NCBI GenBank assembly: GCA_026015035.1
Contig: JAOZHB010000061.1
Location: 4,424-68,423 of the forward strand
DNA length: 64,000 nucleotides
Origin: Candidatus Bathyarchaeota archaeon
Lineage (GTDB): Archaea > Thermoproteota > Bathyarchaeia > RBG-16-48-13 > GCA-020355125
Direction: 5' to 3'
The notes under the pieces were generated by a model. It worked only from the letters and a program-made list of their open reading frames with translations, was not told the DNA's origin and ran no database searches. Positions within the stretch are counted from its first letter, which is position 1. Each line of letters starts with the position of its first letter. Both the position numbers and the translations under genes were made by a program. Shown here one piece after another: positions 1-64,000 of the stretch.

Positions 1-885
1 GGCGAAGTTCGTGTTTACCGAGAGCTTATCCGTCATGGAGTGGCCGTTAACGCCGATGAAGTCGTCGTACACCTCCTGGACGACGAAGCCCCAGGCGTTG
101 ACGCAGAAGGTTCTGACGAAGTCGTCGTAGGTATCTGAGTAGATGTGGAACTTGGGGTCGCGGCTGATACGTGTGACGGGGTCCATTACGACGGCGGGGA
201 CTTCCACGCGAACTCCGATGTCGATGGGCTGATATGTTGTCGGTATCTTCAATCGCTGGGCTTCGTGGGACAGCCAATTCGCGCCACTTCGTCCCGGCGC
301 CGCGATAACGTATTTGCAGGTAACTTCGTCTTTGCTGTTGAGGATGATCTTTCCTGTATCTATGTGTGAAACCGTTTTTTTTAGGAGGAAGTTCACACCC
401 TTTCCCTCCAAGCTTTCTTTCAGGCTCTTGATTACCTTCGGCGCGTTGTCGGTCCCAATGTGTCTCTGCGGGATTGGAAGGAAGTTCACGCCAACGGCAG
501 CGGCTTTTCGTTCCAAATCCTCCACCTCGTCTTGCACGGGGCTGTAAATCTTGTTGGGCGCCCCATTGTCCACGAAGACACTGTCAACGTACTTCACGAG
601 GTCCCACGCGGTCGCCTCGTCTACCAATTCACTGAGGTCACCCCCGATGTCGATCCGCAGATTCAACAGGCCGCTGGAAAGGGTTCCTGCACCACCGACG
701 CCGCACATAATGGAGCAGGGGGAACACTTTTTACAGCTTTTGTAAGCCGTAGCTGGACACACCCGGTCGTCAACATCCCGTCCCATGTCGACTATCAGGG
801 TTTTCAAACGGCTTTTTTCCACGACCTCCTTCGCCGCGAAGAGGCCTGCTGGACCCGCGCCGACAATTACCACGTCATAGTGCAA
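1..885 (-). CDS. FAD-dependent dehydrogenase (COG2509-like), C-terminus cut by window edge
   Basis: Absent from the ORF track because it runs off the left edge. Reverse translation from TTG at 885 gives M-HYDVVIVGAGPAGLFAAKE (GxGxxG Rossmann), then Cys-rich CPATAYKSCKKCSPCSIMCGVGGAGTLSSG. The frame stays open to nt 1. The plus-strand ORFs at 145-975 are its antisense shadows. Confidence 0.7.
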   Translation of the reverse strand, partial: MHYDVVIVGAGPAGLFAAKEVVEKSRLKTLIVDMGRDVDDRVCPATAYKSCKKCSPCSIMCGVGGAGTLSSGLLNLRIDIGGDLSELVDEATAWDLVKYVDSVFVDNGAPNKIYSPVQDEVEDLERKAAAVGVNFLPIPQRHIGTDNAPKVIKSLKESLEGKGVNFLLKKTVSHIDTGKIILNSKDEVTCKYVIAAPGRSGANWLSHEAQRLKIPTTYQPIDIGVRVEVPAVVMDPVTRISRDPKFHIYSDTYDDFVRTFCVNAWGFVVQEVYDDFIGVNGHSMTDKLSVNTNFA

Positions 886-1167
886 AACATATCCCTCACG
901 AGTGAAAGACCTAGTGAGAAGTATTTGAAGGAGTTAATATATTCTATGTTTCCAGAAGGTGAGGTATGGTATTGACGGACGAAGGGACCACGATCTTACT
1001 GGGAAACGGCGCGACCCACCCGTTAACTGCCAGCGTTAACATTATTATGCATCAAGGTACTACAAAGGGTATTGTGTTATGATTTGAATGCGGTGCATCA
1101 CCGTCCACGCCCGTCCCAACCTCAATGGGTCAACCGCGAATCTAACTCAAGCAGTACTACGTGGCGC

Positions 1168-1178
1168 AGCTAGCTAGC
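1168..1178. repeat. (AGCT)n palindromic tract AGCTAGCTAGC
   Basis: 11 nt in perfect AGCT register, in the divergent spacer about 50 nt upstream of the nth start. Confidence 0.9.
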
Positions 1179-1228
1179 AGAATCAACAAGAACCTCCATA
1201 TGGAATCTAACCCCTTCAAGGGAAATGT

Positions 1229-1915
1229 GTGCAGATGTGGCCAAAAGAGATTGATGAACGACGGAGAAGGATGGGGGAGATTATTCAGCGTCTAGAAAAG
1301 CGGTTTCCCAGCCGTCACCACCACCCCATCAGGGAGGCGTTTCCCCTCCTCATCGCAACCCTTCTCTCGCAAAACACCTCCGATAAAAACTCGTCCCGAG
1401 CCTTTCAAAAGCTTCGATCGCACTACGATGTAACGCCTCACGTCCTTGCCCACCTCCAGCCCAGTGACCTCAAACCCCACATTGAAGTCGCTGGCTTGTA
1501 CGAGATCCGGAGTAGACGCATAATCGCCCTATCAAAAACGGTTATCGAACGGTTTGGAGGGGACTTGGATGCGATTCTCCGACGCCCAACGGATGAGGCG
1601 AGGCAGGTACTCATGGGCTTGAAGGGGGTTGGACCCAAGACAGCGGACATCCTCCTCGCGTTCAGGGGTAACCGACCCATCATGCCGGTGGACACAAACA
1701 TCTTTCGGGTATCAGGGAGAATCGGCTTGGTCGCAGGAAGACATTATGAGCGAACGAGAGGGGCTTTGGAAGAGGTGATTCCAGAAAAGAAGTTGGGTGA
1801 AATGCATTTCACCCTCATCCAGCTCGGTCGGGATATCTGTAAACCGCGGCGACCTCTTTGTCCGCTCTGCCCCATCGCGAGTCTGTGTGCCTATCCCGAC
1901 AAAACACGAGAGTAG
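1229..1915 (+). CDS. nth: Endonuclease III (HhH-GPD DNA glycosylase/AP lyase)
   Basis: 228 aa with LLSQNTSD, helix-hairpin-helix LMGLKGVGPKTADILL, and a C-terminal 4Fe-4S loop CKPRRPLCPLCPIASLC (C-X6-C-X2-C-X5-C). Confidence 0.9.
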   Translation: MQMWPKEIDERRRRMGEIIQRLEKRFPSRHHHPIREAFPLLIATLLSQNTSDKNSSRAFQKLRSHYDVTPHVLAHLQPSDLKPHIEVAGLYEIRSRRIIALSKTVIERFGGDLDAILRRPTDEARQVLMGLKGVGPKTADILLAFRGNRPIMPVDTNIFRVSGRIGLVAGRHYERTRGALEEVIPEKKLGEMHFTLIQLGRDICKPRRPLCPLCPIASLCAYPDKTRE

Positions 1916-1996
1916 CCACCGGTCGTCCACATGTCGTCCCCTTCTACCTATCTCTCCACGAGTTACGTACAGTTTACGATGTCGTTCGTTGGGTTA

Positions 1997-2848
1997 CTAC
2001 TTGAAGACGTGGAGTTCCTCGTCGTAGCGGCGGTCAAGCATCTGGCTTGGCGGGAGCCGCTTGAACTGTTTTGTGGTGAGGTGCCGCGTGAAACGGGCGT
2101 TGAGGTGTTCCGGTCTCAGTGGGCTGTACAGCCATTCGAAGGACGCGTTTACGAAGAGGGGCCGTAATGGGATTACGTGGCGTGTGGCTTTGTAGCTGAA
2201 GACCTGTCCGCTCAAGGCTACATTGATAACTTCGTCCTTTGAGATCGTGGGCACCATGAGTAGGGAACACCCATCTTCCGAAGCAAGATGGCTGAGGGCA
2301 TCGCTTTCAGTCTCGTAGTGGATGGAGTAGCCTGCCGCACGAAGCGTATGTTCTATCTCCTGAATGGCGTCATAGATGCACTTGATATCGTCATGGGTCC
2401 CCCGGATTGCGAAACAGGTTGAATTAAATGCAAGGAACGCCGTCGCTTCGCGTTTTTCAACCAGACCACGGGCGTCCATTAAACACATCTCTTCGAGGTG
2501 GAATCCCAGGTCCTCGATGGCGCTAGTCATCCTTTCAATGTCCAATCGAGGAGTAACTACTCGATGCCAGCAGCCGATGACCACGTTGGGGTTGTTGTAG
2601 TCCACGAGGCAGATGGGGATGAAGCGACAGCCCAGCTCGCGGGCAGCAGCCAGCCTATGTGTTCCATCAAGCACAACACGGTTCTGCCGATCGACGATAA
2701 TCGGGTGTTTGAGACATTGATCCGAGGTCAGAGCTGTAACAAGTCTGTGGAGATGACTCTCCAAAATCTGCTCGTGAAAAAGCAAGGCGTCTACTTCTTC
2801 AAGGGTGATCTCAAGAGTGATGCGGGGATGAAGAATAGTGAACCCCAT
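1997..2848 (-). CDS. ParB/Srx-fold protein, candidate ADP-dependent L-serine kinase (SerK-like)
   Basis: 283 aa with LLFHEQ...HPIIVDRQNRVVLDGTHRLAAARELG (ParB/sulfiredoxin DGxHR core). It sits beside serS and a phosphoserine-pathway gene pair. The functional call is inference. Confidence 0.6.
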   Translation of the reverse strand: MGFTILHPRITLEITLEEVDALLFHEQILESHLHRLVTALTSDQCLKHPIIVDRQNRVVLDGTHRLAAARELGCRFIPICLVDYNNPNVVIGCWHRVVTPRLDIERMTSAIEDLGFHLEEMCLMDARGLVEKREATAFLAFNSTCFAIRGTHDDIKCIYDAIQEIEHTLRAAGYSIHYETESDALSHLASEDGCSLLMVPTISKDEVINVALSGQVFSYKATRHVIPLRPLFVNASFEWLYSPLRPEHLNARFTRHLTTKQFKRLPPSQMLDRRYDEELHVFK

Positions 2849-2943
2849 CTTAAACCCGGACCTTCAATGACGGTAACGCAGCTCTTGTCATGAGTACACG
2901 ACAGTGACGCTCACTACACCTTCTTGAGTGGCGGCATTTAAAT

Positions 2944-4221
2944 CTACGCTAACCGCGTGAGCCCCCCCATATAGGGCTGTAACGCAAGAGGGATGAGGAC
3001 GGACCCGTCTTTTTGCTGGTATTGTTCGAGAATCGCCACCAGGGTTCGGCTGGTCGCAATAGCCGTGTTGTTTATGGTGTGGACGAAGCCCGCTGGTGTC
3101 TGCCCCTCCTTCACCCGATACCGCACATTCAGTCGCCTCGCCTGATAATCCGTACAATTCGAGTTGGAGCCCGCCTCTCGGTATTCCCCATCCGCCATCC
3201 ACACCTCGATGTCATACTTCTTGGCGGCGATCGAGCCGATGTCGCCGGTACACACGTTGACGACTCGGAAGCAGAGGCCCAGGCTTCGGTAGAGCGCCTC
3301 AGAGTTATCCTCCAACTCCTCGTGAAAGGTCCACGAGTCCTCAGGCAGACAAAAGATGAATTGCTCCACTTTATTGAATTGATGTGTGCGGAAGAGTCCC
3401 CGCGTGTACTTGCCGTGGGCGCCGACCTCCTTGCGGAAATTGGTGCTGACGCCAACGAATTTTATGGGTAACTCACTTTGATTGATCACCTCATCCATGT
3501 AGAAGGCTGCCATGGGGTGTTCACTCGTCGCAATGAGGTACAGGTCTTCGTCCTCGATCTTGTACAATTGATCGCCGAAGAAGTCCAGATCGGTTACGCC
3601 GAGGTATGGTTTTCTCCGCATCATGTACGGTGGCTCTATCAGTAGGTACCCTCGCTCCATCAAAAAATCCATGGTATAGGTCAACAAGGCGTAGTCCAAC
3701 CGGGCTAGTCCCCCCTTCAGATAAACGAAGCCGTGGCCCGCGGTCTTCGCCCCTCGCTCCGTGTCAATCATATCCAAGTCCAACCCGATGGCCAGATGAT
3801 TTTTGGCCTCGAATTCAAAGGCCGGCGGTTCACCCACCACCTTCACCACCACATTGTCACGGTCATCCTCTCCAAAGGGAACGGACTCATGTAACAGATT
3901 GGGAAGGGTTAACAACGCGTCCCTCGTTTGGCCCGCGTATGCTGCCACCTCGCGTTCCAACCCTTCAATTTTTTCCGATAATGCCCGCACAAACTGGATC
4001 CGTGCCTCAGCTTCTTTCTTCTCCTTCTTCAGACGTGCAATTTCGGGTGTTAACACGTTTTTCTCGTGTCGGAACTCGTTTAATCTTGTCAGAGACTGTC
4101 GCCAGAGGGTATCGTGTTCCACCAACTCATCAAGCAGTTGGAGGTATCGAGGGTCCCTCCTCTTCTTCAAATTGTCTCGAACGAGTTCCGGATTCTCTCG
4201 AAGCAGTTTGATGTCAAGCAT
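2944..4221 (-). CDS. serS: Seryl-tRNA synthetase
   Basis: ORF 2944..4251. The canonical N-terminus MLDIKLLRENPELV begins at the internal ATG 4221. Class II motifs are FRKEVGAHGKYTRGLFRTHQF and GSNSNCTDYQARRLNVRY. Confidence 0.95.
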   Translation of the reverse strand: MLDIKLLRENPELVRDNLKKRRDPRYLQLLDELVEHDTLWRQSLTRLNEFRHEKNVLTPEIARLKKEKKEAEARIQFVRALSEKIEGLEREVAAYAGQTRDALLTLPNLLHESVPFGEDDRDNVVVKVVGEPPAFEFEAKNHLAIGLDLDMIDTERGAKTAGHGFVYLKGGLARLDYALLTYTMDFLMERGYLLIEPPYMMRRKPYLGVTDLDFFGDQLYKIEDEDLYLIATSEHPMAAFYMDEVINQSELPIKFVGVSTNFRKEVGAHGKYTRGLFRTHQFNKVEQFIFCLPEDSWTFHEELEDNSEALYRSLGLCFRVVNVCTGDIGSIAAKKYDIEVWMADGEYREAGSNSNCTDYQARRLNVRYRVKEGQTPAGFVHTINNTAIATSRTLVAILEQYQQKDGSVLIPLALQPYMGGLTRLA

Positions 4222-4443
4222 TGAAAATCCCTCGTCCCAACACTCAAACACTACAACGAGTATCTTTTCTTATAAACGTTCTAACGGGCGCCGTCGATGC
4301 CTCACATCGGACGAAGCGGTCATGGTAAGTCAGGTCGAAGGAAGGAGACCGATACGTTCTTGTTTCAGTAGCAACTGCTTTAACGTGGAGGTACTTTCCG
4401 AAAAAGGGGGTTGCCAGGGACTCCCGTTGAGGAGGCATATTTT

Positions 4444-5520
4444 TTGAAGTTGTTTACAGTTGGTCCTGTTGCCTGCTATCCCGAAGTCTTAGAGGAAATG
4501 GGGCGACAAATGTTCAGTCACCGAAGTGACGATTACAAACGACTGCATCGGGAAACTGTAGCCCTGCTACAACAGTTATTGGAGACAGAAAGTCAGGTCT
4601 TCCTGTTTTCCAGCACCGGCACAGGCTTTATGGAAGGCGCGGTCAGAAACTGCGTCGACGCCAAAATGCTGTGCTGCGTCAATGGAAGCTTCGGCAAGCG
4701 ATTCGCGGATGTAGCCGCGTCAAACGGAAAGACGGTGGAGATGCTTACCGCTCCACTCGGAGAACCCATCCATGCTGATCTCCTGGATGACCGGTTGTTG
4801 AGAAGTCGAGACGTCGACGCGGTCGCCATAACCCACAACGAAACCAGCATGGGCGTGATAAACCCGTTGCAGAAACTTGCCGATGTAGTGAAGAAGCATG
4901 GTAAGCTCCTGTTGGTTGACGCCGTCAGCTCCATGGGGGGCACCGAGATAAAGGTTGACCAGTGGGGACTGGATGTGTGTTTCGCGAGCTCCCAAAAATG
5001 CTTTGGCGTTCCCCCCGGGCTGGGTATGGGGAGCGTAAGTGAAGCGGCTTTGAAACGATCAGCAGCAGCCACCAACAAAGGTTGGTACTTTGACTTCACG
5101 CGGTGGGAACGCTATCAACGGATGGAGGGTACCCCCATGACCTCGGTGATACCCCAAATAGCCGGTCTACATCGAATTTTAACGTTGATCGAGGGCTGGG
5201 GTGGGAAGGAAAGGTACTTTGAGACGTACCGCGAGCGGAATAACAGAATCCGGGCAGGGATACAGGAGTCCGGGTTGACCTTATTCCCGAAGAAGGGGTA
5301 CGAAAGCCCAACCGTTACGTGTGTAAACGCGCCTCGAAGCGTGGATGGCATCGAGATCTACGAAAACATGCGGGATCGGGGATTTGAACTCGCCAAAGGC
5401 TACGGCGAAGTGCAACATAAGACCTTCAGAATCGGGAACATGGGCCACATCGAATTTGACGACATAGCCTTAATGCTGGCTGCCCTAGGCGCGAGCTTAG
5501 CTGAACTTGATAGGCCCTGA
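4444..5520 (+). CDS. Class V PLP aminotransferase (serine-glyoxylate / phosphoserine aminotransferase type)
   Basis: ORF 4411..5520 with PLP-lysine motif SSQKCFGVPPGLG. I prefer the TTG at 4444 (MKLFTVGPV..., about 9 nt after GAGGAGG); 4411 is the alternative start. Confidence 0.85.
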   Translation: MKLFTVGPVACYPEVLEEMGRQMFSHRSDDYKRLHRETVALLQQLLETESQVFLFSSTGTGFMEGAVRNCVDAKMLCCVNGSFGKRFADVAASNGKTVEMLTAPLGEPIHADLLDDRLLRSRDVDAVAITHNETSMGVINPLQKLADVVKKHGKLLLVDAVSSMGGTEIKVDQWGLDVCFASSQKCFGVPPGLGMGSVSEAALKRSAAATNKGWYFDFTRWERYQRMEGTPMTSVIPQIAGLHRILTLIEGWGGKERYFETYRERNNRIRAGIQESGLTLFPKKGYESPTVTCVNAPRSVDGIEIYENMRDRGFELAKGYGEVQHKTFRIGNMGHIEFDDIALMLAALGASLAELDRP

Positions 5521-5532
5521 GGAGGAGATGTT

Positions 5533-6462
5533 TTGAAACCGAAAATGAAGGCCCTCGTCTGCGACCCCATCCACCAAGATGGGATTGAACGCCTGAAGCT
5601 GGCGGGATTCACAGTCGACGTTAAACCCAGTATTTCAGACGAAGAATTGAAGAACCTCGTGTCCACCTACGACGTCCTCGTCGTGAGAAGCCGCACCAAG
5701 ATCACTGCAGAGGTGATTGGTAAAGGTCGACGCCTAAAGGCGGTTGGTCGGGCGGGCGTGGGATTAGAGAACATCGACGTCGACGCGGCGAAGAAGAGAA
5801 ACATCGCCGTGTTTAATTCTCCTGAAGCTCCCGCTGAAGCCGTAGCGGAATTAACGATCGGCCTGCTAATTTCCATAGTGCGGCGCCTTCCCTTCGCCGA
5901 CCGTACGATGAAGGAGGGGCAGTGGACGAAGAAGCAGTTAATGGGTTGGCAGCTGGAAGGCAAAACCCTGGGAATGCTGGGTCTGGGAAACATCGGGAAA
6001 AGGGTAGCCAAGATTGCTAAAGCTCTCGGAATGAAGATCCTGATCACCAAACGTACCCCCCCTGACCCAGAGCTCCTGTCTGAACTTGTGGGGGAGTATG
6101 TTCCTCTGAGGGAACTGCTCATGCGAAGCGACGTCGTTACAATACACGTTCCCTTAACCCATCAAACGCGACACATGATTGGAAGAGAAGAACTTGGCCT
6201 GATGAAGGACGGATCCTACATGATTAACACGGCGAGAGGGCCCGTTGTCGATGAAAAAGCCTTGGCGGACGCCCTTCGATCGGGAAAACTTGCGGGTGCC
6301 GCATTAGACGTGTATGCAGTTGAACCACCTCAAGATTTGGAGTTGGTCACACTGCGAAACGTTGTCTGTACACCCCACATTGGCGGGCAGACAGAGGAGA
6401 GCCAGCGGGGTGCCGCGACAATCATAGCGGATAAAATAATCGCTCATCTGAAGAAGGCCTAA
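5533..6462 (+). CDS. serA: D-3-phosphoglycerate dehydrogenase (short 2-hydroxyacid dehydrogenase form)
   Basis: 309 aa with NAD site GMLGLGNIGKRVAKIA, catalytic region TPHIGGQTEE, and GGAGGAG 5 nt before the TTG start (alternative ATG at 5545). Confidence 0.8.
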   Translation: MKPKMKALVCDPIHQDGIERLKLAGFTVDVKPSISDEELKNLVSTYDVLVVRSRTKITAEVIGKGRRLKAVGRAGVGLENIDVDAAKKRNIAVFNSPEAPAEAVAELTIGLLISIVRRLPFADRTMKEGQWTKKQLMGWQLEGKTLGMLGLGNIGKRVAKIAKALGMKILITKRTPPDPELLSELVGEYVPLRELLMRSDVVTIHVPLTHQTRHMIGREELGLMKDGSYMINTARGPVVDEKALADALRSGKLAGAALDVYAVEPPQDLELVTLRNVVCTPHIGGQTEESQRGAATIIADKIIAHLKKA

Positions 6463-6628
6463 CTGTTGAGAGGAAACGGTTAAGAGCGTTAATTCAGGCC
6501 CTTCTGAACCCGCGTATACTTAGAGACAGGCTGTAGACGATAACTAGTTAGGCAGAGACATCTGTTTGCCTCAGGTTTCCCTTCTCATGCTTGGGCGTAT
6601 GGCGATATGTTTCCTCATCGAACTGCAG

Positions 6629-6663
6629 TTTTTTTCGGGATGAAGAAACATCTCTTCGAAGAG
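6629..6663. terminator. T7 tract plus 12-nt perfect palindrome CTCTTCGAAGAG between convergent genes
   Basis: TTTTTTT at 6629-6635 and CTCTTCGAAGAG at 6652-6663 lie between the serA stop and the stop of the 6678 gene. T tracts are the usual archaeal termination signal. Confidence 0.25.
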
Positions 6664-6677
6664 GTTTCCTAAGTTAG

Positions 6678-7223
6678 TTACGTTGAATGTCCCTGCGTCA
6701 ACATCACGCGATGTCGGGTTAGATAGTCTTGGGGGTCGAAGGGGAACAGTCTGATGACCCTCAGTTTTTCGGGAAAGGAGATTTTGAGGAGGGGGTTGAG
6801 GAAGAGAACGCCCATCTCTCCGTCCTCTAAGGTTTGATCAACAATATCAACCACGTGTCTGCCGATCTCATCCACGCTCTCGTCATACATCTCTCGAACC
6901 ACTTGGCTTGGGGAGGTTCCTGCCATTTCTCGCCACGCTTCTGCCTCGGCAGCGTGGATGGGATTCACTGCCGCCTGTACCTTGACGCCTGTTGTAACTA
7001 GACCTGCAACTATCGTCGATGCTCCGACTTTAGATGCTTCTTCCTTGTGGGTGTCAGAATCTGTGTAGACCCAGCGGATCTTACTAGCTATGACCCTCAA
7101 TCGATCGGAAACGTACTTCCAAAACTCGTCACGCGTTGAATCGAAGTCGTCTGGAATCCTCATCACAAGCTTCTGGAACTCGTCCCGAGTGAACATCCTG
7201 GGAACATACACGAGGGTTTTCAC
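6678..7223 (-). CDS. Hypothetical protein
   Basis: 181-aa ORF with ordinary globular composition. It fills the gap between convergent and divergent neighbours. No motif recognised. Confidence 0.6.
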   Translation of the reverse strand: MKTLVYVPRMFTRDEFQKLVMRIPDDFDSTRDEFWKYVSDRLRVIASKIRWVYTDSDTHKEEASKVGASTIVAGLVTTGVKVQAAVNPIHAAEAEAWREMAGTSPSQVVREMYDESVDEIGRHVVDIVDQTLEDGEMGVLFLNPLLKISFPEKLRVIRLFPFDPQDYLTRHRVMLTQGHST

Positions 7224-7308
7224 GACATCACACCCTCACCGGATAGAGAGCGTCTCTTTACCGCCGGTTTTCAAAGGTCTTGCTGCGGCTGCTTATTGAA
7301 GCCCGTTC

Positions 7309-7701
7309 TTAGAGTTTAGACCCGCATTTAATGCAGAATTTGCTGCTGGACTCGTTTTGAAAGCCGCATCCAGAGCAGAGACCGGGTGTTGCGGATGGAG
7401 ATGGTGTTGTTGGAGGACTTGCTGGAGGGGATTCTTCCGGTGTTGGGGGCGGTGCAGGTGTTTCGAAAGTTTCAGCTGCCACCGCTAAGAGGATGACGTC
7501 TCCCACGACTTTGACGTTCTTGCTGTTCACCGTAATCTCTTTATCGGCCTCGGCTTTTATGATGAGAGAGAAATCTCTGGCTACCAAATCGAAGGACAGG
7601 TCCTTTACAGTGCCCATGTTCATGGCTTTGGAGTCAATAACCTGTTTGCCAATAATTTTTTCTCGGGTAAGATACTGTTTCTCCAAGGTAACCTCACGCA
7701 T
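7309..7701 (-). CDS. PRC-barrel domain protein with Pro-rich linker and C-terminal zinc ribbon
   Basis: ORF 7309..7782. The internal ATG 7701 (MREVTLEK...) avoids overlap with the RPA start. PRC-barrel pattern IIGKQVIDSKAMNMGTVKDLSFDL...VVGDVILL, linker TPAPPPTPEESPPASPPTTPSPSATPG, then CSGCG...CIKCGSKL. Confidence 0.7.
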   Translation of the reverse strand: MREVTLEKQYLTREKIIGKQVIDSKAMNMGTVKDLSFDLVARDFSLIIKAEADKEITVNSKNVKVVGDVILLAVAAETFETPAPPPTPEESPPASPPTTPSPSATPGLCSGCGFQNESSSKFCIKCGSKL

Positions 7702-7759
7702 ATTTAAGTGATGGCGAGTAGTATTTAATGTTTTATCGAATGGGACTGTTGAAAAGGAA

Positions 7760-9769
7760 ATGTTGAATCGCAAGGAAATCATTGAGAAAATTCTGGCGCT
7801 GAGGTCAGACCTGACCGCCGACGACCTTCAAAGGATTATTCGGACGAAGATTGAGGGGGCTGGCCGTCTGTTGACTGAGGAAGGTGCGACCTTCATGGTA
7901 GCCAACGAGTTCGGAATCGACCTGTCTAACGGTAATGTAGTGGGAACGGGGATGAAGGTCAAGGACCTCATCATCGGCGCCAACGACGCAACGATCGTCG
8001 GCGTCGTCAACGCGGTGTCCCCTCCCAAATCCTTTGTGAGGCGGGATGGCGTGGAGGGGCAGGTAGCCCGACTCGTGGTTTCAGACGACACGGGAAGCGT
8101 GAGAGTGGTTCTGTGGAACGAAAAGACGGACGTTATTAGTCAAGGCAAAGTTGCCACAAACCAGACGGTGAGAATCTCCCACGGTTACGTTCGAGCAGGA
8201 TTAACGGGTGACCCTGAGCTGAACGTCGGTCGTCGGGGCACCGTCGTCGTCTTATCCTCTGCCCCGGCTTTCGAACGGGAGACGCCCCAGAGCTCCTTGA
8301 AGAAGATCCGTGATCTAGCGGAGGGTGACTACTTCGTCAACTTCGTCGGCGTCGTAAAGGGACTGTCTCAAGTTTCGTCCTTCCGGAGAGCGAATGGCAT
8401 GGAGGGGCAGGTGATGCGGGTGCGTCTGGCTGACGCCACGGGTCGGGTGAGGGCGGTGCTCTGGGATGACCAAGTTGACTCCGTGAAGGAGACTCGGCGC
8501 GGTGACGTTTTGGAGATTGTGGGTGGACAGGTCAGGCGGGGTCTCGGCAACGTCTTGGAGGTGCATGTGGGGCGGCTTGGCCAAGTCAAACTTTTGAAGG
8601 ACTCCGAGCTGTCGGAGTATTCCTTACCGACGTTGACGAAAATCAGTGGTTTGAAACTTGGAATGAATGACGTTGATGTCCTGGGGCGGATTATGGACGT
8701 GGGTCAGATACGAGAGTTTGAACGGCGTTCCGGAGGTGTGGGGCGTGTGGGCAGCCTGTACGTGATGGATGAAACGGGCTCCACGAGGCTCACCCTTTGG
8801 GATGCCAAGGCTGACGTGTTAGATGAGGTATCTCCCGACGACGTGGTGTTGGTGGAGGGGGGGTACACCCGCGAGGGATTAGGCGGCGTCGTTGAGCTTA
8901 ACCTCGGAAGCATGGGCGTATTGACCGTCAATCCTGAGCGGGAGGAAGTACAGAGTCTCCCCCACTTTTCGTCCAATGCGATGGCCATCGGCGACTTAAA
9001 CGTGGGAATGAGAAGCATCACCGTTGAGGGAGACATCGTGGAAGACCCTGCCGTCAGGGACGTGACGACGCGTGACGGCGCAGAAATACGGGTGGCGTCC
9101 CTGCGAATACGCGATGAAAGTGGCGAAATCGGTGTTACCCTCTGGCGAGACCTTGCGGACAGGATTGACGGATTGGGGGCGGGAACTAGGCTTCGCATCA
9201 AGAACACTTACGTAAAGATGGGGTTCTTCGGAGACCTCGAATTGTCCTCAGGGAGGACGACCGAGCTCGAGTTGTTAAGTGAGAGCGAAGGGACACCCGA
9301 GAGAGGAGGTCCCCTCATCAACGATTTAGCGACAGAGAAGATTCAGGCGGTGCAAGTGGAGGAGAGCACTGAAGTACAGGGAAGAATCATGGAGGTAAAC
9401 GCGAATTCTAAGGTGTACCCTTCGTGCCCAAACTGCATGAAGAGGGTTCGAGAAGAGGAAAGGGGATGGATGTGCGAAAGCTGTGGCGAAATACCGCAGC
9501 AGGTGCCCCGTCTGATCGTTGAAGTCATCGTGGAGGACGACTCGGGAAGCATAAATAGCGTGTTCAGCGGGGCCGTAGCTGAGAAGCTTCTTAACATGAG
9601 CAGCGATACTGCTTGGAACCTTGCTCTTCAAGCAGGAAGCGAGGTCGCACCCGTTGATGACGCACGCGACCGAATCGTCGGAGCCAATGTGCAGCTTACA
9701 GGACGAGTTGTAAGAAGCCGCAGAGACGGCAACTTACGTCTGCACGTGGAACAACTTACCGTACTATAG
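7760..9769 (+). CDS. Replication protein A-like ssDNA-binding protein (4 tandem OB folds plus Zn-ribbon OB)
   Basis: 669 aa. Four internal repeats each carry the pattern D(D/E)TGS(V/T)R..LW. The C-terminal OB holds CPNCMKRV...CESCG. Confidence 0.85.
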   Translation: MLNRKEIIEKILALRSDLTADDLQRIIRTKIEGAGRLLTEEGATFMVANEFGIDLSNGNVVGTGMKVKDLIIGANDATIVGVVNAVSPPKSFVRRDGVEGQVARLVVSDDTGSVRVVLWNEKTDVISQGKVATNQTVRISHGYVRAGLTGDPELNVGRRGTVVVLSSAPAFERETPQSSLKKIRDLAEGDYFVNFVGVVKGLSQVSSFRRANGMEGQVMRVRLADATGRVRAVLWDDQVDSVKETRRGDVLEIVGGQVRRGLGNVLEVHVGRLGQVKLLKDSELSEYSLPTLTKISGLKLGMNDVDVLGRIMDVGQIREFERRSGGVGRVGSLYVMDETGSTRLTLWDAKADVLDEVSPDDVVLVEGGYTREGLGGVVELNLGSMGVLTVNPEREEVQSLPHFSSNAMAIGDLNVGMRSITVEGDIVEDPAVRDVTTRDGAEIRVASLRIRDESGEIGVTLWRDLADRIDGLGAGTRLRIKNTYVKMGFFGDLELSSGRTTELELLSESEGTPERGGPLINDLATEKIQAVQVEESTEVQGRIMEVNANSKVYPSCPNCMKRVREEERGWMCESCGEIPQQVPRLIVEVIVEDDSGSINSVFSGAVAEKLLNMSSDTAWNLALQAGSEVAPVDDARDRIVGANVQLTGRVVRSRRDGNLRLHVEQLTVL

Positions 9770-9825
9770 ACCTTCCGCTAACTAGCGACTTTTTCCTAGA
9801 GAGAGTAGATAATTAAAATGTGACG

Positions 9826-9834
9826 AGCTAGCTA
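9826..9834. repeat. (AGCT)n tract AGCTAGCTA
   Basis: 9 nt in register, in the convergent spacer between the RPA stop (9769) and the 9862 gene stop. Confidence 0.85.
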
Positions 9835-9861
9835 ATACCGTGTACTCTCTGCGATTCGTAA

Positions 9862-11004
9862 TTATATAGGTAGTTTAGCTTTCTCGGAATTCACATTTTT
9901 TACCGCGAGTGCTGTCCGTCTGAGGCACTCCACTGCAGAGGAGTAGGTGGGAAAGCTTTGAAATCCGCACTCGGGTCCAGCATAGAGAACTCGGCTTTCA
10001 CCAAATCGTTCGACGATTTTCTTCAGGCGCATAGTCATGGTTTCAACGCTTTCCAGAAAGTCCATGGGGCTCCGTTGTTCTTTTCGGATAGCGGTCCACG
10101 TTTCGCCGACCTGCGTGTTGAGAGTGGCCTCATCCGTTCTCTCGGTTTTGTGGATGGCGTTTCTGATGAGTGTGTCGAACCTGGTGGCGGCGATGCTGGC
10201 TTTGAGAAATTTGTCCTCCTCCTCTAGAAGCATTCGTGTGCGTTTGGCAGTGTATAGAGCGTCGTCTACGTGGGATTCGACGACATCTAGAGATTTTATC
10301 TGCCAGTACAGTTGATTTGACGTATTGTGTAGGTGCATGCATGACTGAACGTCCTTCGACTTGGCTGTGTGACAGATCTGTTCCCACGCCCGCAGCAATT
10401 CGTCTCTTCCCTCGGAACCCTGATCGAGTAAGGGGTCATCTAAGAAGCCGAAGACCGGTTCGTCCACGGCAACAAGCACCACCCCCCCAAATCGGCTTTT
10501 AAAGAGGTTGCTCTCAAGGATCTGCGAAACCGCAGTACCCAGATGTGAAAAGAGCTGACTTCCTTTCCGAGCGAAGAGGCTGGAAAGGGTGTACGGCCCG
10601 GTGACACATAGTTTGATTTCTATGGGTACGCCAGCCTCCTCGCGGATCTCCCTCATTTTTTCTTTGAGAACGCTGACTTCAGGGATCAGAAGAGCGTCCC
10701 GGCGAATGACTGGACGGCCACTCACCACATACCCTTGCCCGGTTTTTTCGATGCCTGTGATGGCGTTCAAGAACATCTCGTTCATCCCCCGGAACTGGGG
10801 GTAATTCGGGATGTCTATGCCCACCCTAACCTTGTCAAGGAACCCCGCTTTCACGCTGCTCTCAAAGTACAGTTTATCACTGGCATATTTTACTGGATTG
10901 AGGGCTTCCATGAAGGGCGTTATCTTAGCTCCTCTTAGAAATGTATCCCAATCTCCGGTGAAAGGGAGACTTCCCACATCATAGGTTCGAATCATTACCA
11001 ACAC
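9862..11004 (-). CDS. MetE-like (cobalamin-independent methionine synthase C-terminal domain family) methyltransferase-fold protein
   Basis: 380 aa. Family landmarks in order: TYDVGSLP, VTGPYTL, VAVDEPVFG, CMHLH, VVESH, YAGPECGF (compare MetE HxC...E...PDCG). Confidence 0.55.
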   Translation of the reverse strand: MLVMIRTYDVGSLPFTGDWDTFLRGAKITPFMEALNPVKYASDKLYFESSVKAGFLDKVRVGIDIPNYPQFRGMNEMFLNAITGIEKTGQGYVVSGRPVIRRDALLIPEVSVLKEKMREIREEAGVPIEIKLCVTGPYTLSSLFARKGSQLFSHLGTAVSQILESNLFKSRFGGVVLVAVDEPVFGFLDDPLLDQGSEGRDELLRAWEQICHTAKSKDVQSCMHLHNTSNQLYWQIKSLDVVESHVDDALYTAKRTRMLLEEEDKFLKASIAATRFDTLIRNAIHKTERTDEATLNTQVGETWTAIRKEQRSPMDFLESVETMTMRLKKIVERFGESRVLYAGPECGFQSFPTYSSAVECLRRTALAVKNVNSEKAKLPI

Positions 11005-11228
11005 CCTGCACCAAAGCTGCTACAGAGTCCTCTGTTGTAGAGGTAGATGAGTCAAAAATAAAAATATGGTGGCTTCAAGGAGAACTCTCCTTTAAAGCCT
11101 TTAGCAGGACAGGGGGTGTCGCTTGACGCTTTCAGTCTTTGAGTAGCGTAGGCTGTCAACCTGGAATCCCAAGCGTCACTGAGGCTCCCGATTCCTTTGA
11201 GGGGAACCTCCTCTCTCAACACGTTTCG

Positions 11229-12176
11229 TTATGTGTGGCCGGCTCGTTTGAGTATGATCTCCCATTCCTTGTCGACGTGTTTCTGGATGCGTTCGATGAT
11301 CTCAGGTCGCTCCGGTCTGAATAGGTGTCTGAACCGTCCCTGCACCTTTAGATAATCGATGACGGGCTTCTTTCGCTCCGGTCGTTTGACGTAGAGCATG
11401 CTGGGTGCACTCACCTTGTACTCGCCATTTTCGCATTCCCAGAGGGGGAAGAAACAGGTTTGGACTGCCAGTCTAGCCAGCTCCACGCTCTCGTTTGACG
11501 GGGTTCTCCAGCCCCTTGGACAGGGGGCAATAGCGTGGATGAATGCAGGTCCGTCGACTGCTAATCCCTTCTTCACCTTTGTGATCAGATCCTGATAGTA
11601 AGCTGGGGAAACGGTGGCAACGTAGGGCGCGTTGTGCTCGACCATGATGCGGGCTATTGGTTTCTTCCACTCCTGCTTGCCCGGAATGGCTTTACCCACC
11701 TGCGACGTCGTGGTCCACGCGCCATGGGGGGTTCCTCCGCTTCGCTGGATTCCCGTATTCATGTAGGCCTCATTATCATAGAGCACATGGAGGTAGTCAT
11801 GTCCTCGTTCAAAGGCACCGCTGAGCGCTTGAAACCCTATGTCGAAGGTCCCGCCATCGCCTGTGAAGGCTATGACATGAGGTTTTTCCTTCAATTCCCC
11901 ACGCTTTTCGTACGCCTTCAACATGGCTGCTATCCCACTGGCGTTTGCTGCAGCGTTCTCGAAGGCCGTGTGGATCCACGGCGTCTTCCAAGCAGTGTAG
12001 GGATAAATGCTGGTCGCGACTTCCAAGCAACCCGTCGAGTTGGTGATGATGGGCTTTCCATCTACGGCCTTCAGAACCTGCCGTACGACGATCGGCGCTG
12101 CACACCCCGAGCACAGACTGTGTCCAGAAGCGAGTAGCTCCTCCTTTTTAGATAGTTCTTTCAAGTTAACTGCCAT
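11229..12176 (-). CDS. porB: 2-oxoacid (pyruvate-type):ferredoxin oxidoreductase beta subunit
   Basis: 315 aa with GHSLCSGCAAP and the TPP-binding motif TGDGGTFDIGFQALSGA. Confidence 0.9.
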   Translation of the reverse strand: MAVNLKELSKKEELLASGHSLCSGCAAPIVVRQVLKAVDGKPIITNSTGCLEVATSIYPYTAWKTPWIHTAFENAAANASGIAAMLKAYEKRGELKEKPHVIAFTGDGGTFDIGFQALSGAFERGHDYLHVLYDNEAYMNTGIQRSGGTPHGAWTTTSQVGKAIPGKQEWKKPIARIMVEHNAPYVATVSPAYYQDLITKVKKGLAVDGPAFIHAIAPCPRGWRTPSNESVELARLAVQTCFFPLWECENGEYKVSAPSMLYVKRPERKKPVIDYLKVQGRFRHLFRPERPEIIERIQKHVDKEWEIILKRAGHT

Positions 12177-12177
12177 T

Positions 12178-13398
12178 TTACCTCACCCCAACGAATTTGA
12201 ACGTTTGCTTAACTTGCCCCGTCTTTACAACGTGTTCAAGGTCGTCATAGACTTCCTTGATCAGGGTTGAATGCATGTCCCGTCCTCCTAACCCATAGAT
12301 GTAGCCCACTACGCACGGACGGTCATCGTACTCGTATAGGATGGATCGAACCTCGTTAAACAGAGGTCCACCGACTGCACCGTAGCCGCCGCTTCGATCG
12401 AGCACCCCAAGGGCCTTCACCCCTTTCACCGCATCGATTATTTCGGGAGCGGGGAAAGGTCGGAAGGACCTTATCTTCACGAGACCTGCACGCACGCCCT
12501 TCTCACGTAACTCGTTCACGACAGTTCTCGTCGTGCCGGCCGTTGATCCGAGGCAGATCAAGGCAATCTCAGCGTCTTCCATCCGGTGGGTCTGAATCAG
12601 TCCGTCGCCGACTTTTCTGCCAGTCAATCGCGCAAATTCGTCATTCATCTTCACGATGACGTCCTTCGCGTTCTTCATCGCTTCTTCTTGCTGTCTCTTA
12701 TGTTCAAAGTAATAGTCGAATAAGGCTAGGGGCCCCATGGTTAACGGATTCTCCACATCAAGCTTGTAGGGCACTACTTTACCCATGACGTTGATGAGGG
12801 GAAGCCTCCGTCGACCGACAAACTCTTTCACCACTTCATCGGGAAGCAAAGCCAAATCCTGAAGCGTGTGACTGACTACGAATCCATCCAAAAGCACCAT
12901 GCATGGCAACTGAACACTTGGGTCTTCGCCGATTCTGAAAGCCTGAATCATGTTGTCGTATACTTCCTGAGGATTCTCCGAAAAAAGCTGTATCCATGAC
13001 GAATCACGCTCACCCATGCTGTCACTGTGATCCACATGAATGTTGATCGGACCGCTCAACGCCCGGTTACAGACGGCCATCACTATCGGCAGTCGATGGC
13101 TTGCAGCTACATAATTCACCTCATGCATTAAGGCCAGTCCCGCTGATGCGGTGGCCGTAAAGATTCGTCCGCCAGCAGCGGCTCCTCCGATGCACGCCGA
13201 CATGGCACTGTGTTCACTCTCCACGGTCACGAATTCGGTGTCCACCTCGCCGTTCGCTACGTACTCCGAAAACTTCTCCACTATAATGGTTTGAGGTGTG
13301 ATGGGGTATGCCGCGACTAGGTCCACGTTACACTGTTTAAGCGCGTACGCCACAGCTTCGTCTCCATTCAGTCCATCAATCTTCTGTTTTACACTCAT
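12178..13398 (-). CDS. porA: 2-oxoacid (pyruvate-type):ferredoxin oxidoreductase alpha subunit
   Basis: 406 aa with the N-terminus GDEAVAYALKQCNVDLVAAYPITPQT typical of POR/VOR alpha. It lies 1 nt from porB. Confidence 0.9.
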   Translation of the reverse strand: MSVKQKIDGLNGDEAVAYALKQCNVDLVAAYPITPQTIIVEKFSEYVANGEVDTEFVTVESEHSAMSACIGGAAAGGRIFTATASAGLALMHEVNYVAASHRLPIVMAVCNRALSGPINIHVDHSDSMGERDSSWIQLFSENPQEVYDNMIQAFRIGEDPSVQLPCMVLLDGFVVSHTLQDLALLPDEVVKEFVGRRRLPLINVMGKVVPYKLDVENPLTMGPLALFDYYFEHKRQQEEAMKNAKDVIVKMNDEFARLTGRKVGDGLIQTHRMEDAEIALICLGSTAGTTRTVVNELREKGVRAGLVKIRSFRPFPAPEIIDAVKGVKALGVLDRSGGYGAVGGPLFNEVRSILYEYDDRPCVVGYIYGLGGRDMHSTLIKEVYDDLEHVVKTGQVKQTFKFVGVR

Positions 13399-13405
13399 TT
13401 CTCTT

Positions 13406-13687
13406 TCACTCCTTCATCATCGCTATTGCGTCGAATGGGCACTCCTTCTCACAGATGCCGCAGCCTTTGCAGTAGTCATACTTTATGGATATTTTCTCGC
13501 CGTCCCAGAGGATGGCGGCGTCGGGACAGAAGATCCAGCAGAAAAGGCATTCTTTACACTTCTCGTTGTCAACAACCGGCTTCACCTCACCTCGCCAATC
13601 ACCTGTTTTCAATTCTTCGGAGGGCTTCCAACTCACCCCACCCATGGGGATGTCCTTCCAACCCGGCTTTGCATTCGGACTACTCAT
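13406..13687 (-). CDS. porD: 2-oxoacid:ferredoxin oxidoreductase delta subunit (2x[4Fe-4S] ferredoxin)
   Basis: 93 aa with two CxxCxxCxxxCP motifs: CKECLFCWIFCP and CKGCGICEKECP. Confidence 0.9.
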   Translation of the reverse strand: MSSPNAKPGWKDIPMGGVSWKPSEELKTGDWRGEVKPVVDNEKCKECLFCWIFCPDAAILWDGEKISIKYDYCKGCGICEKECPFDAIAMMKE

Positions 13688-14235
13688 CCCTTTGTCACCT
13701 CATCGTAGGCTCTTTTGATTAAACTCGCGTTAACCTCTCCCACCTTCCCCGTAAACCGATTCTTCACCGCCGTTATAAGGCTTTCAAGTTTCACTATCCC
13801 TGTGGCTTTAACGGTGGCACCGAGCATCGCGGTGTTCGGGATGTTCCTTCCAATCAACTCAACGGAAAGGTCTGTTGCGGGGATCGTCCAAATATCTCGG
13901 CCAACGATGTTGTTGTCCGTCCGTACCTGGCTTGGAGTCCCTCGCTCGTTAACAACTAAGACGCCTTCCTCTGGCAGTCCGTCCAATACGTTAACCGCTT
14001 TCACCAGCGTTGGATCTAAGACAACGACGATTTCTGGCTCGTATATACTGGAATGGACATCGATGGGCTCATCGCTTATCCGTGTATATGCTCTCACAGG
14101 TGCTCCCATTCGTTCAGGTGTGAATTCCGGGAAGGATTGAACGTGTTTTCCTTCAAGAAGAGCGGAACGAGCCAGCAAAATGCTCGCTGTCCACGCTCCC
14201 TGACCACCTCTTCCATGAAATCTTATTTCAATCAT
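13684..14235 (-). CDS. porG: 2-oxoacid:ferredoxin oxidoreductase gamma subunit
   Basis: 183 aa with MIEIRFHGRGGQGAWTAS (gamma-subunit signature). It overlaps porD by 4 nt. Confidence 0.9.
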   Translation of the reverse strand: MIEIRFHGRGGQGAWTASILLARSALLEGKHVQSFPEFTPERMGAPVRAYTRISDEPIDVHSSIYEPEIVVVLDPTLVKAVNVLDGLPEEGVLVVNERGTPSQVRTDNNIVGRDIWTIPATDLSVELIGRNIPNTAMLGATVKATGIVKLESLITAVKNRFTGKVGEVNASLIKRAYDEVTKG

Positions 14236-14600
14236 ACGTAATTCATCTCCAAGCGAAGACTTGGGTATTCTAGTTTACGTCTTATTATAAACCTTTTCGA
14301 TTCTGTCTCGCCGAAAACGATTGGTCGCTGTCGCAATCACCTCTGAAGTCGACCACATTACGAGGTTTATGCTACTTGATAATAGGTTTTAGAGTTTCCG
14401 CGTTTTGAAAACCATTCTCATGCACAACGTAAATGGGTTAAACATACTCACGTGTGAGAATGCAGTTCCCCTCGGGATAAGACCTGCCGATATAACTAAG
14501 AATGACCTTATTCCTTACCCGGAGTCTAGCGCGCGCGGCGTCGCAGGTTTTGGGCATGCCCACGGTAGGATGCCGAGACTTCGCGTGTGTGTTTTCAGGG

Positions 14601-16145
14601 TTAATTGGATTCGACCCATTGAAACTTGCGTTGAAGAGTTTTACTATAACAGAGCCTCCAGTCGTACTTCACCTTTTTTGACCACGCGTAGTAGACCCTT
14701 GGATCGATGTAGCTTTTGAGGGACGTGTTTAAGTTGTATTCCTTGGTCGTCTTCTTCAAGTCTATTCTGGTTGTTAGCTTCTTTATTCGCTCCTCGGCTT
14801 TCTCCAATCGCTTAATCTTGGTCTCCTTCTTGCGTGTCTTCTTCGCCCGAATCTCTCGTTTCTTCGCCTTGAGGGCTTTCAGGCGGGTCTCCATTTTTAT
14901 GAGGGAGTTCTGCCAGTTCTTTGGGGTTTTCTTCTTATGGTTACACGTCTTCGCCGCCTCTAAATTAGCCTTTTTCGCTACGTACTTCTTCGCGAAGTCT
15001 GGGTCGTCTGGAGAAAGCTTGGACGCCTTCAAAGATTCATCGACTACTTTTGTGGCATGATAGGTCCTGAAAACCTTCGCAGTCAATCCCGGCATGGCCT
15101 CGTCGAGGAAGCTGCTTACGTTGTCGGATCGTACGCCTTTAAAGATGGAGGACTCCACGGCTTCGGAGAACATCCTTATGTTTTGGACTACGGGTTCTGG
15201 AAGTCGGGTTTCAAGGTGCCAGTGAACGGCGTCCTTGCCGAGGAAGTCTAACGTCGTCACGCCCTTCGCGTCAATAACGATGTGTTCCGGCTTCAAAGTG
15301 GTGGCCCCAACGGTGTCCGCTTCATCGGTATCCTTTTCATCGCCGACACGAAGCTTTAAAGCATCTATCAAGTAGCAGACTGTGGCTATTTTCCTTCTGA
15401 TGGGGTCTGGAGAACTGAGGTTTCGCGCGATATGCCTTCGTACCGTTCTAACTCGTCTTTTCAGCTTCTGTGCGCGATCGAATTTCTCGATTTCCCGTTT
15501 CTGCTTTACGCTGAAGGAATCTGAGAGCCAAACGTACTTCGTCTTTCCCTGGAGATGGTCCTTCCATTTGGCGATCCACATGGAGTCGGGTTGCCAATCA
15601 TGTCCCTTCCAGCCGCCTTCGGGCAGGGGCGCGTCTGGTGAAAGATTCAGGATCACGTCTTTACTTTGGGGGCCTTGCTTCCATTTACCGCGTAGAGGGT
15701 GTCTCCCACGCCCCATGAATATGGAGGAGGGCTCTGCTGTGTAATTTGATACTTCAATCCTTTCACCGTCCACAGTCGCATACCCATAGATCTCCTTAAG
15801 GGCTTCCCGCTTCTCCTTTCGAAGCCTCGCCTGCGTCTTCCGTTCTTCTTTAGTCAGAGCTTCTTTACGCCTTTTTTCGGATTCACAGTATTCTTGGATC
15901 TCTGAAAAATCGAAGTCCTTGGGAGAATTATTTTCTTTGATGTTTAGAGATTGGCTGAAGTCTTTGAAAAAGTTCTTGACGAACGTCGAGTCTTCTACGT
16001 ATTCGGTGCCAAGCTTTTTCACCCACGCCAGAGCCATCTCTTCTTGCTTCGGCGTCAACTTGATTGTCCGCGTCTTGAAGGCTATTTGGAATCCTCTTAC
16101 CTCGTACTTCGGTATCAGGATGCCCTTGTGGGTTAATTGCTTCAC
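14601..16145 (-). CDS. Eukaryote-type DNA topoisomerase IB
   Basis: 514 aa. ALKLRVGDEKDTDEADTVGATTL matches the eukaryotic Topo I ALRAGNEKEE..ADTVGCCSL block. The C-terminal SLKSYIDPRV carries the catalytic Tyr context (S-K-x-x-Y-x-DPR). Confidence 0.9.
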   Translation of the reverse strand: MKQLTHKGILIPKYEVRGFQIAFKTRTIKLTPKQEEMALAWVKKLGTEYVEDSTFVKNFFKDFSQSLNIKENNSPKDFDFSEIQEYCESEKRRKEALTKEERKTQARLRKEKREALKEIYGYATVDGERIEVSNYTAEPSSIFMGRGRHPLRGKWKQGPQSKDVILNLSPDAPLPEGGWKGHDWQPDSMWIAKWKDHLQGKTKYVWLSDSFSVKQKREIEKFDRAQKLKRRVRTVRRHIARNLSSPDPIRRKIATVCYLIDALKLRVGDEKDTDEADTVGATTLKPEHIVIDAKGVTTLDFLGKDAVHWHLETRLPEPVVQNIRMFSEAVESSIFKGVRSDNVSSFLDEAMPGLTAKVFRTYHATKVVDESLKASKLSPDDPDFAKKYVAKKANLEAAKTCNHKKKTPKNWQNSLIKMETRLKALKAKKREIRAKKTRKKETKIKRLEKAEERIKKLTTRIDLKKTTKEYNLNTSLKSYIDPRVYYAWSKKVKYDWRLCYSKTLQRKFQWVESN

Positions 16146-16254
16146 GAAGCGTTTCCCTCAATTCGTCGATGACCATGTGTTTTTTAAGGTAAAATGTGGG
16201 ATGGCCCCTTATTCGATTTGTATACGAAGGTTAACTTCTCAAATAAAAACGTGT

Positions 16255-17370
16255 TCACTTTAAAAATGCTGTAAGGTTTTTCTGATGAGTCTCTTCAACT
16301 AACTTAGAGACCTTCACGCCTATTCTTCGAATCTTTACCTCATCTTTTTGAAGTAGATCTTCCAGAAGTCGTTGGGAACGTGTTTTCATGACGTTGATGG
16401 CGTTTGTTGGGGCTTCCAAAGTTGTTGACTTCGTGCGGAGTTTAAGATTCGCCATCACCGCAATCACACTAATACTCTTGAAGCAGAGATCCTTCTGTAA
16501 GACTGAGGTGTGCACGTCCTCGCAGAGACGATGTACCTCCACTAGAATCGTCGTTAAGTCCTTAGTGTCTTCCCTGAGGGTCGTTATTCTACTAACTTGC
16601 TTTACACGCTTTCCTTCTCGGACGGGTGTTTCATCTACACCCTTCGATGCTTTGTAGAAGTATGTTCCGCTGGCTTTCCCGAAGAAACTTCTTAACTCTT
16701 CGACTTGGTATTTCGCCAAGTCTCCCACGGTCTTAATCCCCTTCTCAAGCATTCTTTTCTCAGTTTTTTTCCCCACACCGGGGAGCGTACCGACTGGCAG
16801 AGGGGACAGGAAGTCTTTAACCTCCTTCGGCTTTACAACCACTAAGCCATCTGGCTTTCTCTGACCTGCAGCAATTTTCGCCACCAGCTTATTCGGTCCC
16901 ACGCCTACGGAGCAAGTGAGACCTTCCTTAACCCGAATGACCTCGCGCATTTCTTTAGCCAGCGCTTCACCCTGGCTGAAGTCTCCATTCACCCGTTGAG
17001 TTACGTCGAGGAAGGCTTCATCAATACTCACTTGCTCAAATTTATCAGCATATCCCTGGAGGATACGCATGACGTTGTCGGAGACTTGTTGATAGAATTT
17101 TTTTCGAATAGGGATGAAAAAGGCTTCTTCGTTCTTCAGTCGTTTCTTCGCCCACGTAATGGGCATCCCTGCTTTCACGTCATATTTCCTCGCGACGTAG
17201 TTCGCGGTACTCACCACCCCGCTGTCTCCACCGCGGGCGGAATAGACGCAGACGACCACTGGTTTACTGCGAAGGGAAGGATCTTCCCTCTCCTCGCATT
17301 GGGCGAAGAAGTAGTCCAAGTCAAGATGGAGGATTACCCTTTTTCCTTTCAACGCCCTTCGCAAACCCAT
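16255..17370 (-). CDS. dpo4: Y-family DNA polymerase IV (Dbh/Dpo4/DinB)
   Basis: 371 aa with ILHLDLDYFFAQCEERE, SIDEAFLDV and an HhH-like LPGVGKKTEKRM. Confidence 0.9.
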   Translation of the reverse strand: MGLRRALKGKRVILHLDLDYFFAQCEEREDPSLRSKPVVVCVYSARGGDSGVVSTANYVARKYDVKAGMPITWAKKRLKNEEAFFIPIRKKFYQQVSDNVMRILQGYADKFEQVSIDEAFLDVTQRVNGDFSQGEALAKEMREVIRVKEGLTCSVGVGPNKLVAKIAAGQRKPDGLVVVKPKEVKDFLSPLPVGTLPGVGKKTEKRMLEKGIKTVGDLAKYQVEELRSFFGKASGTYFYKASKGVDETPVREGKRVKQVSRITTLREDTKDLTTILVEVHRLCEDVHTSVLQKDLCFKSISVIAVMANLKLRTKSTTLEAPTNAINVMKTRSQRLLEDLLQKDEVKIRRIGVKVSKLVEETHQKNLTAFLK

Positions 17371-17534
17371 ACAACCCTAGGGGGATATTTCCTTTTTGGT
17401 GAGTGAAAGTCTTTATTTCAGTGTTCTCCACCCGACAGAAATAAAAAAATCTTTACGAAAAGACTTAACTATCCTCAAAACATTTCTCTAAAGAATGTGA
17501 GTACCCGAGCATTAAACAGAGAACTGTGTAGAAG

Positions 17535-19058
17535 TTGAGGACGTCACGAATCAAGAAAGCCCTGCCATACATGGTTACCCTGAGTATTTTACAATTGATA
17601 GTCTCAACGGCATTCTACATGATCGCTGCGCAGGTTTTAGCCAAACCGGATCTCGGCCTCGTCTCCACCCTCACATTTCTGAACATGATCTTCACCACCA
17701 TAGCGCCTTTAGCCCTACCGATCGCCGGAACCAAATATATTTCCGAATTCATCGGCAAGAATGAACGAGTAGTGGCGGCGAACGTAGCTAAAACGGTGAT
17801 CCGACTTGTTTCAATCCTCTCGTTTACCTTCCTAATCGGCTTCAGTGGACTTTCATATGTGCTGGTATCGGTCTTCCAATGGCCTCAAGAAGCTCTGCTC
17901 TACGTTATAATAACCTTCATCGCATCCTTTCTTGCCGCCCTCCGTCTCAGCTATATGGGTTTAATGCAGGGCTTACAACTCTTCGATAGATACGCAGTTA
18001 CCAACGTGTTTGCGTTGATTCTCTCCCGTTTAACTGGATTGATCTTAATTCTGTTAAATTTTGGTTTAACGGGCTTCGCTATCGGAATGCTGTTCGGAGA
18101 AGCCTTAGGGTTAGTTCTCTCCATCTTCAATTTTCACGGATCCCTGCCGAAAGCGGAGAAACCCTATGAATCCAAGGCCTTACTCACCTTCAGTCTTCCC
18201 CTGTTAGTCATGAATGTCGTCACCGCGTTTTCTGACTGGATTGACCGAGCCCTCTTTCTGGCCATATCTCATGACTTGGAGGCCTTAGGCGTATACGAAT
18301 TAGTGATCCGGGGCGCAAGTTCCCTCGGAGTAATATGGGCCATCATAGACGTGATCATTCTCCCCGTGTTCTCAGAAACCTATGGCAATAAGGGGAAGGA
18401 CGAGTTGATACGACCGTTAAAACGCGCCCTCCGCTACTTGGTTTTCATGTATTTTCCCGCAGCCCTAGGCCTAGCCACCATTTCCCGGACGGTGATGGCC
18501 TTACTCTTCGGCGGAGAATACGTGGTAGGCAGCATACCCCTCGCAATCCTATCGATTTTTTCAATAGTCAGGGCCTTCACCATAATCATGGGATCGACCT
18601 TGAAGTCCATTGGAGAAACGAAAGTCTTTGTGAAAGCCTCAGTGATTTCCTTAATCGCCGACGGCGTCGTCGTGGTGCTCTGCACCCCCTTCTTCAACCT
18701 GTATGGAGCGGTGGCCGGACGAGTGTGCGCCACCCTCGTGGTCTTCATCTACGTCTTTTACGAGTTAAAGCGGAATATCAAAATCGAACTCGATTTACAA
18801 AGCTTGTGGAAGGGCGCTCTGGCCTCCGTAACCCTCATCGTACCCCTCCGCCTCTTTGAAAGGCTGGTTTCTGCCAACTTTATCGACAGCCCCGTCATCA
18901 CCGTCGGCATTGAAATCCTCTTAGGCCTCGTGTGCTACGTTTCCGCGCTGTTTTTGTTGAAGGCGCTCAATAAAGACGACTTCCGATTATTGAAACAGTT
19001 AATGCCCAGATCCCTTACAAAAATCATAACGGCCTTTGAACGACTACTCATCCGCTAG
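17535..19058 (+). CDS. MOP-superfamily polysaccharide/oligosaccharide flippase (Wzx/RfbX-like)
   Basis: 507 aa with a TTG start. Hydrophobic throughout, with many predicted TM helices and a length and pattern typical of Wzx-type transporters. Confidence 0.8.
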   Translation: MRTSRIKKALPYMVTLSILQLIVSTAFYMIAAQVLAKPDLGLVSTLTFLNMIFTTIAPLALPIAGTKYISEFIGKNERVVAANVAKTVIRLVSILSFTFLIGFSGLSYVLVSVFQWPQEALLYVIITFIASFLAALRLSYMGLMQGLQLFDRYAVTNVFALILSRLTGLILILLNFGLTGFAIGMLFGEALGLVLSIFNFHGSLPKAEKPYESKALLTFSLPLLVMNVVTAFSDWIDRALFLAISHDLEALGVYELVIRGASSLGVIWAIIDVIILPVFSETYGNKGKDELIRPLKRALRYLVFMYFPAALGLATISRTVMALLFGGEYVVGSIPLAILSIFSIVRAFTIIMGSTLKSIGETKVFVKASVISLIADGVVVVLCTPFFNLYGAVAGRVCATLVVFIYVFYELKRNIKIELDLQSLWKGALASVTLIVPLRLFERLVSANFIDSPVITVGIEILLGLVCYVSALFLLKALNKDDFRLLKQLMPRSLTKIITAFERLLIR

Positions 19059-19120
19059 GGCATAAGTGCACTGGTCTCTGTCTGTGAAGAGTGTACTCGA
19101 TTAGCGGGTTGAAAGGGGAA

Positions 19121-19132
19121 AGCTAGCTAGCT
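19121..19132. repeat. (AGCT)3 perfect 12-mer AGCTAGCTAGCT
   Basis: Lies 63 nt past the flippase stop. Flanks GAAAGCTAGCTAGCTCC resemble the sites at 19616 and 25177. Confidence 0.95.
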
Positions 19133-19252
19133 CCTCTAGACGACGAGGACGTAATTCTTTAATAATGAACTCTGCCTTTTACCTGAAACAAAGGGATGCA
19201 TCCACATAAGGGAAAAGTGTAGAAAGATCTTCTTTGTTGAGGGGAATGGGAA

Positions 19253-19426
19253 ATGGCGAGACTTAACCAAGTAAACTCCGTTGATTTAGACTTGGACTGG
19301 ACCTGTCCATGCGGTGAAGAAAACGATTTTACTCGCATCATCACGACTGATGACTTCATCGAATGCTTAGAATGTGGACGGCGATTCCACGTGAAAGTAA
19401 CAGTCACCGTTGAAGATGTTGAGTGA
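19253..19426 (+). CDS. Small zinc-ribbon protein (57 aa)
   Basis: Below the ORF-track cutoff. My translation is MARLNQVNSVDLDLDWTCPCGEENDFTRIITTDDFIECLECGRRFHVKVTVTVEDVE, with CxC...CxxC and GAGGGG about 10 nt upstream. It is more protein-like than the antisense 94-aa ORF 19159..19443. Confidence 0.45.
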   Translation: MARLNQVNSVDLDLDWTCPCGEENDFTRIITTDDFIECLECGRRFHVKVTVTVEDVE

Positions 19427-19527
19427 TTTCGAACGATAGTCATGTTGTAAAGGCTTGACTGCCTGCTCGAGTAATACGTTTTTAATGTCTATGGTCTTGT
19501 CTTGTTAAAATATTTTTAAATGAGATA

Positions 19528-19535
19528 CTAGCTAG
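19528..19535. repeat. CTAGCTAG tract
   Basis: 8 nt in register, in non-coding sequence between the two 12-mers. Confidence 0.7.
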
Positions 19536-19615
19536 GTTTCCACCAGGTCTTTTACCCGAACTGTATGTGGAGTAATGTGTAATCTTGACTGAATATGCGA
19601 ATGGTCAACTGCAGA

Positions 19616-19627
19616 AGCTAGCTAGCT
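19616..19627. repeat. (AGCT)3 perfect 12-mer AGCTAGCTAGCT
   Basis: Context is GAAGCTAGCTAGCTCC, between the two zinc-ribbon micro-genes. Confidence 0.95.
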
Positions 19628-19907
19628 CCTGAAGAGAGATAGAACGCTTTCAATCATCGATCAACATTCACTGAGACATCGTCGCATGAATAAGCAGGGC
19701 TAATCATAACGATAATTGGGCTCCCTTGACATGAAGGTGTGCTCAGCTTCGTCGCTTGATCCCGAACGGATTCTCCACTGCTAGCTGGCTTTTTCAGCAA
19801 AGAGGTGGCTGGAAAGGAAGTTGTAACGAAGAAAACAATGTGAGAAAGTTTAACAGTGTCTTCTGGGGGTAGTAGAAACGATATCGTCAGGATGAGGGGG
19901 AAGATCA

Positions 19908-20090
19908 TTGAAGTGCCCGAAATGTAATTATCCGAAAGCAAAATACGTGGATAAAAAGTTTGAAGAGGTAAAAGAGACGCGGGAGCATCGCTCCAGGACG
20001 GGAGCTTCGTTTACGACAACCGTAACAAAAAGGAGAACTGTCTACAAAAGAGGCGTTTGCCCAAAGTGTAAACACACGTGGGAAGCGTAG
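19908..20090 (+). CDS. Small zinc-ribbon protein (60 aa)
   Basis: MKCPKCNYP...GVCPKCKHTWEA, two CPxC knuckles. TTG start 8 nt after GAGGGGG. Confidence 0.5.
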   Translation: MKCPKCNYPKAKYVDKKFEEVKETREHRSRTGASFTTTVTKRRTVYKRGVCPKCKHTWEA

Positions 20091-20183
20091 TTCTCAGTAA
20101 TGAATTCGTGGAAGCTGACCCTCCACATTATCTCTTGAGCCGTAACGAAGATCGGGAAACTCGCTGCAAAGGAAGACGTTGAA

Positions 20184-20194
20184 TAGCTAGCTAG
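20184..20194. repeat. (AGCT)n tract TAGCTAGCTAG
   Basis: 11 nt in register, in the convergent spacer between the stops at 20090 (+) and 20215 (-). Confidence 0.9.
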
Positions 20195-20214
20195 TTCACA
20201 GTCGATTCATTGAC

Positions 20215-20562
20215 TTACACGACGTGTCTTTGATTTCTTCCCGCGTCTCTCCTTCTTCGCGTTACATTAATTCGGGGAATCTTGTCTTTGTGCTTCTGAG
20301 TCACCGCGACGTCGTACTCTACAAAGTCACGGACAATTTTCACGAGGCTTTCCTCTATCTCTCTAAGCTCGTCTTCTGTAAACCTGGACATAAGGCGTAG
20401 GCTGCCAATCCAGCTCCTCCAACCGTGGACACTTCTGTCCAAGGCGTTGAGAGCGAGAATCATGGAGCTGATTATCTCCAATCTGTCCCTTTCCTTCTTG
20501 GTGGAGAGCTTCTCTATAGTTTTCAAGAGGTTTTCACTCTGACCAATCCATCTCTCAGTCAA
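20215..20562 (-). CDS. Hypothetical helical protein (115 aa)
   Basis: Clean ORF with charged helical composition and a basic C-terminal tail. Bounded on both sides by AGCT-register tracts. Confidence 0.55.
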   Translation of the reverse strand: MTERWIGQSENLLKTIEKLSTKKERDRLEIISSMILALNALDRSVHGWRSWIGSLRLMSRFTEDELREIEESLVKIVRDFVEYDVAVTQKHKDKIPRINVTRRRRDAGRNQRHVV

Positions 20563-20639
20563 TTTAATCGGATACGTATAGTGAACGGTGTTTTACTAAG
20601 CTTGCGGTTGAGAACTGGGTGCCAAAGACACTATTTATC

Positions 20640-20648
20640 CTAGCTAGC
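20640..20648. repeat. CTAGCTAGC tract
   Basis: 9 nt in register, in the divergent spacer between the starts at 20562 (-) and 20762 (+). Confidence 0.85.
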
Positions 20649-20761
20649 ATGCAATTCTTTCCCTGAAAAAGGAGTCAAGACAGGACATTTACTATAATGC
20701 CTTCATACTTAGCTTCACGCTAACATAAATACAAGCCAGAGACATAATACGTTGATTTGAG

Positions 20762-20920
20762 ATGGGGGAAGAACAGTCGGATGGGGAAGAACCTTCAGTA
20801 GAAGAGTTCTATTTACGCAATTGGATTATGGATGAAGAACAACTGTTTCACTTAATATTCTTTCTCATGTACATCGTCCCCATAATAATCCTTTCAGCCA
20901 TAATGGTATATTGGAGATAA
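20762..20920 (+). CDS. Small single-pass membrane protein (52 aa)
   Basis: My translation is MGEEQSDGEEPSVEEFYLRNWIMDEEQLFHLIFFLMYIVPIIILSAIMVYWR, an acidic head plus one TM helix. No strong RBS seen. Confidence 0.35.
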   Translation: MGEEQSDGEEPSVEEFYLRNWIMDEEQLFHLIFFLMYIVPIIILSAIMVYWR

Positions 20921-21050
20921 CGCTAGTCACCTCATGGAGTTCTCTAAAAAGAGACGCTTGATGGCGCGTAGGTTGCCTTTTTCATGAATTTATTTGATCG
21001 TTCAATACTGTAATCGATGCGGTATCGGTGACCGAAATTGGGCTTTGCCG

Positions 21051-21323
21051 TCAGGATGTCTTGTACTTCCTCCATGTGAAAACAAGTATAGCTGAAATGA
21101 TAAGCCAGAAGCCATAATCAAACAGTAAACTCAAAGACTGAATTGACCAGATGTCGACTGAGCCCGCAATAGAAACCGTTTGATGGAACAGCCACGGAAG
21201 AGGAAATCCAAACGTAAGGAGGACAAGATCTGGTACAGATTGAGGTTCGTTCCGAAGTAGGGAAGCTAATGTTAACAATAAGCCAAATGCGAATGAATAC
21301 AGCATCATTCTTCTTTTGCTCAT
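21051..21323 (-). CDS. Small membrane protein (90 aa, about 3 TM)
   Basis: Hydrophobic segments FAFGLLLTLASLL, LVLLTFGFPLPWLF and FWLIISAILVF, with a basic C-terminus. Confidence 0.5.
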   Translation of the reverse strand: MSKRRMMLYSFAFGLLLTLASLLRNEPQSVPDLVLLTFGFPLPWLFHQTVSIAGSVDIWSIQSLSLLFDYGFWLIISAILVFTWRKYKTS

Positions 21324-21484
21324 AGAACATGTACACGCTTCTTTATTCTTTGATGTTAGATGTCGGGTCTAATCTGCATATAATATCTCATCGTATAACG
21401 TCTTCATTTGTGTTGACTCCTGAATACTTCAACCACGTAACGATACAGCTGGCTGATTTCTACTCATTATTCCCCCACTGACTC

Positions 21485-21823
21485 TTACATATACCTACGG
21501 GATTGGGTTGATTTATTCCTTCGGAAGATATATATTCCTGCAATAACCCACAGGAAAATTGACAGCCCTATCAAGGCCTGAGTTTTAACTAAATACTGGT
21601 AGATAAATGAGTCAACTTCGTTGGTTTGAGTGATAATCTCAAGCAACCCCGGAACTTTGGGCCAAGGAAACAATGAACCGCTGGGCCCACTTGTCCAGGA
21701 AATAATTGTAGAGACAGGATCTTCATGCAGGTGTCTATCAGCCAGACCATGAACAGTTATCGTGTAGACTGTGAAGACCGTTGAAACGAGAAATAGGCCA
21801 ATTGCCTTTTTACTGAATTCCAT
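21485..21823 (-). CDS. Small membrane protein (112 aa, 2 TM)
   Basis: N-terminal TM AIGLFLVSTVFTVYTITV, C-terminal TM IGLSIFLWVIAGIYIF, and a basic tail. The layout loosely parallels the 21051 gene. Confidence 0.55.
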   Translation of the reverse strand: MEFSKKAIGLFLVSTVFTVYTITVHGLADRHLHEDPVSTIISWTSGPSGSLFPWPKVPGLLEIITQTNEVDSFIYQYLVKTQALIGLSIFLWVIAGIYIFRRNKSTQSRRYM

Positions 21824-22176
21824 ATCGTCGCCCCTTATCTACCTCAACAATATATCGGGCAACGGGGCTGATAATGCTATGTTTTAGAACGCGTTGTTCT
21901 TAAAATAGAACACAATAGAAAGATCCAAATGACAGAACCTAGGATTCACTCGTTACTATTCTGTTTATTCGTTCTGAAGAACAATCGGTATATCTTCAGT
22001 GGTTAATAAAAATTTGTTTTACGTGGTTATTCGACAATGAGAGACTCGTCGAAACGTTTAAGAGAAATAATGCTATTAGTTGGGAAGGTCTTTGAACGGT
22101 ATCCCAGAATTTCGAGAAAGTGGAACTGGGCTTTCAAAGCTGAATATGCTTAAGAAAAAGTTGGAGACTGACGACA

Positions 22177-22365
22177 TTGGTCAAGGGAACGCCATCCTTT
22201 GGAAAACACCATAAAACGCGAGCGATACGCTGTAGGCGATGTGGACGAAGATCTTACCATATACGACATAAAGCGTGTTCAGCCTGCGGCTTCGGAAAGA
22301 GCGAGAAGATACGGAGCTATTCTTGGCAAACAAAAAAAATTAACCGGACGACACGCATTCATTAA
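22177..22365 (+). CDS. rpl37e: 50S ribosomal protein L37e
   Basis: [40 protein letters not shown]...RSYSW, the textbook L37e N-terminus with a C4 zinc site. TTG start. Confidence 0.9.
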
Positions 22366-22618
22366 GGAGAAATGTGTGTTCGAGAAGAGCGTGAGGGGAA
22401 TTCCAGCGTTGGATTGTCCTCCCACGTTATCCACCTTAAAATGACACGCTGACACACGCAGAATAGCACTAGATGCTCTCCAGTTAACCAAGTAGATAAT
22501 TAATCAGAAATATTGTGTACGATCTTTCACGTTAACATCTTGGACACAATGATCTCTCGAATTATAGAATGATAAATAAAAGATTGGGTTGTTGCTGCTT
22601 CGACCTTAGAAGAAAGGT

Positions 22619-23896
22619 TTAGATTCGGATCTCTTCAGGGGGCACTTGAATCTCTGTCGTGGGGTATATAGCAACTGTAGGTGTACCTGAATGTGTTTGC
22701 TGAAGCTCTTCTAACACGTTGTCCCACTCTTTTAGCCACATCATCTCGTTTGGCGCTCCGATCACAAGCAATGGTTCCTTCACCGGATACTGGGAGTACA
22801 CGATTAGCTTTCCGATTTTTGGATACCGCTTTCCTCTAAACAGTCTGCCGCCGATCTTTTGTCCAAATTTTCCATAGAGGTAGTGGGTACATTGTCCGTC
22901 AGGGGCATTGGCGATCAGGACAACGGTTCCGTTTTTTCGAACCGTTTTCTGTGCAAGCCACATGGCTAGACCCGCCTCATTGGACTTGGCGTACGTATTC
23001 GCGACCACGATGTCCACATCTTTGGGGGGGTGCGTGGCATACACCTTCGTGGCTCTCTTCGTCCCTGCGCGAAACGCTTTGGAGACGTCTCCGACGAAGA
23101 GGCCTGCCGTTTGGCATCGGCCATTCAAAATCGCGTCAATCTTGATATCCAGTCCAGACAGCTTGGCGGCTTCTTCAGCATCAAGTTGAGGGACGTTTCC
23201 TGCTAACTTGCCCCAGCCAGCTGATGGACGGGGTTGGGCTTCTGTCGCTGTCTGACTTCCTTCAGCAAGAAACCTGGGGCGTATAAAATGATTGTAGCGT
23301 ACTGTATCGAAACCTGCTATTCCCGGTAGGATGATTTTGGGTCCACCGCCGAAGCCGGTGATCGGGTGTGGAACGATGCATCCAATAGCTATCCGCAAGT
23401 CGCACTCCATAAATTCGCTATTAACATGGACTGGCGTCCCTCTACTTGTATCGCCCACGTGGGTCAAGTACCCAAAGGGGTTATGATTGTAGACAGGGAA
23501 CTGCTCAACCACCTCTTCTCCCAGCTTCTTGATAAAGTCAGCTCGATCTGCGGCGCCATGCATGCCAAGAGCCATAATGAAGCGTATATGGTCGTTGGAT
23601 ATGCCGTTATCGTTCAGCTCTTTGAGGAGAAACGGTATAATCTGGTAGGCCCGGGTTGGTCGCGTCATATCGTCTACAACTATCACGGCCTCTTTGCGTG
23701 TTTTAGCCAGTTCACCGACAGTCCTTGAGCCGATAGGGCTTGAGAGCGCTGTTTTGATTCCCCTGTCATCCAACGGTGAGAGGCTATCTCCGTCCATGGG
23801 ATACGTTTTAACATTCCACTTCGACGGAAATCGAAGACGAAGCGATGTATCACCATACCATAAAAGTGTTGGCATTGAAACTTCAATCATACTCAT
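22619..23896 (-). CDS. larA: LarA-like nickel-pincer-dependent racemase/epimerase (DUF2088 family)
   Basis: 425 aa with VVDDMTRPTR, ALGMHG, VYNHNP, GTPVHVN, GCIVPHPITGFGGGPKIILPG and RYNH, which is the LarA motif order. Confidence 0.8.
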   Translation of the reverse strand: MSMIEVSMPTLLWYGDTSLRLRFPSKWNVKTYPMDGDSLSPLDDRGIKTALSSPIGSRTVGELAKTRKEAVIVVDDMTRPTRAYQIIPFLLKELNDNGISNDHIRFIMALGMHGAADRADFIKKLGEEVVEQFPVYNHNPFGYLTHVGDTSRGTPVHVNSEFMECDLRIAIGCIVPHPITGFGGGPKIILPGIAGFDTVRYNHFIRPRFLAEGSQTATEAQPRPSAGWGKLAGNVPQLDAEEAAKLSGLDIKIDAILNGRCQTAGLFVGDVSKAFRAGTKRATKVYATHPPKDVDIVVANTYAKSNEAGLAMWLAQKTVRKNGTVVLIANAPDGQCTHYLYGKFGQKIGGRLFRGKRYPKIGKLIVYSQYPVKEPLLVIGAPNEMMWLKEWDNVLEELQQTHSGTPTVAIYPTTEIQVPPEEIRI

Positions 23897-23914
23897 AACT
23901 CCTTACCTATTGTA

Positions 23915-23923
23915 AGCTAGCTA
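23915..23923. repeat. (AGCT)n tract AGCTAGCTA
   Basis: 9 nt in register, 19 nt upstream of the larA-like start codon. Confidence 0.85.
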
Positions 23924-23934
23924 TCATATTTCCT

Positions 23935-23969
23935 TATATCATTTCTTATGTTTGTACACCTATATCATT
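23935..23969. promoter_or_regulatory. Two exact TATATCATT 9-mers 26 nt apart upstream of the larA-like gene
   Basis: TATATCATT at 23935-23943 and 23961-23969, plus the related CTATCATATT at 23921-23930. The location, 40-75 nt upstream of the minus-strand start, fits a TATA/operator role. Confidence 0.3.
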
Positions 23970-24237
23970 ATCAGAAATAACTTTATTTGGTTTTGGGGCA
24001 AAAATAATCCAGTTTATCAAAATAGGGTTGCGTTCGGCTAAAGTTCCTCAAAAGCGATTTATCGCTGAAAAATGTTCTGTGCGCGAATCTACGTTTGTTT
24101 ATATGTGCTTATTGGCTTTGTCAAGGTGTGAAGTAGGGAGGTCACCCATAGCCTGCGACGTTAGTTCGTTAGCAATATAAGTTTTCCTTTTTCGAGTGGG
24201 AAAAACTATGTGACGTCCTTGACGTCTGGTTCTCAGC

Positions 24238-24879
24238 CTAAATGCTGCTGCCTTCTGTTGTGACGGTGTGTTCTACCTCGAAGGGTCTCAGCTTGTTTAG
24301 GATGACGTGAAGCATCGTCCACGTGGCGAAATAGGCCACAAAGGCGTGGGGGGTCGTCCATCCTCCAGCGTAGTACATGACGCCTCTCTGAATGAGGCTC
24401 CATTCAGCTGCGGCTCCTCCCGCTCCAAAGAATAGTAAGTTGAGTAGGATGAGAGAGTACCGTAGGGATGGATTCGATTGGTTTCGATACTTCGATATGA
24501 AGGAGGTGTGTGCAGATAGGACGTATAGTGCCCAAGCGGTTCCGCCGAAGAAACAGGTAAGCATCACTTCGATGGGCACGGCTAAAATAAAAAGGGAGCT
24601 GCCAGTGGTGCCCCAATAATCAAAAACGAGGGTGCCTACATTCTCAAAGACAAAGTCGAAGACCATTAAAAACGTTCCAAGGAGTAAGGCGGCTTTCAGA
24701 TTCTTCGGAGTGCTCTTTCGATACTCAAACAGGAACAATACCACTGAAATCGACGGAATGATCCACCAGTTGAAGGGCATTGAAGAAGGGATTAGAAAGA
24801 CGCCTAGTCCAAAAAAGAAGATAACGAACTCGAAGACATAGTCATAGATTGAGCGTTCGGTATTCATTGATTTATTCAT
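24238..24879 (-). CDS. Polytopic membrane protein, unknown function
   Basis: 213 aa with 6-7 hydrophobic helices. No catalytic motif recognised. Confidence 0.65.
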   Translation of the reverse strand: MNKSMNTERSIYDYVFEFVIFFFGLGVFLIPSSMPFNWWIIPSISVVLFLFEYRKSTPKNLKAALLLGTFLMVFDFVFENVGTLVFDYWGTTGSSLFILAVPIEVMLTCFFGGTAWALYVLSAHTSFISKYRNQSNPSLRYSLILLNLLFFGAGGAAAEWSLIQRGVMYYAGGWTTPHAFVAYFATWTMLHVILNKLRPFEVEHTVTTEGSSI

Positions 24880-25176
24880 CTCGTACCCGGGTAAACATTT
24901 TATACCACCATCAACAGAGGAGCGATTTATAGGTTTCTATCAAGAAAGCTGAAATATAGTTTGTTCCGTCGTAGAGCGGGGAGGAGACACTCACCGCAGC
25001 TTGATAGATCTGGCGTAAATAGTGTGGTGAAATAATCCGCTTTGCTGGGGAGAGGGGGGACACCTTACCTGGTGGCTGATTATGATTACCTGATTGAAGA
25101 GGTGAGGTGATCGAGGTGAAAGACGCGTATCGGCGTCTTGGGAGATGTACATTACGACATTAGCATTTCTTTGCGA

Positions 25177-25188
25177 AGCTAGCTAGCT
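25177..25188. repeat. (AGCT)3 perfect 12-mer AGCTAGCTAGCT
   Basis: Context is GCGAAGCTAGCTAGCTCT, in the 450-nt spacer between 24879 and 25329. Confidence 0.95.
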
Positions 25189-25328
25189 CTACTTTTTATT
25201 TCCGTGTGAAGTTATCTCGGACAATAATCTATTGAGTGTACTTGACATACCGTTCCCTGGACTCTTTTCCCTCTTAACCGTTGATTAGGCATTCAGTCTT
25301 ACGGGTTACAGCTAAACCGCTCATTTGT

Positions 25329-26222
25329 CTAACATTCAAGGTAGGGAACGTCAATGAGATGGGGAATGTAGTGCTGAGGACGATGGTAGTACTCGTTTTT
25401 TTCGCCTAGCAGTTCCCCGTGATCTGACGTGACCACGATTTTACCTTGTAAGCGGTTTATAAGTTTGGCCACATGCTTTAGCACGATCCTCACATTTGCC
25501 TCGTAGGCTCTTCGTAATCCTTTTCGTCCTACTAATCGTAAAGCGTCGTTCATAGGTAGTGATGGTAAGGGTCCGAAAAGTCTGCCAATTTTCCAAACCG
25601 CTCTGTTTACTAATGCACCCTTAAAAAAACGTGATTCGCCGGACAGGATCTTCCAGAAGTGTCTGATAACGCGGTTCCGTAACAAGAACACCCCGGAACG
25701 GAGTTTATCTGGTGATAGAACGGCTTCGGGAGCATGATTGGCGAGGGAAATGTACGGGGCATGCGGCTGCAGGTAGTGGATGATCAACCTCTTGTCGGGA
25801 TACGCAAGCGTTGCGGTGATGGTGGCTGCATTCACCTCCTCGGGAGGAACAGTTCCTACGGTCTCATTCCATCCGAAGTCCCACACATCAACAATTTTGT
25901 GAAAATGGTCTCTGGCATCAAACCCTACCACGTCTACACCCCTCGAATTAACGTAGGGATTTGCAGAAACATAGACGACGTCGTTGTATCGACTCGTAAA
26001 CGTCTTTTTCAACCATTCTGACGTAGCTGAGGCAGGAGATCGGGCTTTTCGCAGCGTACCCCGCAGGTAGTTCCCGTAGACTTTTTGAAAATAGTCGTAT
26101 CGACAGGCATCTAAGATGATGAGGTAATCCCACTTCTCCTCCATTAGATTCGTTGCACCTTTTCCCTCTATCACATAGTCCCGCACATGCATCACGACAG
26201 TCTGAAGAATACCGAGGTTCAT
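25329..26222 (-). CDS. Alkaline-phosphatase-superfamily enzyme (type I phosphodiesterase/nucleotide pyrophosphatase-like)
   Basis: 297 aa with LIILDACRYDYF (compare DGxRxDY), HYLQPHAPY and VVTSDHGELLGE (SDHG metal site). The start may be an internal Met. Confidence 0.7.
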   Translation of the reverse strand: MNLGILQTVVMHVRDYVIEGKGATNLMEEKWDYLIILDACRYDYFQKVYGNYLRGTLRKARSPASATSEWLKKTFTSRYNDVVYVSANPYVNSRGVDVVGFDARDHFHKIVDVWDFGWNETVGTVPPEEVNAATITATLAYPDKRLIIHYLQPHAPYISLANHAPEAVLSPDKLRSGVFLLRNRVIRHFWKILSGESRFFKGALVNRAVWKIGRLFGPLPSLPMNDALRLVGRKGLRRAYEANVRIVLKHVAKLINRLQGKIVVTSDHGELLGEKNEYYHRPQHYIPHLIDVPYLEC

Positions 26223-26306
26223 AATAAGCTTTAATAATTATCCTTGTAATCAAGACGTGTAACCCTACTCAATAGCGGAGTCCTCTGTCGACGCGTTACA
26301 GATCTG

Positions 26307-27266
26307 GTGAAAGTGTTGGATCGACATACATCGTTCGGAAATACACAGGCAAAGAAGGCCAGAGTGCTCTTCAGAGAGTTTTACGTTCTTCTGAAGAATT
26401 GTCGCTTTCACCTCATCGCTCCCTACATCAATGGGTTCGTTGTACTGTTTGGTTTTCTCAGCGCATCGGAGATGAGCGAGTTCCTCTCCATTAACACCGC
26501 CTTGGTGTTCCTGTTTTCAATCCTGCACACGGGAGCCATTTACTCGTTGAATAACGTGTATGATGTGGAATCCGATGCGAAGCAATTGACCGCCAGTGAA
26601 GACTTCGCTCGTTGGAACCTTTCCGCGAAGAATCAAGTAGCTTTAGGAAACGTTTCCAAAGGAAAGGCCTCTCTCTTTTCCCTCGGCCTATTCTGTTTAT
26701 CGACACTGTATTTCTATTTTGCTGGCGGACTCTGGGCCGCCTTTTTCGCGATGATCATATTCATCGTCGGATGGGCGTATTCAGCACCTCCACTCAAACT
26801 AAAGAACCGATTTCTGTTAGATTTGGTTATCCATGGCCTTTTCTGGGGGAGTTTCCTCTTTCTCATGGGCTCCTCTATGAAGCGCATTGGTTCCTTACAC
26901 TCAGTCATGCCCCACTTGATCCTCATCTTCTTCGCGTCCATTCTCTGGGAGTTACACAATTACTTTGAGGATTATCATGCAGATAAGGAGACGGGCAGCC
27001 GTACCTTCGTAGTGAGACTCGGACTGAGGCGGTCCTTTTACGTATACCTGCTTCTGGTCGGCGGAGCCATCGCTTACTCTCTCTTTCTCATACCCATAAT
27101 GTGGTCAACGACTGCATTTCTCGGCGCAATGATCCTGTATCTGGTCAGCGGACTGAAGACTGCCAAGGAAAACGCTTTGAAAACCATGTTTCTACCTCGA
27201 AAACACTTCTACGTGGCGAACATCTTTTTACTTCTCTGGATCGCAACGTCCCTCTACTTTCGATAA
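26307..27266 (+). CDS. UbiA-family aromatic/polyprenyl-phosphate prenyltransferase
   Basis: 319 aa with about 8 TM helices. First Asp-rich motif NNVYDVESD, second YFEDYHADKETG. Confidence 0.85.
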   Translation: MKVLDRHTSFGNTQAKKARVLFREFYVLLKNCRFHLIAPYINGFVVLFGFLSASEMSEFLSINTALVFLFSILHTGAIYSLNNVYDVESDAKQLTASEDFARWNLSAKNQVALGNVSKGKASLFSLGLFCLSTLYFYFAGGLWAAFFAMIIFIVGWAYSAPPLKLKNRFLLDLVIHGLFWGSFLFLMGSSMKRIGSLHSVMPHLILIFFASILWELHNYFEDYHADKETGSRTFVVRLGLRRSFYVYLLLVGGAIAYSLFLIPIMWSTTAFLGAMILYLVSGLKTAKENALKTMFLPRKHFYVANIFLLLWIATSLYFR

Positions 27267-27340
27267 GCGACCTTCGAATTGACGCTCTAGAGGTTTCCTA
27301 AAAAACCTTCAACTCAAATGGTAAGTCGTCGCTTTTCAGG

Positions 27341-28045
27341 TTAGTGGTTTATCAATTTTTGTCTCGCAGCGTCCAGTTGTTTGATGTTGTTGATGGTTAA
27401 CCAGTCTCCGTCCAACTCCGTTGAGTAGAGTACATTGTCGTGCGCCATTCTCTGCAGAGCAGTATCTTCAAAGTTACCTTTTTGCGGAAAATATTTTCTC
27501 ACTCCTTCTTTCGTGAAGGCGTAGTGGCCTGAGCATATCTTGTAATCGAGCCACGGCTTTTGCTTAAACCCTTGAACTCTGTCGCTTGACACCTCCACAA
27601 TTCCGAAGGGAAATTGGGCGCGCGTGAGAAGTATGCTTCCTTGAGCGTCTTGATTTTTCTGGAAGGTTTCCAAGAGGAGGGAGGGGGCATAGGTTTTGGA
27701 GAGGATGATGTCGTCGACGTTCATCACGTAAACGGATGAAGAGTCCACGTGTTCTATGGCTAGTTTTATGGCTCCGCCCGTTCCAAGTCGCTCCTCTTCA
27801 ATGGAACACGTGACTCTGTCCAAGAGGGATACTTCTTTCGCTCTCAGGCTTGTATAGGTTTCGCGGTCTATGGCGAGGATAACGCGGTTTATCCCCGAGT
27901 TGAAGAGCCATTTCACCTGATATTCAAGCAGGGTAACGCCGGGCAGTACTTCTGCAAAAGCCTTGCTGAAGGGTAAGTAGGGCTTCATCCTCTTAGCCGC
28001 TCCTCCGCAGAGGACGATGCTCTCCACCAACTCTTCGCCGTTCAT
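27341..28045 (-). CDS. Sugar-phosphate nucleotidyltransferase (NTP-transferase fold)
   Basis: 234 aa with IVLCGGAAKRMKP (GGxGxR-type loop), LGTGGA and VMNVDDI. Confidence 0.85.
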   Translation of the reverse strand: MNGEELVESIVLCGGAAKRMKPYLPFSKAFAEVLPGVTLLEYQVKWLFNSGINRVILAIDRETYTSLRAKEVSLLDRVTCSIEEERLGTGGAIKLAIEHVDSSSVYVMNVDDIILSKTYAPSLLLETFQKNQDAQGSILLTRAQFPFGIVEVSSDRVQGFKQKPWLDYKICSGHYAFTKEGVRKYFPQKGNFEDTALQRMAHDNVLYSTELDGDWLTINNIKQLDAARQKLINH

Positions 28046-28047
28046 GT

Positions 28048-28203
28048 TTATTCCGTCCTCTCGAAATACGTGAATAATTCTTTTATGGGTTTCTCCTGTA
28101 CTATAGGCCGTGAACTTTTATTTAAGTACGTGCTGATGTCCTCGTTTGTATTGAATGCCACTCCCTCTCCTTCTATTTGGCCCCACATCGTACGTACGAT
28201 CAT
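28048..28203 (-). CDS. Micro-ORF (51 aa), translationally coupled
   Basis: My translation is MIVRTMWGQIEGEGVAFNTNEDISTYLNKSSRPIVQEKPIKELFTYFERTE. Its ATG overlaps the upstream TGA (ATGA), and its TAA ends 2 nt before the nucleotidyltransferase ATG. Confidence 0.35.
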   Translation of the reverse strand: MIVRTMWGQIEGEGVAFNTNEDISTYLNKSSRPIVQEKPIKELFTYFERTE

Positions 28204-28403
28204 TTCTGGGAGGGCGTGACGAGTACTGCTTGTTGTTTTTTGCGGATTTTCTCAAGCTCCGTCTTGAGTGAACGATGTGGTAACGGTTTTACCCCTCCAA
28301 GACTGAGTAGTCGGTTGAAGATAGACTTAAGAGTTTTACGCTGGCGTATACCATCTTGAAAGTAGTCAGCCACCGATCCAATCGGTAACGAGTTTTGGAC
28401 CAT
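28200..28403 (-). CDS. Micro-ORF (67 aa), translationally coupled
   Basis: The ORF-track entry begins MVQNSLPIGS.... Its ATG overlaps the TAA of the oxidoreductase gene (TAATG). Confidence 0.45.
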   Translation of the reverse strand: MVQNSLPIGSVADYFQDGIRQRKTLKSIFNRLLSLGGVKPLPHRSLKTELEKIRKKQQAVLVTPSQK

Positions 28404-29359
28404 TATTCGGGGGGGTTTGCGGAGGTAATGACGGTGTTCTTTTCAGCTGAAGCAATCGCTAGCTCTGCAAGGGTTAGCGCCTTTAGGCCGTCCATGCCTG
28501 TGACTGAAGGCGTACGATCTTTGACGACGCTTTCAACGAAATCTCTTAACTCCCGCATTAATGGTTCCTCCCATTTAGAACTGACATCGCGAAGGCCGTA
28601 CACGTCTTCAACGGAAATCTTCTGAGTCAAATAGTCGAGGGTGACAATGGCGTTCTCGCACGTCACGGTTAGGGTTCGCTTCTTTTGAGGTGTCAACCAA
28701 TTTGCCTCAATAAATCCAGTCTGAATCCCGTGAAACCCCAACATAATTTGAGCGTAATCCTCATATCGGTGGCCCAAACTCCCCATTCTCGCGTAAAGGC
28801 TCAGGGGCTCCTGCTCAAAAATAAACCGCATGATGTCTAAATCATGGATTGCTGTGTCTTTGACGACACCCACGTCTCCAATCCTCTCCGGCCACCGTCC
28901 CACTCTTCTGGCAAACGCCAGAACGACCTCTCCGAAGACGCCGCTCTCAATGAGACTCTTAACCCTTTGGACGCCAGGATTGAATCTTTCGATGAAGCCG
29001 ACCATCAGTTTTACCCCCTTCTCTTCAGCCTTTGCCAGAAGCCTCTCAGCCTCCTCGGAGGTGCTGACCATGGGCTTCTCGACGAAGACATGTCTCCCTC
29101 GTTCAATGGCTTCGAATGCGATCTCGAAGTGGGTTGTTGTGGGTGTGCAGATGGTGACTGCTTCCACTGCCCCCCTCTCCAATAGATCCTTGAAACGAGA
29201 GTAATATGCTATGTCATATCGTTCACCCAGACTTTTTGCCCTCGCCTCCTCTCGGTCGCATACAGCCACCAACTCCGCTGTTTCTAATTCCGAGAAGACC
29301 CTCAGGTGATTCTTCCCCCACGACCCCGCTCCTATGACTCCAACCTTTAATCTTTTCAA
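28403..29359 (-). CDS. Gfo/Idh/MocA-family NAD(P)-dependent oxidoreductase
   Basis: 318 aa with MKRLKVGVIGAGSWGKNHLRVF (Rossmann) and VFVEKPM (EKP motif). Confidence 0.9.
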   Translation of the reverse strand: MKRLKVGVIGAGSWGKNHLRVFSELETAELVAVCDREEARAKSLGERYDIAYYSRFKDLLERGAVEAVTICTPTTTHFEIAFEAIERGRHVFVEKPMVSTSEEAERLLAKAEEKGVKLMVGFIERFNPGVQRVKSLIESGVFGEVVLAFARRVGRWPERIGDVGVVKDTAIHDLDIMRFIFEQEPLSLYARMGSLGHRYEDYAQIMLGFHGIQTGFIEANWLTPQKKRTLTVTCENAIVTLDYLTQKISVEDVYGLRDVSSKWEEPLMRELRDFVESVVKDRTPSVTGMDGLKALTLAELAIASAEKNTVITSANPPE

Positions 29360-29436
29360 CGCATCTCACCCAACACCATATATCGAGTAATCTACTCGTA
29401 TTCTCATAAAAGGATTCCACAAGTCTTGGAACCGCG

Positions 29437-32370
29437 TCAATCATCTCCTTCAATCCACCGAGGGAAATTTGACGAGGGACGCTCACCCCAATACTGTCTT
29501 GTCTGAATGTACTTTATCTTGGCCTCCAGTAAGTCCCTGTAAAAGGTCTCTTCATCGTAATGCATTTTAGCTAGAATACGCGCCGCGGTTTGAGGTCCAA
29601 TTCCATGCACTTGTAAGGCGATGACGCCCTTCTTCCCGTAGGAGAGAATTACGTCCGCTCTCCTTCTCACGTCGGCTAAAGCCTTCTGCTCCCTTTCGTC
29701 AAGGGGGAGTTTTTCAAGTCTTTTTTTAACGCACTCCTTGGCATATTGATTGGGGCGAGGGAAGGACGCTAAGAGGTGGGATCCGCATCTAGCACAGCTA
29801 GGCTTCTCTGCCAGTTCCCCAATTTTTGCCTCCCCACTCCACACGCCACAGGAAAGACAGAACAACTCGATGGTGGAACGCTCAATCGCCATCTTCATCC
29901 GCTCCATGGAGCCCCTTTTCTCGGTTTCAGGCGCCATCATTTCCGGGGTTTCAGCGAACTTGTTGAGGATTCGATATGCGAAGGAAGTGGGTTCGTCCCT
30001 TGAGTTAAGTGTCCGAACTTCGATCGATCCGTTTTGGATCTTGTCTAACACCTCTTTTAGGTGGAGGAGATCCATCTTTTTCGTCGAGGCCTCTCGCAGC
30101 GTCTCCGTGTAGATGGGAGTCTTCCGAAACCGGTGGGGTAGCTCCAACAGCTTCTCGTCGCCCATAAAGATCCCCCTCGGTAATGCTCCAAACCGCTGGG
30201 CGACGAACTTCATGTAGTATGCAAAGGGGAAGGCGTCTTCCACGTACCTCTCAACGATCGCTTCTGCTGTCGCTGGGGTGGTTGACTGCAGTATCTCAGC
30301 AATCTCTCGGAGGTCCTCCGGGGAAACGGTGTTCGAAAATTCTATGAGGATGCGGTAGCCATCGTTCCACCACCTGCTCAGCACCCCCTTCTCTGAGAAC
30401 ACTTCGTCAAAGACGTAGCCGAAGGTTCTGTTCACAGCCTCTCCAAAGCACCCGTGAATGACTGCAAAGTGGCTGTACCCCTCGACTAGAAGGAGTGCAT
30501 CGCTGGGAATCGGCACCCCCAACTCCACGTGATCCCATATCTCCTCAACCACCTTTCTGACGGCGTGTCTTTCCACGGGATACTCCTTGACTAAGACCTC
30601 AACCACATCCTTGACCCTTAAGCTCTCGAGAAGGAATGCGATCCGCCGTCTCAAGGCCCCCACATCACTCGCTACATTGAATGGCATGGGCAGAATCTCG
30701 CCGTCCCACCCGGGAATAGCGGCCAGAGGGTCTTCCACAAGTGTGACGTAGACCACTCCTTCTTCCGCAATCTGCATAATCTTCCAGACGAGACCTCTGC
30801 AAATGAAGTTAAAGCCCACTCGAGCCTTGGTGAGGACGAATTCCTCTCCGAGGATGCCCACCCTTCGATTCGTCGCAACGTCGATTATGATATACCTCTT
30901 CTCATCTGGGATCGTGGAGAGGTTTTCATAGTAGTATAAACGCGTCCTCGTCCTCCTAGTTAATATGTTGCCTTCCCTGCGTGCAACGCCAAGTTCCACT
31001 ACAAACTCTGCAACCTCCATGAATTCTTCCCAGGCGAGATCGCGATAGGGATACGCCTGTCGAATAATCCGGTGTGCTTCCTCCAAAGCGATCTGATCGA
31101 AGTCCATGACTAGTCCTGCTAGTTGATGGGCTAAAACGTCCAGAACCTTCTCGGGAATTCTCGTTGCCTCAAGTCGGCCGGCCTTCGCTCCCAGGACAAT
31201 CGTTAACGCCTCTAGCGAGTCATCTGTAAACGCCGTTAGGACGACGCCTTCGGACGTGCGGTCAACCCGGTGACCCGACCGTCCAACCCGCTGCACCAGG
31301 GGGGTCACCTGCCTCGGAGACAGATACTGCACTACCAAGTCAATGGAGCCGATATCGATGCCCAGCTCAAGGGTTGACGTGCACACGATTCCACGGATCA
31401 TTCCTTCTTTAAACGCGTCCTCAACGCGATGCCGCTCCTCTCTCGAGAGGGAACCGTGGTGCACCTCGATGTTCGAGTCCAACAGGTGTAGTCTCATGCC
31501 GAGCATCTCTGCGTGCTGTCGACTGTTCACAAAAATTAAAGTCGAATCCCGATGGTCGGCCAACTCCTTCATCCGTAGGATCCGGGCAGCCACTTCGGGG
31601 GACGTGTACAATCTTTGTGCGAAGTCATAGTCTTCTTCGCCTGGAACGGGGCGTTCCACAAAGTAGCGGCACTCTTTAGGCGTCTTGGTTTGGATCAATG
31701 TTATTTGACGACCGGTTCCAACGAGGAAAGCCCCGACTTTCTCGGGGGATTCAACTGTCGCAGATATACCAATGCGTTGATACTCGACTTCTGTGAGTGC
31801 ACTAAGCCGTTCAAGAGCGACGCTCAATTGCACTCCTCTTCGATTCTCTGCAAGTTCATGAATCTCGTCAATTATGACCACCTTTACGTTCTTGAGGTGG
31901 CTTCGCATTCTCTTTCCCGGGAGGATTGCTTGCAGGGTTTCAGGCGTCGTAATCAAGAGGTCGGGTGGCTTGAGGGCTTGTTTCCGCCTCTCTGACCTCG
32001 TTGTGTCTCCGTGGCGTACCTCGATTCTTAAGCCGAGTCGCGTCCCCCACACCATCAGCCTTTTAAGCATGTCTCGGTTTAACGCTCGCAGGGGCGTGAT
32101 GTATAGCAGGGATATGCCTTCCATGGGACGATGTGCGAGGAAGCTGTTGAAAACGGGGAGGATGCATGCCTCAGTCTTGCCATAGCCGGTTGGAGCGACT
32201 AGGAGGACGTTCTCGCCTCGGCTGATGGGTCCTATGGCCATTACTTGAGGGTCGGTGGCTCTCGTGAACCCGAGTTCCCTGAGTACTTTTTGAAGGGGGG
32301 CCCTCAGCAAGTTGAACGGGTCGTCTTCACGGGCCGATGAAGGGGACTGCCCAGTCTCGATTTTACCCAT
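29437..32370 (-). CDS. lhr: Lhr-type large DEAD/DEAH-box helicase
   Basis: 977 aa with VAPTGYGKTEA (Walker A), IIDEIHEL (DExH) and VGRSGHR (motif VI). The long C-terminal extension carries CLSCG...CARCGS and an HhH-like end. Confidence 0.9.
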   Translation of the reverse strand: MGKIETGQSPSSAREDDPFNLLRAPLQKVLRELGFTRATDPQVMAIGPISRGENVLLVAPTGYGKTEACILPVFNSFLAHRPMEGISLLYITPLRALNRDMLKRLMVWGTRLGLRIEVRHGDTTRSERRKQALKPPDLLITTPETLQAILPGKRMRSHLKNVKVVIIDEIHELAENRRGVQLSVALERLSALTEVEYQRIGISATVESPEKVGAFLVGTGRQITLIQTKTPKECRYFVERPVPGEEDYDFAQRLYTSPEVAARILRMKELADHRDSTLIFVNSRQHAEMLGMRLHLLDSNIEVHHGSLSREERHRVEDAFKEGMIRGIVCTSTLELGIDIGSIDLVVQYLSPRQVTPLVQRVGRSGHRVDRTSEGVVLTAFTDDSLEALTIVLGAKAGRLEATRIPEKVLDVLAHQLAGLVMDFDQIALEEAHRIIRQAYPYRDLAWEEFMEVAEFVVELGVARREGNILTRRTRTRLYYYENLSTIPDEKRYIIIDVATNRRVGILGEEFVLTKARVGFNFICRGLVWKIMQIAEEGVVYVTLVEDPLAAIPGWDGEILPMPFNVASDVGALRRRIAFLLESLRVKDVVEVLVKEYPVERHAVRKVVEEIWDHVELGVPIPSDALLLVEGYSHFAVIHGCFGEAVNRTFGYVFDEVFSEKGVLSRWWNDGYRILIEFSNTVSPEDLREIAEILQSTTPATAEAIVERYVEDAFPFAYYMKFVAQRFGALPRGIFMGDEKLLELPHRFRKTPIYTETLREASTKKMDLLHLKEVLDKIQNGSIEVRTLNSRDEPTSFAYRILNKFAETPEMMAPETEKRGSMERMKMAIERSTIELFCLSCGVWSGEAKIGELAEKPSCARCGSHLLASFPRPNQYAKECVKKRLEKLPLDEREQKALADVRRRADVILSYGKKGVIALQVHGIGPQTAARILAKMHYDEETFYRDLLEAKIKYIQTRQYWGERPSSNFPRWIEGDD

Positions 32371-32538
32371 CGCTACGATAGATGATGCTGTATCGCGATA
32401 TTTATGTTACGAGTCAAAGTTATGCGGAGTACTGTCCTATATGTGGTTCGTGAAGGAGCGACGACATTTTGAGGTGAGTAGTGGTGAACAGTGGTTTTGG
32501 ACCTCCGTCAGCTCCGTCGTTCAGAGTTCGATCTCGTT

Positions 32539-33417
32539 CTAGGTAAACATGAGTGCTGTGAAGGCGAAGACTGTGAACACTGCAGTTATCAGGGTGATGA
32601 CTAGTACTGCTTGGTGCTCGGTCATGGGTTTACGGCTTAAGATCAGTGTTCTCAGGCTTCTCGTCTTTTCAGCGTATAGGTGGCCCGAATCGTCCATCAT
32701 GGTATTCGCTCTATCGCGGAGAAGGTAGTTGGAATAGAGGATGAGCGCGGAATTGAATACGTAGGGCGCTAGGGCAATCAGGAGAAAGAGTTTCAGATTC
32801 ATGAGGATGGAGTAAACTGCCAACGTCAACCCAATGGAAAAGGTTCCAACATTTCCGATAAAGGCCTTTCCCGTATAACTCAGATAACCTAAGAAGACGA
32901 GACACAGCATGGGCACTATGGTGAGTGTAATGTTGTTAGAAGCGATGGACAGGCCAGCCAAGACGATGAGGCCTGGCAAGGATTCTAAGCCGTTCAAGCC
33001 GCCTAACTGATTATATGAGTTGGTGACTACAGTGACCAGGATTGGAACGAGAAGGAGGAAGAAGAGGCTGCCGAGGTCAATCACACCAACTAGCAGGAGC
33101 TCTATGGTGGTTCTATCTGAAGGCTTCAGAACCATATAGGGCAGAGCGGTGAAGATGGGTAGAAAGGCCTTGTACCGCCACCGAAGATTGATCATGTCAT
33201 CGATGAGTCCCATAGTGCTGCCGAAGAGGACGGACGTGGCGAGGGCGAGGGCATCCTCGGCCATGACGCCAACGAAGGAGAGGACGTACCAGTAACACAC
33301 ACTGATGATGGCGTAGAAGATTCCGTAACAATTGGGCACAAGAGGCTTGCCGCGCTTGTGGTAGTCTATGGCCTTTGGAAAGGGCATTGCAGTGACTCCT
33401 CCTCTTGGATGAAGCAA
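32539..33417 (-). CDS. GT4-family polyprenyl-phosphate HexNAc-1-phosphate transferase (AglH/WecA/MraY-like)
   Basis: 292 aa, polytopic, with GLIDDMINLRWRYK and NSYNQLGGLNGLE (compare NxxNxxDGxDGL). Alternative start at Met 11 (33387). Confidence 0.85.
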   Translation of the reverse strand: MLHPRGGVTAMPFPKAIDYHKRGKPLVPNCYGIFYAIISVCYWYVLSFVGVMAEDALALATSVLFGSTMGLIDDMINLRWRYKAFLPIFTALPYMVLKPSDRTTIELLLVGVIDLGSLFFLLLVPILVTVVTNSYNQLGGLNGLESLPGLIVLAGLSIASNNITLTIVPMLCLVFLGYLSYTGKAFIGNVGTFSIGLTLAVYSILMNLKLFLLIALAPYVFNSALILYSNYLLRDRANTMMDDSGHLYAEKTRSLRTLILSRKPMTEHQAVLVITLITAVFTVFAFTALMFT

Positions 33418-33465
33418 TATGAATATAGGGGCGCATTATATACATTATTGTGACTCACCCTCTGA

Positions 33466-34539
33466 TTGATGACGAGCATGCTTCTCTCCCCCCCCGATTT
33501 GGCCAAGTACCCCTTCACGAAGGAGTCCCGGGACTACATTAAAGGCCTAGACTTGAAGGTTGACGAGTTAGTTAACCCCGATTACGGGGAGGTCTTGAAT
33601 CGAGCGGAGCAGCGCGTTGAAGAAGCCCTTCTAGGCGGAGAGGTGAAGTGGAGGGGTGAACGCTACTACGAAATCGAAGCCCTCTCCTACCCCATTGCGA
33701 TAATGCTTGTGGCGTCCATTGATGATGACTTCTTAGGTCGACGATATGCCTTAGCAGAGGCGAAAAGGGCGTACAGCCTCTTCCGGAGAGAAAGAGATCC
33801 AGAAAGACTCCTTGAAATCGCCGGATCAGCCTTCGATTGGCGAGCCCAGGATCTCGCCTCAGACGCTAATCAGTCCTACGACTACACCCTCCACTTCGTC
33901 GATTACCTTCGAAATGCGTCAAGGATTCGCAGCGATCCGTGGAAACTCGTTAACCGCTTAATGATTAAGGGAATGGTCTTCTTGAAGAAGGACGAGTTTG
34001 CACGGTTGCTCAGCGAAGAAGTTCAAAAACACGTCCACGCGACGATTACGTCCAGCCCAAAAATCAACTTACCGCCTCTACTACTCCAGAGGATTACGCG
34101 CATATCCCAGATTCTTGGGGAACGCAGAGAGCAGATGCGGTGGGAAGAACTGCCCGAAAAAACAATGGTCGCTGCTTACCCACCCTGCATCAAGAGGCTG
34201 TATGACGCCCTTCTAGCAGGACGCCACCTTTCCCACGTCGGCCGTTTTTCCCTGACATCTTTTCTCTTAAATGTTGGGGTTGACACTGAGGAATTAATCC
34301 GAGTGTACACGTCCGTCTCCGACTTCGACGAGAGACTGACGCGATATCAGACCGAGCACATAGCCGGAAAGAAGGGGTCCGGGACAAAGTACCTCCCTCC
34401 AAACTGTGATACCCTTAAAACCCACGGCCTATGTCCTGGACCCGATGAGGTGTGCAGGACGATTCGACATCCACTGTCCTACTATCGTACGAAGGTTAGG
34501 TTAATTAGGAGGGGGCGCGCAGTTGCTGAACGTGCGTGA
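33466..34539 (+). CDS. priL: DNA primase large subunit PriL
   Basis: 357 aa with YPPCIKRLYDALLAGRHLSHVGRFSLTSFLLNVG and C-terminal Cys residues forming the Fe-S domain. Confidence 0.85.
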   Translation: MMTSMLLSPPDLAKYPFTKESRDYIKGLDLKVDELVNPDYGEVLNRAEQRVEEALLGGEVKWRGERYYEIEALSYPIAIMLVASIDDDFLGRRYALAEAKRAYSLFRRERDPERLLEIAGSAFDWRAQDLASDANQSYDYTLHFVDYLRNASRIRSDPWKLVNRLMIKGMVFLKKDEFARLLSEEVQKHVHATITSSPKINLPPLLLQRITRISQILGERREQMRWEELPEKTMVAAYPPCIKRLYDALLAGRHLSHVGRFSLTSFLLNVGVDTEELIRVYTSVSDFDERLTRYQTEHIAGKKGSGTKYLPPNCDTLKTHGLCPGPDEVCRTIRHPLSYYRTKVRLIRRGRAVAERA

Positions 34540-35785
34540 AACAGGAGTGAACTTTATCGAGAGAAAGTTCGCTGAATATTACGCGGACGCCTTTGAAACC
34601 GTTTCCCTGCCATCCTCTTTTACGCAACGTGAATTCGGCTTCATCCCCTTCACGGAGAAAATAATGATCCGTCACAAGGGCTTTACGGCGCCTGAAGAGT
34701 TCATGACCTTCATTACGTCCATAACCCCCGCGCACGCCTACTACTCAGCAGCCTACTATGAAGATCCCGAAGCACCCATGGCTAAGAAGGGATGGATTGG
34801 ATCCGACCTCATCTTTGATATAGACTCCGACCACATTCCAACACCCTGCAAGGGTGAGCATGACTACTGGATATGTGAGGACTGTAGTACCGGTACGTCT
34901 CAGTCCTCACAGGGGAACTGTCCTCACTGTGGAAGCGGAAAACTACGGAAGGAGTTTTGGCTCTGCGAAACGTGCTTAGAACTGGCGAAAGCAGAAACTT
35001 TGAAGCTCCTGGACTTCCTCATAACCGACTTTGGCTTCCAGCAAAGGGAAATTAAAACCTATTTTTCAGGTCATCGAGGATACCACGTCCACGTGGACAG
35101 AGAAGGGGTTAAATCCCTTGATCAAGCAGCGAGGAAGGAGATCGTTGATTACCTCTTAGGAACAGGCTTGAACATCGAGTTCCATGGCCTGAAAAGAACC
35201 CATCGGACAGCGGAGTGGCGATCAATGGGGCCCACTCTCTCCGATTCCGGGTGGAAGGGGCGTATAGCCAAGGGTGTGTATGACTTCCTCCTTTCCGCTA
35301 CACCCCAGCAACTGGAAGACCTCGAGGGATTAACCAAGACTGCTGCCAGAAGAGTGGTCAACAATCGGGACCGCATCTTGGCGGGTGGGGGGAACTCTGC
35401 CCCCTGGGGGGTCGTAAAAGGGGTAGGACCTAAAACGTGGGAGACACTGGCCATGAACGGTGTGAAGAAGCAGGCTTCAATGATCGACCCCGTTGTCACC
35501 ATGGACATCCATCGGTTGATACGGGTTCCTCGGAGCCTCCACGGTAAAACAGGCTTAAAGGCGGTGCCCATTCCCATCAATTTCCTCGAAAAATTCAACC
35601 CTCTTACGGAGGCTGTCGCCTTTCCCGAGGGCCAATTAGACGTGTATGTGACGGAAGCCCCCGCATTTCGTTTGGGAAGCGGAGTCTTTGGGCCCTACCG
35701 ACGTGAACGCGTGGAGCTGCCTATGGCAGCGGGAATATATTTGCTTTGTAAGAGGGCGGCTAAAGACGCTAGAAGACCTAGTTAA
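34523..35785 (+). CDS. priS: DNA primase small catalytic subunit PriS
   Basis: 420 aa with the catalytic DLIFDIDSDH, zinc knuckle CEDC...CPHCGS, and YFSGHRGYHVHV. It overlaps priL by 17 nt. Confidence 0.9.
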   Translation: MLNVRETGVNFIERKFAEYYADAFETVSLPSSFTQREFGFIPFTEKIMIRHKGFTAPEEFMTFITSITPAHAYYSAAYYEDPEAPMAKKGWIGSDLIFDIDSDHIPTPCKGEHDYWICEDCSTGTSQSSQGNCPHCGSGKLRKEFWLCETCLELAKAETLKLLDFLITDFGFQQREIKTYFSGHRGYHVHVDREGVKSLDQAARKEIVDYLLGTGLNIEFHGLKRTHRTAEWRSMGPTLSDSGWKGRIAKGVYDFLLSATPQQLEDLEGLTKTAARRVVNNRDRILAGGGNSAPWGVVKGVGPKTWETLAMNGVKKQASMIDPVVTMDIHRLIRVPRSLHGKTGLKAVPIPINFLEKFNPLTEAVAFPEGQLDVYVTEAPAFRLGSGVFGPYRRERVELPMAAGIYLLCKRAAKDARRPS

Positions 35786-35818
35786 TGGGAAACCTCACAC
35801 CTCGGGTGAAAGAATGAA

Positions 35819-36379
35819 ATGAGTTACGCTCTTCTTTATGAAGCGTGGAAGCGGGAAAAAGAGAGTCACGAGTTACAGCCCATAGACCGGGAGTTCTATT
35901 CGGATTTAAGTCAATACGTGAAGAGACAACGGGAAGAACTCCAAATGCTTGATGAAAAAACCTTGAAAGCTCGCCTCCTGTCCGAGGAACATGAGCGGGT
36001 GAAGAAGTTGTTATCTGATCTGATTCATTCCCGGTATAGAAAAATGTTTAATAGCGTCCTCGATGGAAAAACCAATCCCTCTGCCCTCTTAACGTCCGAA
36101 GAAGAAGTGAGCTACAGCGGAATCTCGTCAACGTGGAAACACATAGAAGATGTCTTGAAGGACGTCCTCAGAGGGAGAATCCCAGCCGTCAGAGGGGTAA
36201 AACCTGCGGAGAAGCCAAAAAGAATATTAGTGCGGTTCCTAAAAGCCATACCCGCGATAATAGGGCCGGATATGAAGGCGTATGGCCCCTTTAACGAGGA
36301 GGATGTGGCGTCTCTCCCCGCTGAAAACGCGGAAGTCCTACTAAAACGCGGAATAGCGATGGAGGTATTAACTCGATGA
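35819..36379 (+). CDS. GINS subunit, Gins51/Gins15 (Sld5/Psf1-like) type
   Basis: 186 aa with an N-terminal A-domain pattern LLYEAWKREKESHELQPIDREFY. The position directly after priS matches the known crenarchaeal priS-gins15 linkage. Confidence 0.7.
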   Translation: MSYALLYEAWKREKESHELQPIDREFYSDLSQYVKRQREELQMLDEKTLKARLLSEEHERVKKLLSDLIHSRYRKMFNSVLDGKTNPSALLTSEEEVSYSGISSTWKHIEDVLKDVLRGRIPAVRGVKPAEKPKRILVRFLKAIPAIIGPDMKAYGPFNEEDVASLPAENAEVLLKRGIAMEVLTR

Positions 36380-36654
36380 AGTATCCGAGACGACTGAGGA
36401 CCTATTGCCCGAGATGTGTCAAACACACGGAGTTCACTGTATCCCAGTACAGAAAGGGGAAGGATCGAAGCCTCGCGGAGGGCAACCGGCGTATAGAGCG
36501 AAAACGGGAGGGATATGGCGGTCAACGCGTGGCGAGACAGAGGCGGACGTCCAAAACCACGAGGAAGCAGATCGTTATGATCCGCTGTACCGTCTGTGAC
36601 TATCAGACCTCACGACTGGGAGTACGCCTCAGGCGGTTGGAAATAACCGCGTAG
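36376..36654 (+). CDS. rpl44e: 50S ribosomal protein L44e
   Basis: [20 protein letters not shown]...GYGGQ...[12 protein letters not shown] overlap with the previous gene. Confidence 0.9.
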
Positions 36655-36667
36655 GAGAGGAAGAAGA

Positions 36668-36865
36668 TTGTCAAAGTGGATGGATTTAATTCCTAGGCCA
36701 AGAAGTAAGTTTCTTCGGGTGAAATGCTTCGATTGCGGCAACGAGCAATCCGTGTTTTCCAACGTCGCCACTATCGTCAAATGCAACGTCTGCGACGCCG
36801 TTCTCGCCGAGCCAACAGGGGGACGATCACGCATTCGTGGAGAAATAATCAACATTTATGAGTGA
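36668..36865 (+). CDS. rps27e: 30S ribosomal protein S27e
   Basis: [38 protein letters not shown], a C4 zinc ribbon. Alternative ATG at 36680. Confidence 0.9.
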
Positions 36866-37694
36866 GATGTGTTTCATGGCGATGGAAAAGACGGAAGAAA
36901 GTGAATGGTTTCTACCTGAGGCGGGTGAACTCGTAGTCGGCACGATTATTCGAATCATGCCCTACGGCGCCTACGCCACACTAGATGAGTATGACGGCGC
37001 CGAAGGCCTTTTACATATCTCCGAAATCTCATCCCGATGGGTGAAAAACATCAGGGACCACGTTAGAGAACGGCAGAAGGCGGTTCTGAAAGTTTTACGA
37101 GTCGACCGTGAAAAACGACACATCGACCTCTCTTTAAGACGGGTGAATGAACGGGAGAAGCGGGAGAAACTTCTTGCCTGGAAACGAGAGCTGCGGGGAC
37201 GAAAACTGTTTGACATAGCGGTTGAAAAGCTCGGGGTTCCTGGCGAAGAGGCCTACAACCAGGTGGGACGCGTCCTAGAAGACCGTTTTGGCAGCCTCTA
37301 CGATGGTTTTGAGAATGTAGTGATCCAGGGGAAGAAGCCGCTGCTCAAGGCGAAGATACCGTCTGATTGGATCAAGACCATAACAGAAATCGCTGAAGCC
37401 AACATCCGAATCCCCCTGATGAAAGTCAAAGGAACCATCGAATTGACCTGTACCGCGTCGAACGGCGTTACCGTGTTGAGGAACGCTTTCAAAAAGGCGA
37501 AAAAGGTCAGACGGCCAGAGAACGCCGACATAAAGATCTACGTCACTGGCGCCCCCAAGTATCGTGTTGAAGTCTCTGCGAAAAACTATAAGGAAGCTGA
37601 AAGACTGCTCGAAAAGGTCGTCAACACGGCGTTTGAAACGGTGAAAGCCGCTGGTGGAGACGGCAAGTTTACACGAGCTTCTGCAAGGCGTTAA
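36858..37694 (+). CDS. eif2a: Translation initiation factor aIF2 alpha subunit
   Basis: 278 aa with an S1 domain ([12 protein letters not shown]...[20 protein letters not shown]). Alternative start ATG 36876 avoids the 8-nt overlap with rps27e. Confidence 0.9.
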
Positions 37695-38137
37695 TAATGG
37701 CGAAATGGGTTCTCCGACGATGCGTGGGTTGTGGACGATACACCATGCACGTGGAACGATGCCCCCACTGCGGAGACGACGTGAAGTCCCCCCATCCCGC
37801 CAAGTACTCTCCCGACGACAAATACATCAAATACCGCCTTAAGGCGTCTTAAAAAAGTTACATGCTCTGCCTTAAAAAACGGAAATAAGGAGCCATCTCC
37901 AGCTAACTCCTCAGCTTTAGACGAAATCACAAGACTTCGACCAGTGCTGTTGGTTCCCATCAACCTTAAAATACCCAGCCGCCGTAAAATCCGTCTATCC
38001 CCCTTCACCACACGTTTTTCGCGGTACCGCAAGCTAGTTAGGAACATTATTTCTTTCAGCCTTTTCAGCTCTGGCGCAGTGACACTTTTAGGCTTGTAAT
38101 CTCCTTTCGGCATTGAAAACCCTTCCCCACCATCCAA
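37691..38137 (-). CDS. Hypothetical basic protein; 3' third is antisense to nop10
   Basis: 148-aa ORF. The first 95 or so residues (MPKGDYKPKSVTAPELKRLKEIMF...) occupy otherwise empty DNA. The remainder is an open antisense read-through of nop10. Confidence 0.3.
   Translation of the reverse strand: MDGGEGFSMPKGDYKPKSVTAPELKRLKEIMFLTSLRYREKRVVKGDRRILRRLGILRLMGTNSTGRSLVISSKAEELAGDGSLFPFFKAEHVTFLRRLKAVFDVFVVGRVLGGMGGLHVVSAVGASFHVHGVSSTTHASSENPFRHY
37697..37852 (+). CDS. nop10: H/ACA RNP protein Nop10
   Basis: Below the ORF-track cutoff. My translation is MAKWVLRRCVGCGRYTMHVERCPHCGDDVKSPHPAKYSPDDKYIKYRLKAS, a zinc ribbon plus the P-x-K-Y/F-SP-D-D-KY tail. It starts 2 nt after the aIF2alpha stop. 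Confidence 0.85.
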   Translation: MAKWVLRRCVGCGRYTMHVERCPHCGDDVKSPHPAKYSPDDKYIKYRLKAS

Positions 38138-38359
38138 TCTATGTCTACATATACATGGCTGTCTTATGCCGTAATCGAACAGCTACTCAAACACGAACAT
38201 TCCAGGGAAAAGTATTAATCAATAAAATAAAAAAATGACAGGGATTACAGTTCTCACTGATGCGACGCTAAAGAAAGCAACTCACACATCAGCAACCATT
38301 CGTGTACGTTGCTCTTTGACGTTCATTGGAGGCAATGATACGTAGAGGTCAAACTAAGA

Positions 38360-38518
38360 CTAAACGCGAGTCGTGTTGTTTGACAGGAAGTTCCATACGG
38401 CTTCTCTTACGACCTCTGAGATGGAGACGTATCTTCCTTCCGAAGTATCGACGTGTTGCTTGATCTGTTTGTAGAGACTCTCTGGAATTACCAAACTTCG
38501 ATATCCTTTTCTAGGCAT
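38360..38518 (-). CDS. Ribbon-helix-helix (CopG/Arc/MetJ-type) DNA-binding protein, 52 aa
   Basis: Below the ORF-track cutoff. My translation is MPRKGYRSLVIPESLYKQIKQHVDTSEGRYVSISEVVREAVWNFLSNNTTRV, with a beta-strand SLVIP followed by two helices. TTTAAAAATA lies about 22 nt upstream of the ATG, which is TATA-like and suggests a leaderless transcript. Confidence 0.6.
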   Translation of the reverse strand: MPRKGYRSLVIPESLYKQIKQHVDTSEGRYVSISEVVREAVWNFLSNNTTRV

Positions 38519-38765
38519 AGCCTTCCATGTACAATATAGTTATTTTTAAACCTTTCGATTCTATGTATTTATGTGTTAAACATGAGCACATTTACGGTAC
38601 TCGAAGGTCGAAAACGCTCGTTCCCGTTCGTTCACAGCAACGATGGAGACATTTAGTTTCTCACTGGTTTCTCCTTGAGATTCTCTATTCAGATCACAGC
38701 TTTCCTCACAATCTTTTTTTAGCTTGACGTTCATCGAGAAAATAACGAAAACGTCACGTCGTCTG

Positions 38766-38773
38766 GCTAGCTA
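38766..38773. repeat. GCTAGCTA tract flanked by ACGTCACG direct repeats
   Basis: ACGTCACGTCGTCTG-GCTAGCTA-CGTCACGGACG, in non-coding sequence. Confidence 0.7.
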
Positions 38774-38983
38774 CGTCACGGACGGGGGTTTGACTTAGCG
38801 CCTATTTTACGGTTCCTCTCTTCACATGCCTTCAAGACGACTCTGATTTAACTAGCTTTATCTCCTGAAGCATGCGAACCCTCGACTGCCCTTACCTCTC
38901 CTCTCAGAAGCCTTCTTTAACGTCTCGACCTTCGAAGCGATTCCTCATAATTTCAAATAAACGTTCACGATTTAGATGTCTGC

Positions 38984-39301
38984 CTAGTTTTTATGTCGGG
39001 ATATACGCGTCCTCTTCGCTTCACTTTTTCTCCATGCTCTCTTCCTCTTAGCCTTAAAAAAGGTTCTCTGAACTTGTTGTTCGCTATTCCGGTATTGGTC
39101 TATTTTGCGATAGAAGGTGGGGTAACTAACTTCGTTTCCTTTCAGAGAATGCATAATGTTATTCAATTCATGTCTGATCGTTTCATCGGGGTTGTCAGCC
39201 CAAGCCTTGGAGTAAGCTAAGTAGGCTGCGTATAAATTGAAATCTGAGGAATCTTCGATCAAAATCTTTTCTGGTTGGTCCTTCGTTTCGACGTCGTTCA
39301 T
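38984..39301 (-). CDS. Hypothetical protein (105 aa) with basic C-terminal tail
   Basis: Clean ORF with an acidic N-terminus, helical middle, and KAKRKRAWRKSEAKRTRISRHKN tail. Confidence 0.5.
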   Translation of the reverse strand: MNDVETKDQPEKILIEDSSDFNLYAAYLAYSKAWADNPDETIRHELNNIMHSLKGNEVSYPTFYRKIDQYRNSEQQVQRTFFKAKRKRAWRKSEAKRTRISRHKN

Positions 39302-39762
39302 GATAACTTCTACAAGGGATATCTCCTAATTTAAGTATTCGTTTTCCTTGTTACACGATAATCGTCGATATGTTCACTTCCCGCTTCATTGGAGGGAACT
39401 TATTGATTGTACATTGGGGTCAGGTCATCAAGGTTACCTCGGTCAAGGGGGTAAAACAAGAGCATTCGTTTTGAGAGTTCATCCTTTTCTGTTGGATTGA
39501 AGTGAGGTGAGACGTCGATGTGTGATCGAAGAGGTGCTAGAGTTATCCCCAGCATAGATAACTCTGTTAAATGCTATAGCTATCGTGATTCCGCGGTAAG
39601 CCCCGTAGCGAGGGAGATAGTCACCTTTTTTCTAATCACTCATCCATAGCCTTTATTACGAGCCCGTTACATTATGGGTTGAAGTCACCCGTGGAGTACT
39701 AGCTTTTCCGGCAGATGATTACCGACGTTAAAGGTGGAACTGGACGGGGGGTTTAATGCCTT

Positions 39763-40434
39763 ATGACAGAAGTGCCGAGAACAGAGATATATGACGGGCA
39801 GAGTAGGGGTCGCCCTCGAGGCAATTACCGACTCTTCAGAAACCCCCTCAAATCAATCGTGCTAATCGCTAAGAAACACGATATCGATCCGAATCTGTTG
39901 ATAGACGCCTTTGTCGAAGCATGGCGAAATAAGGTCTCTCACTGCGGAAGTTTAACAATCAGCTGCAGAACGGTAAATCAGGACTCTGCTACCTTTCTCC
40001 TGACCAACAAGGAGACGGTGATATCCCAGTTCCCCATCAAACAGGAGGCTCTGAGAATTCCCGACGCCTTTAGACACTACATCCAATACGTTCCGACACC
40101 TGCCCCCTCATCGGAGAAGAGTAAGCCAAGACGAAAGAAGATCAACGAGTTAAAATCAGGAATGAAAGGCGTCGGAGTCACAGCAAAAATCGTGACGATC
40201 CCCCCGAGGAAGTTGGTTGACACGCGGTGGGGCGGGCAATCCTACGTTTCGAACGTCAGTATCACCGATGAGACGGGGTCGATACAGCTTAGCTTGTGGA
40301 ATAATCAAATAGACAGCGTTCATGTTGGAGATGTGGTTGAAATAGAGAACGGTTACGTCGCTAGCTTCGCAGGCGAACCTCAATTGCGGCTGGGGAGAAA
40401 AGGCACCTTATCAACCATCAACGCTGAAGCATGA
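39763..40434 (+). CDS. OB-fold (RPA/SSB-like) protein with uncharacterised N-terminal domain
   Basis: 223 aa. The C-terminal 95 or so residues (GVGVTAKIVTI...ITDETGSIQLSLWNNQIDSVHVGDVVEIENGYV...LRLGRKGTL) repeat the D-E-T-G-S...LW pattern of the RPA OB folds at 7760-9769. The N-terminal 125 or so residues are unmatched. Confidence 0.7.
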   Translation: MTEVPRTEIYDGQSRGRPRGNYRLFRNPLKSIVLIAKKHDIDPNLLIDAFVEAWRNKVSHCGSLTISCRTVNQDSATFLLTNKETVISQFPIKQEALRIPDAFRHYIQYVPTPAPSSEKSKPRRKKINELKSGMKGVGVTAKIVTIPPRKLVDTRWGGQSYVSNVSITDETGSIQLSLWNNQIDSVHVGDVVEIENGYVASFAGEPQLRLGRKGTLSTINAEA

Positions 40435-40520
40435 TTATAGCACCGCAGGGCATAAACCTATACTTCCCCGCTTAATCTCAAAGCACGCCTTCTATTCGCT
40501 TTCCACAGGCTAACGCCGTT

Positions 40521-40545
40521 GCTAGCGGGCTAGCTAACTCTAGCT
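40521..40545. repeat. Cluster GCTAGC-GG-GCTAGCTA-ACTC-TAGCT
   Basis: Three AGCT-register fragments within 25 nt, in the convergent spacer between the stops at 40434 (+) and 40713 (-). Confidence 0.75.
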
Positions 40546-40712
40546 GGGATAAAAGCAACGTAACACTCTTGAATGCTGATTTTATACCCAAGACTTCAGT
40601 TCCAAATTAGTAGCAGACGCTTTCAAGATACCCCGTTTGTCCTGTCCCTACGTTAGCAACAACCTGTTTTCAGAGTGGTTAGGGTTGATGATAAAAAAAA
40701 AGGGATGCGATT

Positions 40713-40901
40713 TCAGGATCCCGTTTTTGATGCTTGTTGTCCACGCATACCCCAATTAGTCTTGGGGACGTCATGGATGATGATGGTCAGATGTTCGGGT
40801 GCAACCCCGATCTCTCCAAACGCTTTGGTTATGCTCTTAATCAGCTTTTCCTTCTGTTCCGCACTTCGGCCTTCCCACATGTTAACTTCAACTACGGGCA
40901 C
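40713..40901 (-). CDS. 4-oxalocrotonate tautomerase family enzyme
   Basis: ORF 40713..40910. Starting at the second GTG (40901) gives M-PVVEVNMWEGRSAEQKEKLIKSITKAF, placing the family's catalytic Pro directly after the initiator Met. Confidence 0.8.
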   Translation of the reverse strand: MPVVEVNMWEGRSAEQKEKLIKSITKAFGEIGVAPEHLTIIIHDVPKTNWGMRGQQASKTGS

Positions 40902-41438
40902 ATACCTCACCTGACTTTAGTGAGAGGCGTCTGTGCTTATTTAATGTGCCTCCCGTTGATTCTTGGCTTCAATTCGGAAAATCAAGTCTTCTCTCCTCTT
41001 TTTAACACGACGAGGGGATTGTTTGCCATCAGCATTTGTGTAAAAAACAGAGAGCGGGGAAGCGGACAACTGTTTCTGACGCTTTTTCATCCGAAGATTT
41101 CTGTTTCTTCTCAGTCTTTTGCGTGGCAACCGCCTCTCACAGCAATCGGTTAAGCGTGGGCTCAGGAGTGTCACTGTTCATTGACGGCTTAATCGACGTT
41201 ATGAATGTCATGACAACGGTATTGTGTGTGTGAAAGTAGGCAGAGGCAGAATGTTCCCGGGATCTGCGGTGGTACACGGTTAGAATCCAGGACAAGGCAC
41301 GATAGTCAATGTAATCCGTTACAGGCTATGAGGCTTTGCTGCGCTGTTGGTTCTATCTGTGTGGGAGGTATTATCGGAGAAAACTTTATGTAGTATGAAG
41401 TATTATTCATATGAAGAGAATTTCAACTATGGGGTGGA

Positions 41439-41759
41439 TTGATGAAGAGGGGGCTAACTGATCTCTGCTACGGCTTCTTCTCCACGCTGGCTAACCCAAC
41501 TCGGCTTGCCATACTGGAGGCGCTTAGCAAATCAGACATGAGTGTGACCCAGCTCGCGAACGCCTTAGGCCAGGAGCAGAGCATGGTGTCCCATAATCTC
41601 CGACCGCTAGAACGATGCAAGTTCATCTACTTCGAGCGAAGGGGCAAGTTAAAAGTCTACAGCCTTAACCGTGACACCGTGGAAACACTTTTCCACGCCG
41701 TAGAGAATCATGCGCAGAACCACTGCCTCTTCGGAGGAACCTGCCCCTACTCCCATTAA
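41439..41759 (+). CDS. ArsR/SmtB-family winged-helix transcriptional regulator
   Basis: 106 aa with FSTLANPTRLAILEALSKSDMSVTQLANALGQEQSMVSHNLRPL. It lies immediately upstream of hcp. Confidence 0.85.
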   Translation: MMKRGLTDLCYGFFSTLANPTRLAILEALSKSDMSVTQLANALGQEQSMVSHNLRPLERCKFIYFERRGKLKVYSLNRDTVETLFHAVENHAQNHCLFGGTCPYSH

Positions 41760-41786
41760 TCCACGTAAAAAGGAGGTATAACAAAA

Positions 41787-43415
41787 GTGTTTTGTAACCA
41801 ATGTGAACAAACGGCACAGGGCATTGGCTGCAGCGTCCGGGGCGTATGTGGAAAGAGCCCCGAAGTCGCCGCGCTTCATGACCTGTTAATCCACTCGTTA
41901 AAAGGGCTCTCCCTGTATGGAGTCGAAGCCCGAAAATACGGTATACTCGATGAGGAGGTGAACCGGTTCACCGTCGAAGCCGCATTCGCCACCCTGACCA
42001 ACGTAAACTTTGATCCGTCGCGATTTGTCAAGTTCACACGCCAATCCATCGAGATGAGGGACACCCTCAAAGCCAGGATCAAGGCAGCGGGCGGACGCAT
42101 CGATTTCACGGAAGACGCGGCTACCTGGACCCCTGCCCTGACCTTGGACGCGATGATTAAGCAGGGGGAAAGCGTTGGGTTAAAAGCGGATGTAAGCGAC
42201 AACCCCGATATCCAGTCCCTCCACCAGATCCTCCTCTTCGGCGTAAAGGGGGTCTCCGCGTACGCCGACCACGCCCTCCTCCTGGGACAGAAGGATGATA
42301 GCGTATTCGCTTTCATCCACGAAGCATTGGCAGCAACCTTGAACCCGGATCTCACGGTTAACGAACTCGTCGCCTTGGTCTTGGAATGCGGTAAAACCAA
42401 TCTCCGCGCCATGGAGCTGCTTGACGCCGCCAATACAGGAGCCTACGGTCACCCCGTCCCGACCACAGTTCCACTGGGAGTGAAGAAGGGAAAGGCCATC
42501 CTCGTGTCGGGCCACGACCTCAAGGACTTGGAGGCGATCCTGAAGCAGACCGAGGGAAAAGGCATCTACGTGTACACCCACGGAGAGATGCTGCCCACCC
42601 ACGGGTATCCCCGACTAAAGGAGCATTCCCACTTCTACGGACACTACGGAACCGCCTGGCAGAACCAGCGAAGAGAGTTCGCCGCGTTTCCCGGAGCCAT
42701 CCTCATGACCACCAACTGCATCCAGCAGCCATTAGACTCCTATAAAAATAAGATCTTCACCACCGGCCTCGTCGGATATCCAGGCGTCCAACACATCTCG
42801 AGTTCTGACTTCACTCCTGTTATCGAGAAAGCGTTGGAGATGCCCGGGTTCCCCGAAGACCAGTCAGGGAAGTCCGTGACCGTGGGCTTCGGCCACAACG
42901 CCGTGTTGAACGTGGCTGGCGACGTGGTGAACGCCGTGAAGAACAAGGCCATCCACCACTTCTTCCTGGTCGCGGGATGCGACGGAGCGAAAGCCGGTCG
43001 CAACTACTACACCGAGTTCGTGGAGAAGGTGCCTGCGGACTGCGTCGTATTGACCTTGGCCTGCGGTAAGTTCCGATTCTTCGACAAAGACCTCGGCAAC
43101 ATCGGAGGCATCCCCCGCCTCCTCGACGTCGGACAATGCAACGACGCCTACTCCGCCATCCAAATCGTGTTGGCGCTGGCCAAGGCGTTTGACGTGGGGG
43201 TCAATGAACTCCCACTCTCTCTGGTGCTCTCATGGTACGAACAGAAGGCCGTGGCAATCCTGTTGACGCTGCTCTACCTCGGTGTCAAGAACATCCGGTT
43301 GGGACCCAGCCTCCCCGCATTCATCACCCCAAACATTCTAAAAACCTTAGTGAGTACTTTCAACATCATGCCGATCACCACACCCAACGAGGACCTCAAA
43401 GCCATACTCGACTAA
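41787..43415 (+). CDS. hcp: Hybrid-cluster protein (hydroxylamine reductase)
   Basis: 542 aa with a GTG start, the N-terminal Cys cluster MFCNQCEQTAQGIGCSVRGVCGK, and a length and architecture typical of Hcp. Confidence 0.95.
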   Translation: MFCNQCEQTAQGIGCSVRGVCGKSPEVAALHDLLIHSLKGLSLYGVEARKYGILDEEVNRFTVEAAFATLTNVNFDPSRFVKFTRQSIEMRDTLKARIKAAGGRIDFTEDAATWTPALTLDAMIKQGESVGLKADVSDNPDIQSLHQILLFGVKGVSAYADHALLLGQKDDSVFAFIHEALAATLNPDLTVNELVALVLECGKTNLRAMELLDAANTGAYGHPVPTTVPLGVKKGKAILVSGHDLKDLEAILKQTEGKGIYVYTHGEMLPTHGYPRLKEHSHFYGHYGTAWQNQRREFAAFPGAILMTTNCIQQPLDSYKNKIFTTGLVGYPGVQHISSSDFTPVIEKALEMPGFPEDQSGKSVTVGFGHNAVLNVAGDVVNAVKNKAIHHFFLVAGCDGAKAGRNYYTEFVEKVPADCVVLTLACGKFRFFDKDLGNIGGIPRLLDVGQCNDAYSAIQIVLALAKAFDVGVNELPLSLVLSWYEQKAVAILLTLLYLGVKNIRLGPSLPAFITPNILKTLVSTFNIMPITTPNEDLKAILD

Positions 43416-43549
43416 ACACCTTCACAGGACAACGCTCAACAAAACGTGGTGGAGATACCTCTAACAACCTTGAACTACCACCTTCGTCATGCACCATCCC
43501 TCTCAAGAATGCCTTGTAGCTAAATATCTCCTGCAAACATCTCCCCCTC

Positions 43550-43556
43550 TTTTTTT
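43550..43556 (+). terminator. T7 tract downstream of hcp
   Basis: CTCCCCCTC-TTTTTTT lies about 135 nt after the hcp stop. Oligo-T is the archaeal intrinsic terminator signal. Confidence 0.3.
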
Positions 43557-43754
43557 CATTACAATATTTACATTTACATTGTTACTAAGGTGAACCTTTT
43601 TCGATTTGGGGGGGAACTGCTGATAAAGAAAACGTGCTAAACAAGTTGACGCATAAACAAAGTATACGTTAAAGGCTATCGTTATAAGCCTACCATCATA
43701 TCATGTTATACGAAATCTACCCCGTTGTACATGAATGCTTTTATCACAGTCCAT

Positions 43755-43764
43755 TAGCTAGCTA
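43755..43764. repeat. (AGCT)n tract TAGCTAGCTA within 12-nt palindrome TTAGCTAGCTAA
   Basis: 10 nt in register, in the hcp-PAC2 spacer. Confidence 0.85.
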
Positions 43765-43879
43765 ATCCCTCAAGGAACAACCGTAAGTACGTCACATTCC
43801 GCCCACTCACAACCGTACCCTGATAACCGAAAATGATGCACATAACCTATTAACCCGTACAACCAACAAATAATACACT

Positions 43880-44689
43880 TTGGAAACGTGTTTGGGAAGT
43901 GTGCGTGAGCTGTTGGAAACCTTTATCAAAGAACGAAGGACGGTAACTCTGAGGAATCCGATTCTGATCGTTGGATTCCCGGGCTTAGGATCTATTGGAA
44001 AGATCGCTATAACTTACCTGAGGCAGCAGTTGAAAGCGAAGACGTTGGCTGACCTATACTCTCCCCACTTTCCCCATCACGTCGTTGTCAGTTCAAGTGG
44101 GAGAGTGAGACTTCCCCGGGCACAGTTCTATCTTTGGAGAAATCCTCAGCAGGGGAAAAATGATCTGATCCTCGTCACTGGTGACTGCCAAGCCCAGGGT
44201 TTTGAAGGCCAATACGCGGTGGTCGATGCGATCCTAAACTATGCAGGGCAACGCGGTGTGAAGACAGTGATAACGATTGGTGGATTCAGGATCAAGAGTG
44301 GCGCAACTGAGCCGAAGGTGGTTTCCACCTCGTCAAACCGCACTATACTCGAGACGATGCTGACGGCGGGGGCAGAGCGGAGTCCTGTGGGGAACCCCAT
44401 CGTGGGATTCGCAGGTCTAGCCTTAGGACTCGCTAGGTTTAGGAAGATGAAGGCCGCGTGCTTGTTGGGTGAAACCGTAGGTTACATGCCTGACCCAAAA
44501 GCAGCTAAAGCCGTATTAAACGTTCTAAGGCAGTTCCTTGGCATCGCATTGGATCTGTCTTCGTTAGACAAGGAAGTAGAACGATTAGGAGGAGTATTGA
44601 GCCGAATGGACGATTTACAGCTGGAAATGGAGATCTTGGCAAAAGAACGGGCTGAAATCGAGGGACGAAAAATAACCTACATCAGCTGA
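43880..44689 (+). CDS. PAC2-family protein (proteasome assembly chaperone-like, COG1938)
   Basis: 269 aa with NPILIVGFPGLGSIGKIA, the family's N-terminal signature, and a C-terminal coiled coil. Confidence 0.75.
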   Translation: METCLGSVRELLETFIKERRTVTLRNPILIVGFPGLGSIGKIAITYLRQQLKAKTLADLYSPHFPHHVVVSSSGRVRLPRAQFYLWRNPQQGKNDLILVTGDCQAQGFEGQYAVVDAILNYAGQRGVKTVITIGGFRIKSGATEPKVVSTSSNRTILETMLTAGAERSPVGNPIVGFAGLALGLARFRKMKAACLLGETVGYMPDPKAAKAVLNVLRQFLGIALDLSSLDKEVERLGGVLSRMDDLQLEMEILAKERAEIEGRKITYIS

Positions 44690-44976
44690 TAAACCACGAA
44701 AGCCCCTCCACCAATAATCGAATCTCCTCCTTCATCCCTGTCTTTCATTACATCGATGCTTTGACTTAGCATTGGCAATCTCCGTTCACGCTCCTTGGAG
44801 TTGAAGTCTTTATCCGTCTGAGATCCGGGAATCCTTTTTTACGAAAATATCCTTGTCCTTCAATCACCGTCGAGGGAACTTTAGTTTGTGATTGGTCGTT
44901 GAGGCCTTTCGGGTTGAGCATCGCTGACCTGAAAGCTTAAAGCTTGCATGTTCGTAGGTTTTTATGGTGATTTCTG

Positions 44977-46440
44977 TTGATTAGCTTGCTTGAGGTGGCT
45001 GACAGGGCGTACACGGGCCCGAAGGCAAGTGAAAAGGCGTGGAATTTGATGCTGTTCCGGAAGATACGGGAGCTCATCGAGAGGTTTCAGCTGGGTTACT
45101 CGGGTTCTGATAGGTACTTTAATGTGGATGACGAGGAGGTCGATCGCTTCTTCGAGGCGGGTGTGGCGCTTCTATCCGAATTGGGTGTTTACTGCTTCAC
45201 GACGAACCGGGTCATTCACTTCAATGTTGATGAGGTGCTCACGGCTGTCAGGTCGGCGTTTGAGGAACTCGTTGTTGGGGAGGGCGTGGATCGACGGGTG
45301 ATACGGAAGAGGCGGTTGGAAGACACGAAGTTGGTTAACTTCCATATGGGTGGTCACTGTCCTTGGCCTCAAGAGAAGGCATCCACCATCATGGCGGCCT
45401 TCGCCAGCGTACGGAGGAACGATTACATCGAGGGCTTCAATCTGACCGCTATCGATGGCTATGAGCTTCGAGGTGACGCCTTCGCCGCGTACGCCAGTCG
45501 GAGGACGATCGAGATCATGCGGGAGGCGGTTGGGAGGGGAGGTCGACCAGGGATGGCCATCGCTCTGTATCCCATCCTGACGCGGGCAGGATGCATGCTG
45601 GCTCCCCTCGACCCTGCAAACGCCTTGCGGAGGAGCGATGGTGTACTCCTCTCCACCCAGAGGGATCTGAAGGTAGAGGACAACTTCATACAGACCGCGA
45701 TCATCCTTGAGCGGTACGGAAGCTTCAGGCTGAATGGAGGGACTTCCTCCGTCATCGGTGGATTCTGCGGGCCTACAGAAGGGGCGATGCTCGAAACCAT
45801 CGCTAAGCACTTGGTAGGTTGGATCTGCTATCGGGACCACTTTTCCTATGGGCCTAACGTCCAAACTCAAGCCGAGCTTTTATCTGGGAGGAACCCCCTT
45901 TTACGAGTCAAGAAGGAGGATCTCCCTCCCAACTGGGTCACCTACGTCATCGCTCGAGCAATCCAGAGGAACACCAATCTCATTGTTTTTGGCGCTGGCT
46001 TCCGCGGAGAGCCGGGCGTTGGAGGATCGGGGAGTGTTACGAGCTTGCTTTCCTTGGCGAGGAATATCGTCGCAACCACGGTCTTGGGAAGCAACGTAAG
46101 TGGCGGCTTCACGCCGTACCACGGGGAATGGCTGGTTCAGGTCTCGGATGCCACGGTCAAGGCACGGGTCAAAGGAGAAGAGGTCAAGGGGATTATGGAG
46201 AGGATCGACAACGTCATTCAGGAGAAACGACTTGAGGAGCCCATGTCCACCAACCGGGCTTTCGTCGGCGACCGTCGAATGATGGCTTACAGAATGGACT
46301 TCGACGAGTACATGAAACCCCTGACGGCCCTCTATGACTTCGAGAGACAGAAGCCAAAAGACTCCCTAGTGCAGAACATGGGAGAAGCAAGCAGCATACT
46401 CGCCGACTTGGGCATCGATGTAGAAACCGCAGCGAGCTAG
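44977..46440 (+). CDS. Monomethylamine methyltransferase MtmB homolog lacking pyrrolysine
   Basis: 487 aa. DRAYTGPKASEKAWNLM...FFEAGVALLSELGVYCFTTNRVIHFNVDEV...ELVVGEGVDRRVIRKRR...GGRPGMAIALYP...IGGFCGPTEGAMLETIAKHL is collinear with the Methanosarcina MtmB blocks recalled from memory. There is no in-frame TAG. Confidence 0.75.
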   Translation: MISLLEVADRAYTGPKASEKAWNLMLFRKIRELIERFQLGYSGSDRYFNVDDEEVDRFFEAGVALLSELGVYCFTTNRVIHFNVDEVLTAVRSAFEELVVGEGVDRRVIRKRRLEDTKLVNFHMGGHCPWPQEKASTIMAAFASVRRNDYIEGFNLTAIDGYELRGDAFAAYASRRTIEIMREAVGRGGRPGMAIALYPILTRAGCMLAPLDPANALRRSDGVLLSTQRDLKVEDNFIQTAIILERYGSFRLNGGTSSVIGGFCGPTEGAMLETIAKHLVGWICYRDHFSYGPNVQTQAELLSGRNPLLRVKKEDLPPNWVTYVIARAIQRNTNLIVFGAGFRGEPGVGGSGSVTSLLSLARNIVATTVLGSNVSGGFTPYHGEWLVQVSDATVKARVKGEEVKGIMERIDNVIQEKRLEEPMSTNRAFVGDRRMMAYRMDFDEYMKPLTALYDFERQKPKDSLVQNMGEASSILADLGIDVETAAS

Positions 46441-46580
46441 CCTTCCATTGGGTTACTCGGGACCTCACAAAATCATGGGTTCCGTTTCCTTCTTTCAGGC
46501 AGGTACGCTGTCTCCGTTGTGGTCATCGGAATGAATCTTTTTATCTTCCTTCATTCCCTTATCTACTTCAGAGCGTCGAG

Positions 46581-47141
46581 GTGTTTTACGTGAGTGGCTA
46601 CCCAACGATGTCGATTGACGATGTGGATTTTGATTTTGAGAACCTATCCGCTAAGATCGTTGCTTCGCAAAACATCCAGGACCTGAAGGTTGCGGGAGTG
46701 GATGTTGGCCCCATTGAGGAGGGGCAGGAGCTGGACACGCGGTATTGGATAGCCTCCCGACTGGTTTCTGCGGGGTTGGCTAGCTTTCGCGATGATGGCT
46801 TAATGACCTTCAACGTCCTCTACAAGATTCAGTGGAAGGAGACCAAGCTTCAGATGGGGCGAAGGATTTCTTCTCTTCCAGAGTACTTTTACCCTCGACT
46901 TCGACGATACTTGAGTCAGTTGAAGGAGAAGGCGTCGACGGACGCCACGCGTGCAAGTGAGTACAACAATGCCCTGAGGCTCTCCCACGATGTGGTGAAT
47001 TGTCGATTGAAGAAGATCGTCAGCCTCTCCGCGTCCTCAGCCCAGACGGAAGACCTTCTTCAAAACCTCTCTAAGGAAGAACGAATTCTCTACGAGCGGC
47101 TGCACGCCATCGTTTCCGCGTGGCGATCCAAGATATTTTAA
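46581..47141 (+). CDS. GINS subunit, Gins23 (Psf2/Psf3-like) type
   Basis: 186 aa with GQELDTRYWIASRLVSAGLASF (B-domain pattern) and EERILYERLHAIVSAWR (A-domain). Located directly upstream of mcm. Alternative start ATG 46608. Confidence 0.7.
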   Translation: MFYVSGYPTMSIDDVDFDFENLSAKIVASQNIQDLKVAGVDVGPIEEGQELDTRYWIASRLVSAGLASFRDDGLMTFNVLYKIQWKETKLQMGRRISSLPEYFYPRLRRYLSQLKEKASTDATRASEYNNALRLSHDVVNCRLKKIVSLSASSAQTEDLLQNLSKEERILYERLHAIVSAWRSKIF

Positions 47142-49210
47142 TGCGGTGTGTTCACATGACTGAAGCCAGAACTCTTGGGCCTGTGGAACGGTTTCAAAAC
47201 TTCTTGGGATCCTTTCAATCAGAGGATGGTGATTATAAGTATCGGCAGAGAATCTCGCAGATGGCTGTTCGGGGCTTCCGCCACTTGATGGTGGACTTCG
47301 ATGACCTCGTTATCATTGATTCAAGCTTTGCCGAGGACCTCGTCGATCAACCCGACGTGTACGTGGGTCGTGCTGAAGAGGCGGCGTTAGCCCAGCTTCG
47401 GATTGAAGACCCCGAGTATGCTGGGGAAATCGATCGCGTTCGTTTGCGGTTCCGAGGGCTTCCTGAGACGACGCTGCTGAGGTTGATGGGTGCGGACCAC
47501 ATCAACCGGCTCATCATGGTCGAAGGCATCCTCGTCAGAGCCTCCTCGGTTCAACCTTTCTTGACGAAGGCCGTCTTCCGCTGTCGCCGTTGTGGGACAA
47601 CAGTGCCTGTTGAGCAGACCACCCCGAATGTACAATTTCCTTCAACCTGTCTCGATCCTTCTTGCCGGAGGACAGGACCCTTCGACATCGTGGAAGGGGA
47701 GTCCGAATTCATAAACTTCCAGAAGGTGAGGGTTCAGGAACGTCCTGAAGACCTGCCTCCCGGGCAGCTTCCACGGTGGATCGACGCGAGGCTGGTTGAG
47801 GACTTGGTCGATGTGGCCCGACCGGGGGATCGGGTGACCCTGATAGGCGTCGTTCGAACGGTTCGGGGGTACTCGCAGGGGAGATCCCTGTCGAGGGCCT
47901 TCGACATCTTCCTTGAGACCAATTACATAGATATCTTGGGAAAAGAGCTTGAGATCGTCCAGATTTCTCTCGATGAGGAGGAGTGGATTAAAGAGTTCAG
48001 CTTGGATCCCCGGGTCCACGAGAAAATCGTGCGGTCGATCGCCCCCTCCATCTACGGATACGTCGACATCAAAGAGGCCATTATGTACCTCCTATTCGCA
48101 GGGGTTCCTAAACTACTCGCCGACAACATCTCCATACGGGGTGACAGCAACATCCTCATCGTCGGGGATCCCGGTACGGCGAAAAGCCAGCTCCTTCAAT
48201 ACGTGTCAAAAATCGCTCCCCGAGGCCTCTATACGAGTGGTCGAGGGTCGACCGCAGCGGGTTTAACCGCGGCGGTTATTCGGGAACGGGAAGGTGGCAT
48301 GACCCTTGAGGCCGGCGCCCTGGTCTTGGCTGACCGGGGTATCTGCTCCATCGACGAAATGGATAAAATGAGAACCGAGGACCGCGTGGCCATCCACGAG
48401 GCGATGGAGCAGCAGACCGTGTCTGTTGCCAAAGGCGGTATCGTGGCTACCTTGAACGCTCGAACGTCCATTCTGGCCGCTGCGAATCCCGCGTTGGGGC
48501 GATATGACCCGTACCGAACCATGATTGAGAACATCAATCTTCCGACGACCATTCTCTCTCGCTTCGACTTGATCTTTCTGATTAAGGATTTACCGGATAA
48601 GGAAGTGGACAAACGGATGGCGGAACACATCCTCCAGCTTCACAAGACGGGGTCGTCGCCCGTGGAAGCTCCCGTACCGCCTCAGATGCTGAAGAAGTAC
48701 ATCAGCTATGCCAAGACGATTCGCCCCATCTTGACTGACGAGGCCATGGAACGCTTTGAAGATTTCTATGTCCAGATGAGGACGACTGAGTCCCGGGACT
48801 CGCCAATCGCCATCACCGCCAGACAGCTGGAAAGCCTGATCAGGATCGCTGAAGCCCGAGCGAGGGCCGCCCTTCGAAAGGAGGTTCTCGTTGAAGACGC
48901 TCAAGCCTCGATTTTGCTCATGCGAAAGTCTCTGGAGCAGGTGGGCGTCGACATAAGTGGTTCCGGGGAGATCGATATCGACATCATCATGACGGGGAAG
49001 CCTAAGAGCTTGCGGGACAAGCTTCAAGTCGTCCTCTCCACCATCATTGACGCCGAAAAAGAGACGGGGATGGTGCGGGAGGAGGAGTTGTACGAGCGGC
49101 TGCAGCGAGAGTACGACATCCGACGGGAGGAGGCTTACCGACTCATCGGCCAGCTGACGCGAGAGGGCACGATTTATTCTCCGAGGCAAGGATTCTTCAA
49201 GAAAACGTAG
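47141..49210 (+). CDS. mcm: MCM replicative helicase
   Basis: ORF 47120..49210. The ATG at 47141 overlaps the gins23 stop (TAATG); another candidate is 47156 (MTEARTLGPVERFQNFL). Zinc finger CRRCG...CLDPSCRR, Walker A GDPGTAKSQLL, Walker B CSIDEMDKM, Arg finger SRFDLIF. No intein. Confidence 0.95.
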   Translation: MRCVHMTEARTLGPVERFQNFLGSFQSEDGDYKYRQRISQMAVRGFRHLMVDFDDLVIIDSSFAEDLVDQPDVYVGRAEEAALAQLRIEDPEYAGEIDRVRLRFRGLPETTLLRLMGADHINRLIMVEGILVRASSVQPFLTKAVFRCRRCGTTVPVEQTTPNVQFPSTCLDPSCRRTGPFDIVEGESEFINFQKVRVQERPEDLPPGQLPRWIDARLVEDLVDVARPGDRVTLIGVVRTVRGYSQGRSLSRAFDIFLETNYIDILGKELEIVQISLDEEEWIKEFSLDPRVHEKIVRSIAPSIYGYVDIKEAIMYLLFAGVPKLLADNISIRGDSNILIVGDPGTAKSQLLQYVSKIAPRGLYTSGRGSTAAGLTAAVIREREGGMTLEAGALVLADRGICSIDEMDKMRTEDRVAIHEAMEQQTVSVAKGGIVATLNARTSILAAANPALGRYDPYRTMIENINLPTTILSRFDLIFLIKDLPDKEVDKRMAEHILQLHKTGSSPVEAPVPPQMLKKYISYAKTIRPILTDEAMERFEDFYVQMRTTESRDSPIAITARQLESLIRIAEARARAALRKEVLVEDAQASILLMRKSLEQVGVDISGSGEIDIDIIMTGKPKSLRDKLQVVLSTIIDAEKETGMVREEELYERLQREYDIRREEAYRLIGQLTREGTIYSPRQGFFKKT

Positions 49211-49239
49211 TCGAGGACACTCAGGTCAGGACGAAGAAG

Positions 49240-51477
49240 TTGAAGATTGAAGACCTCCCCCTCCCAGAAGGGGTGAAAGCCGTCATTTCGTCGTCAGATA
49301 TTTCGAGTCTTTACCCGCCTCAGGAAGACGCGATTAAAGCTGGCGCGTTGGACGGCGAAAACCTTGTTTTAGCCAGTCCTACGGCGAGTGGAAAGACATT
49401 GATCGCGGAACTCTGCGCCATGAAGCACATATTGGAGGGTGGGGGGAAGGTTCTTTATTTAACGCCTCTCCGAGCCTTGACTTCAGAAAAGTATGAAGAC
49501 TTTAAGAAGTACACGGCGGTTCGGAAGGGGGATGGGCAGAGGATTCAGGTCGCCATTTCCACGGGTGACTACGACGGTTCGGATCCCTGGCTCGGTAAAT
49601 ACGACGTGATCATCACCACGAATGAGAAGTGTGACAGCCTTCTGCGACACAGGCCGAATTGGATACGCGATGTGACGCTTCTCGTCGCGGATGAAGTGCA
49701 CACCCTCCTCGACCGTGACCGCGGTCCAACCCTGGAAGTGACTCTGACCCGACTTCGAGAAACCAATCCCCAAGCACAGATCCTTGCTTTAAGCGCGACC
49801 ATAAAGAACGCTGACGAAATCGCTGACTGGCTTGGGGCCACGTCGATTACCACCGATTGGCGTCCCGTGAAGTTGGTGGAAGGCGTGTACCTGGACGGCG
49901 AATGCCAGTTCAATAGTGGGGACGCCATCCGCGTCAGGGACGAGAATGGTAATCCAGCCATCAACTTTGCGTTGCACACGCTTCGGAGTGGTGGACAAGC
50001 ATTAATCTTCGCCAACACCAGGCGGAGGGCCGTGGCCTATGCTAAACGAGCCGGCAACGCAGTTAAAAAAATACTATCGAAGCCCGAGTCACGAACGCTC
50101 AAAACCATCGCGGATCAGCTGAGTCGCACTGGGGAGCGGACGCGACTCAGCGACCTCCTCGCCAATCTAGTGGAGCAAGGCGTTGCCTTTCACCATGCCG
50201 GATTGGCGGCTTCACATCGAAAGATCGTTGAGGACTCATTTCGAAGGGGCAGGCTCAAAATCGTCTCCGCGACCCCCACCCTCGCCTCAGGGGTGAATCT
50301 GCCTGCGCGAACGGTCATCGTCTCCGACACGCGACGCTACAATCCGGGATACGGCCTTTACGACATCTCCGTGTTAGAGTATAAGCAGATGGCGGGGCGG
50401 GCGGGTAGGCCGAGATACGATAAAATCGGGGAGGCCGTCCTCATCTCAAGGACCGAAGATGAACAGGACTACCTCATGGAGCGATATGTTTTTTCGGAGC
50501 CTGAAAGGATATGGTCCAAGCTTGCTGTTGAGAAGACCCTGCGATCCCACGTTCTCGCCACCGTGGCCTCTGGCTTCACTCACACTGAGGAGGGGTTACT
50601 GGACTTTTTCCGTAAAACGTTTTACGCTCAGCAATTCGATTCAGACCCCATTGACGAGTTGGTCAGCACGGTTTTAGAGTACCTGTTCGTGGAGGGGATG
50701 CTCACCGTTGATGGAAGGCATCTGGAGGCGACGCGGTTTGGCCGTAGAGTGTCCGAGCTGTACATCGACCCAGTCTCCGGCGTCATCATCCGGGACGGAC
50801 TGGAAAACCGGCCTCGTCACATAACAGATGTGAGCCTTCTCCAACTGGTCTGCCACACACCCGACGTGGTTCCCAAGTACTATCCTCGGAGGCGTGAGAT
50901 TGAGGGTCTCAACGCCTTCGTTGAGCTTCATTCCGATGAGTTCTTCTTTCCCACGCCAGGCGACGACGATTTTGTGGAGTTTGAATCATTTCTCGGTGAG
51001 GTAAAATGTGTGTGCGTCTTGGACGCATGGATTCAAGAGGTTTCTGAGGAGGGTCTCATCGAGAGGTTTTCTGTTCAGCCGGGAGACTTGTTCAGGCTGA
51101 TTCGTTCCGTGGACTGGCTTCTTCACGCTACTCGCGACCTCACCCGGCTCTTCGGTCATAAGGATCTGCTTCAAAGGCTTTCCGCGTTGCAGCTGCGGGT
51201 GAAGAGCGGGATTAAAGAGAACCTCGTTCCATTGGTCGCGTTGGAGGGTGTTGGACGGGTTCGAGGGCGAATCCTCTTCAATGCAGGTCTCAGAACGTTG
51301 GACGACTTGAAAAAGGCGTCCCTGACCCAGCTTACGACGCTTCCCCTTATAGGACCTCAGGTCGCACGAAGGATAAAGGAGCAAGTTGGTGGGTTTATCA
51401 AGACGGAGGAGTTAGACGCCTTCAGGCAAGGCGAGGAGTGGCAGCAAAAAGTTTTATCAGACTTTGAAGGTGGGTGA
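49240..51477 (+). CDS. hel308: Hel308/Hjm Ski2-like DNA helicase
   Basis: 745 aa with LYPPQEDAI (Q motif), ASPTASGKT, VADEVHTL, SATIKN and AGRAGRPRYD, plus a C-terminal HhH domain. Confidence 0.9.
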   Translation: MKIEDLPLPEGVKAVISSSDISSLYPPQEDAIKAGALDGENLVLASPTASGKTLIAELCAMKHILEGGGKVLYLTPLRALTSEKYEDFKKYTAVRKGDGQRIQVAISTGDYDGSDPWLGKYDVIITTNEKCDSLLRHRPNWIRDVTLLVADEVHTLLDRDRGPTLEVTLTRLRETNPQAQILALSATIKNADEIADWLGATSITTDWRPVKLVEGVYLDGECQFNSGDAIRVRDENGNPAINFALHTLRSGGQALIFANTRRRAVAYAKRAGNAVKKILSKPESRTLKTIADQLSRTGERTRLSDLLANLVEQGVAFHHAGLAASHRKIVEDSFRRGRLKIVSATPTLASGVNLPARTVIVSDTRRYNPGYGLYDISVLEYKQMAGRAGRPRYDKIGEAVLISRTEDEQDYLMERYVFSEPERIWSKLAVEKTLRSHVLATVASGFTHTEEGLLDFFRKTFYAQQFDSDPIDELVSTVLEYLFVEGMLTVDGRHLEATRFGRRVSELYIDPVSGVIIRDGLENRPRHITDVSLLQLVCHTPDVVPKYYPRRREIEGLNAFVELHSDEFFFPTPGDDDFVEFESFLGEVKCVCVLDAWIQEVSEEGLIERFSVQPGDLFRLIRSVDWLLHATRDLTRLFGHKDLLQRLSALQLRVKSGIKENLVPLVALEGVGRVRGRILFNAGLRTLDDLKKASLTQLTTLPLIGPQVARRIKEQVGGFIKTEELDAFRQGEEWQQKVLSDFEGG

Positions 51478-51684
51478 GTCCTTTCGCCACTCGCGTGAAC
51501 CCTCTCCTTGTTCTTATGACAAGCGTCTTTAGCTTTTGACCTTGCCTACTCGGCGTTTACGGAGACTCTGCCGTCAAAACGTACGTGGACTTAATCCTTC
51601 GCATAGATCTTCCAGCTCGGACTTGAGGGGTAGATTAAAGATTAACCTCCTCCTTTTACCATACACGTGTAAGGAGGCTGATCG

Positions 51685-52221
51685 GTGAACCTGTTTAAGG
51701 CCATCCTGGAGAGACGAAGCGTGAGAGCGTTCACTCCAGAGACTGTTCCAGACGAGGTAGTAGAATCGATTTTGGGCGCCGCCCGGTGGGCACCCTCCGC
51801 TGGAAATTGTCAGGCACGGGACTTCATCGTCGTCGAAGACCCACGGGTGAAGAAGGCGTTATCTGAAGCCGCGTTAGATCAGAGATTCATCGAAGCTGCA
51901 CCGATAACCATCGTTGTGTGCGCGAACGAGAGGCGTTCAGCCCACAGATATGGGCGGAGGGGACGAGAACTATATTGTCTGCTGGATGCTGCTGCCGCCG
52001 CTCAAAACCTTCTCCTCGCAGTCCACGCTTTAGGCCTCGGTGGATGTTGGGTCGGGGCTTTCGACGACAGCCAGGTCGGGAAAGCGTTGAATCTGCCTCC
52101 GTGGCTGAAGCCCGTGGCCATAATCCCCATCGGCTACCCCGATGAGAAGCCTTGGACACCGCAGCGCCGCCCCCTCAAAGACCACATTCACATCGATCGC
52201 TACGATAGAAAACCCGTTTAA
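51685..52221 (+). CDS. Nitroreductase-family flavoprotein
   Basis: 178 aa with MNLFKAILERRSVRAF, APSAGNCQ and GLGGCWVGAF. GTG start 6 nt after AAGGAGG. Confidence 0.9.
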   Translation: MNLFKAILERRSVRAFTPETVPDEVVESILGAARWAPSAGNCQARDFIVVEDPRVKKALSEAALDQRFIEAAPITIVVCANERRSAHRYGRRGRELYCLLDAAAAAQNLLLAVHALGLGGCWVGAFDDSQVGKALNLPPWLKPVAIIPIGYPDEKPWTPQRRPLKDHIHIDRYDRKPV

Positions 52222-52231
52222 CGGTGAGAAT

Positions 52232-53230
52232 ATGCGTGTTGAAACCAGTCCCATCCCCTCTGTAGACATGGAGGGCGTCTTAGTCCCCCGCCTCATTCTC
52301 GGCCATCTACCCTTCGTAGGCGAGTCCTACCAAGGCGATGAACGCAATAAAGCGTTGGCCAAAACCTTCTCTCATGTCGAGAACACGATTAACGTTATAG
52401 CCAAAGCTGTGAACGAGTACGGTGTCACGGCCATGGCCGTCGGCGCTGCCAGTGAAAGCAGGCTTTCCTGCCTCCTCTTAGACGCTGTCAGGAAAGTCGG
52501 TGGAATGACTCGGAAAGAGCTGTCTCTCCTTCCTTGCCTGCGGATACCCTTGACCCTCGATGGGAAACCGATTGACGATTATCGGCGGTGGGTCACCTAC
52601 TACGCGTCTGAACGAAGCATCGTGGGAGACAATCTTCTGAGAAAATATGTTGAGGACCCCATCCTCCTCTGTCGGCAGGGGTGGGCCAAGAGGTTTCCCG
52701 TGGCCCAAAAGCAGTTCTCGCCCTACAGCAGGGAAGAGATGGGACGCCTTCGAATAAATTACGAGGGTCTTGAAACGGCATTGGCTTCCTTCAAAGGCTT
52801 CAAGGTCCTGTTTGCTGAAGCGGGGTCTGAAAGCGACTTCCTCGCCATGACAGGTCGACTCGACTTATTAGAGGAGTTCACTCACTTCCTCGGAACGAAA
52901 TTACGCTGTCCAGTCTTGCTGGGTCTTCACCACTCGGGAACAAGTATTCCGATACTGGAAAAGAGTGACCTTGACGTCGTGGGCTACGTCACTCCAGTCA
53001 ACCCTCTTGGCGCCCTGATGCTTCCTACCCAAGCGAGAGCCTTGAAGGCCATAATGGCCTCAGGAAAAAGCGTCATCGCCATTAAGCCAATGGCGGGAGG
53101 TCGAGTCCCGCCTAGCGAGGCCTTCGAATATGTTTTCAACAAGGCGGGGGTTGACGCCTCCTTGATCGGAGTGGCTTCAGAGGTGGAGGTTGACGAGGAC
53201 TTCCCGATGGCCTTGAAAGCATTGCGCTGA
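52232..53230 (+). CDS. Hypothetical protein (332 aa)
   Basis: ORF 52142..53230. The ATG at 52232 removes the overlap with the nitroreductase gene. Globular composition, no motif recognised. Confidence 0.6.
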   Translation: MRVETSPIPSVDMEGVLVPRLILGHLPFVGESYQGDERNKALAKTFSHVENTINVIAKAVNEYGVTAMAVGAASESRLSCLLLDAVRKVGGMTRKELSLLPCLRIPLTLDGKPIDDYRRWVTYYASERSIVGDNLLRKYVEDPILLCRQGWAKRFPVAQKQFSPYSREEMGRLRINYEGLETALASFKGFKVLFAEAGSESDFLAMTGRLDLLEEFTHFLGTKLRCPVLLGLHHSGTSIPILEKSDLDVVGYVTPVNPLGALMLPTQARALKAIMASGKSVIAIKPMAGGRVPPSEAFEYVFNKAGVDASLIGVASEVEVDEDFPMALKALR

Positions 53231-53274
53231 CTTATTCTACACTTCCTGCAGCATGAAGGAATTTCCCGGGTTAC

Positions 53275-53290
53275 GTAGCTAGATAGCTAC
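53275..53290. repeat. Degenerate AGCT-register palindrome GTAGCTAGATAGCTAC
   Basis: One central mismatch from a perfect 16-nt palindrome, 45 nt after the 53230 stop. Confidence 0.6.
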
Positions 53291-53521
53291 GGTCAGAGGA
53301 GCATGGAGCCCACCACTTAACAGGTAATAAACTTGCTGAAAACGGGGAGTATTTACGTAGTATAAGGGGGATTACCCTCTCGGCAGCTAAGTGTTGAGGG
53401 TAAACATTGTAGTCTTTTATAACTTCAATACATCACAATTCAACCTACAACTTTTCGAAAATAGTTGACTGAATCGACATACCCAACTACGTCTAGAGGA
53501 ATCCTCCTACGTTAACAATAG

Positions 53522-53590
53522 CGGAAAAAGTGGATCACGGGTTCCCTCTTCCCCCTTGGGGAAGGGAGGTCGTTTTCCACTTTCTTTCCG
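53522..53590 (-). terminator. Nested imperfect hairpin immediately 3' of prs
   Basis: The outer arms CGGAAAAAGTGGA / TCCACTTTCTTTCCG enclose the inner arms CCCTCTTCCCCC / GGGGAAGGGAGG. The structure starts 17 nt past the prs stop. Confidence 0.3.
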
Positions 53591-53606
53591 GGGATGAATG
53601 GCCCTC

Positions 53607-54551
53607 TTAGGGGATCTTCTTCAACGCTTCTGCTGCCAAGGAGACGATTGAGAGTTCGGTGAAGGGGTTTCGAGTTTGTTCGGTTATGAAGGAATTCGTC
53701 GTTATCACTTCGCGACTGCCCAGCACATTCAGCCTGTTTATTCCTCGAGCCGTCCAGAGATGGGCTAACACAATTTGTATGCTTCTCGGTCCACCGGCCT
53801 CCGAAAGCCGGTATGCCATCTCCGTCGTCCCACCGGAAGAAGCGATGTCATCGTAGATGATGATGTCTTTGTCGGTGAAGTCGGATTGAGGAGGTTCCAT
53901 GTCCACCCGACCCGTCTCAGGGTCCCGGGTCTTGGGTAGACACTCGTATCCACAGTGAAGCTGGTTAGAGAGTTCCACTGCCATTCTTTCTGGACCTCTT
54001 CCTGGACCCACAATAAGCGGGTTTTTCAAGTCTTTCGTAGCAAGGTAGCTGGCGAATGTGCCGGCTGAGCCTATGTCGTAGACCTTCATGGATTTGAAAA
54101 ACGCTTGAAGACCTCTCTCCTTGCCGTAGAGGTGGGAGTTAATCGTTATCAAATTGTTGAAGTCAAGGTCTTCCAAGATGTCTGCGATTTTGGTCAAGGA
54201 GTTCGATTCTCCAGGCAGACGCTCGCCGTCCTGTCTGGCGTAGAACATGTATGGTAACAGCAGGTCTTTCCTTTTCACTCCATACTTCGTCAAGGTATCG
54301 GCGACTAGAATGGTCTTCAACACGCAGTCGTTGGGGTCAGGCTCATATCTCCTCGCCCGTATCACGACGAGGGCGGTCCTATTTCCAATCTTCCTCAAGT
54401 CCGAACTATTCATCCGGGTCTTTAATTCCGTGTCGGGAAAGATCGTAGACGTTATCTGAATGAAGTCGGTTTGAAGCTTTGTAGCAAGTTCTTCAGCAAA
54501 ATCGTTCTCACCGACGATCACATAGTTACTCACAAGGCTACCTCCCATCAA
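53607..54551 (-). CDS. prs: Ribose-phosphate pyrophosphokinase (PRPP synthetase)
   Basis: 314 aa with the PRPP-binding loop IIIYDDIASSGGTTEM and VVGPGRGPERMA. Confidence 0.85.
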   Translation of the reverse strand: MMGGSLVSNYVIVGENDFAEELATKLQTDFIQITSTIFPDTELKTRMNSSDLRKIGNRTALVVIRARRYEPDPNDCVLKTILVADTLTKYGVKRKDLLLPYMFYARQDGERLPGESNSLTKIADILEDLDFNNLITINSHLYGKERGLQAFFKSMKVYDIGSAGTFASYLATKDLKNPLIVGPGRGPERMAVELSNQLHCGYECLPKTRDPETGRVDMEPPQSDFTDKDIIIYDDIASSGGTTEMAYRLSEAGGPRSIQIVLAHLWTARGINRLNVLGSREVITTNSFITEQTRNPFTELSIVSLAAEALKKIP

Positions 54552-54852
54552 AAAGACATTTCACCTCATAAGCTTTGCGAGACCACCTAAAAAGGGTTTT
54601 GAGACACGTTACAATCGTTTCGGGAAGCCTCTTTCGACTAAGTGTACATGGTTTCTTTGACTGTACTTGAGACTGCAATCATGCCACCCCTTTAGGCGTC
54701 TGTGCTCCCTGCGACTCCCAGCATCGAAGAACACAATCCGTTCCACCTCTACGTTGAGGCTCAACGATCTTCAATTCCGAGAGTATGACTCAAGGAGATG
54801 AAATGAAAAGTCGGAATCTTTTTATTTCATAATTAGGAATGTTGATTTCTTA

Positions 54853-56763
54853 TTGGTGAAGATTTTGTATGGCACTACGAGTAACTTGCTACGAGTAAAC
54901 TTGTCAGATGGCGCTGTGAAGCGTGAACGATTGCAGGAGGACACCCTTCAAACCTACTTAGGAGGGAAGTGTTTAGGGGCGAAAATCCTCTACGAGGAAC
55001 TTGAGCCCGGAATCGACCCGTTAGGGCCGGAGAACAAGCTGGTCTTCGCCGCGGGACCCTTAACCGGAGCCCCGTTTGCTGGTCACAGTCGTTACGTCGT
55101 GATGGGGAAATCCCCCCTCACCGGTGGATGGGGGGAGTCCCATGCCGCGGGATTCTTCGGTCCCGAATTGAAGTACGCGGGTTACGACGCAATTGTCATT
55201 GAGGGACGGGCAGAGAAACCTGTATACCTGTGGATTCGTGATGGTGTGGCAGAGCTGCGTGACGCCACAGGTCTTTGGGGGTTAGTGACTGGTGATGTCC
55301 AAGCGGCGATACGGCGGGCGGTTGGGGACGAAAAAACACGTGTTGCGTCTATAGGTCCTGGCGGGGAGAATCTCGTTAAATACGCTTCGATTATGAGCGA
55401 CCTCTACTGCGCTGCTGGTCGATGTGGCATGGGCACGATCATGGGCTCCAAGCGGTTGAAGGCCGTGGCTGTGAGAGGACCTCCAAAGGTGCCTATCGCT
55501 GACGAAGAGGCGTTCACCGGTCTCTTGAAGACTACAGCGGAGAGCGCGATGACGGGGTGGGGTACCGGAATGTTCGAGCATGGAACCGGCGGCGATTTAG
55601 CTGGTCTACACTACTCAGGTCGCTTGCCCACCAAGGCTTTTCTGAAGGGCACCTTTGACGGATCCGAGAAGATCACGGGTCAAACCCTTACGCAAACCAT
55701 CTTGAAGGACAGGGCGACGTGCCCCGATTGCCCTGATTTCCATTACCGGATTGTGGAGACAAGTGGCCGCTACACTACTAATCCGATGTACGGTGGACCT
55801 GAATACGAGACCCTCGCCTCCTTCGGCTCCCTCTGCTTGAACGACGACCTCGAAGCCATTGCAAAGGCCAACGAGCTCTGCAACAAGTATTCCCTTGACA
55901 CGATCGCCACCGGGGTCACCCTCGCTTTCGCCATGGAGTGCTACGAAAAAGGCGTCATCACCACGAAGGACACAGACGGCATCGACCTGTCCTGGGGGAA
56001 CGGCGACGCCATAATCGCGATGATTCCCAAGATCGCGATGCGAGAGGGACTGGGCGACGTCCTAGCGGAGGGCGTGAAGCGGGCTGCGGAGACACTTGGC
56101 GGCGAATCCGCGACGTGGGCCCTTCATGTGAAGGGGGCGGAGCTTCCCATGCACGAGCCCCGAGGTAAGAAGGGCGTGGGATTAACCTACGCTACGTCGG
56201 ATAGAGGGGCCTCGCACCTACAAGTGTATCACGATGACGCCTTCGAGAGCGAGGCCAACGCGGCGCCTGAGATCGGAATAGACTCCAGCCTTATCCCTCA
56301 AAGCAGGACGGAGACCGGTCCTCGCAAGGTCAAGCTGGTGAAGATCAGTGAGGACCTCATGGCCCTGTACAACAGCCTCGTAATCTGCAGATTTGTCTTC
56401 TATCCCGCAGGTGTGCCTCTGCAAACCTTGACGGGTCTCTTCAAGTCTGTGACTGGTTGGGATGCGTCGCCCATGGAGCTGCTGCGGGTTGGTGAGCGCT
56501 CATTCAATCTAACACGGGCCTTCAACGCGCGGGAAGGCTTCACCCGCGAAGACGATGCTCTGCCCCAGAGAGTGAGGGCTCCCCTCCCTGACGGCGCTCT
56601 TAAAGGAGAAGCCTACCCCCAGCAGGTGTTGGATGAGATGCTAGACCTCTACTACGACAATCGGGGATGGGATCGAAAACGCGGGTGGCCAGCGAGGAAG
56701 AAGCTCAACGAACTCGATCTGGGATGGGTCGCGGACGACCTGTCAAAACGAGGCCTCCTCTGA
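54853..56763 (+). CDS. aor: Tungsten/molybdopterin aldehyde:ferredoxin oxidoreductase family enzyme
   Basis: 636 aa with an N-terminal LLRVNLSDG...YLGGKCLGAKIL and GGWGESHAAGFFG. Size and order are typical of the AOR family. Confidence 0.9.
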   Translation: MVKILYGTTSNLLRVNLSDGAVKRERLQEDTLQTYLGGKCLGAKILYEELEPGIDPLGPENKLVFAAGPLTGAPFAGHSRYVVMGKSPLTGGWGESHAAGFFGPELKYAGYDAIVIEGRAEKPVYLWIRDGVAELRDATGLWGLVTGDVQAAIRRAVGDEKTRVASIGPGGENLVKYASIMSDLYCAAGRCGMGTIMGSKRLKAVAVRGPPKVPIADEEAFTGLLKTTAESAMTGWGTGMFEHGTGGDLAGLHYSGRLPTKAFLKGTFDGSEKITGQTLTQTILKDRATCPDCPDFHYRIVETSGRYTTNPMYGGPEYETLASFGSLCLNDDLEAIAKANELCNKYSLDTIATGVTLAFAMECYEKGVITTKDTDGIDLSWGNGDAIIAMIPKIAMREGLGDVLAEGVKRAAETLGGESATWALHVKGAELPMHEPRGKKGVGLTYATSDRGASHLQVYHDDAFESEANAAPEIGIDSSLIPQSRTETGPRKVKLVKISEDLMALYNSLVICRFVFYPAGVPLQTLTGLFKSVTGWDASPMELLRVGERSFNLTRAFNAREGFTREDDALPQRVRAPLPDGALKGEAYPQQVLDEMLDLYYDNRGWDRKRGWPARKKLNELDLGWVADDLSKRGLL

Positions 56764-56958
56764 CGAACGCAATCAATGCCCCTAGTGACGGGGCCGCTCT
56801 TCACGTTCCCCCACCCAAAGCCCTCACTCTTTTACCCCGACTCCCGAAGACGAATACAGAGTAGAATCTGAGAAACTCTAGTTGGACATGAAGTTTAGGT
56901 CACTGCTCAGCTGTAAAACTCAGAACAGACCAGTCCTTTGAGGCATCGTCTGATTCAG

Positions 56959-56967
56959 TAGCTAGCT
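56959..56967. repeat. (AGCT)n tract TAGCTAGCT overlapping the proC stop codon
   Basis: 9 nt in register. The minus-strand TAG stop of proC (56962-56964) lies inside it. Confidence 0.85.
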
Positions 56968-57813
56968 CTTCCCGTTCATCATGTTCCTCGACTTCATCGT
57001 AGCTTCTTCCACGGCCTTAATGAAGGCAGATCGAACTCCAGCCGCTTCTAAGACATATAGGCCTTGCACGGTAGTTCCCCCCGGCGTTGCCACCATGTCC
57101 TTTAGTACAGCTGGGTGCTTACCCATCTCTAACACCATCCTAGCCGCGCCGACCAACGTTTGAGCCGCCAGCGTCAAACTCAATCCCTTCGGAAGCCCCA
57201 TTTTCACGCCTCCATCAGCGAGGGCCTCGATCACAAGATACGCGTAGGCCGGGCCGCTTCCACTCAGCCCAGTAACAGCATCCAGGTGGTTCTCAGCGGT
57301 AACTGCTACTCGCCCAATCGACGTGAAAAGCCTCTTCGCCTCTGCGATGTCGTCGTCTGTAACGAGCTCGGTTGGTGCGAGGACGATCATGCCCTCCCCT
57401 ATCAAGCAGGGATTGTTGGGCATGACTCGGATCAACTTCAATCGCTTCCCCGCTCCTTCGAAGAGACGGCGGGTCGTGACCCCGGCTGCTATCGAGATGA
57501 CGAGGTGGCTTGGAGTGAGTTTATCTCCCAGATCCCGTAAAACTGTTGGCGCCGCCTTTGGCGGAACCGCCAAGATGACGATGTCGCTCTCCGCGACGAC
57601 CCCAGCATTGTCCTCGCAACATCGTACGTTTAAATGTTCACAAACGCTTCTTCGCCGCTCCTCACTGATGTCACTTACCCTGAGTAAATCCTCGTCGATA
57701 CCGGACTTAATCAACCCCGTGAGCAGGGCCTCCCCCATCTTTCCCGCGCCTATGACGCCTATACGCCTCACATCATCGTCCTCCAAAACTTGAGCACTTC
57801 TTCGTTTAAACAC
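56962..57813 (-). CDS. proC: Pyrroline-5-carboxylate reductase
   Basis: 283 aa with RIGVIGAGKMGEAL (Rossmann), RVMPNNPCLIGEG and VATPGGTTVQGL. Confidence 0.9.
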   Translation of the reverse strand: MFKRRSAQVLEDDDVRRIGVIGAGKMGEALLTGLIKSGIDEDLLRVSDISEERRRSVCEHLNVRCCEDNAGVVAESDIVILAVPPKAAPTVLRDLGDKLTPSHLVISIAAGVTTRRLFEGAGKRLKLIRVMPNNPCLIGEGMIVLAPTELVTDDDIAEAKRLFTSIGRVAVTAENHLDAVTGLSGSGPAYAYLVIEALADGGVKMGLPKGLSLTLAAQTLVGAARMVLEMGKHPAVLKDMVATPGGTTVQGLYVLEAAGVRSAFIKAVEEATMKSRNMMNGKS

Positions 57814-58004
57814 ATGTGACCTCGATTTCGATTAGATAGTATGTGTGAAAACCGAATATATGAATGTGTCTTTACGCGTGGATAGATACCTAGGTTGGTT
57901 TTCTGACGTAGAGAACTGTATCTTGTGTGTTTCGTTGTTTAAGCCTTAACATTGCCTAAACTTTTCGATTCGTTTAGGCAACCACCTAGGTAGCTAGATC
58001 GTAG

Positions 58005-59036
58005 TTATCCTAGCAGTTGAGTTATCAGAACCCACATGGGCTCCTTGCCCAAGGCGTACGTCTGAAGAGGCTGCAGCTGACCGCTTTGTTGGTTTATTCG
58101 GTACGAGGCAAGTCTCCCAGACTCCAGTCCAGCCGCGTAAAGGTAGTACCCGCTGGGGTCCAGGTTGAAAGCGCGGGGTATGGGTTCCGTGGGGATCCAT
58201 CCGGTTGACGTCAGTCGCCCCGTCTCGGAGTCGATGGAGAAACAGGCGATGGTGTTGTGGCCTCGGTTCGGCGCGTACAGGAACTTTCCGGACGGTGCAA
58301 TCTGGATCTGAGCACAGCTATTTCTACCGAGGAAGTCTCGCGGTAATGTTGGTACCGTCTGAAACGGTGACAAGGTGCCTGCATCGGGATCCATCCGGTA
58401 TCCCGTGAGGCTGCATCCCTGTTCGTTAGAAAAGTAGAGGATTGGCTTGCTCGGGTGGAAGCAGAAATGGCGGGGGCCAAGTTGTGACGCGGGTTCAACT
58501 GTGGGTGGCGCGTTGGGCGTCAGATGCCCTGTGTCCGCATCGAACTTGAACTGAAGAATCATATTAGGACCGTTGGAGCCTGCAATATGGGGTACGAAGA
58601 CGAACTGATTCGTCGGGTCGGCCTGTATTGAATGGGCTCCTCGCCCCGTGGCTAACCAGACTACGGGCGGAGTGGTGGGGGCGCCGTCATCGTCTATCAG
58701 GTGAACCGCGACTCCTCCGGCTTCGTAGTACGATGAGAAGAGGAAACGGCCGGTTCTGTCGGTCGCCAGGTAGCAGGGATCGGATTTGAGTGGCACGGTG
58801 CCCGTTTGTGAGAGGCCTCCGGTTTCGTGGTCAATTCTGTATCCCGAAATCTTTCGTTCGTCTCGCCGTCCAACGTACAGGTATTTGCGTTGGGGATCCA
58901 CAGCTAGAGGCGCTGGGCGACCTGACACCTCAGCGTCACCTCGGGGTGTGAGGGAGCCCGTCTCTCCATCCACCGTTAAGAGTGCTATCCGGTCTTCGCC
59001 AGCGATGGAAATGTACATCTGATAAATCATCGTCAT
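58005..59036 (-). CDS. Lactonase, 7-bladed beta-propeller (6-phosphogluconolactonase-like, COG2706)
   Basis: ORF 58005..59060. The ATG at 59036 sits 4 nt after GAAGGAGCG. Repeated blade motifs (P..L..DP.G.FLY..N) run throughout. Confidence 0.85.
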   Translation of the reverse strand: MTMIYQMYISIAGEDRIALLTVDGETGSLTPRGDAEVSGRPAPLAVDPQRKYLYVGRRDERKISGYRIDHETGGLSQTGTVPLKSDPCYLATDRTGRFLFSSYYEAGGVAVHLIDDDGAPTTPPVVWLATGRGAHSIQADPTNQFVFVPHIAGSNGPNMILQFKFDADTGHLTPNAPPTVEPASQLGPRHFCFHPSKPILYFSNEQGCSLTGYRMDPDAGTLSPFQTVPTLPRDFLGRNSCAQIQIAPSGKFLYAPNRGHNTIACFSIDSETGRLTSTGWIPTEPIPRAFNLDPSGYYLYAAGLESGRLASYRINQQSGQLQPLQTYALGKEPMWVLITQLLG

Positions 59037-59263
59037 ATCTCGCTCCTTCGATAAGTACATACTTCTTCCTTCTCGATGCTTTTAAAATAGATGGTGGAGC
59101 CCCCCTTGTTCTACGACCGCCCCCACAAGCCAACTCTCCCATTTTTCTTCGTGTGGAGGAGGGGGTTAATCGAAAAAAAATTTTCCAGGAAAGGAGCAGA
59201 AATCGCGGCGTATTTCCTCAAAAGCGCCCAGAAAACGGCTCATGGTACAGGGAAATGACACGG

Positions 59264-59279
59264 ATAATGCATGCATTAT
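59264..59279. promoter_or_regulatory. Perfect 16-nt palindrome ATAATGCATGCATTAT
   Basis: Self-complementary, in the 700-nt gene-poor spacer upstream of the lactonase gene. Confidence 0.3.
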
Positions 59280-59303
59280 GCCATGTAAAATCCGTCTTAA
59301 CCC

Positions 59304-59614
59304 GTGAGCATCCGAGGAGCGCGCGTGCTAAACGCAGAGTGGTGCAACTCTCGTCATGACTTTGACCTACCTCTCGTCACTAACACGCAGATCGTTGAGA
59401 AGGGTGGGAAAGGTTCGGTGGTCTACGCCCTCATACATGGTATTAACTATGGGGGGTGTTTGCAGTGGCAGTGCTTGATTACCATGGTGTTAGTAAACTG
59501 GTTGTGAAGGCCATCATCCAGAATTACGATGGCGCAATCAAACTTATAACTGAGCAAATAAGAGCTATCCAGCTGGCTGAGTGTCGCGGGGATATCGTAC
59601 CCTCCGTGGTGTAA
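59304..59614 (+). pseudogene. Possible frameshifted small gene split at a G6 run
   Basis: ORF 59304..59507 (...VVYALIHGINYGG) and a second frame from 59456 (VFAVAVLDYHGVSKLVVKAIIQNYDGAIKLITEQIRAIQLAECRGDIVPSVV, stop 59612-59614) would fuse if the G6 run at 59451-59456 were G7. Confidence 0.25.
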
Positions 59615-59672
59615 GTATCACGAGGGTGAAGCGAGTTTTGGGGGCTTGTTGAGGATTTACTGTTCACATGGG

Positions 59673-59682
59673 AGCTAGCTAG
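59673..59682. repeat. (AGCT)n tract AGCTAGCTAG
   Basis: 10 nt in register, about 90 nt upstream of the 59775 gene. Confidence 0.9.
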
Positions 59683-59774
59683 TAGCCTTATAGAGTGAAA
59701 CGCTAGATTTCTCTCATGATTTACGATACTCACAATTCATAAATAAATTACCATCAGACATAGCGTTGAGGTGA

Positions 59775-60281
59775 ATGTATGTTAAAAAAGCTTTTCACGG
59801 TGTCCTTCCCACGCTAATGGTTCTTGCAATAGTCTCTATATCCTTTAGTGTTCTTGGCGTTCAGGGCTTACTTAATTCGGAAACAGAAGTATCGGGAAGC
59901 ATTCTTTCACCCGTGTGGGCGACAGAGCTGCCAACAATAGAGAAGGAAGTGGGTCAATATGTACACTTTAAAGCCACGATCAAAAACACTGGTAATGTTG
60001 AAACGACGTATTGCATCGTTGCGAAGTGGAGTGAACACGGGGTTGAGGAAAGGGAGACAGCTGGCCTTGCAGATGCACGATTGAGTCCGGGTCAATCAGA
60101 GACGTTAGCCATAGGTTCTGTTGAATGCATGGAAGCGATGATGGGTAAATACTTTGACGTGAAATTCATTCTTTACCAGTGGGACACAGAGATAGTACTG
60201 GAAGAAAAGGTGATTGTTGAGGCCTTCTACGTTAAAGAGGTAGTAGTAAGCGGAGATATAACAGGTTACTGGGTAGAATAA
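59775..60281 (+). CDS. Secreted/anchored protein with CARDB-like beta-sandwich
   Basis: 168 aa with an N-terminal signal/anchor LPTLMVLAIVSISFSVLGV. VHFKATIKNTGNVETTYCIVAKW resembles the CARDB pattern. Confidence 0.55.
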   Translation: MYVKKAFHGVLPTLMVLAIVSISFSVLGVQGLLNSETEVSGSILSPVWATELPTIEKEVGQYVHFKATIKNTGNVETTYCIVAKWSEHGVEERETAGLADARLSPGQSETLAIGSVECMEAMMGKYFDVKFILYQWDTEIVLEEKVIVEAFYVKEVVVSGDITGYWVE

Positions 60282-60446
60282 CAATAAGAATATCCTCTCC
60301 TCCTCTTTTTTCTTTTGAGGCTTAATCAAGAATTTGTTAGCTTACAACTACCTGTTGACACTAGTTCATTCTCATATTTTATCTCTATTTTTATTGAGAA
60401 GGCCTAGTTTATTTTTGAATTAGAATGAATTAGTATTTCGAACGCG

Positions 60447-60458
60447 TAGCTAGCTAGC
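60447..60458. repeat. (AGCT)n 12-mer TAGCTAGCTAGC overlapping a stop codon
   Basis: The minus-strand TAG stop of the 60454 gene lies inside the tract. Confidence 0.95.
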
Positions 60459-61041
60459 AATTCAAGTCCGCTTTCCGTGAAGGAATTCCGATCCATCTTG
60501 GGATTCTGTTCATGTATTCTTGGTATGCTTTGCCATACTTCTCAAGGCATTCGCGTTCTTCGTGAAGTACTACGCGGTGCCACAGAACTATTTCCGTAAT
60601 CGCTAGCAACATATACATCCACGAGACGCAGGCTAAGCCAGTACCGATGCCTTTCAAGAACTCACCAATATACATGGGATTTCTAGACACGCGATAGATA
60701 CCCGTGGTAACAGGTTTATCCACTGGGGTAACCGCAAAAGTGCGTAATGCAGTAATCTCTATCAATATACCGACAACGTAAAGGAGTAACCCCATATAGA
60801 ACCATAATGTGCATGGTTTCAGGGGTAAGAATATACTATAAACGTATGAAACTATGAAGGTTAAGGTCAGAATTCGAGTAAGAGGCTTTCCGTTTTTCTC
60901 ACTTCTGGGCGTCTTACTCAGTATATTTCTTCTTCGAAGGATCTTACTGCCAACAGGCCAGAAGAAAAATTCGGGAAGGTTAAGAATCCACGCATTCCAC
61001 AACCCTAACTCAAAAGCCGTTACAAAGGACATGCCTTTCAC
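60454..61041 (-). CDS. Isoprenylcysteine carboxyl methyltransferase / phospholipid methyltransferase family membrane protein
   Basis: 195 aa with 4-5 TM helices and the signature TTGIYRVSRNPMYIGEF...HEERECLEKYGKAYQEYMNRIPRWI. Confidence 0.8.
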   Translation of the reverse strand: MKGMSFVTAFELGLWNAWILNLPEFFFWPVGSKILRRRNILSKTPRSEKNGKPLTRILTLTFIVSYVYSIFLPLKPCTLWFYMGLLLYVVGILIEITALRTFAVTPVDKPVTTGIYRVSRNPMYIGEFLKGIGTGLACVSWMYMLLAITEIVLWHRVVLHEERECLEKYGKAYQEYMNRIPRWIGIPSRKADLNC

Positions 61042-61056
61042 ATAGTTTATTTCAGT

Positions 61057-61067
61057 CTAGCTAGCTA
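61057..61067. repeat. (AGCT)n tract CTAGCTAGCTA
   Basis: 11 nt in register, in the 67-nt divergent spacer between the starts at 61041 (-) and 61109 (+). Confidence 0.9.
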
Positions 61068-61108
61068 ATAAAAATAGAATATGTAACTTTCAGGTAGGAG
61101 GTTGTGTT

Positions 61109-62626
61109 ATGGCAGAAACAAAGAGTCATATTTTACCTCGTATAGGCTTCGTTTTAGAACAGTTGAATCCACCCCAAAACGTTAATGTTATTGTAGTTGT
61201 TTCAGATACTTTTCGCCGCGACCATGCTGGTTGCTATGGGAGCCGTGCGAGGACACCTAACCTAGACAAGTTTGCTAAAGAAGCTGCGATCTTTGAAGAG
61301 GCTTACGTAGCTTCATTTCCAACGATTCCCAACCGAACAGACCACTTCACTGGTCGTTATACATTTCCTTGGCGTCCTTGGTCACCGCTCCCAACAGACG
61401 AGTTGGTACTCGCTGAAGCAGTTGGATTTCACGACGTTATTTCTATGCTTATTGCTGATAACCACCACCTCTTCGAAGAAGACTTTAACTTTAATCGAAG
61501 ATTTTCAGGGTGGTACTGGAACCGTGGACAGGAAGGAGATAATTTTGTAACTGATGCAGATATCCCCATCGTCTACCCATGCGCAAAAGAAAAAATCGCT
61601 AAAATGGGGGAGATAGAGGGCTTCCCCCACGCTCCGCGGTATGAAAACATTTGTCGTAACCGATATCATCGCAGGGTGGAGACTGACTGGTTTGCTCCTG
61701 GAACCCTTTCGAAGGCGATGGATTGGCTGGACCACAATTATCTTCATAAAAGTTTTCTTCTATGGATTGACCTCTTCGACTGCCACGAACCCTTTGATCC
61801 TCCCCAATACTATATTGATATGTACGATCCTGATTACGACCTTGAAGAGGACTGCGACTACCCAATACGAACGAGTGAAAGTCTCGGGGTATACTCTGAA
61901 CGGGAAATACGACACATACGAGCCCGGTACAAGGGAGAGATTACCATGGTAGACAAGTGGTTTGGGAGGTTAATGGAAAAAGTCGACGATTTGAAACTAA
62001 GAGAAAAAACTTTGGTGGTGTTTACCACTGATCACGGGTGGCACTTTGGTTATCGCGGAGATTGGACTGGGACACAATTTGGTAAAGAGATCCCACCTGA
62101 AGGCTTCACAAAACCGATCATACATATACCCCTACTCATTCGAATGCCAGATGGCACAGGAGCAGGAAAACGAATTCAAGGTCTAGCACAGCCTGTTGAC
62201 ACGATGCCCACAATACTGGATTTTTTGGGCATAACTAAACCAGAAGCCTCACGTGAAATCGCGATAGACCTGTTTGATTGGGATGTAAAGAAAGGAAGGA
62301 AAGGCGAATCCCTTGCATCTAAACCATTCCATGGCAAATCATTGCTCCCGCTGATAAAAGGTGAATCGAGTAAACAGAGAGAATTCGCGCTTTCTGGGAG
62401 TTACGATAGGTGTATCCAGCTAACAAACTCGCAATGGAGTTATAGCTGCACAAGGAAAGAAAATAAGTGGACTAAAACAGCCCTCTGGAACTTCACAAAA
62501 GACCCAACCCAACAAAACAACATAATAACCCAAGAAGTAGAAGTAGCCAAAGAACTTCACAAAAAGCTAATACAATACTTAAAAGGAATTAACACTCCTG
62601 AAAATCTAATTAATCAATTAGAGTGA
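61109..62626 (+). CDS. Sulfatase-family (AlkP superfamily) hydrolase with Thr at the formylglycine position
   Basis: 505 aa with VVVSDTFRRDH (metal Asp), SFPTIPNRTDHFTG in place of the C/S-x-P-x-R motif, and FTTDHGWHFGYRG. Confidence 0.8.
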   Translation: MAETKSHILPRIGFVLEQLNPPQNVNVIVVVSDTFRRDHAGCYGSRARTPNLDKFAKEAAIFEEAYVASFPTIPNRTDHFTGRYTFPWRPWSPLPTDELVLAEAVGFHDVISMLIADNHHLFEEDFNFNRRFSGWYWNRGQEGDNFVTDADIPIVYPCAKEKIAKMGEIEGFPHAPRYENICRNRYHRRVETDWFAPGTLSKAMDWLDHNYLHKSFLLWIDLFDCHEPFDPPQYYIDMYDPDYDLEEDCDYPIRTSESLGVYSEREIRHIRARYKGEITMVDKWFGRLMEKVDDLKLREKTLVVFTTDHGWHFGYRGDWTGTQFGKEIPPEGFTKPIIHIPLLIRMPDGTGAGKRIQGLAQPVDTMPTILDFLGITKPEASREIAIDLFDWDVKKGRKGESLASKPFHGKSLLPLIKGESSKQREFALSGSYDRCIQLTNSQWSYSCTRKENKWTKTALWNFTKDPTQQNNIITQEVEVAKELHKKLIQYLKGINTPENLINQLE

Positions 62627-62863
62627 CTCTACACAGACGACAATTACTACTCGAATACTTTTTTTCTGCTAAACCTTTTATCTTTTACTAAGAGCTGTCT
62701 AGGAATCATCGAACGACAAGCCTTTATCCCACTATATGCTGAACTTTTCCTTACACATGATCTTCCTACACCCACCTTTCAAGTAATTTTCAGTGGAAAC
62801 CAATTTATTGGAACATCTCTCATTGATTATGGTAATAGTCTTGTAGATTTAGGGGGTTAAGAA

Positions 62864-64000
62864 GTGGGATACGACTTGGTTATTAAAAATGGCTACGTAA
62901 TAGACGGTACAGGAAGTCCTAGGTTTAAAGCCAACGTCTATGTTGATGAAGGAAAGATCGTTAAGGTTAATTCAGAAGGACCTGAGTACGGGGATAAGGT
63001 AATCGACGCCAAGGGACTGATAGTCTGCCCTGGTTTCTTGGACATGCACAGCCATACAGACCTAACCATATTCGGGAATAAGCGGGCTGAGAGCTTCATA
63101 CGCCAGGGGGTGACAACTCTATACGTTACTCCTGATGGTTGGTCCCCGGCGCCAGTCGTGGCGCGTTACCGAGAAGACCTCAAGAACTACTATGAAACCC
63201 TTTCATTCGGAGTATCACTGCCATTCAACTGGGATACGTATGGGGATTACTTTAACAGGCTGGTGGAGGGGGGTCTTGGGTTGAACTTCCGCGCCAACGT
63301 TGGCTTCGGAACTGTCAGGATAGATGCTATGGGCTTCGAGATGCGTGAACCTACTCGAGCTGAGATGGAGCACATGAAGGAGTTAGTTGACCAAGCTTTC
63401 AGAGATGGAGTCTGCGGTATGTCAACGGGGTTGAGCTACTATCCCCAATGCTACTCAACGACCAGTGAGGTATTGGAGTTGTGTCAAGTTGTAGCCAAGC
63501 ATGGTGGCCTCTACCACACTCACACGAGAGGGGGATTAGAGGGCGTGAGAGAAGCTTTAGAGTTAGGTGAGCGATCCGGTATACCTGTTAACCTGACTCA
63601 CACGACCCCATCAGACGAGATGTACAAAGTCATAAAAGGAGCTGAGGCAAGGGGAGTGGATGTCACCTTTGACGCTTATCCCTACACAGCTGGCTCCAGC
63701 TTTCTCTCAGGAATATACTTACCAGGGTGGGTTCACGAGGGTGGACCAGAAGAGATGCTCACAAAGATAAGGAAACCAGAGGTAAGAGAGAGGATACAAC
63801 GAGAGTGGAGAAAGAACGCACCTGAGACGTGGCCAAACGGCCACCGTAACACGCCACTCATTGCGTGGTGTCAGAACGAGAGGTGTAGGAAGTACGAAGG
63901 AAAAACCGTAAACGAGGTCGCAGATATGATGGATGTGTCCCTCGTTGATGCCCTCTGCAACTTGCTGATAGAGAATAAGGCCAATGTAATGCGGGTCGGT
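62864..64000 (+). CDS. N-acyl-D-amino-acid deacylase (D-aminoacylase, amidohydrolase family), C-terminus beyond window
   Basis: Absent from the ORF track because it is open at the right edge. GTG start 8 nt after AGGGGG. My translation is MGYDLVIKNGYVIDGTGSPRFKANVYVDEGKIVKV...GLIVCPGFLDMHSHTD (HxH metal site)...GGLYHTHTR. The frame stays open to nt 64000. Confidence 0.85.
   Translation, partial: MGYDLVIKNGYVIDGTGSPRFKANVYVDEGKIVKVNSEGPEYGDKVIDAKGLIVCPGFLDMHSHTDLTIFGNKRAESFIRQGVTTLYVTPDGWSPAPVVARYREDLKNYYETLSFGVSLPFNWDTYGDYFNRLVEGGLGLNFRANVGFGTVRIDAMGFEMREPTRAEMEHMKELVDQAFRDGVCGMSTGLSYYPQCYSTTSEVLELCQVVAKHGGLYHTHTRGGLEGVREALELGERSGIPVNLTHTTPSDEMYKVIKGAEARGVDVTFDAYPYTAGSSFLSGIYLPGWVHEGGPEEMLTKIRKPEVRERIQREWRKNAPETWPNGHRNTPLIAWCQNERCRKYEGKTVNEVADMMDVSLVDALCNLLIENKANVMRVG

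Follow-up and report, generated by a model that had tools for sequence, protein, structure and literature searches.

The 64-kb stretch of DNA analyzed here (the window) is a housekeeping piece of the chromosome of an uncultured sediment archaeon of the Bathyarchaeia. The initial annotation had drawn attention to 16 AGCT-register runs of 8–12 nt, four of them 12-mers, along with degenerate copies at 53275-53290, 57991, 46435 and 19780, and a recheck recovered all of them. Its statement that the full sites lie outside coding sequences also holds, since each of the 16 is either outside the genes or overlaps a stop codon. The tracts and their degenerate copies are as follows, none being assigned to a strand:

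1168..1178, AGCTAGCTAGC, 11 nt; divergent spacer, 50 nt upstream of an EndoIII/HhH-GPD gene
9826..9834, AGCTAGCTA, 9 nt; convergent spacer flanked by the RPA gene and a 380-aa gene
19121..19132, AGCTAGCTAGCT, 12 nt; convergent spacer
19528..19535, CTAGCTAG, 8 nt; window-specific CTAG duplication (+4 nt)
19616..19627, AGCTAGCTAGCT, 12 nt; 26 nt past the stop of a 95-aa ORF
19780..19786, GCTAGCT, 7 nt; within the doubtful 95-aa ORF
20184..20194, TAGCTAGCTAG, 11 nt; 20 nt past the stop of the DUF2153 gene
20640..20648, CTAGCTAGC, 9 nt; adjoins a TATA-like box upstream of the DUF2153 gene
23915..23923, AGCTAGCTA, 9 nt; 18 nt upstream of the start of a LarA-like gene
25177..25188, AGCTAGCTAGCT, 12 nt; tandem spacer
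38766..38773, GCTAGCTA, 8 nt; within a 239-nt segment (about 38605-38844) that is replaced in relatives
40529..40536, GCTAGCTA, 8 nt; GCTAGCGG stands immediately before it
43755..43764, TAGCTAGCTA, 10 nt; 115 nt upstream of the PAC2 gene
46435..46441, AGCTAGC, 7 nt; holds the TAG stop of an MtmB-like gene
53275..53290, GTAGCTAGATAGCTAC; degenerate, in register with one C-to-A deviation
56959..56967, TAGCTAGCT, 9 nt; TAG stop of a proC-like gene (minus strand)
57991..57997, TAGCTAG, 7 nt; 7 nt past the stop of a lactonase gene
59673..59682, AGCTAGCTAG, 10 nt; 92 nt upstream of a 168-aa gene
60447..60458, TAGCTAGCTAGC, 12 nt; TAG stop of an ICMT/PEMT-like gene (minus strand)
61057..61067, CTAGCTAGCTA, 11 nt; deletion/replacement junction directly upstream of the TATA-like box of a sulfatase gene

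The excess of these runs is confined to noncoding DNA. When coding and noncoding DNA of the window were compared against a Markov background, as had been proposed earlier, 14 noncoding runs of at least 8 nt were observed against 0.34 expected, and none in coding DNA against 1.02 expected; the remaining two of the 16 tracts straddle a stop codon. AGCTAGCT is the most frequent 8-mer in the window. Runs of 4–6 nt match first-order Markov expectation in coding and noncoding DNA alike and the excess begins at 7–8 nt; the run-length spectrum is thus bimodal, with a separate population at 8–12 nt. Of the six self-complementary tetranucleotide classes only AGCT is enriched, while the other 32 tetranucleotide unit classes combined reach 10 nt or more in 13 runs, of which none is 12 nt long. 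The usual avoidance of CTAG, to which the initial annotation had appealed, is not seen in the window (observed/expected 0.93 for CTAG and 1.00 for AGCT). The in-gene 7-mers that it had listed are present at 28458, 40360 and 46779; however, the list was incomplete, with further copies at 7084 and 29568. Likewise, the flanks said to be shared by three 12-mers are exact for two (GAAGCTAGCTAGCTC, at 19616 and 25177) but the third reads GAAAGCT..., and what is common to all three is AAGCTAGCTAGCTC (family D2). Tract lengths reach 14 nt in relatives, and lengths of 10 and 11 nt are as frequent as 8 and 12 nt, so growth is not simply by whole units from 4-mers. No hairpin formation by the tracts and no clear C-to-T excess among deviations from perfect tracts were found, nor was a prior description of AGCT tracts in the literature.

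As had been noted earlier, TAG stops lie inside the tracts of the proC-like gene (56962-56964, minus strand), the ICMT/PEMT-like gene (60454-60456, minus strand) and the MtmB-like gene (46438-46440). At least ten genes in the clade draw their TAG stop from a tract, among them CMD, DUF362 and Yip1 in contig L099, QueC and Dfx in L089, and amidohydrolase and FGGY genes in L203. Each window tract presents TAG in three to five of the six frames, and in a marine phage clade long tracts come after stop codons at module boundaries. A man-made spacer of this sequence serves the same end (PMC3082526). The tracts could be pictured as selected multi-frame stop insulators that end stray translation in either direction and make recombinant gene junctions safe. 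However, a six-frame block arises only in the CTAGCTAGCTAG register at 12 nt or more and no window tract provides one, and (AATT)n, the equivalent all-frame repeat with TAA, is not enriched in the window (1 observed against 1.0 expected). In divergent promoter spacers there is nothing for a tract to terminate, and positional conservation is absent. The benefit would be so weak that selection for it as the primary cause is implausible, which leaves this a very improbable explanation.

CTAGCTAGCTAG is also a documented six-frame-stop spacer for pasting contigs (PMC3082526). It resembles the tracts in being one sequence family with TAG on both strands that is used at joins, and relatives hold extra sequence at several tract sites of the window, as might be expected if the tracts were non-biological spacers or assembly joins. 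This hypothesis, one of three raised by the initial annotation, is refuted by the variety of the tracts (five lengths and four registers in the window) and by their recurrence in raw assembler contigs from other samples. The same tracts are found in Logan contigs L020 (99.9% identity, five tracts) and L209, in JGI contigs L092-L096 and L194-L202, and in the ENA megahit contig L100, where they carry strain-level point and 4-nt variants; at most sites the flanks are colinear with those of relatives. Unlike the synthetic spacer, the tracts are therefore natural and strain-polymorphic, and an artificial origin has a negligible chance of being correct. Taken site by site, the refutation of an assembly join already holds at 11 or more of the 16 tracts, the rest being 1168, 9826, 25177, 56959 and 61057.

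Tract density is lineage-specific: 0.25/kb in the window, 0.3/kb in L089 and 1.6/kb in L099, where up to four tracts occupy one 420-nt spacer, with none in most of about 60 other archaeal loci. Between strains, in comparisons that rest on metagenome contigs and the one 64-kb window, the tracts change in three modes. The first is a gain or loss of 4 nt, seen at 19528, 20184, ~37905 and ~38035. In place of the duplicated unit at 19528, one copy of CTAG is present in L092, L093 and L097, TAG in L094 and L095, and none in L021; at 20184 the L092 group reads TAGCTTGC, differing by 4 nt and two substitutions. The second is a same-length cluster of two to five substitutions, at 9826, ~22480, 25177, ~59120, ~60335 and ~62700; examples of equal length are CTGGATAGCTA at 9826 in L103 (93% nt identity) and GTAGTTAGGCAGCT at 25177 in the L092 group. 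Smaller differences are found at 20640 (CTAGATAGC in seven relatives, one substitution apart), at 60447 (GGCTAGCTAGC in L209, a 10-mer through one substitution), at 57991 (TAGCTG in L089, a 1-nt indel), at 43755 (the 9-mer TAGCTAGCT in L194, the tract being unchanged in L202 at 97.7% nt identity) and at 19780 (GCTAACT in the L092 group, and GAGCTAGCT adjoining an 80-nt indel in L021). At 46435, L202 carries the 11-mer AGCTAGCTAGC by way of a synonymous GCG-to-GCT change.

In the third mode the tracts stand exactly at deletion, replacement or gene-order junctions. Homology to L021 ends at the edge of tract 19121 (19123), whose place is taken by ~370 nt, and resumes at tract 20184 (20185); between them, at 19616, L021 has CAGCTAAC and a shorter spacer. 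Homology to L001 begins at 46441, the gene upstream being different, and that to L099-L102 begins at 61068. The latter break could mark the edge of promoter constraint and not the event itself. The largest indels also fall at tracts: apart from the ~370 nt at 19121, they comprise 178 nt that the L092 group lacks and whose end lies 3 nt left of tract 25177, 133 nt at 53279 (L089 has 133–139 nt extra exactly within 53275-53290), and ~190 nt at 61057, where L203 and L209 run on past CAGTCT into TAAAACTT... (~190 nt in L203) that is missing from the window. The segment 38605-38844 is replaced in L194-L201 by an unrelated 113 nt ending with its own 11-mer, CTAGCTAGCTA, before homology resumes; each allele thus has a tract. 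At 56959, L089 has 14 unrelated nt and a gene end two codons longer, relative to which the window proC end is shortened. L022 has ~2.9 kb extra in the spacer between the RPA gene and the 380-aa gene (site 9826), the segment from ~59.4 to 60.8 kb is missing from L203-L208, and L101, 99% identical to L099, is wholly different left of a 14-mer.

Other tracts are retained. The 12-mer at 19121 is unchanged in L020 and L092-L097 and that at 19616 in the L092 group, while the tract at 23915 is kept in L092-L096; these three are perfectly kept at ~92% nt identity, mildly above neutral expectation. Tract 40529 is kept in L194-L201 and tract 59673 is unchanged in L209. In the alignment of orthologous spacers that the initial annotation had suggested, only some tracts are shared at 90–94% nt identity and none at 83–88%. 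Tract columns differ more often than other noncoding columns (27% against 21% for the window and L092; 3.4% against 2.8% for L099 and L100), and no constraint above that of neutral spacer was detected in these two comparisons.

These data bear directly on the proposal that the tracts are operators, boundaries or promoter-proximal sites for a dimeric DNA-binding protein, such as a ribbon-helix-helix or winged-helix regulator, controlling neighboring transcription units. The tract sequence is a perfect palindrome, TATA-like A/T boxes adjoin tracts 19528, 20640, 25177 and 61057, and tracts bracket small transcription units between 19.1 and 20.65 kb. Nevertheless, neither position nor conservation supports the proposal. 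The distance to starts or TATA-like boxes is not fixed, slightly fewer tracts than expected fall within 30 nt of a start, no flank consensus was found across them, and they diverge in a neutral-like manner with no conservation in orthologous spacers of relatives at 83–88% nt identity. As the initial annotation had observed, divergent, convergent and tandem spacers are affected alike (1.5, 2.6 and 1.9 tracts per kb, respectively), and the densest are the convergent ones, where promoters are not expected. Some tracts overlap stop codons, and at about one site per 4 kb they adjoin unrelated housekeeping genes. Neither promoters nor terminators fix where the tracts lie, and an operator function is unlikely.

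The junctions invite a reading in terms of mobile elements, in which the tracts would be footprints of a cut-and-paste IS or MITE with a 4-bp CTAG/AGCT target duplication or with repeat-bearing ends. Such an origin is improbable in either form. On this view an additional unit would stay behind whenever an element inserted and left again, and the junctions would stem from deletions that the element mediates. Part of the hypothesis stands: the gain from CTAG to CTAGCTAG at 19528 is clean, three further 4-nt steps are known, and tracts lie at deletion and rearrangement junctions. Variable-length palindromic fillers also resemble the excision footprints of eukaryotic transposons. The element itself is what is missing, since the IS/MITE search proposed earlier, covering the window and ~250 kb of relatives, found no IS, MITE, filled site or transposase. 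No repeated element occurs in the window, the indel segments adjoining tracts are unique sequences, and a filled site was seen in none of ~30 related loci. The density of 1.6/kb in L099 would demand enormous numbers of excisions, and the same-length substitution clusters and the in-gene tracts of the phage clade are left unexplained.

A comparison with extragenic palindromic repeats is also instructive. REP and BIME elements belong to this class, REP being imperfect hairpins of 20–40 nt with a dedicated RAYT transposase, and mosaic phages carry short conserved linkers at module boundaries. Both resemble the tracts as extragenic palindromic repeats that coincide with recombination boundaries; unlike REP, the tracts have no conserved flank, hairpin stability or associated gene. 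In the marine phage clade, a module swap starts 8 nt after a tract.

The main rival is an iterated palindrome comparable to HIP1, maintained either by selection on density or spacing (for instance where a nucleoid, repair, defense or methylation system binds or marks the DNA) or by biased mismatch repair coupled to methylation, while any single position could turn over freely. Precedents exist in HIP1 and the alternate highly iterated palindromes of cyanobacteria (GCGATCGC), for which a methyltransferase-linked repair model (PMC4390886) and selection with nucleoid structure (PMC5861425) have been put forward. Like HIP1, the tracts are perfect short palindromes, lineage-specific and tens-of-fold in excess (~40-fold here), with no gene-level regulatory role; the function of HIP1 is debated. 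Both can be created by substitutions, as in the same-length clusters, and the very high density in L099 is in keeping with this reading. Both may also occur within genes: the marine phage clade forms identical 8–10-mers there through synonymous codon choice, encoding Q-L-A as CAG CTA GCT where phage C75C1 has CAA TTA GCT. This favors a process, whether selection or biased repair, that acts on the sequence as such. In contrast, HIP1 is a fixed octamer that is abundant inside ORFs and conserved beyond neutral expectation, whereas the tracts vary in length and register, are not conserved in position above neutral spacer, and in the archaeon are absent from 53 kb of coding DNA even though each tract leaves one to three frames open. 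Neither the AGCT and CTAG tetramers nor runs of 5–6 nt are enriched, so the near-site gradient expected from a substitution drive is absent. The tracts also step by 4 nt and sit at indel and rearrangement junctions, which the model alone does not explain. No cognate methyltransferase was found: the window has none, and the tract-rich phage L147 lacks the one encoded between the exonuclease and EndoVII genes of tract-free C75C1. A HIP1-like origin is accordingly a possible explanation, though a doubtful one.

The preferred reading, to which a probability of roughly 0.45 is given, is that the tracts are a driven, fast-turnover palindromic simple repeat that is formed and remodeled by sequence-specific break repair or short-homology recombination. 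Breakage would recur within or beside AGCT/CTAG runs; the ends would then be filled in, rejoined out of register or repaired from a short template, and the tract may serve recombination as a portable microhomology. Selection would purge in-gene copies, since these place TAG in three to five of six frames and their 4-nt steps shift the frame; copies in the last few codons may survive, the tract then giving the stop codon. With such removal, the high steady-state density would need continuous biased creation, that is, drive. The same-length substitution clusters are hard for cut-and-fill and look more like conversion or fixation bias.

Head-to-tail tetranucleotides that gain and lose whole units between close strains are familiar from the contingency loci of Haemophilus, which consist of microsatellites such as (CAAT)n and (AGTC)n. 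The Haemophilus arrays are long, often exceeding ten units, and lie in a few phase-variable genes, whereas the tracts have 2–3.5 copies of one unit, are scattered over hundreds of noncoding sites, mark deletions, and can change through clusters of substitutions as well.

Several candidates for the activity behind break repair can be named. Staggered 4-nt cuts could come from a nuclease or a type II topoisomerase, AGCT could be the target of a deaminase or repair pathway, or one tract copy could template the repair of another through microhomology. The window contains no enzyme capable of this role, nor any such mobile element or methyltransferase, which counts against the preferred reading. 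Duplications of 4 bp are the signature of trapped type II topoisomerase or of the fill-in of 4-nt staggered cuts (bioRxiv 10.1101/2020.05.03.075358; PMC8795545). Like the change at 19528, these are exact de novo tandem duplications, with deletions and rearrangements at the same sites, but their sequence specificity is weak and they need end joining. In AGCT-rich immunoglobulin switch regions, overlapping two-strand AID hotspots lead to breaks and recombination (PMC5389528, PMC4245955). There too a repeated palindromic AGCT is the site of two-strand damage, breaks, junctions and local mutation; unlike the tracts, these regions are vertebrate and driven by a deaminase and transcription, and here no deaminase is known.

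The tracts are thus best explained as a natural, lineage-specific family of very short AGCT tandem repeats and not as conserved regulatory sites. Their behavior points away from assembly artefacts and ordinary gene switches and towards an undescribed sequence-specific process at the level of DNA in these archaea.

The initial annotation lists 16 sites with 8 nt or more in the AGCT register, and every one was recovered at its position in the window, with lengths of 12 nt (four), 11 nt (three), 10 nt (two), 9 nt (four) and 8 nt (three). There are nine additional 7-mers in this register, five of them within long ORFs, and AGCTAGCT is the most frequent 8-mer in the window. Against a first-order Markov background, 14 noncoding runs of at least 8 nt were observed where 0.34 were expected. 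The proposal that the tracts lie outside genes was also borne out, with none in 53 kb of coding DNA (1.0 expected) and the remaining two straddling a stop codon. Runs of 4–6 nt match expectation in coding and noncoding DNA, and the excess starts only at 7–8 nt. From these counts, it is clear that the tracts are a discrete class and not the tail of a compositional bias. A simple tetramer bias was rejected since the CTAG and AGCT tetramers, like the 4–6-nt runs, occur at expectation in the window.

Among all tetranucleotide units, AGCT alone forms 12-nt runs. It is also the only one of the six self-complementary units to be enriched; AATT, ACGT, TCGA, TGCA and CCGG are at chance, and a general hairpin-slippage of self-complementary repeats was rejected on this basis. 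Selection for stops in all frames was likewise rejected since (AATT)n, the other all-frame-stop repeat, is at chance. As read from the sequences, each window tract provides TAG in three to five of the six frames, which corrects an assumption of all six. The flanks of the 16 window tracts are unrelated to one another, 48 non-redundant tracts presented neither a flank consensus nor an A/T peak at a fixed distance, and a repeat finder run on the window returned tract-based families and no other dispersed repeats. The tract is therefore not part of a longer repeat; since the flanks of the copies are unrelated, the tract itself is the whole element.

The window is a piece of archaeal chromosome with housekeeping genes, and its nearest records in public databases are Candidatus Bathyarchaeia MAGs. 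It has a GC content of 50% with approximately 83% of the sequence in long ORFs, gene calls being longest-ORF approximations. Replication and helicase genes (MCM, GINS, RPA, Hel308-type and Lhr helicases) are accompanied by a eukaryotic-type topoisomerase IB, a family-Y polymerase and SerRS, and metabolic genes include pyruvate:ferredoxin oxidoreductase, aldehyde:ferredoxin oxidoreductase, a hybrid-cluster protein and a non-pyrrolysine MtmB homologue. A domain search identified no transposase, integrase or restriction-modification genes among the window genes, nor was a methyltransferase gene found among them or a HUH or RAYT domain in the window. Scans of the whole window for tRNA and Rfam families gave no match. 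A link between the tracts and pyrrolysine was rejected since TAG is an ordinary stop (14 of 56 genes) and does not occur in frame within the MtmB-like gene. Several regions of the window are described below.

Regions of the window
14601–17370: the topoisomerase IB gene adjoining the family-Y (DinB/Dpo4-like) polymerase gene, a pair kept in every close relative examined
19100–22600: lower GC (42–47%), with small ORFs of 81–118 aa of which DUF2153 alone is recognisable; contains 5 of the 16 tracts, each small unit being flanked by a tract after its stop and a tract beside a TATA-like box
37691–38137: a 148-aa ORF that is probably no gene, having 4-nt indels between close strains and no Pfam match, and being absent from the protein collection
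37691–38980: without this ORF, approximately 1.3 kb of noncoding DNA, unusually long, with several tract or tract-remnant sites
44977–46440: the MtmB-family gene, a non-pyrrolysine homologue given its lack of an in-frame TAG; cluster members have 481, 484 or 487 aa, and the copy in the relative L202 (484 aa) has the window's stop, so that at least that length difference is one of start call

The sequence CTAGCTAGCTAG has been used as a six-frame-stop spacer to paste contigs together (PMC3082526), and the suggestion that the tracts are a linker or assembly junction thus needed a real test. The evidence comes from a single window of 64 kb, together with about 30 metagenome contigs from relatives. 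Samples such as SRR35760478, SRR33577243 and Ga0617941-44 contain these strains. A Logan contig matches the window at 99.9% identity over 7 kb with no gap and has all five tracts of the span. JGI and Logan contigs of 90–94% nucleotide identity contain three tracts, at 19121 and 19616 (12-mers) and at 23915 (9-mer), the tracts at 40529 and 43755 recur in the related loci L194–L202, and those at 59673 and 60447 in the Logan contig L209. Support from a second assembly thus covers the window tracts other than those at 1168, 9826, 25177, 56959 and 61057. The relatives' own tracts occur in raw megahit and JGI contigs. With lengths of 8–12 nt, four registers and recurrence at matching positions in contigs assembled independently from other samples (Logan, JGI, ENA), an artefact is excluded by the data.

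Tracts are missing from most of the approximately 60 loci that belong to other Bathyarchaeia, Nitrososphaerota and other archaea, and within the clade the density varies by lineage.

Tract density in the window and its relatives
Window: 16 tracts in 64 kb, 0.25/kb
L089: 4 tracts in 13.5 kb, approximately 0.3/kb
L092: 5 tracts in 15.5 kb, approximately 0.3/kb
L090 and L091: 0 tracts in 23 kb, density 0
L099–L102: 18 runs of 8 nt or longer in L099, in 11.2 kb, approximately 1.6/kb

The tracts of L099 reach 14 nt, with as many as four within one 420-nt spacer.

With respect to the genes, the number of tracts per kb is similar across spacer types, at 1.5 (divergent), 2.6 (convergent) and 1.9 (tandem). 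The distance from tract to start codon ranges from 15 to 926 nt and, if anything, tracts are depleted within 30 nt of starts. A stop codon is abutted or overlapped by 5 of 26 tracts, 19% versus 6% for random placement, and across the clade at least ten genes have their stop supplied by a tract.

Genes with a stop codon in a tract
Window: proC, the ICMT/PEMT-like gene and the MtmB-like gene
L099: CMD, DUF362 and Yip1
L089: QueC and a desulfoferrodoxin
L203: an amidohydrolase and an FGGY kinase

The window proC ends two codons earlier than that of L089, with the tract in place of 14 nt. When six tracts were folded as RNA together with their flanks, their stability did not exceed that of shuffled sequences (z-scores of -0.7 to +2.1). 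With no stable hairpin in these six folds and no Rfam or tRNA match in the window, an intrinsic terminator or structured RNA was rejected, as was a promoter or terminator role more generally from the distance and spacer-type statistics and the RNA folds. An operator for a DNA-binding protein, the first of the explanations offered earlier, fares poorly as the tracts have no fixed distance from starts, occur in convergent spacers, lack a flank consensus and are lost in relatives. Taken together, the evidence speaks against a classical operator, promoter element or terminator.

Comparisons between strains, expressed as the window state versus that of the relative and in many cases without an assigned polarity, revealed three kinds of event: 4-nt steps, same-length substitution clusters and tracts at junctions. 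At 19528, a window-specific 4-nt step turned CTAG into CTAGCTAG; the single copy is kept in five strains, and the outgroup lacks it altogether. Near 37905, the window has AGCTAACT versus AGCTAGCTAGCT in relatives, and near 38035, AGCTAGTTAGG versus TAGCTAGG. The strain difference at 20184 is 4 nt plus two substitutions, and two 2-nt changes at tracts were also observed. The same-length clusters are limited to the tract, inside flanks of 90–95% identity.

Same-length substitution clusters
9826: tract in the window; CTGGATAGCTA in L103
~22480: CAGTTAACCAAG in the window; CTAGCTAGCTAG in L092
25177: AAGCTAGCTAGCT in the window; GTAGTTAGGCAGCT in a relative
~59120: AGCCAACT in the window; AGCTAGCT in a relative
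~60335: non-tract in the window; tract in L209
~62700: AGCTGTCTAG in the window; AGCTAGCTAG in a relative

Smaller changes were also found. In strains of 99% identity, a 12-mer decays stepwise from TAGCTAGCTAGC to TAGCTACCTAGC to TAGTTACCTAGC, and at the MtmB stop a single synonymous change makes the 7-mer an 11-mer. Several AGCT-to-AGTT differences, such as m5C deamination might leave, were seen between strains; a tally of 21 deviations from perfect 14-mers comprised eight C-to-A, four C-to-T and nine others, and an m5C-deamination signature was set aside as evidence. Columns within tracts differ as often as other noncoding columns or more often, at 27% versus 21% (window and L092), 3.4% versus 2.8% (L099 and L100) and 1.8% versus 0.9% (L092 and L094), none of which is significant. 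No purifying selection on individual tracts was detectable in these three pairwise comparisons, and the large excess of tracts must therefore be fed by ongoing biased creation. Tract positions are not shared at all at 83–88% nucleotide identity, and about a third are shared at 90–94%. Conservation is bimodal, three tracts being perfectly kept and the others altered at many positions, which suggests that tracts change by multi-nucleotide events and not by gradual drift.

The third kind of event concerns the ends of homology. Alignments with the 83–88% relatives start or stop at a tract edge at 46441, 19123, 20185 and 61068, and the largest indel of each pairwise comparison is located at a tract. 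A 178-nt indel ends 3 nt from the tract at 25177 and a 133-nt indel lies inside a degenerate tract at 53279. In L021, approximately 370 nt stand in place of the 19121 tract. At 61057, following CAGTCT, two independent relatives, L203 (approximately 190 nt) and L209, carry sequence where the window has the tract alone. The segment 38605–38844 is replaced between strains, each allele having its own tract. By a rough estimate that was not computed, about half of some ten independent breakpoints fall within 3 nt of a tract, positions that make up roughly 2–3% of noncoding DNA; a share of this size would be far beyond chance. A tract is not part of every rearrangement: neither the Lhr gene indel relative to L022 nor the deletion that removes the 168-aa and ICMT genes from L203–L208 has one at its ends.

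Indels affecting genes
29437–32370: Lhr-type helicase gene (977 aa), missing in L022, in which only 35 nt separate the two adjoining genes
59400–60820: the 168-aa gene is missing from L203-type strains, as is the greater part of the ICMT/PEMT-like gene; L203–L208 retain approximately 240 nt of the 5' part of the latter, indicating a recent deletion polymorphism, and the Logan contig L209 has the window arrangement
3538, 4483, 7979 and 11870: 64–129-nt indels in the SerRS, aminotransferase, RPA and POR genes of L103 (JGI, 93% identity), none tract-related and with SerRS called as two pieces, which represent either pseudogenes or assembly errors in that contig

An insertion sequence footprint, the second explanation raised earlier, agrees with the 4-nt steps, and at 19528 both the empty site (CTAG) and the "footprint" (CTAGCTAG) are seen. 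The element itself was not seen: the window has no transposase or integrase domain and no dispersed repeat apart from the tracts, and a filled site was found in none of about 30 related loci. The indel segments beside tracts are single-copy, unique sequences and, with no transposase domains in the window, a MITE or IS was rejected. Beyond the 4-nt steps, transposon footprints have no support.

A second occurrence of the tracts was found in phages. A scan of IMG/VR for AGCTAGCTAGCTAG gave few matches overall, among which a clade of marine tailed phages stands out (viral contigs L147, L165, L167 and L160; L183, L129, L140, L176, L190, L192 and L186). These phages have a GC content of 0.44–0.47 and encode a terminase, a DnaB-like helicase and an exonuclease/Erf/endonuclease VII module. 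They contain 1–1.7 tracts per kb, up to 18 nt in length, and the top 8-mer is again AGCTAGCT. Tracts of 8 nt or more are absent from phage C75C1 (OQ984151), the nearest sequenced relative of the clade, with which terminase identity is 70%. Most phage tracts are within genes and made by synonymous codon choice; Q-L-A is encoded by CAG CTA GCT in the tract-rich phages, and by CAA TTA GCT or CAG TTA GCA in C75C1. Long tracts are placed immediately after stop codons, with a CAATACC linker next in line, and between phages of 95–98% identity a module swap starts 8 nt past a tract. The phage comparison shows that a pressure at the level of DNA sequence can build tracts by substitution and that the coincidence of tracts with recombination boundaries extends to a second, unrelated system.

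The phage loci examined were L147 1–14249, L183 1–10349 and related IMG/VR loci, in which several arrangements were recognised.

Regions of the viral contigs
L183, 7120–8200 (compared with L129, L190 and L192): reusable linkers at gene boundaries in the order stop codon, tract, CAATACC and a ACCAACCAACCAAAT(A/C)AATACCATG leader ahead of start codons; phages of 95–98% identity swap or delete gene modules between such linkers
L126, 6313–6811: a dense, local cluster of CTAG-based palindromes with seven tracts of 8–16 nt inside 500 nt
L180, 5512–5996, and L184, 6–379: similar clusters made of TACTAGTA and CTAGCTAG arrays; like that of L126, they resemble iteron/origin-type regions and not a dispersed family
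C75C1 (OQ984151.1, L193), 16131–22830: DNA methyltransferase, gamma-glutamyl cyclotransferase and amidoligase genes near replication genes, reminiscent of DNA hypermodification clusters

A methyltransferase link in the phages has no support since the tract-free C75C1 has such a gene and the tract-rich L147 lacks one at the same place.

What remains is a DNA-level, sequence-specific process. Recurrent breakage followed by repair, or short-homology recombination, at the tract is the favoured reading as it unites the junctions, the 4-nt steps and the stop-codon overlaps; its probability is put at roughly 0.45. Out-of-register rejoining, or the filling-in of a cut staggered by 4 nt, would produce the 4-nt steps, and a stop-codon overlap would mark a gene end that was clipped and then rescued by TAG. 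Confinement to noncoding DNA would largely be the work of selection, since within a gene a tract offers TAG in three to five frames and replaces several residues, and 4-nt steps shift the frame. The main difficulty lies with the same-length clusters and with codon choice in the phages, both of which would fit better with a templated short-patch conversion between tract copies.

The chief rival is a fixation bias of the type described for HIP1 (PMC4390886, PMC5861425), another iterated palindrome without a gene-level role. Such a bias also accounts for the same-length clusters and the phage codons, and the over-representation used to define HIP1 (at least 15-fold) is found in the tracts as well (14 versus 0.34, in 64 kb and relatives). 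Conservation and abundance within ORFs count against it: HIP1 sites are conserved beyond neutral expectation (PMC5861425) and abundant within ORFs, whereas the tracts are not so conserved and lie within genes only in the marine phage clade. A further HIP1 trait is a cognate orphan DNA methyltransferase in the genome (PMC4390886); the window genes include none. On balance, a HIP1-type bias is rather unlikely.

Other known systems share individual features. Microsatellites or contingency repeats also undergo whole-unit changes between close strains (±4 nt at 19528, 20184, ~37905 and ~38035); however, the tracts are unit-specific, very short and dispersed, and slippage would expand units other than AGCT. 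REP/BIME elements are imperfect palindromes of 20–40 nt with conserved arms and a RAYT gene, in contrast to the unrelated flanks of the tracts and the RAYT-free window. The staggered-cut 4-bp duplication signature (bioRxiv 10.1101/2020.05.03.075358, PMC8795545), AGCT-rich switch regions (PMC5389528) and the linkers at phage module boundaries are similar in their working and share no membership with the tracts.

A more speculative and distinctly improbable idea is that a dedicated activity in some archaea and phages may write or copy (AGCT)n at broken ends, or cut there. The tract would then be a portable, self-complementary, multi-frame-stop linker at which transcription units could be deleted, swapped or inserted without read-through fusions. 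Gene cassettes would thereby be shuffled by a new route, with the tract as the natural equivalent of the synthetic stop-linker.

Literature searches for the motif in archaea, phages and genomes found no description of a natural (AGCT)n enrichment, and the chance of a new mechanism behind the tracts is modest. Over-represented short palindromes such as HIP1 have been unexplained for approximately 30 years. The tracts present a second, independent case of an iterated palindrome, found in an archaeon and, by convergence, in a clade of phages. Unlike HIP1, they are tandem in structure, change in 4-nt steps, turn over rapidly and coincide exactly with deletion and gene-order junctions. With these features, the process is directly testable by comparative and population genomics. 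Since natural tracts mimic the man-made CTAGCTAGCTAG contig spacer, pipelines could confuse the two. Should a specific break-repair or recombination activity be responsible, the tract could serve in practice as a marker of recombination junctions, and the genomes of the Bathyarchaeia, which are among the most abundant archaeal groups in sediments, would owe part of their plasticity to a new source.
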